Position numbers and translations under genes: made by a program
Part shown: in pieces, positions 1 to 19,016 of the stretch
Position numbering within the stretch: the first letter of the stretch is position 1
Layout: the number at the start of each line of letters is the position of its first letter
Source: Desulfurococcaceae archaeon
GTDB lineage: Archaea > Thermoproteota > Thermoprotei_A > Sulfolobales > Desulfurococcaceae
Assembly: GCA_038888155.1 (NCBI GenBank)
Contig: JAWAJB010000016.1
Span: 1-19,016, forward strand
DNA: 19,016 bases
Reading direction: 5' to 3'
The notes under the pieces: model-generated
Database searches by the model: none
Told to the model about the DNA's origin: nothing
The model's input: only the letters and a program-made list of their open reading frames with translations

Positions 1-576
1 GCTCGGAGCAAACTCCTCAATATCCTCGCATGGATCATTCCAGAGGAGCTGAACCGCTCTGGGATCTTCCGGATCTAGCTCTCCCTTCGGGAAATCCCTC
101 ACCTCATCCACTCTGCTCATGTTATCGGGTATGCCTCCGTGAACGCACAGCACCTTTCCGCCGATGATGGCGGCGTATGGCAGCTGGGAGAACAGGCTCG
201 CGAACTCCCGGTAGAATTCGGGGCCGTAAGCGGCTGCTACGACGCTGAAGAACCCATACCACCTATTCATCATCCGGGATTCATGATTTCCCCTCAGCAT
301 TATGAGCCCCCGACCCCAGCTAAGTTTATGCTCCAGCAGCACGACAATATTCTCCAGCTGCCTAGGCCCCCGATCCACGTAATCGCCCAGAAATACCAAG
401 CCGAGGCCATTTCTCTCCGCGTATCTAATCGCGTTCAGGCTCGTGTCCAAGTCACCATGGGTATCGCCGACAACCAAATACTCGCCCGGCCTGAGCTCGA
501 TCAGCTGAGGCTCATCTGCGAAGATCTTGTAGGCTTGAAAAATTATCTCCGAGATTCTCGATCTCTCCAAACGCAT
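1..576 (-). CDS. PPP-family (calcineurin-like) Ser/Thr protein phosphatase, archaeal PP1-like; 3' end runs off the window
   Basis: Manual translation of the minus strand from ATG at 576 is open to position 1 (192 codons): MRLERSRISEII...VVGDTHGDL...VFLGDYVDRGP...MLRGNHE...LCVHGGIP...QLLWNDPCED. It contains the GDxHG, GDxVDRG, RGNHE, HGG and LWxDP motifs. AGGTGAG lies directly upstream; TTG at codon 3 is an alternative start. Not in the ORF track. Confidence 0.95.
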   Translation of the reverse strand, partial: MRLERSRISEIIFQAYKIFADEPQLIELRPGEYLVVGDTHGDLDTSLNAIRYAERNGLGLVFLGDYVDRGPRQLENIVVLLEHKLSWGRGLIMLRGNHESRMMNRWYGFFSVVAAAYGPEFYREFASLFSQLPYAAIIGGKVLCVHGGIPDNMSRVDEVRDFPKGELDPEDPRAVQLLWNDPCEDIEEFAPS

Positions 577-609
577 CTCACCTAAAATATGAACAAGCCA
601 TCTCTTGAA

Positions 610-617
610 TATTTATT
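610..617 (-). promoter_or_regulatory. Candidate TATA box for the phosphatase gene
   Basis: Minus-strand AATAAATA about 34 nt upstream of ATG 576. Confidence 0.35.
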
Positions 618-1018
618 GCACGGCGTACGGACCGGATGAAATATATTTTTCATAACTTCATTCTAAAACGTTGTAGATAAATGGAAAGCTCGCGAAGCCA
701 TGTTGCGAACGAAAAGCGTCATTAAAAACATCAAGCATTAAGCATTTTTCCGAACTTCGATAACATCACCATCTTCGAAAATTCTTTGATAATATTCGCC
801 GATATTGCTCGCTTATGTTATAATGGCTCAGTGCAGCTGAACTTAATGCTCGCTGGAGTGCACAGATTCACTGGCCCTCTTCGCATGCGCATCACAGAGA
901 TTTCTTTCTTGATTGGTTCGATGTCTCCACGGAGCAGCCAAAGCTGCGAAAGATCAATCTATTAAGGACAAATGGTAGATGATGAGGGGATGAAAACTTT
1001 TCGAATGCAAAGGAAAAT

Positions 1019-1032
1019 GTAAGGTTTAAATA
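1019..1032 (+). promoter_or_regulatory. BRE/TATA promoter for the ATPase-hdrD-like-etfB-etfA-hdrA operon
   Basis: GTAAGG-TTTAAATA, with TATA at 1025-1032, 33 nt before ATG 1065. Confidence 0.6.
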
Positions 1033-1064
1033 TAGGATGAGTTAAGAGACTGAATGAAATCGTA

Positions 1065-2570
1065 ATGTCGAACATTTATCTTGCGACAGAGGGTATAACG
1101 AAGACATTTTCAGGCGTTAAAGCTCTTGACAATGTTTCTATATTCATTAGGAATGGCGAAGTAACCTCTTTAGTCGGCGAGAACGGCGCGGGGAAATCAA
1201 CGCTGGCAAAGATCATCAGCGGTATATATGGCTACGATAAGGGGAAAATTCTCATTAACGGAAAGGAAACAAAATATAGAAATCCACTCGAAGCATTGCT
1301 GAAGTATAGGATTGCATGCGTTCATCAAGATAGTACGTTAATACCTGAAATGAATGTGGTGGAAAATTTCTTTCTCGAGATAGAGAACAAATTCTATAGA
1401 AAAGGTTTGATTTCGTATTCAACAATGAAGGCGGAGTTGCAGAGGTTCTTAAGAGACCTCAATTTTAATAACATTGATGTGGATCTAAAAGCGAAATACT
1501 TAAGGCCTCATGAGGCAAAGCTCATCGAGTTTGCTAAATCACTTTATCATGAGCCTAATTTGCTTATTCTAGATGAGGTTACGGCTCCTTTATCAAGGCA
1601 TGAGGTGGACTTAATTTTTGATCATGTAAAAAGTTTGAAAAACTCTGGGAAAGCAGTAGTCTTTATTTCGCATAGGCTCGCGGAAGTTATGGACATAAGT
1701 GATAGAGTAATAGTTTTGAGGGAGGGGAGAGTGGCCGGTGATCTAGAGGGTAATGAAATTGAGCGTGATCAAATAATTAAGCTCATGATCGGAAAAGATG
1801 TAGTGCTTTCCAAGTACTTCCCCCCGAGAGCCACGAATATAAATTCCAGTAAAAAGATACTAGTGGTTAAAAATTTGAAAGGAAATGGCGTGGATGTAAG
1901 CTTTGATTTAAGAGAGGGCGAGATTTTGGCTTTCGCGGGATTAGGAGGACAAGGAATGTCTGAGGTACTGCGCATGATATACGGCATTCTCCCGAAAGAA
2001 ACTGGGGAGATCTATTTAGATGGTAAAAAGATTGAGATAAAGAATCCGAGAGATGCCATAAGGCATGGATTAATTTATATCTCGGAGAGCAGAGAAGCAG
2101 AGGAGCTGTTTACTAACTTAACGGTAAAAGATAACATAAGTGTGCCCATTCTAGATAAATGCAGCAAGAAAGGCATGATCATGAGAAAAAGAATGAACGA
2201 GCTTATAACGAACATTGTTCAAACATTTTCGATAAAAGCTCCGTCATTAGATGCGATCATCATGCAGCTTAGCGGCGGCAATAGGCAAAAAGTGATTATT
2301 GGAAGATACATCATTAAGGAGCCCAGAGTATTTCTATTCGCGAACCCGACAGTGGGTCTCGATATAAGGACGAAAATGGAGGTATACAGAATCCTAAGAG
2401 ATTTGGCAAATAAGTGTGTCGGAGTAATAGTATATCTTTCAGAGCTTTCAGAAGTAGTCAATCTGCCGGATAGAGTGCTCGTGATGCACTCTGGAAGAAT
2501 TGTAAAAGAGCTGACGGGAGAAGAGATTACGGAGGAAAACGTCTTAAAGGCATACTTCGGAGCGGCTTAA
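1065..2570 (+). CDS. Sugar ABC transporter ATP-binding protein, CUT2 family (RbsA/MglA-like, two NBDs)
   Basis: NBD1 has Walker A GENGAGKST, Walker B LLILDE and H-loop FISHRL. NBD2 has signature LSGGNRQKV with degenerate Walker A (GLGGQGMSE) and Walker B (FLFAN). 501 aa. Confidence 0.95.
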   Translation: MSNIYLATEGITKTFSGVKALDNVSIFIRNGEVTSLVGENGAGKSTLAKIISGIYGYDKGKILINGKETKYRNPLEALLKYRIACVHQDSTLIPEMNVVENFFLEIENKFYRKGLISYSTMKAELQRFLRDLNFNNIDVDLKAKYLRPHEAKLIEFAKSLYHEPNLLILDEVTAPLSRHEVDLIFDHVKSLKNSGKAVVFISHRLAEVMDISDRVIVLREGRVAGDLEGNEIERDQIIKLMIGKDVVLSKYFPPRATNINSSKKILVVKNLKGNGVDVSFDLREGEILAFAGLGGQGMSEVLRMIYGILPKETGEIYLDGKKIEIKNPRDAIRHGLIYISESREAEELFTNLTVKDNISVPILDKCSKKGMIMRKRMNELITNIVQTFSIKAPSLDAIIMQLSGGNRQKVIIGRYIIKEPRVFLFANPTVGLDIRTKMEVYRILRDLANKCVGVIVYLSELSEVVNLPDRVLVMHSGRIVKELTGEEITEENVLKAYFGAA

Positions 2571-2588
2571 ATCTAGAGGTCCATTAAA

Positions 2589-3770
2589 ATGACTACTTCA
2601 AGTTTTTTAGAAAAGGAGGAGCTGAAGATAATTAAGGATCTAAATTTCAACATTTGTTTACAATGTGGAAAATGTACGGCTAGTTGCCCGCTGTTCCAAA
2701 GAACTGGACTAAATCCGAGGACATTGATGAGGAAAACGTTATACTTCGTATTTCCATTGAAAACTTATCCCCCCCTCAGCCTTTCCGAGATTGATGATGT
2801 TTGGGACTGTACAACGTGTAACAATTGCGTGATCCGTTGTCCAAGAGATGCGAAACCCGTGGAAACAATACTGGCCCTCCGAACAATTTTAGTAGAAAGA
2901 GGGAATGTGCCCTCAACAATAAGAGAAGCATTAGAAAGCATCTACAAATTAGGTAATCCATTTGGAATTAGCAATTTTAAAAGAGCTGATTGGGCAAGGG
3001 ATTTAAATATTAAAAAAGCCTCGAGTGAGGGTAAAATCGATTTGCTATACTTCACTGGATGCATCACTTCTTATGATAGCAGAGCCCAAAATATTGCCCG
3101 CTCAATGGCCACCGCATTGAAGATTTCAGAAATAGACTTCTCAATACTTGCCGAGGACGAGAGTTGCTGTGGAAATGAAGTGCATTCCCTAGGAGAAAGG
3201 GGGTTATTTGAGATTCTGATGGAGAAGAACATCGAACTTTTTCAGCGATACGCGGTTAATAAAATCATCACTACATGTCCGCATTGCTTCAATGCGCTAA
3301 GAAATATGTATAGGCTGGAGGATATAGAAGTACAACATCACACGCAATTTCTAGCAGATTTAATTGATAAAAATGCGATTGCTTTTTCCAAGAATATAGA
3401 AAAAAGAATCGCTTTTCACGACCCGTGTTATCTGGCAAAGCATAACAATATATTCGAAGAGCCGAGAAGAATACTCGAGAATGTTCCAGGCGCTATCTTG
3501 CTGGAGCTTGAGCACTCAAGGAGAAATAGTCTCTGCTGCGGATGTGGAGGTGGTAGAATGTGGTATGAGTCTCCCGGAGAAGTTTCGCGCCCGTCGGAAG
3601 ATCGCATTAAAGAGACTATGGATGCGGGAGCCGAAATCCTAGCGGTAGCATGTCCTTTTTGTCTTTCAGAGCTAGAAGACGCTGTTAAAAGGATGGGATG
3701 CGAGGATAAGCTTCAGGTCATGGATGTGGCAGAAATAATGTGTGAGGCCATTGCGGGGTCGCGAATATAG
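2589..3770 (+). CDS. HdrD/GlpC/FadF-like Fe-S oxidoreductase (4Fe-4S dicluster plus two CCG domains)
   Basis: CLQCGKCTASCP and CTTCNNCVIRCP. CCG1: GC...SCCG...TCPHC. CCG2: HDPC...LCCGCGGG...ACPFC. No membrane domain. Confidence 0.92.
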   Translation: MTTSSFLEKEELKIIKDLNFNICLQCGKCTASCPLFQRTGLNPRTLMRKTLYFVFPLKTYPPLSLSEIDDVWDCTTCNNCVIRCPRDAKPVETILALRTILVERGNVPSTIREALESIYKLGNPFGISNFKRADWARDLNIKKASSEGKIDLLYFTGCITSYDSRAQNIARSMATALKISEIDFSILAEDESCCGNEVHSLGERGLFEILMEKNIELFQRYAVNKIITTCPHCFNALRNMYRLEDIEVQHHTQFLADLIDKNAIAFSKNIEKRIAFHDPCYLAKHNNIFEEPRRILENVPGAILLELEHSRRNSLCCGCGGGRMWYESPGEVSRPSEDRIKETMDAGAEILAVACPFCLSELEDAVKRMGCEDKLQVMDVAEIMCEAIAGSRI

Positions 3771-3780
3771 GGTGGTAAAA

Positions 3781-4566
3781 ATGAATATCATAGTTTGCGT
3801 TAAAAGCGTTCCAATAACAATCGGGGCAGAGTTAATGGTCGATGGGTCTAAAAAGAGAGTTGTTTTAGATGGCACTCCTTTTGACATTAATGAGTGGGAT
3901 GAATACGCCCTTGAGGAAGCGGTGCGTCTCAAGGAAAGGCTTGGCGGCAACGTAACGGTTGTGACTGTGAGTTCGCGAAATGTTGATGACGTTATCTTGA
4001 AGTGCCTAGCTAAAGGCGCCGACAGGGCGATTAAAATCGTGGATGAGTCCATTCAAGAATATGATGCCTACGCCGTCGCACGAATACTTCACGCAGTAAT
4101 CAAGAACATGAACTATGACCTAATTTTATGTGGTGCTCAAGCGGGAGATGATGGATACGCGCTAATTGGGGTGATGCTTGCATCCCTGTTAGAAATACCC
4201 TATGCAACGATGGCGAGAAAGCTTGAGTTAATTAACGGTTATGTAAGAGTTACTAGGGAACTTGAAGAAGGGTTTGAGGAAGTCGTCGAAGTGAAGCTTC
4301 CAGCCCTATTAACCATACAAACTGGGATTAACGAGCCGAGATACGCATCAATAATGAGTATTAGGAGAGCAAAGCAGAAAGACATAATCAGTCTTGATTT
4401 AAAGTCCTTAGGCATCATTGAGAGCGATTTTGAAAATCGAATCGAAATCCAGGAATTCTTTATTCCAGAAAAGAAAAAAGAATGTATAATGCTTCATGGC
4501 GATGTAGATGAAATCGTTACAAAAGTTGTGGAAGTATTAATGCAAAGAGGAGCAAGGGGGTTCTGA
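3781..4566 (+). CDS. etfB: Electron transfer flavoprotein beta subunit
   Basis: MNIIVCVKSVP...INEWDEYALEEAVRLKE...GADRAI...CGAQAGDDG...INEPRY. Start moved from track position 3742 to ATG 3781, which gives the typical EtfB N-terminus, follows GGTGG and avoids overlap with the upstream gene. Confidence 0.96.
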   Translation: MNIIVCVKSVPITIGAELMVDGSKKRVVLDGTPFDINEWDEYALEEAVRLKERLGGNVTVVTVSSRNVDDVILKCLAKGADRAIKIVDESIQEYDAYAVARILHAVIKNMNYDLILCGAQAGDDGYALIGVMLASLLEIPYATMARKLELINGYVRVTRELEEGFEEVVEVKLPALLTIQTGINEPRYASIMSIRRAKQKDIISLDLKSLGIIESDFENRIEIQEFFIPEKKKECIMLHGDVDEIVTKVVEVLMQRGARGF

Positions 4567-4567
4567 G

Positions 4568-5545
4568 GTGAAGGAGATATTGATCTTAGCGGAGCATAGG
4601 ATGGGTAAACTTAGGGACATAACCTTTGAAGTGTTAACTAAAGGAAGAGAGCTGGCACGTAAGAATAACGCGCGTTTAACGGCAGTTATCATAGGACACG
4701 ATATTAAGCATTTGGCGGAAGAGCTTGCGTATTATGCTGATGAGGTTTTAATATTTGAGGATCAAAGAGTCAGAGAATTTCACTCAGAATATTACCAACA
4801 AATTCTTTCATCTATAATACTTGATAGAAAGCCTGAGATTATTCTCATACCTCATACGTCTTGTGGAATAGAGCTCGCCCCAAGTCTTGCAATAAAATTG
4901 AATATACCAGTTATAACCGATGTGTTGGACGCATCCTTTGAAAATGGGCAGCTTATAGTGATAAGAGAATATTTTGGTGGAAAATTACGAGCGAGAGTAA
5001 TTTTACGGGGTTCCTCGCATTATATAGCGACTATTCGTGCAGGTATTTCTAAGAGTGAGAAGAGCGAAGTTAAAGGAAGAATTACGGAGATGCGGGGCTT
5101 GAATTTAGCGGATACGCCATATAAGAGAGTTATCGAATTAACTAAGCCGCCTCCTGAGGCTACCGACTTAACATCTGCGGATGTAATAGTTGCCGTGGGT
5201 CGCGGGATTGGTGACGCAAAGAATTTACCTTTAATAGAGGAGTTATCAAGGGCGATCGGAGGCGTCATTGCGTGTTCTCGTCCAATTATTGACATGAGGT
5301 TACTACCAAAGGAGAGGTTAGTGGGTCTTTCTGGAAAGGTTGTAAAGCCCAAGCTGTATATTGCTATAGGCATAAGCGGGCAATTTTATCACGTTTACGG
5401 CATGATGAACTCCGAGCTTATAGTGGCGATAAATAAAGATCCTAATGCGCCCATATTTAATGTAGCGGATTACGGAATCGCGAGGGATATCTTTGAGGTT
5501 CTTCCACGATTAATTAATAAAATAAGAGAAATAAAAGGAGAATAG
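4568..5545 (+). CDS. etfA: Electron transfer flavoprotein alpha subunit
   Basis: LTSADVIVAVGRG...ACSRP...VGLSGKVVKPKLYIAIGISG...IVAINKDPNAPIFNVADYGI. Starts 1 nt after the etfB stop. Confidence 0.97.
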   Translation: MKEILILAEHRMGKLRDITFEVLTKGRELARKNNARLTAVIIGHDIKHLAEELAYYADEVLIFEDQRVREFHSEYYQQILSSIILDRKPEIILIPHTSCGIELAPSLAIKLNIPVITDVLDASFENGQLIVIREYFGGKLRARVILRGSSHYIATIRAGISKSEKSEVKGRITEMRGLNLADTPYKRVIELTKPPPEATDLTSADVIVAVGRGIGDAKNLPLIEELSRAIGGVIACSRPIIDMRLLPKERLVGLSGKVVKPKLYIAIGISGQFYHVYGMMNSELIVAINKDPNAPIFNVADYGIARDIFEVLPRLINKIREIKGE

Positions 5546-5558
5546 AGGCGAGTGAATT

Positions 5559-7937
5559 GTGAGCACCGAAAAAAGCAAAATCGGGGTTTTCATATGTCAC
5601 TGTGGCGGTAATATTAGTGATGTAATTGACGTTGAAAAAGTCAAGGAAGAAATCTCAAAAATTGAAGGAGTTAAGATATGTATAACGCATGAATATGTAT
5701 GCAGCGATCCGGGACAGGAACAAATAGTTAAAGCGATAAGAAATGGTGAGATAGATAGAGTGGTAATAGCTGCGTGCACTCCAAACATGCACATCAATAC
5801 ATTTAGGAGGACTTTGATCTCGGCGGGCTTAAATCCATACCTACTTGAAATAGCGAATATTCGAGAACAATGTAGCTGGGTACATGAAGATAAAGATCTA
5901 GCAACTTTAAAGGCAATAGATTTGGTCCGGGGCGCAGTTGAACGCGCCCGATATTTAGTGCCACTAACCCCATTCAAAATTCAAGTTATTCGCGATGTTT
6001 TGGTAGTTGGAGGCGGCATAGCCGGGATAATAGCATCAATTGAACTCGCTGAGAAAGGTTTCAGGGTATATCTTCTGGAACGTGGTCCAAGCATAGGAGG
6101 ACACATGGCACAATTTACTAAAACTTTCCCAACGCTCGATTGCTCGCAATGCATTCTAACCCCAAAAATGGTGCAAGTCGCGCAAGCCTCCAATGTTAAA
6201 ATTATAACAATGGCCGAGATTGATAAAGTCGATGGATCACCGGGCAGATATAGAGTGCTGATTAGGAAAAAGCCAAGATACGTTGATGCCTCTAAATGCG
6301 TTGCTTGCGGAGAGTGCGAGAAGATATGTCCTGCAAAGGCTCCAAACGAATATGAAGCATACATACTTTATCGAAAAGCTATCTATCAACCATTCAAACA
6401 AGCTATTCCACGTGCATACGTAATAGATGACAAGTGTTGTTTATACATTAATAAGGGCGTTTGCAGGCTTTGCGAGAAGATTTGTAAAGCAAATGCTATA
6501 GACTTTAACCAGAAAGAAGAGCTCCTTGAATTAAATGTTGGAGCAATAGTTGTTTGCACGGGATTTGATCTGTTGGATCCTTCATTGTTAGATGAGTATG
6601 GGTTTGGGAGAACCCCAGATATAGTATCAAATTTGCAATTCGAGAGAATTCTAGCGCATGGGATGCAAAGGCCATCTGACGGTAAAGTCCCCAAGAAGAT
6701 AGCCTTTGTACTTTGCGTTGGCAGTAGATCTAGAAATAAAGAGAATTGTGTTCAACATTGCTGTAAAATAGGTTGCATGATAGCAATCAAACAAGCGTTA
6801 ATAGCTAAAAAAATATCTCCGAACACCGATGCGTGGATATTTTATACTGATGTAAGAGCTGATGGAAAAGGATATGAAGAGTTTTATGTGAAAGCGCAGG
6901 AGGAAGGCATCCATTTCATAAGAGGTTCAGTATCCGAGATTTGTCCAACGAAAGATGGTATACTCATAAAAGCTGAAGATACTGCACTGGGGATAGGCGT
7001 AGAAGAGAAATTTGACTTAGTGGTTTTATCTCCAGCTATAATCCCCAGTCCGGGGGCAAGCGACTTAGCGCGGAAATTGAAACTACAACTAGGAACGGAC
7101 GGCTTCTTCATGGAGCGTCATTACAAGCTTAGCCCTGTTGATAGTCCAAGAGAGGGGATTTTTATAGCTGGCTGCGCGCTCGGACCAAAAGACATTAGAG
7201 AAACAACATTAGAAGCTTCTGCAGCGGCATCAAGAGCAACCACATTTTTGGGGAAAGGAGAGATTGAAGCTTCACCAGAGGTTGCTCAAATAATTGGAGA
7301 GCGGTGCGATAACTGCGGAGCCTGCATTAGCGTTTGCCCAGTCATGGCTATAGAGAAGAAGTCAAGTGGATTAATGGTGGATGTGCTGTCATGCATTGGA
7401 TGTGGGCTTTGCGTTTCAACATGTCCCAGAGGTGCGGTAGATTTACTTAACTCCACGGAAAAGCAGCTTTTGGCTCAAATTCGCGGAATAGCGGAAAGTG
7501 GTGTAAAACCCAAAATTATAGCGTTTCTTGAACGGCAGACAGCGTACGGCTCAGCTGACCTAGCTGGATTATTTAGGATGACATATCCACCGAACGTCGA
7601 AATAATCCGGGTGCCAACTATTGGAAGAATCGGAATAAAACACGTCCTATACGCCTTCGCGATGGGAGCAGACGGTGTAATGCTAGTGGAGGATGAAGGC
7701 GGAGTCCTATCTGAAAAAATCTACAGAGATCACGTCAATAGCATTCGAGACAAGTTACAAAAATATGGATTACATTTCCGATTCTCAGCCATCAGTACCA
7801 CTTTACCGCAATATGACAAGCTAGTGAATGCTCTTAGCGCGATGGTCTCAAGAATAAGTCGGATGGGCCCCTTATCAGAAGATTTACGATTACAGCTTCG
7901 CCAATCATTAAAAATGATGGACACACTTGAAGCCTGA
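5559..7937 (+). CDS. hdrA: Heterodisulfide reductase subunit A-family flavoprotein with a C-terminal cysteine-less MvhD-like domain
   Basis: KIGVFICHCGGNI, AACTP, ANIREQCSWVH, GGGIAG, KTFPTLDCSQCILTPKM, inserted ferredoxin (CVACGECEKICP), CVGSR, AGCALGPKDI, C-terminal ferredoxin (CDNCGACISVCP / CIGCGLCVSTCP), then PKIIAF...AYGSADLAG..RMTYPPNVEIIRV...GADGV. Confidence 0.95.
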   Translation: MSTEKSKIGVFICHCGGNISDVIDVEKVKEEISKIEGVKICITHEYVCSDPGQEQIVKAIRNGEIDRVVIAACTPNMHINTFRRTLISAGLNPYLLEIANIREQCSWVHEDKDLATLKAIDLVRGAVERARYLVPLTPFKIQVIRDVLVVGGGIAGIIASIELAEKGFRVYLLERGPSIGGHMAQFTKTFPTLDCSQCILTPKMVQVAQASNVKIITMAEIDKVDGSPGRYRVLIRKKPRYVDASKCVACGECEKICPAKAPNEYEAYILYRKAIYQPFKQAIPRAYVIDDKCCLYINKGVCRLCEKICKANAIDFNQKEELLELNVGAIVVCTGFDLLDPSLLDEYGFGRTPDIVSNLQFERILAHGMQRPSDGKVPKKIAFVLCVGSRSRNKENCVQHCCKIGCMIAIKQALIAKKISPNTDAWIFYTDVRADGKGYEEFYVKAQEEGIHFIRGSVSEICPTKDGILIKAEDTALGIGVEEKFDLVVLSPAIIPSPGASDLARKLKLQLGTDGFFMERHYKLSPVDSPREGIFIAGCALGPKDIRETTLEASAAASRATTFLGKGEIEASPEVAQIIGERCDNCGACISVCPVMAIEKKSSGLMVDVLSCIGCGLCVSTCPRGAVDLLNSTEKQLLAQIRGIAESGVKPKIIAFLERQTAYGSADLAGLFRMTYPPNVEIIRVPTIGRIGIKHVLYAFAMGADGVMLVEDEGGVLSEKIYRDHVNSIRDKLQKYGLHFRFSAISTTLPQYDKLVNALSAMVSRISRMGPLSEDLRLQLRQSLKMMDTLEA

Positions 7938-8010
7938 TCTTAGTCGAAGAGAGACCTTTTCAGATAAAAATAAAATTGATGTTTTTGAATACTGTACTTA
8001 ATGATTATGG

Positions 8011-8024
8011 GTAAAGTTTTTATC
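8011..8024 (+). promoter_or_regulatory. BRE/TATA promoter, likely leaderless transcript of the Zn-dehydrogenase
   Basis: GTAAAG-TTTTTATC ending 23 nt before ATG 8047. Confidence 0.5.
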
Positions 8025-8046
8025 TACGCGGGAAGGGAAAAATCAT

Positions 8047-9120
8047 ATGCCCTCTTCATCTTCCAAAATGAAAGCGGCGGTTTTACTCGATGTTGAAAAA
8101 CTTGAATTCAAAGAGGTCGATATTCCAAAAGTAGGTCCTGGCGAGGTTTTAGTTAAAGTGAAAGCCTGTGGGATCTGCGGCTCCGATGTGTCGATGTATC
8201 GTGGCCGGTATCTTCCAGTGAAGCCTATAATACCAGGCCATGAATTTGCTGGTGATGTTGCCGAAGTAGGTGAGGGTGTGAAATACGTTAAGCCTGGTGA
8301 AAGGGTTGTTGCAGACATAAACGTGTCCTGTGGTGTATGCTATTACTGCAAGAGAATGCAAAAGCTTTTCTGTCCCGACATGTATCAAGTAGGAATCCAT
8401 TCGAATGGTGCCTTCGCCGAGTACATAAAAGTGCCAGAGCAAAATATCATAAAAATCCCAACCGGTGTTAGTTACGAACACGCGGCCTTCATGGAGCCGC
8501 TTTCATGCGTAATTAGTGTCGTGGATAAAGCCAATGTGGCCTTAGGTGATGTTGTCGTTGTGATTGGGGATGGGCCGCTGGGAATCTCCGCAGCAAGACT
8601 TGCAAAACTTTCAGGCGCATCTGCAGTAATAGTATGCGGCCATCATGACTATAGATTGAATAAGGCTAAGGAAATGGGTGCGGATATAATAGTAAACACC
8701 AGTAAAGAGGACCCGCTAGAAGTAGTACTCTCCGAAACCGATAGAAGAGGGGCTGATGTTGTAATAGAAGTTGTTGGAAAGCCAACAACGTATAGATGGG
8801 CTGTTGACATGGTAAGACGGGGCGGAAGAGTTGCTCTAATGGGCGTCCCTGGACCAACGGATAAATTGGAATTGATGATGTTCAATGACATCTTTAATAA
8901 AGAGCTGAGCTTGAACGTATCCTTTGCGGGAACATACGATAAAGGGATAAGAGCATTAGCATTAATTGGATCAAAGAAATTTGACGTTGGCAAAATGATT
9001 ACTCATCGAATAGGGTTAGAAAATTTGCTTGATGGATTGATGATGGTGGAAAGAAAGGCGGATAATGTAATAAAAGTAGTAACTTTGCCAGAAATGAAAG
9101 GCGTGGAAAAACTTCAGTGA
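8047..9120 (+). CDS. Zn-dependent medium-chain dehydrogenase (sorbitol/threonine dehydrogenase-like; probable sugar/polyol dehydrogenase)
   Basis: Catalytic Zn motifs CGICGSD, GHE and EP; structural Zn CGVCYYC...C; Rossmann GDGPLG. ATG 8068 (MKAAVL) is an alternative start. Confidence 0.93.
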   Translation: MPSSSSKMKAAVLLDVEKLEFKEVDIPKVGPGEVLVKVKACGICGSDVSMYRGRYLPVKPIIPGHEFAGDVAEVGEGVKYVKPGERVVADINVSCGVCYYCKRMQKLFCPDMYQVGIHSNGAFAEYIKVPEQNIIKIPTGVSYEHAAFMEPLSCVISVVDKANVALGDVVVVIGDGPLGISAARLAKLSGASAVIVCGHHDYRLNKAKEMGADIIVNTSKEDPLEVVLSETDRRGADVVIEVVGKPTTYRWAVDMVRRGGRVALMGVPGPTDKLELMMFNDIFNKELSLNVSFAGTYDKGIRALALIGSKKFDVGKMITHRIGLENLLDGLMMVERKADNVIKVVTLPEMKGVEKLQ

Positions 9121-9139
9121 TATTTTTCATTATGGAATC

Positions 9140-9152
9140 AAAATTTTTAAAT
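9140..9152 (+). promoter_or_regulatory. Candidate BRE/TATA for the PreA-like gene
   Basis: AAAA-TTTTTAAAT in the short intergenic gap; GGGAGG and GAGG precede ATGs at 9199 and 9208. Confidence 0.45.
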
Positions 9153-9198
9153 TAGTTGATTGGCATATCTAAGGCAATACGGGAGGCGAGAACCGAGG

Positions 9199-10509
9199 AT
9201 GTCAAATATGGATATTTCTACGACGCTAGCAGGCGTTAAGATGCGATCGCCATTCGGTGTATCTCCGCATAATCTCGATAAAGCATGGTTCCCAGGCTCA
9301 AAGGCTGCCGAGCTTTACATGAAGTATATCAATGCAGGCGCTGGATTCATTTACGTTCCCGCGATAGTTCCTGGAGAGCCTACCGAATGGGAAAAGAAAC
9401 TCGATTTTAGGAGCCTATTTGAAAATCAGCAATATGTTGGCAGATGGTTAAAGGTGAAAGAAGGAAACGCCGTCATAGCTCACATCTACACCGCGAAAAA
9501 CTTGTTCAATTACTATTCTTGGGCTGAGGAGCTTATAAGAACGCTGAGAAGAAGAGGACTTCCGGAAGATGTCCCTATAATAGTTCAGGGACTTGTCCAC
9601 TCAGGAAATCCCGAGGACTGGGAGAACCACATTAGAAAACTATCAGAATTAGAGCCTGACTTAATTGAGCTCAATACCGGCTGTCCCGTTGGCATGATGG
9701 GGGTTATAGATGCTAGAAAACTTCCCCCAGAAGCAAAGTGGGGTATGGCGATGGGAGCTGCGCCCGAAGTGTTGTTCCCTGTGATGCGCGCGGCCGTCAA
9801 GGCGACGGATATACCGGTTGGTTTTAAACTGACCCCAGAGGCCGGATATCCGAGAATGCTTTACATAGCAGAAGAAGCTGCGAAAATTGGATTAAAATAT
9901 GTGGTTACAACCCACAAATACCTCGCAATAGCCCCTCCGGATATCTGGAATGGGGGAAGGCCGCTATACCCAGCGCTGGATGCCAATTGTCCAGGGGACA
10001 TCGGCGGACCTGCCCTGCGCTTCAGCATGTATAAAGCTACGGCGATGATAAGTCTCAACATTCCTCAAATCGAGTGCTTCGCAGGAGGCGGCATAACGAG
10101 ACCCGAGCACGTAGTAGAGGCTATAATGCTGGGAGCCAGAGCGTGTCAGACTTTAACAGGCATAGTACTAAATGGTATAAAATTCATAACCGAAGTGAAT
10201 AAATTCCTAGAATCATACATGGAGAAATGCGGCTATTCAAAGCTTGATGATTTTAGAGGGATAGCATTAAAATACATTAAGCCAACTCATGACGTAGTTT
10301 TCCCCTACTACGTAGCTGAGGTCGATGAGAGCAGATGTATAAAATGCGGCAAATGCGGCGAATCGTATTGCCCTGCCATAGAGCTCGTTTCGGATCCCGA
10401 AAACAGGGCCAAGAGGCGTCCAGTAATAACGCCGGAACTATGTAGTTGTTGCGGCATGTGCGCGGTCATATGCCCTGTTGACGCAATAAAATATGTTCCT
10501 AGAAACTAG
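9199..10509 (+). CDS. Dihydropyrimidine dehydrogenase PreA / dihydroorotate dehydrogenase-like FMN TIM-barrel with C-terminal 2x[4Fe-4S] ferredoxin domain; divergent active site
   Basis: DISTTLAGVKMRSPFGVS, IELNTGCP, PVGFKLTP, IGGPALR, FAGGGI, AIMLGARACQ; CIKCGKCGESYCP and CSCCGMCAVICP. Start more likely ATG 9199 or 9208 than the track's TTG 9160. Confidence 0.85.
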   Translation: MSNMDISTTLAGVKMRSPFGVSPHNLDKAWFPGSKAAELYMKYINAGAGFIYVPAIVPGEPTEWEKKLDFRSLFENQQYVGRWLKVKEGNAVIAHIYTAKNLFNYYSWAEELIRTLRRRGLPEDVPIIVQGLVHSGNPEDWENHIRKLSELEPDLIELNTGCPVGMMGVIDARKLPPEAKWGMAMGAAPEVLFPVMRAAVKATDIPVGFKLTPEAGYPRMLYIAEEAAKIGLKYVVTTHKYLAIAPPDIWNGGRPLYPALDANCPGDIGGPALRFSMYKATAMISLNIPQIECFAGGGITRPEHVVEAIMLGARACQTLTGIVLNGIKFITEVNKFLESYMEKCGYSKLDDFRGIALKYIKPTHDVVFPYYVAEVDESRCIKCGKCGESYCPAIELVSDPENRAKRRPVITPELCSCCGMCAVICPVDAIKYVPRN

Positions 10510-10537
10510 AGATCAAGCGCTCTATCCTCCCCCCAAC

Positions 10538-10551
10538 TTTCATTTATTTTT
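10538..10551 (+). terminator. Oligo-T archaeal-type terminator candidate
   Basis: TTTCATTTATTTTT about 30 nt after the stop at 10509. Confidence 0.4.
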
Positions 10552-10612
10552 CAAAATTTGGAATTTAAACTGCACTTAACTCTCTTATGAAGTAAATCGA
10601 GAAAACATGCTG

Positions 10613-10626
10613 CGTAAAATATAAAT
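10613..10626 (+). promoter_or_regulatory. BRE/TATA promoter for the TIM-barrel isomerase/eliminase
   Basis: CGTAAAA-TATAAAT, with TATA at 10620-10626; AGGTG at 10648-10652 precedes ATG 10659. Confidence 0.6.
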
Positions 10627-10658
10627 CCAGCAAAGTTACAGGAAATAAGGTGTTTAGA

Positions 10659-11636
10659 ATGAGAATAGGCATTTTTACAGTGTTATTTAATGATAGGCCT
10701 CTAGAGAAGGTGCTAAAATTCGTTTCTGAGTTGGGTTATGAGGCGATCGAAATTGCTGCGGATAAATGGTCGAATCACATAAATATAGATGATATTCTCA
10801 AGGGTAAAGCAAGTGAATACAAGCGTCTCGTCAGCTCTTATGGCTTGGAGATTTCAGCCCTGAGCAATCATGTTGAGAGCCAATTGATTGGTGGCCCCCA
10901 TGGAGCTGACACGGACACTATTCTCAAGGGCTCCCCTGAGGAGAAGATAAAATATGGTGTCGAGCGCATGAAGAAAACCGCTGAGGCTGCTGCAGCCCTC
11001 GATGTACCGGTGGTTAACGGCTTCGTCGGATGTGAAAATTGGTCAAGGTGGTTTATATGGCCAGGCGGCCTCGAGCTATGGGAAAAAGGGTACGAGAGCG
11101 TCGCCGAGCGCTGGCAGCCCGTTTTAGACGTGTTCGAGGCTCACGGCGTAAAATTCGCCCATGAGCCTCACCCGCAGGAGCAGGCTTACAATACCGAGAC
11201 TGCAGAAGCCCTGCTAAAAGCGCTCAATTATAGGAAATGTTTTGGCTTTAACTTGGATCCGGCGAATCTATTGTGGTGCCTCTGCGATCCAGTAATTTTT
11301 GTGAAAAGATTAGGTGAAAGAGTATTCCATGTGCATGCAAAAGATGCCGAAATAGTGAAGGAAGAGCTTGGCTTCTCTGGCGTTGCGGCGACCGGAGATT
11401 GGCGGAGGATGGATAGAGGATTTAGGTTTAGAGTTGTTGGATGGGGCGATGTTGAATGGAAAAGACTTTTAACGGCGTTGCAGATGGTGGGGTATCAGTA
11501 TGTTTTAAGCGTGGAGCACGAAGATCCATGGATAAATCGTGAGGATGGGTGCAGGAAAGCAATACAGTTCTTGAAACCATTATTACTAGAGCCGATCGAG
11601 AGAGAATGGATAAGGGATAGAGTTGAGAAAAAATAG
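10659..11636 (+). CDS. Sugar phosphate isomerase/epimerase family (xylose-isomerase-like TIM barrel, AP_endonuc_2); ~325-aa subgroup resembling 3-keto-glycoside eliminases (LgdB-like)
   Basis: GLEISALSNH, PVVNGFVG, and metal ligands in FAHEPHP, NLDPAN, FHVHAKD and LSVEHED; also FRVVGWGD. Start is ATG 10659 (with RBS) or GTG 10650. Confidence 0.9.
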   Translation: MRIGIFTVLFNDRPLEKVLKFVSELGYEAIEIAADKWSNHINIDDILKGKASEYKRLVSSYGLEISALSNHVESQLIGGPHGADTDTILKGSPEEKIKYGVERMKKTAEAAAALDVPVVNGFVGCENWSRWFIWPGGLELWEKGYESVAERWQPVLDVFEAHGVKFAHEPHPQEQAYNTETAEALLKALNYRKCFGFNLDPANLLWCLCDPVIFVKRLGERVFHVHAKDAEIVKEELGFSGVAATGDWRRMDRGFRFRVVGWGDVEWKRLLTALQMVGYQYVLSVEHEDPWINREDGCRKAIQFLKPLLLEPIEREWIRDRVEKK

Positions 11637-11650
11637 TTCTTTTATGCAAA

Positions 11651-11666
11651 ACTAAATTTTTATATA
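11651..11666 (+). promoter_or_regulatory. BRE/TATA promoter for the solute-binding protein
   Basis: ACTAAATT-TTTATATA, with TATA at 11659-11666; AGGTTGA before ATG 11704. Confidence 0.65.
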
Positions 11667-11703
11667 CAGCCTGCTCTCACTAATACCACCGCAGGTTGAG
11701 AAT

Positions 11704-13053
11704 ATGAAAAATGAAGATATTATCAAAGCGAAGGCAGATTTTGTGCAGGACGAGATTAAAAAGATGACCAGAAGAGCTGCCATAGGAACAGGAGCTAGGG
11801 TTGCTCTCGCGGCTGTAGCGGGACTCGTCGTCGGAGGCGTTGCCGGCTATTTCTCGGGCTCTGCTGCAGCTCCGCCTGTAGAAAAAACAGTGACCGAAAC
11901 TAGAACCATCAAAGAAACCGTTACGGTAGCTCCTGCGACAGGAGTTACGACTGTGACCGTTCCAACTACTGTCACCGTGGCAACCCGGCCTTCTGAAGAA
12001 TTACCTTGGATCGGAGATTATCTTTCAGCACCACCGGACCCGGGTTGGACTCAGTGGCCGCGTAGGAATCCTCCATACAAGATTGGTTTTGCATTACCTT
12101 GGACCGGCAACCCATGGAGAAGAATGCAATTGGCAGAGCTAGAAATATTCATGAAAGCGCTACAGGAGGCCGGCTGGGTCGAGGAATATAGAGTTCTCGA
12201 CGCTGGAGGAGACGTCTTGGAGCAGAAGAGGAACATACAGCAGTTGATCGAGTGGGGTTGCGACGCGATGGTAATAGACCCTGTTAGAGGAGAGGCATTA
12301 ATCGAGGATATAGAGCGGGTGACCGACATGGGGGTTTTCACGGGCCTTGAAGTCGAATCTCCTGATCCAGCGCCGTATGGAAAGTTAAGCAAATTCGGAA
12401 TGATATACCAGACGAACTACTACAAGAGCGGATATATTCAAGGAAAATTCGTCGCAGAGACCTTGATAAGAAAACACCCGCCAGAAAAGCGTAAGGTCGC
12501 CGTCTTGAGAGGGATTCCGGGAGCGCCATCAAATACCCAGAGATGGCTTGGTGCCGTACGTGCAATAGAGGAGTATAAGGATAAGGGTGTTGAGATCGTT
12601 GCAGCAGTGGATGCAGAGTGGTCCGTATCTAAGGCGCGAGAAGCTGCCGCAGACATAATCGCATCCAATCCGAATGTCAGAGGATGGGTGAGTCAAGGAG
12701 CCATGATGGAGGCAATGATACCGCTAGCAGTTGCGGATGCAGGGCTAGATCCTAGTGAGCACGCAATCACCGCAGAAGACTTCGTGATGACCATAAGATT
12801 GTATCAACAGTACAAGTTTGACTTATTAATAGTTTGCAACCCGCAGTCCCAGCCAACATATCTAACCTTTGAAATGATAAAATGTCTTAATAGCATACCA
12901 GCGAGAAAGATAAACTACTTTGATCCACCGGTCTTTAGGCCGGAGCAGCTATATGAGCCTTATAAGAATGTATGGGATGAACTGCCGGACGCCGCCCAGC
13001 TTTGCACACCAATGAATCCAGAGCAGCTAAAGAAATTCATTACCACGGTTTAA
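11704..13053 (+). CDS. Sugar ABC transporter substrate-binding protein (periplasmic binding protein type I) with twin-arginine signal/anchor and Thr/Val-rich linker
   Basis: TRRAAI followed by hydrophobic VALAAVAGLVVGGVAGY; linker TVTETRTIKETVTVAPATGVTTVTVPTTVTVAT; YKIGFALPWTGNPWR, QLIEWGCDAMVIDP, VAVLRGIPGAPSNTQRWLG, AEWS. Confidence 0.9.
   Translation: MKNEDIIKAKADFVQDEIKKMTRRAAIGTGARVALAAVAGLVVGGVAGYFSGSAAAPPVEKTVTETRTIKETVTVAPATGVTTVTVPTTVTVATRPSEELPWIGDYLSAPPDPGWTQWPRRNPPYKIGFALPWTGNPWRRMQLAELEIFMKALQEAGWVEEYRVLDAGGDVLEQKRNIQQLIEWGCDAMVIDPVRGEALIEDIERVTDMGVFTGLEVESPDPAPYGKLSKFGMIYQTNYYKSGYIQGKFVAETLIRKHPPEKRKVAVLRGIPGAPSNTQRWLGAVRAIEEYKDKGVEIVAAVDAEWSVSKAREAAADIIASNPNVRGWVSQGAMMEAMIPLAVADAGLDPSEHAITAEDFVMTIRLYQQYKFDLLIVCNPQSQPTYLTFEMIKCLNSIPARKINYFDPPVFRPEQLYEPYKNVWDELPDAAQLCTPMNPEQLKKFITTV
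11881..11985 (+). repeat. Low-complexity (T-V-T)n linker-coding segment inside the binding protein
   Basis: Recurrent ACN-GTN-ACN codon triplets giving TVT five times. Confidence 0.7.
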
Positions 13054-13101
13054 ATCGTAAGACCAGTAAGTCATTCTGCCACGAAAAACCCTTCATACCA
13101 A

Positions 13102-13152
13102 TTTTTTGCGCACCTTTTTACGTGTGCGTGATTGTCTAATCTTTTCTTTTTT
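13102..13152 (+). terminator. Oligo-T terminator region after the binding-protein gene
   Basis: TTTTTT (13102-13107), a weak hairpin GCGCAC-N8-GTGTGC, and CTTTTCTTTTTT (13141-13152). Confidence 0.5.
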
Positions 13153-13279
13153 ACATATGCATGATTGGATCAAAGTGGCGCTTAGGGGTCGCGGGCGTCG
13201 ATACTCTAAATGCTAATCTAATATTACAGGCCTATTGCGCGAGCCGGGATTTTCTTCAGTTTAAGTAAAAAATTGTTAA

Positions 13280-13293
13280 GTAATGTTTTTAAG
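13280..13293 (+). promoter_or_regulatory. BRE/TATA promoter, likely leaderless transcript of the permeases
   Basis: GTAATG-TTTTTAAG ending 26 nt before ATG 13319; no RBS. Confidence 0.55.
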
Positions 13294-13318
13294 AAAGCAG
13301 AATTATTGACTTTCCACA

Positions 13319-14317
13319 ATGTCAGTAGATTCGATGAGATCCACGTTGACAATCTCAACATATCTCAGAAGAGCTAGGAGCTTTATTATGGGGTATTACA
13401 TGTTTATTATTTTAGCTGTTGTTTGGCTGATTTTCGCGGCTATTTCACCCGGCTTTCTTACAGCATCTAATATCTACAGAATTATAATGTTTTCAACACC
13501 ATTGCTGATAGTTTCCTTAGCGCAGAATATAGTAATACTCACTAGGGGATTTGACCTGACAGTAGGCTCCCTAGTCAGCCTAATCACAGTCATAGTATCT
13601 GTTATGATGGATTGGAAATGGCCTCTCATGGTTATAGTTGCAATGGCTCTAGTTGCAGGGCTTATGGTCGGAGCGCTCAACGGCTTCTGCATTTCAAGAT
13701 TTAAGGTGGATCCATTCATAATAACCCTAAGCGTGATGTTCATTCTGGACGGCATCGCGCTGATGATACGTCCAACGCCAGGAGGAGACATTTATCCCGA
13801 ATTCGTTAGCGGTATAATGTTATATGTTAATGGATTCCCGGCAGGGCCTCTAATAATCTTCCTCATAACGGGCGTGATAGGAACGCTTTTCTTAGAACGA
13901 AGATATACCGGACGACTAGTTTATGCTGTTGGATGCGCGGAGGAGCGTGCTCTTCTCAGAGGAATAAACATAAGAAAAATCCTGCTCACAGTATATATTC
14001 TGAGCGGATTATTGGTGAGCATCGGAGGACTAGTTTATACCGCTTACATTCAAATAGGCGATCCAAACCTTGGAGCACCTCTGCTTTTTGCCTCGATAAC
14101 CGCAGTTTTCCTCGGAGGCACAAGCGCAGCTGGCGGTGTGGGAAGATTTCCAAACACTTGTGCTGCAGTACTGCTTATAAGCTCTATAACGACATTTCTA
14201 TTCCAAATACAAGTAATTGCGTGGTACAGATATATCATTAACGGAGTGCTGCTCATCACCTCAGCAATATTCGGTAAATATGTTGTAGAGGCTAGAGTAA
14301 GGACAGGGGGAGTGTGA
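13319..14317 (+). CDS. Sugar ABC transporter permease (RbsC/BPD_transp_2 family)
   Basis: Multiple hydrophobic helices; VILTRGFDLTVGS, DPFIITL, TGRLVYAVG, AVFLGGTS. Confidence 0.95.
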   Translation: MSVDSMRSTLTISTYLRRARSFIMGYYMFIILAVVWLIFAAISPGFLTASNIYRIIMFSTPLLIVSLAQNIVILTRGFDLTVGSLVSLITVIVSVMMDWKWPLMVIVAMALVAGLMVGALNGFCISRFKVDPFIITLSVMFILDGIALMIRPTPGGDIYPEFVSGIMLYVNGFPAGPLIIFLITGVIGTLFLERRYTGRLVYAVGCAEERALLRGINIRKILLTVYILSGLLVSIGGLVYTAYIQIGDPNLGAPLLFASITAVFLGGTSAAGGVGRFPNTCAAVLLISSITTFLFQIQVIAWYRYIINGVLLITSAIFGKYVVEARVRTGGV

Positions 14318-14318
14318 G

Positions 14319-15335
14319 ATGAGCGAGGTAAGAAGAGAGATGAAGGCGAAGCGTGTTAGGGGTGGCATACTATTACTGAAAATCGGAAGAGAGTATCTGA
14401 TTCTCCTCGGAGCCTTCATAGCAATAATGCTTATTGCTGGTTACTTTATACCCGATTTCTGGTCGATTAACTATCAAAAGGAGCTGTTTAGGAGGTCAGC
14501 TATCCTCGGAATTCTCGCAATAGGTCAAGCAATAGTCATGATCGCGAAGGGCGTGGACCTGTCGGTTGGTGCGTCTACGATGACCTTGGCTATAATGGCT
14601 GCGATATTTTTCCGAGAAACCCCGATCCTTATGCAGTACCCCTGGCTCGTAACAGTTCTCATAATCTTACTACTAGGTATATCAATAGGAGTTATAAATG
14701 GATTATTAATAGCTTTTCTAAAGATTCCTCCCGTAGTTGTAACTTTAGGTATGATGACTGCTTTAAGCGGGATCACCCTCGTCTACACCAAGGGATTTCC
14801 TCGAGGCGGATCTCATAAAGTTTTGATGGAATTCATGTCTACTTCCGAAGTTATTGGTATACCTGCCGTGGTATTGATGTGGGTGGTAGTCACGTTGGCC
14901 ATATGGTTTATACTAAGACTCACGAAATACGGCAGGGAAATCTATGCTATTGGATCGAACCCTGTCGCCGCGCATATTTCAGGGATCCACGTAGAAAAAA
15001 TATTAACGTCAGTTTACGCAATTGCTGGACTTTTCGCTGCGGTGTCTAGCTTACTTTACCTCGGAAGAGTTGTAGTTCCAGCCCTTTCGGTGGCTCCGGC
15101 CGGCATTGGTATGGACTTCCTATTAAGTTCATTAGCCATTCCCGTGTTAGGTGGCGTCACTTTTCGAGGCGGTGAGGGCAGCATCGTAGGGGTATTTATA
15201 GCATCGCTGCTCTACGGCACCATAAGGGGAATCCTAATAGCACTGGGATTTGGCACCGCTGGGATATTAATTTTCACAGGTCTGGTAATAGCATTAGTAA
15301 GCATAGTTAAGCAGATAACAGCTCGGCAACAATGA
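14319..15335 (+). CDS. Sugar ABC transporter permease (RbsC/BPD_transp_2 family), second subunit
   Basis: VMIAKGVDLSVG, IPPVVVTLG, YGREIYAIGSNPVAAHISGI, VLGGVTFRGGEGS. Starts 1 nt after the previous stop. Confidence 0.95.
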   Translation: MSEVRREMKAKRVRGGILLLKIGREYLILLGAFIAIMLIAGYFIPDFWSINYQKELFRRSAILGILAIGQAIVMIAKGVDLSVGASTMTLAIMAAIFFRETPILMQYPWLVTVLIILLLGISIGVINGLLIAFLKIPPVVVTLGMMTALSGITLVYTKGFPRGGSHKVLMEFMSTSEVIGIPAVVLMWVVVTLAIWFILRLTKYGREIYAIGSNPVAAHISGIHVEKILTSVYAIAGLFAAVSSLLYLGRVVVPALSVAPAGIGMDFLLSSLAIPVLGGVTFRGGEGSIVGVFIASLLYGTIRGILIALGFGTAGILIFTGLVIALVSIVKQITARQQ

Positions 15336-15344
15336 TCTTTTAAC

Positions 15345-15360
15345 ACAACACTTATATAAA
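15345..15360 (+). promoter_or_regulatory. TATA promoter, likely leaderless transcript of the FAD oxidoreductase / Fe-S pair
   Basis: ACAACAC-TTATATAAA, with TATA at 15352-15360, 22 nt before ATG 15382. Confidence 0.55.
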
Positions 15361-15381
15361 TTGATATAGGCGCTAGTGAGC

Positions 15382-16824
15382 ATGGAGGATAGAAGGATGA
15401 TCCAAAATTTAGTTCAGGAGCTGGCCAAGATTGTTGGTTCAGATTTTGTGACTGATGACTACTGGGTTCGACGGAGCTACTCCATGGACTCTAGCATGTT
15501 TGAATTGCTTGATGCAAAGTCGCCAGCAATCGTCGTAAGGCCGGGAAGCATTGAAGAATTACAGGAGATAGTGCGATTGGCGAACAAAACTAAAACACCG
15601 ATCTACGTCAGAGGCGGGGGAACGGCGTGCGCTGGCACGAGAGGAACTAGAATGCATGAATCAATACTTATTGATACGACTAGAATGGATAAGATTGTTG
15701 AGATAGACGAGGAATCGCTCACTGTCACAGCGGAAGCAGGCGTAACTTGGGGAAGATTAAATGCAGAGCTGGAAAAGAAAGGGTGGAGATTAGGTGTTAA
15801 GGGACCATATTCCGGGTACGCGGCGTGCGTGGGAGGAAGTGTTGCATATAACGCGGTTGCATACGCCTCGACAAGGTACGGACTAATTGCTGAGGAGGTC
15901 ATAAGCTTGAAGGTAGTACTACCCAATGGAGACATATTGGTAACGGGAACAGCCACAAATCCTAATGCTAAAAGGTATTATCGATATGCTAATGGCCCGG
16001 ACTTAACTGGGCTATTCATAGGATCGCTGGGAACATTGGGTATAATTGCTGAGGTTACTTTGCGGATGTATCCTAAGGCTGACTACTCAGCTTATGGAGC
16101 CTACGCGTTCAAAGATTATGAAAGCGCGCATGCATGTTATTATAATTGGCTTAAACATTGGGTGGCGGAGGACGTGGCATGGTATTTTGAGGATGGAGTG
16201 AGCGTGATGACCCCTGAGCTATATGAGCAAGGATATGTTTCACTGCTTACCTACGTGGTGGAGGATGTAACAGATGATCTCGTAAATGCGAGAAAGAAAT
16301 TGCTCGACAGCATCGCGCTGAAGTATGGTGGTATACCTCAAAGCCCCGAATACGCCAGACAGGGATGGATATACAGATATGAACTATTACCTCGCTGGGC
16401 TGGGAAGATCGGCATGTGGCAGTGGACATGTCACCTGCAATCCGCTGGAGGTACGCTGAGGGCGCTAAAGACTATTCTTGGATACATAAAGTCTAGAAAG
16501 GAGGAGATGGAGAAGAAGAACGTGTATACGGCCACGGTAAGCGTTGCGGAGAGAAACTGTGGACATATTTCTACTTCAGTTTACTATGATCAAGGCAATC
16601 CAGAATCGGTGGAATTGGCCGTTGGAATGGCGAGGGAGATCGCGAGAATAGGCATGGAGTCCGGAGGTGCAACATATAAGCCTGGAGAACTGTGGTATCC
16701 ACATACGATACTGAAGAATCCCGTATATCGTGAGGCCTTAATCAGAATCAAAAAAGCCTTAGATCCAAATAATATAATGAATCCAGGAGCCCTATCTTTA
16801 CCTGATAAATGGGAGGAGGTGTGA
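15382..16824 (+). CDS. FAD-binding oxidoreductase, VAO/PCMH family (GlcD / D-lactate dehydrogenase-like) with atypical cap domain
   Basis: PAIVVRPGSIEEL, VRGGGT, AEAGVTW, VVLPNGDIL, GPDLTGLFIGSLGTLGII, IKKALDPNNIMNPG. Start is ATG 15382 or GTG 15376. Confidence 0.92.
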   Translation: MEDRRMIQNLVQELAKIVGSDFVTDDYWVRRSYSMDSSMFELLDAKSPAIVVRPGSIEELQEIVRLANKTKTPIYVRGGGTACAGTRGTRMHESILIDTTRMDKIVEIDEESLTVTAEAGVTWGRLNAELEKKGWRLGVKGPYSGYAACVGGSVAYNAVAYASTRYGLIAEEVISLKVVLPNGDILVTGTATNPNAKRYYRYANGPDLTGLFIGSLGTLGIIAEVTLRMYPKADYSAYGAYAFKDYESAHACYYNWLKHWVAEDVAWYFEDGVSVMTPELYEQGYVSLLTYVVEDVTDDLVNARKKLLDSIALKYGGIPQSPEYARQGWIYRYELLPRWAGKIGMWQWTCHLQSAGGTLRALKTILGYIKSRKEEMEKKNVYTATVSVAERNCGHISTSVYYDQGNPESVELAVGMAREIARIGMESGGATYKPGELWYPHTILKNPVYREALIRIKKALDPNNIMNPGALSLPDKWEEV

Positions 16825-16828
16825 GAAA

Positions 16829-18085
16829 ATGATTAACATTATTGAAGAAAAGGCAAAGCAAATGGTATATCGCTGTACTAGATGCGGGTACTGCAGGCTA
16901 ATGTTTCGGGCCAGAGATGAGACAGAACGTGTTTGCCCGCTCATGGATACGACCAGCGGGTTTGAACTATACACTGCAAGAGGAAGGAATTGGATTGCCA
17001 GGCAAATATTAGAAGGTAAGTTAAGTATTGAAAAAATGACGCAGGAGGCTATAAGCGCCATCTACGCTTGCTTTATCTGCGGTAGCTGCACAGAACATTG
17101 CCTTGTTCTTGATCCACGATCATGGGAGAGGTTCCCGAACAACGTATACGACGATCACTTAATCATTAACGATGAGATAACAAGATACCTTAGGAGTTTA
17201 ATAATTGATGTAGGAAGGCCACCATCTGAAGTCCGGGAGGTTCTTAGGAACTACCAGCATTTTAGTAATCCATATGGGAAGTCTAAGGAGGAACGGGGTG
17301 CGTGGGCAAAAAAGCTCGACTTTAAAGTTAAGAATATAGTGGAAGAGGGCGGTACAACTCTACTTTATACCGGGTCTATAGCGCCCTATGAGGAGCGGGC
17401 TGAAAAAGCATTGCTGGCCATAGCTAAAACGCTGAAGCTTGCAAATGTGAATTTCGGCATACTTGGCCCACAAGAAACTGATAGTGGAGCGGAGGCCTAT
17501 GACTTGGGCGAACTGGGGTTATTCGAAGATCTCGCCAAGAAAAATTTAGAAGCATTCAAGAAATACAACATTTCAAAGATAATAACTATTTCGCCGCATG
17601 ATTACAATGTTTTTAAGAGATATTATCCCATGATTCTCGGAGAAGATTGGTCTAAGCTAAATATCGAGGTTCAGCATTATACGCAAGCTATCGCTGAGGC
17701 AATTAAAGATAAAAGAATCACAATGAAGAATAAATTATCAAATATGAAAGTAACATATCATGACCCCTGTTATCTCGGGAGAAAAAATGGAATTTATGAT
17801 GATCCGCGAATGATAATTTCAGCCACTGGGGCAAATTTGATCGAGATGAAGCTATCGCGGCATAATTCCTACTGCTGCGGTGGCGGCGGTGGGGGAAAAT
17901 GGTACAGGCCTCCAGAGAGAACGCGCGCCGAGATTGAAAGAATAAAACAAGCCGCAGGAACTGGTGCAAACGCCATTCTAGTTGCATGCCCTATATGCCT
18001 TACAATGCTAGAAGATGGGGCAAGGAGCACGGGTATTGATATAAAAGTAATGGAGGTTGCCGAATTCCTTATGACTGGAGTTTAA
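16829..18085 (+). CDS. GlcF/HdrD-like Fe-S protein (dicluster, one degenerate and one intact CCG domain), partner of the FAD oxidoreductase
   Basis: CTRCGYC...VCP and CFICGSCTEHC; CCG2 HDPC...YCCGGGGG...ACPIC. Strong RBS GGAGGAGGTG; starts 4 nt after the upstream stop. Confidence 0.92.
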   Translation: MINIIEEKAKQMVYRCTRCGYCRLMFRARDETERVCPLMDTTSGFELYTARGRNWIARQILEGKLSIEKMTQEAISAIYACFICGSCTEHCLVLDPRSWERFPNNVYDDHLIINDEITRYLRSLIIDVGRPPSEVREVLRNYQHFSNPYGKSKEERGAWAKKLDFKVKNIVEEGGTTLLYTGSIAPYEERAEKALLAIAKTLKLANVNFGILGPQETDSGAEAYDLGELGLFEDLAKKNLEAFKKYNISKIITISPHDYNVFKRYYPMILGEDWSKLNIEVQHYTQAIAEAIKDKRITMKNKLSNMKVTYHDPCYLGRKNGIYDDPRMIISATGANLIEMKLSRHNSYCCGGGGGGKWYRPPERTRAEIERIKQAAGTGANAILVACPICLTMLEDGARSTGIDIKVMEVAEFLMTGV

Positions 18086-18110
18086 CGCGAATTCATCAAA
18101 CTCAAAATCC

Positions 18111-18197
18111 TATTTTATTTTGCCAGATATTTTTAATATGTTATCAAAATTTTCAAGGACAAAGTTTTAGCTTTTCAATTTAGCTCCATTTTTCTTT
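18111..18197 (+). terminator. T-rich terminator region at the end of the cluster
   Basis: Several T-tracts (TATTTTATTTT, ATTTTT, TTTTTCTTT) after the stop at 18085. Confidence 0.45.
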
Positions 18198-18254
18198 AAA
18201 CAGGATCATCAACTCGCGGCGAGAGACAGACCATTTAGGCCTTCATAATATGGC

Positions 18255-18268
18255 CGAAAAGTATTAAG
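18255..18268 (+). promoter_or_regulatory. BRE/TATA promoter for the NCS1 permease
   Basis: CGAAAAG-TATTAAG ending 29 nt before ATG 18297; no RBS. Confidence 0.6.
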
Positions 18269-18296
18269 CCATCGCGTCCCTCCTCGCTTTCTGAAG

Positions 18297-19016
18297 ATGC
18301 CGCTGAGGCTCAGGATTAGAGCTCCCCCAGAGTGGGGCGTTGAGCCCGTGCCGAAGGAGCACAGGATACTCCGGGGGATAGATTTCTTCGTGCTTTGGTC
18401 GAGCCTCGGCGTCGGCCTCCTCGTCCTAGTCGCCGGATCCATACTTGTTCCCGGGCTAGGACTCCTCGAAGCATTTCTCGTGTCCCTCGCCGGATCCATC
18501 ATCGGGAGCTTGATGCTCGCCTCCGCCGGGCTCATCGGCTCGAGATATGGCGTCCCGACGATGGTCTCGCTCAGGCCCATTCTCGGCATTAAGGGATCAT
18601 ATCTGCCAACCGCGCTCAACGTTCTCCAGCTGGTCGGCTGGACCGCCTTCGAGCTCATGATCATGAGCCAAGCAGCATCCAGCATCTTCGGCCAACTTCT
18701 AGGAGAATACACTCACGCATTCTGGGTGATAGTGTTCGCGGCCTGGTGCGCCGGCTTGGCGATAGGTGGGCCTCTCATTTTCGTGAGGAAGTGGCTTGAA
18801 AGGGTCGCGATCTGGCTCGTCTACTTCTCCGCCATCTGGATAACAGTTCAAGTCTTCTCATCGCCCCGCGTATGGGAGGTTCTCGCGCGGCCCGGCGACG
18901 GGTCTCTCCCACTGCTCCTCGCTCTGGACCTCGTCATAGCTATGCCGATCTCCTGGTGGCCTCTCATATCCGACTACAACAGGTTCTCCTCCACGGTCAA
19001 GGGAGGCTTCACCGGA
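18297..19016 (+). CDS. cytX: NCS1 (purine-cytosine permease) family transporter, CytX-like putative hydroxymethylpyrimidine transporter; 3' end runs off the window
   Basis: Manual translation is open to the window end (240 codons): MPLRLRIRAPPEWGVEPVP...FFVLWSSLGVGLLV...GSRYGVPTMVSLRPILGIKGS...NVLQLVGWTAFE...AMPISWWPLISDYNRF. Not in the ORF track. The family call is secure; the substrate is inferred. Confidence 0.85.
   Translation, partial: MPLRLRIRAPPEWGVEPVPKEHRILRGIDFFVLWSSLGVGLLVLVAGSILVPGLGLLEAFLVSLAGSIIGSLMLASAGLIGSRYGVPTMVSLRPILGIKGSYLPTALNVLQLVGWTAFELMIMSQAASSIFGQLLGEYTHAFWVIVFAAWCAGLAIGGPLIFVRKWLERVAIWLVYFSAIWITVQVFSSPRVWEVLARPGDGSLPLLLALDLVIAMPISWWPLISDYNRFSSTVKGGFTG

Follow-up and report, generated by a model that had tools for sequence, protein, structure and literature searches.

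Thirteen co-oriented genes on DNA assigned to a Desulfurococcaceae archaeon place a sugar-type ABC importer and enzymes of sugar chemistry among Etf and Hdr redox genes, which raises the question of whether this combination constitutes one catabolic system. We analyzed the 19,016-nucleotide stretch of DNA that carries these genes (hereafter, the window). An earlier note on this DNA had proposed that an unphosphorylated sugar or polyol is catabolized here and that its oxidation is wired to CCG proteins and Etf. The core of this idea is supported by the results described below, whereas several of its details (the HdrB/C gap, the Etf motif, the GlcD residues and the place of HdrA) are not. Literature searches aimed at the 13-gene combination found no description of it, in agreement with the view that it is not a described pathway.

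Gene content and layout of the cluster

All 13 genes are on the plus strand, and a Pfam profile scan recovered the families previously read from the sequence (Table 1). Neighbouring genes overlap by up to 29 nt or are separated by up to 265 nt, and the TATA-box-like element upstream of the first gene is a putative promoter. The true start of the PreA-like protein is likely at 9199, as in the 436-aa database form, and that of EtfB likely at 3781, judging from the ortholog alignment. Of the shadow ORFs, the scan covered two: 139-585 on the plus strand and 18209-18712 on the minus strand, which overlap the Metallophos and permease flank genes, respectively. As the earlier note had stated, no kinase, aldolase, glycoside hydrolase, acyl-CoA dehydrogenase, hydrogenase or regulator was detected by Pfam among the 13 genes and the two flank genes.

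Table 1. Features of the window
Feature	Coordinates	Strand	Evidence and remarks
Flank gene, Metallophos	1-576	-	Pfam
TATA-box-like element, archaeal	1026..1033	+	TTTAAATA, read directly; ~32 nt 5' of first start codon
ABC ATPase, CUT2-type, two fused ABC domains	1065..2570	+	Pfam ABC_tran, 2 stretches
HdrD-like soluble FeS protein (HdrD1)	2589..3770	+	Pfam Fer4_8 + CCG, 2 stretches
EtfB	3781..4566	+	Pfam ETF; ORF opens at 3742
EtfA	4568..5545	+	Pfam ETF + ETF_alpha
HdrA-type flavoprotein, FAD + several [4Fe-4S] motifs, C-terminal FlpD/MvhD domain	5559..7937	+	Pfam/NCBIfam
Zn-dependent medium-chain dehydrogenase, polyol/threonine/sorbitol dehydrogenase-like	8047..9120	+	Pfam ADH_N + ADH_zinc_N
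PreA-like FMN enzyme, C-terminal 2x[4Fe-4S] domain	9199..10509	+	Pfam DHO_dh + Fer4; ORF opens at 9160
Xylose-isomerase-like TIM barrel	10650..11636	+	Pfam AP_endonuc_2
Substrate-binding protein, CUT2, membrane-anchored	11704..13053	+	Pfam Peripla_BP_4
T-runs 3' of binding-protein gene	13100..13155	+	Sequence
ABC permease 1	13319..14317	+	Pfam BPD_transp_2; 9 hydrophobic segments
ABC permease 2	14319..15335	+	Pfam BPD_transp_2; 10 hydrophobic segments
GlcD/D-LDH-fold FAD dehydrogenase, separate subfamily	15376..16824	+	Pfam FAD_binding_4
CCG protein (CCG2)	16829..18085	+	Pfam Fer4_8 + CCG, 1 stretch
Flank gene, cytosine/purine permease	from 18297		Pfam

No ortholog-level NCBIfam match names a substrate: none of the 10 proteins scanned reached an equivalog cut-off. 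The best matches of the ATPase, all below cut-off, are xylose/arabinose/ribose ATPases; its gene is parted from the binding-protein and permease genes by seven Etf/Hdr and sugar-enzyme genes. In the binding protein, an RR signal/anchor is followed by a Thr/Val-rich linker and the Peripla_BP_4 domain, for which PDB yielded weak matches only, to monosaccharide binders. The Zn-dehydrogenase scored below cut-off with Tdh (244 bits) and IolM (201 bits), its PDB matches being 4ej6, Tdh and sorbitol dehydrogenase. The TIM barrel is closest to 2zds (E 1e-50), a structure that carries no assigned function, followed by 8ro4, a 2-hydroxy-3-keto-glucal hydratase (E 1e-26). Hydrophobic-segment analysis found no transmembrane segments in the redox proteins of the cluster.

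Recurrence, modularity and coverage

The joint occurrence of Etf/Hdr and sugar genes in other genomes, set in advance as the test of the proposal, was observed in L066/L067, L068, two Bathyarchaeia genomes and L072. The 13-gene order is identical in L066/L067 (72-95% amino-acid identity to the window), and L068 is a partial copy that extends from EtfA through permease 1. The sequence versions of the cluster are about 77-82% identical at the nucleotide level, with synonymous sites near saturation (pS of 0.59-0.74) and dN/dS of 0.015-0.085 for each of the 13 genes, that is, under purifying selection. The arrangement is not accidental. The window and L066 copies have unlike flanks and the cluster therefore moves as a unit; an IS605-type transposase gene is located near the L066 copy.

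Mosaic in structure, the cluster comprises three modules, each also found apart: M1, consisting of the TIM barrel, the PreA-like enzyme and the Zn-dehydrogenase; M2, which includes the transporter, the GlcD-like enzyme with its CCG protein, and HdrD/EtfAB; and M3, an HdrA with a cysteine-free MvhD-like domain. Of 12 loci from bacteria and archaea with a PreA identity of at least 62%, 6-7 have M1 next to CUT2 transporters. M1 is also found by sugar transporters, without Etf or Hdr, in Atribacterota and Aerophobetes; in none of 15 genome loci is there an Etf, Hdr or GlcD gene in the surrounding stretch of up to 10 kb. M2 is found again in a sugar island of two genomes of Bathyarchaeia, G379 and G382, with neither HdrA nor M1 nearby; the island additionally encodes a cupin, GFO/IDH/MocA, an FGGY kinase and a further TIM barrel. 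The identities to the window are 45% for HdrD, 46-49% for EtfAB, 58% for the ATPase (the ortholog in locus L177/L179), 54-56% for the permeases, 68% for GlcD, 56% for CCG2 and 62% for the binding protein. EtfBA and HdrA are joined in two further loci, in the order CCG2-like, HdrD, EtfB, EtfA, HdrA (L071) and EtfB, EtfA, HdrA followed by a CUT1 sugar-type transporter (L072), without a PreA-like gene in the stretches examined. Of 72 relatives of HdrA with 59-64% identity, 70 have no Etf within the stretch examined. HdrA and the Zn-dehydrogenase/PreA/TIM-barrel triad are separable add-ons outside the conserved core, and HdrA is a lineage-specific addition to the cluster.

Contigs of an RNA library (X15) cover 27 of the 30 bins of the cluster, unevenly: the depth is highest at the binding-protein gene (80-157) and amounts to 0-21 over the remainder, where DNA carry-over is possible in the low-depth parts. 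No bridge across a module junction was found among the contigs listed, and no cover was seen at 5073-6974, a hole that alone proves nothing. The abundant contig stops at 13102, by the T-runs, which possibly act as a partial terminator. In a DNA run (X10), the depth is flat along the cluster (14.5-17.1) compared to 76-187 in the flanks; this drop, and the loose end that two runs show at 513, suggest an island carried by only part of the population. The host genome bin is chimeric and therefore supports no statement on the rest of the host's metabolism.

Redox proteins and their relatives

HdrD1 contains two CxxCxxCxxxC (ferredoxin) motifs and two complete CCG cysteine motifs, and its orthologs, at 72, 64 and 45-51% identity, adjoin etfBA in five other loci. 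The lack of HdrB/C that had been noted is no real gap because HdrD is the fused homologue of HdrC and HdrB, as described in PMC2702500. ETF-EtfD, FadF, DgcB and HdrF-EtfBA likewise include an HdrD-like protein with two [4Fe-4S] and two CCG domains beside etfBA; mycobacterial EtfD is a structurally solved electron wire from ETF (PMC13083937), and Desulfobacterium has an hdr-like gene clustered with etfBA (PMC2702500). EtfD, however, is a heme b protein with five transmembrane helices and menaquinone as its electron acceptor, whereas HdrD1 contains no hydrophobic segment and adjoins HdrA; unlike ETF-EtfD, the cluster has a dehydrogenase other than an acyl-CoA dehydrogenase upstream.

HdrA matches positions 1-773 of the 777 in NCBIfam HdrA2 (842 bits, cut-off 1100). 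Like HdrABC-MvhAGD, HdrA2B2C2 and FlxABCD-HdrABC, the cluster pairs a full-length HdrA with an HdrBC equivalent (HdrD), all soluble, but unlike in these systems, the window contains no hydrogenase, formate dehydrogenase, Flx or F420 module, and EtfAB takes the place of the donor module. In the MvhD-like domain (approximately residues 650-792; Pfam FlpD match at 653-770), all six MvhD cysteines are replaced in the alignment to MvhD chains. None of the 14 HdrA relatives examined has a cysteine at any of these positions, and three have one or two stray cysteines elsewhere within the last 150 residues. Hence this domain cannot hold a Cys-ligated cluster. PMC6085437 lists 12 bifurcating complexes, none of which combines Etf with HdrA.

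The GlcD-like enzyme (AF2 model, pLDDT of 94.6) has D-lactate dehydrogenases as its closest profile match (E 1e-84; LctD of Ldh-EtfAB, E 4.6e-71), and Foldseek gave TM scores of 0.78-0.80 with mouse D-LDH, which would fit an archaeal version of the known lactate/glycolate dehydrogenase systems, with GlcD-like/CCG2 and HdrD/EtfAB/HdrA acting on D-lactate or another sugar-derived 2-hydroxyacid. The redox block would then be ordinary, and only its neighbours unusual. AGPS, however, is equally near in fold (TM 0.80-0.83), and the glcD equivalog matches the FAD domain alone (128 bits, cut-off 568). Furthermore, the D-LDH His (H405 in PDB titles), second His and Glu, which we take to be the metal-binding residues, correspond to E392, S399 and P436 of the window protein according to the profile alignment; counted by column, the 60-sequence family alignment shows no conservation of His or Glu at these positions. 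The cluster lacks a lactate-producing enzyme, and the GlcD-like/CCG2 pair moves with the transporter. CCG2 itself has two FeS motifs and one intact CCG motif, the first CCG domain being without its cysteines; its gene is directly 3' of the GlcD-like gene in all four Bathyarchaeia genomes with an ortholog, and a fused GlcD+Fer4+CCG relative exists (P0221). In PMC6421429 and PMC3949148, GlcD/HdrD pairs are proposed in Bathyarchaeota, Verstraetearchaeota and Archaeoglobus and treated as lactate-linked. These pairs and confurcating Ldh-EtfAB (LctBCD) resemble the cluster in joining a GlcD-fold flavoprotein with EtfAB and/or an HdrD-like CCG protein; the cluster differs in lacking the D-LDH His/His/Glu conservation and a bifurcating EtfB motif, in its two CCG proteins and HdrA, and in its sugar importer operon setting. 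We consider the 2-hydroxyacid assignment unlikely.

An equally improbable alternative assigns the redox block to reductive bifurcation: NADH from the Zn-dehydrogenase would feed Etf, and Etf/HdrD/HdrA would send some of the electrons to ferredoxin and the others to the PreA-like enzyme for the exergonic reduction of a sugar-derived enone, this enzyme replacing the acyl-CoA dehydrogenase of Bcd-EtfAB or CarCDE. The PreA-like protein is indeed a member of the DHO_dh/DPD family, which reduces C=C bonds, and shares with PreA of PreT/PreA dihydropyrimidine dehydrogenase the FMN TIM barrel, the C-terminal 2x[4Fe-4S] domain and the Asn...Cys active-site motif ('NTGC' N172 and C175, invariant across 17 sequences). 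It differs from PreA in its score (125.7 bits, equivalog cut-off 335), in the absence of a PreT-like partner from the window, and in its conserved neighbours, a TIM-barrel sugar enzyme, a Zn-dehydrogenase and sugar transporters in several phyla. That the protein has a 2x[4Fe-4S] entry domain of its own while PreT is missing would fit the alternative. In addition, hdrA lies directly 5' of the Zn-dehydrogenase and PreA-like genes, and the best PDB matches of EtfA are CarE, C. difficile EtfA and LctC, that is, EtfA of bifurcating complexes (for EtfB, 1o94_C and then 5ol2_B). Nevertheless, the EtfB nucleotide-site 'zipper', D-D-G-Y-A-L, differs from the motifs given in PMC8958531 for both the bifurcating class (D-G-D-T-A-Q) and the canonical class (D-D-D-x-N-Q), and lacks the Thr reported there for 100% of bifurcating ETFs as well as the Gln, so that Etf-based bifurcation appears doubtful. 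Moreover, HdrD and EtfAB move with GlcD/CCG2 and not with the PreA-like gene, which stands apart from Etf and Hdr in each of the 15 genome loci and is missing beside EtfBA-HdrA in the stretches of L071 and L072 examined. Given the C=C reductase/dehydrogenase family of the PreA-like enzyme, the 'successive oxidations' of the earlier note are possible and not the sole reading.

A candidate route for an unphosphorylated sugar

That a strain-variable island merely packs independent modules (M1 with a sugar importer on the one hand, an Etf/Hdr/GlcD set for general redox balancing on the other) seems distinctly unlikely: the separate existence of all three modules, the drop in X10 depth with the loose end, and the nearby transposase gene would fit, but three versions share one gene order although their synonymous sites are close to saturation, all 13 genes are under strong purifying selection, transporter genes are interleaved with redox genes, and Etf/HdrD accompanies a sugar-type transporter in three arrangements (the window, G379/G382 and L072).

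The reading that we favor, with a probability of roughly 0.55, is that the cluster is a selection-maintained catabolic unit for an imported unphosphorylated sugar-like compound in an uncultured hot-spring archaeon, built from the three modules. Points that weigh against it are that each module exists without the others, that no ortholog-level match names a substrate, that the EtfB motif falls outside the known Etf classes, that the MvhD-like domain is cysteine-free, that no RNA contig listed joins two modules, and that the host bin is chimeric. M2 would be the core, its CUT2 importer taking up a monosaccharide, polyol, cyclitol or anhydro/glyco-sugar, and the GlcD/D-LDH-fold flavoprotein with its FeS partner CCG2 would oxidize this substrate or a product derived from it. 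In the direction of flow that we infer, the electrons would pass to the non-canonical EtfAB and on to the soluble HdrD-like protein, a putative cytoplasmic counterpart of the ETF-to-EtfD wire. In the lineage of the window, HdrA (M3) would have been gained beside EtfBA and, with HdrD, may form a complete HdrA/HdrBC-like unit, in which confurcation or bifurcation at the HdrA flavin would most likely tie these mid- to high-potential electrons to ferredoxin.

For M1, the closest precedent is the non-hydrolytic 3-keto-glycoside pathway of Agrobacterium, which, according to PMC10628242, comprises a glycoside 3-dehydrogenase, the beta-eliminase OGE, the hydratase AtHYD and a Gfo-type reductase. The two have in common a homologous TIM barrel (8ro4) and the logic of oxidizing, eliminating or hydrating, and reducing an unphosphorylated sugar; in contrast to that pathway, the window encodes neither a dehydrogenase of the GMC or GFO/IDH/MocA type nor a second TIM barrel for the eliminase step, and the Zn-dehydrogenase and PreA-like FMN/FeS enzyme would be the stand-ins. 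M1 would thus process a keto-sugar by oxidation (Zn-dehydrogenase), (de)hydration or elimination (TIM barrel) and C=C reduction (PreA-like enzyme), the last enzyme being a plausible internal electron sink of the unit.

Gene content of the cluster and its probable island nature

The window makes up the entire contig C16 of a 2.42-Mb, 134-contig assembly, and Pfam confirmed the description, in the earlier note, of 13 co-oriented genes from the families listed in the table below. The set for a CUT2 (ribose/xylose-type) ABC importer is complete, with a fused two-domain ATPase, two permeases and a binding protein. The NCBIfam equivalog cut-off was reached by none of the 10 proteins scanned, and the matches define the protein families clearly without fixing exact functions. 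A TTTAAATA box lies ~32 nt upstream of the first ATG, and the binding protein begins with an RR signal/anchor and continues with a Thr/Val-rich linker; both features fit an archaeal host. An Rfam scan of the window gave no matches. Just past the stops of the ZnADH gene and gene 13 lie two 27-nt AT-rich stretches, 81% alike, which may act in termination or regulation.

Features of the cluster and of related sequences (window coordinates unless another contig or locus is named; families of the 13 genes and the flanks from Pfam)
Feature	Coordinates	Strand	Assignment
Cluster	1065-18085	+	13 head-to-tail genes
Gene 1		+	Two-domain ABC ATPase
Gene 2 (HdrD1)	2589-3770	+	HdrD-like: ferredoxin domain and two CCG stretches
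Gene 3	ORF opens at 3742; probable true start 3781	+	EtfB
EtfB zipper	4147-4164	+	D-D-G-Y-A-L, placed by eye
Gene 4		+	EtfA
Gene 5		+	HdrA-type flavoprotein with C-terminal FlpD/MvhD domain
MvhD-like domain of HdrA	7506-7937	+	Residues ~650-792
Gene 6		+	Zn-dependent medium-chain dehydrogenase (ZnADH)
Gene 7	Probable true start 9199	+	DHO_dh/PreA-like FMN enzyme with 2x[4Fe-4S] tail
Gene 8		+	Xylose-isomerase-like TIM barrel
Gene 9		+	Peripla_BP_4 binding protein
Genes 10 and 11		+	Two BPD_transp_2 permeases
Gene 12	15376-16824	+	FAD_binding_4 (GlcD-like) flavoprotein
Gene 13 (CCG2)	16829-18085	+	Second CCG protein
Flank, one side		-	Metallophos gene
Flank, other side			Cytosine/purine permease
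AT-rich pair	9124-9150; 18130-18156		27-nt stretches
Permuted RNA unit	11720-13102		1383 nt
T-runs	13100-13155		3' of the binding-protein gene
16S rRNA genes	C31:5764-7287; C4:1-1115		Archaeal
IS605-type OrfB gene	L066:2-751		TnpB-like
Atribacterota operon	L022, L023: ~4800-12400		M1 genes with regulator and accessory genes
Luciferase-like genes	L179:15305-16312; L072:8414-8746

The two archaeal 16S rRNA genes of the assembly are 80.8% identical over 950 nt, and the assembly is clearly larger than 16 genomes of the same genus (0.9-1.5 Mb). The bin is chimeric and mixes at least two archaea; arguments from genome-wide presence or absence, including the claim that this is the only HdrA in the genome, were therefore dropped. 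The genes flanking the cluster show 31-46% identity to same-genus or same-order genomes, with only 31-41% inside the nominal genus, and 34-35% identity to five Bathyarchaeia genomes, and contig C4 carries a Metallophos paralog of its own. The best HdrA among 351 genomes of the nominal class is 50% identical, and the best PreA-like protein among 41 relatives in that class is 35% identical. In two DNA sequencing runs (X10 and X14), the flanks (1-520 and 18290-19016) are 5-12 times deeper than the 17.5-kb cluster (390-18320); assembly breaks fall at ~391-405 and 18293-18421, and contigs of two runs diverge past position 513, leaving a loose end there. The cluster is probably an island that varies between strains and is present in only a minority of the population.

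Of the 22 public runs listed, 18 contain the stretch; they come from 9 studies, mostly bear hot-spring metagenome labels, and may in some cases be the source sample. In the metatranscriptome X15, contigs of the RNA library cover 27 of 30 bins (the uncovered 5073-6974 does not count as absence), with a depth of 80-157 at the binding-protein gene and 0-21 in the other bins. This unevenness, set against the flat depth of DNA run X10 over the cluster (14.5-17.1), speaks for genuine transcripts, at the least of the binding-protein gene; the low-depth RNA parts could be DNA carry-over. The module junctions are bridged by none of the listed RNA contigs, and in a second RNA library (X18) only the binding-protein region is covered, the remainder again not counting as absence. 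The abundant RNA contig stops at 13102, at the edge of a region with several T-runs, a position that fits partial termination keeping the binding-protein mRNA in excess. One abundant X15 contig (depth 157) is a circular permutation of a unit that covers the binding-protein ORF. Its circular joint was seen in no DNA run, and end-to-end pairing of the unit (-23.2 kcal/mol) is no better than that of shuffles (-19.8 +/- 3.7 kcal/mol); the contig could be an assembly artefact, a product of template switching or a circular RNA.

Conservation of the cluster and distribution of its modules

An HdrA-based scan of metagenome contigs retained 80 loci out of 283 relatives; locus L065 is the window's own contig. 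Loci L066 and L067, which share 99.3% identity, have the full set of 13 genes in unchanged order at 72-95% amino-acid identity to the window, and a third version, L068, which is 82% identical to L066, runs from EtfA through the first permease in unchanged order to the ends of its contig. Between the window and L066, synonymous sites are near saturation (pS 0.59-0.74), dN/dS is 0.015-0.085 in 13 of 13 genes, and the flanks differ, with an IS605-type OrfB, a GHMP kinase and a PLP enzyme next to the L066 copy. Gene order, low dN/dS at near-saturated pS and the differing flanks together show that the cluster is conserved as one unit. The IS605-type OrfB gene lies ~3.8 kb upstream of the L066 copy. 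The earlier note proposed to check whether sugar-type and Etf/Hdr genes occur together elsewhere, and the neighbourhood check bore this out: 13 of 13 genes in L066/L067, and the transporter with HdrD/EtfAB in two Bathyarchaeia genomes (G379 and G382).

The constituent modules have distinct distributions. For the triad of TIM barrel, PreA-like enzyme and ZnADH (M1), an alignment-based scan of species-representative genomes yielded 15 loci, in Atribacterota, Aerophobetes, 'Profundicultor' and one Bathyarchaeia MAG. Twelve of these loci reach a PreA identity of 62% or more; of the 12, 7 have the TIM gene next to or near the PreA-like gene and 6 have the ZnADH gene there, the others being short contigs, and CUT2 transporter genes adjoin in 5. 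Homologues of Etf, Hdr, GlcD and CCG2 occur in none of the 15 loci within flanks of up to 10 kb. In two Atribacterota loci (L022 and L023), the neighborhood reads GntR/UTRA regulator, cupin, FGGY kinase, aldehyde dehydrogenase, (GFO/IDH/MocA oxidoreductases, CUT2 transporter), TIM barrel, PreA-like, ZnADH; this conserved bacterial operon appears to represent an undescribed sugar pathway in its own right.

The second module (M2) combines the transporter, GlcD-like/CCG2 and HdrD/EtfAB. A GlcD ortholog (58-67% identity) was detected in 4 of 401 sampled genomes of the class that includes the M1-bearing Bathyarchaeia MAG, in all four with a CCG2 gene directly 3'. In G379 and G382, the pair is found with the ATPase (58%), permeases (54-56%), binding protein (62%), HdrD (45%) and EtfAB (46-49%), as well as with another TIM barrel, a cupin, a luciferase-like oxidoreductase, a GFO/IDH/MocA enzyme and an FGGY kinase; the island lacks HdrA and M1. 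As for HdrA (M3), among the 80 loci kept, EtfA, or EtfB and EtfA, lies directly upstream in 6 of the 8 with at least 75% HdrA identity, the two remaining ones being contigs of at most 3.2 kb, and EtfAB is near HdrA in only 2 of the 72 at 59-64% identity. The gene order is CCG2-like, HdrD, EtfB, EtfA, HdrA in locus L071, and EtfB, EtfA, HdrA followed by a CUT1 transporter, a Zn-dehydrogenase and a luciferase-like gene in L072.

Taken together, these distributions show that the lasting partnership is that of GlcD/CCG2, HdrD/EtfAB and a sugar-type transporter, to which HdrA and M1 were added in the window's lineage. The rival reading of mere adjacency, with no coupling between the modules, is favoured by the separate occurrence of M1 and opposed by the conservation of all 13 genes in L066/L067. 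A comparison of the accessory genes that the M1 loci of Atribacterota share with the M2 island of Bathyarchaeia gave no evidence of a common pathway: these genes are mostly 23-33% identical, with the exceptions of one GFO/IDH/MocA pair (47%) and one luciferase-like pair (49.5%). The luciferase-like genes of L179, near the Bathyarchaeia Etf/HdrD sugar island, and of L072, near the EtfBA-HdrA and CUT1 locus, are 49.5% identical over 103 residues; this oxidoreductase is a possible further recurring partner.

Redox proteins and enzymes of the putative keto-sugar module

HdrA scores 842 bits over residues 7-771 against NCBIfam HdrA2, under the 1100 cut-off, and its GxGxxG and three CxxCxxCxxxC motifs provide the FAD/[4Fe-4S] features of an HdrABC-type HdrA. 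Aligned to 8rvu_F, HdrA has other residues in place of all six MvhD cysteines; its last cysteine lies at or before residue 622, and a cysteine at any MvhD position is found in none of the 14 HdrA relatives examined, down to 59% identity. With none of the six cysteines present, the MvhD-like domain is incapable of holding a Cys-ligated [2Fe-2S] cluster, and the relatives point to a large HdrA clade with such a cluster-less domain.

HdrD1 contains two ferredoxin (CxxCxxCxxxC) motifs in addition to the CCG motifs C158/C193C194/C230xxC233 and C280/C316C317/C355xxC358; it thereby has the two CCG cysteine motifs of HdrB+HdrC or a fused HdrD. Of 6 orthologs, 4 differ at C230 or C233. The protein is encoded next to etfBA in the window and in loci L066, L071, L118, L131 and L177/L179. 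Thus equipped, the cluster resembles the HdrABC type in its HdrA flavoprotein and HdrBC-equivalent HdrD1 but lacks the MvhD [2Fe-2S] site and a donor module, with no Mvh, Fdh, Flx or F420-linked module among the 13 genes or the flanks. An HdrD-like protein with 2 Fer4 and 2 CCG elements beside etfBA is shared with the ETF:EtfD wire, whereas the heme b/quinone membrane domain of EtfD is missing: no 19-residue window of HdrD1 reaches a Kyte-Doolittle mean of 1.6, and no transmembrane segment was found in any redox protein of the cluster. In CCG2, the first CCG domain has lost its cysteines, so that a role in relaying electrons is more likely for this protein than one in disulfide reduction.

Among PDB entries, EtfB matches best the 1o94 ETF, a canonical, AMP-binding one, despite the non-canonical nucleotide-site zipper of EtfB; PDB similarity gives a mixed signal on Etf type. 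The zipper spans residues 136-141 of the 274-aa ORF, or 123-128 from the probable start, and in 6 orthologs its D, D and G do not vary. According to PMC8958531, bifurcating ETFs have D-G-D-T-A-Q (Thr in 100%, Gln/His in 100%) and canonical (group 1) ETFs have D-D-D-x-N-Q (third Asp 98%, Asn 98%, Gln 92%). The EtfB zipper matches neither consensus and possibly marks a third ETF type. A predicted complex of EtfA, EtfB and HdrD1 scored 0.65, against 0.63 for the control with EtfA replaced.

The GlcD-like protein has a PCMH-type FAD domain (Pfam FAD_binding_4, 7.6e-40), and its predicted model (pLDDT 94.6) gives Foldseek TM scores of 0.78-0.80 with mouse D-lactate dehydrogenase and 0.80-0.83 with alkyl-DHAP synthase, so that the modelled fold seems about equally close to both. 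A rival and less likely reading takes the redox block for a plain 2-hydroxyacid dehydrogenase system. The two-domain fold is indeed common to D-lactate dehydrogenase and the GlcD-like protein, whereas the metal site and the glcD score are not: the His/His/Glu ligands of the D-lactate dehydrogenase metal site, of which H405 is named in PDB titles, align with E392, S399 and P436, in columns that are dominated by V/S/C, S/V/L and I/L/M and not conserved in 60 relatives, and the NCBIfam glcD equivalog scores 128.2 bits (cut-off 567.9) over residues 53-253 only. Among 1.84 billion proteins, a single 50%-cluster representative exceeds 50% identity over the full length, which marks the subfamily as small and distinct. 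In one relative, GlcD, Fer4 and two CCG units are fused (GlcD+Fer4+2xCCG), in support of a partnership between the GlcD-like protein and CCG2.

The TIM barrel matches 8ro4_A, a 2-hydroxy-3-keto-glucal hydratase (E 1e-26, residues 18-319), a similarity at family level only. The non-hydrolytic 3-keto-glycoside pathway, described in PMC10628242, likewise has a TIM-barrel hydratase or eliminase, but its glycoside 3-dehydrogenase (GMC or GFO/IDH/MocA) and Gfo-type reductase families are both missing from the window; GFO/IDH/MocA genes are present in L022, L023 and L179. The Thermotoga-type myo-inositol pathway (IolG/IolM/IolN/IolO) does not fit the window (IolM 201 bits against 450, IolO 29.9 against 300, no IolG-type gene in the window), nor does PreT/PreA dihydropyrimidine dehydrogenase (PreA equivalog 125.7 bits against 335, no GltD/PreT-like gene in the window). 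The PreA-like enzyme conserves the DPD/DHODH-type active-site Asn and Cys (N172/C175), and its kinship with DPD is distant only. The second rival reading, a Bcd/Etf-like reductive bifurcation onto this enzyme, would make use of the Etf of the cluster, whose zipper departs from the bifurcating consensus.

Proposed mechanism and relation to known systems

The most likely mechanism, as we infer it, leaves the direction of electron flow, the role of NAD(H) and bifurcation unspecified. The importer would take up an unphosphorylated sugar-like compound, and the GlcD-like flavoprotein with CCG2 would oxidize this compound or a derivative. Electrons would pass via Etf to HdrD1, by analogy with mycobacterial ETF and EtfD, and, for want of a membrane or quinone link, HdrA is proposed to take over, HdrA and HdrD forming an HdrA/HdrBC unit whose flavin would tie the electrons to ferredoxin. 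M1 would process the keto-sugar through a dehydrogenation, a (de)hydration or elimination and a C=C reduction, with the PreA-like enzyme as a possible internal electron sink.

We assign the cluster to no single known system; some defining features of each pathway or redox system compared fail in the window. Each piece has precedent, and the combination appears to be new. Precedents for its pieces include the Ldh-EtfAB and HdrABC complexes. Others are GlcD/HdrD pairs (PMC6421429, PMC3949148), hdr-like genes with etfBA (PMC2702500) and the mycobacterial ETF that feeds the HdrD-like EtfD (PMC13083937). An Etf feeding an HdrA/HdrD unit is not among the 12 bifurcating complexes in the accessible part of the PMC6085437 catalogue. 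No published description of the cluster combination or of a PreA-like sugar module was found in a search confined to main texts and incomplete for subscription papers.

The M1 triad is conserved beside sugar transporters in Atribacterota, Aerophobetes and archaea, and looks like an undescribed keto-sugar module of abundant uncultured subsurface and hot-spring anaerobes. Because the parts are small and soluble and the substrate can be approached directly through the binding protein, the question is within experimental reach. Should the coupling prove real, the short list of Hdr/Etf bifurcating or confurcating systems would gain an entry linked to sugars or polyols, and there would be a testable function for the GlcD/HdrD pairs known for some time from Bathyarchaeota and related archaea as well as for the HdrA clade with a cysteine-free MvhD-like domain (14 of 14 examined, from 80 loci). 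A bolder reading, which we consider rather unlikely, is a soluble supercomplex of HdrA, HdrD1, the non-canonical EtfAB and GlcD-like/CCG2, perhaps joined by the PreA-like enzyme, that would represent a further class of flavin-based bifurcation/confurcation. In it, an Etf-fed HdrA, without a hydrogenase, formate dehydrogenase or Flx module and with the cluster-less MvhD-like domain as a docking piece, would link ferredoxin to the oxidation of an unphosphorylated sugar or polyol, and possibly also to the reduction of an enone derived from the sugar. If true, a fermenting archaeon could use sugar redox chemistry as a direct means of energy conservation and would need no thiol cofactors.
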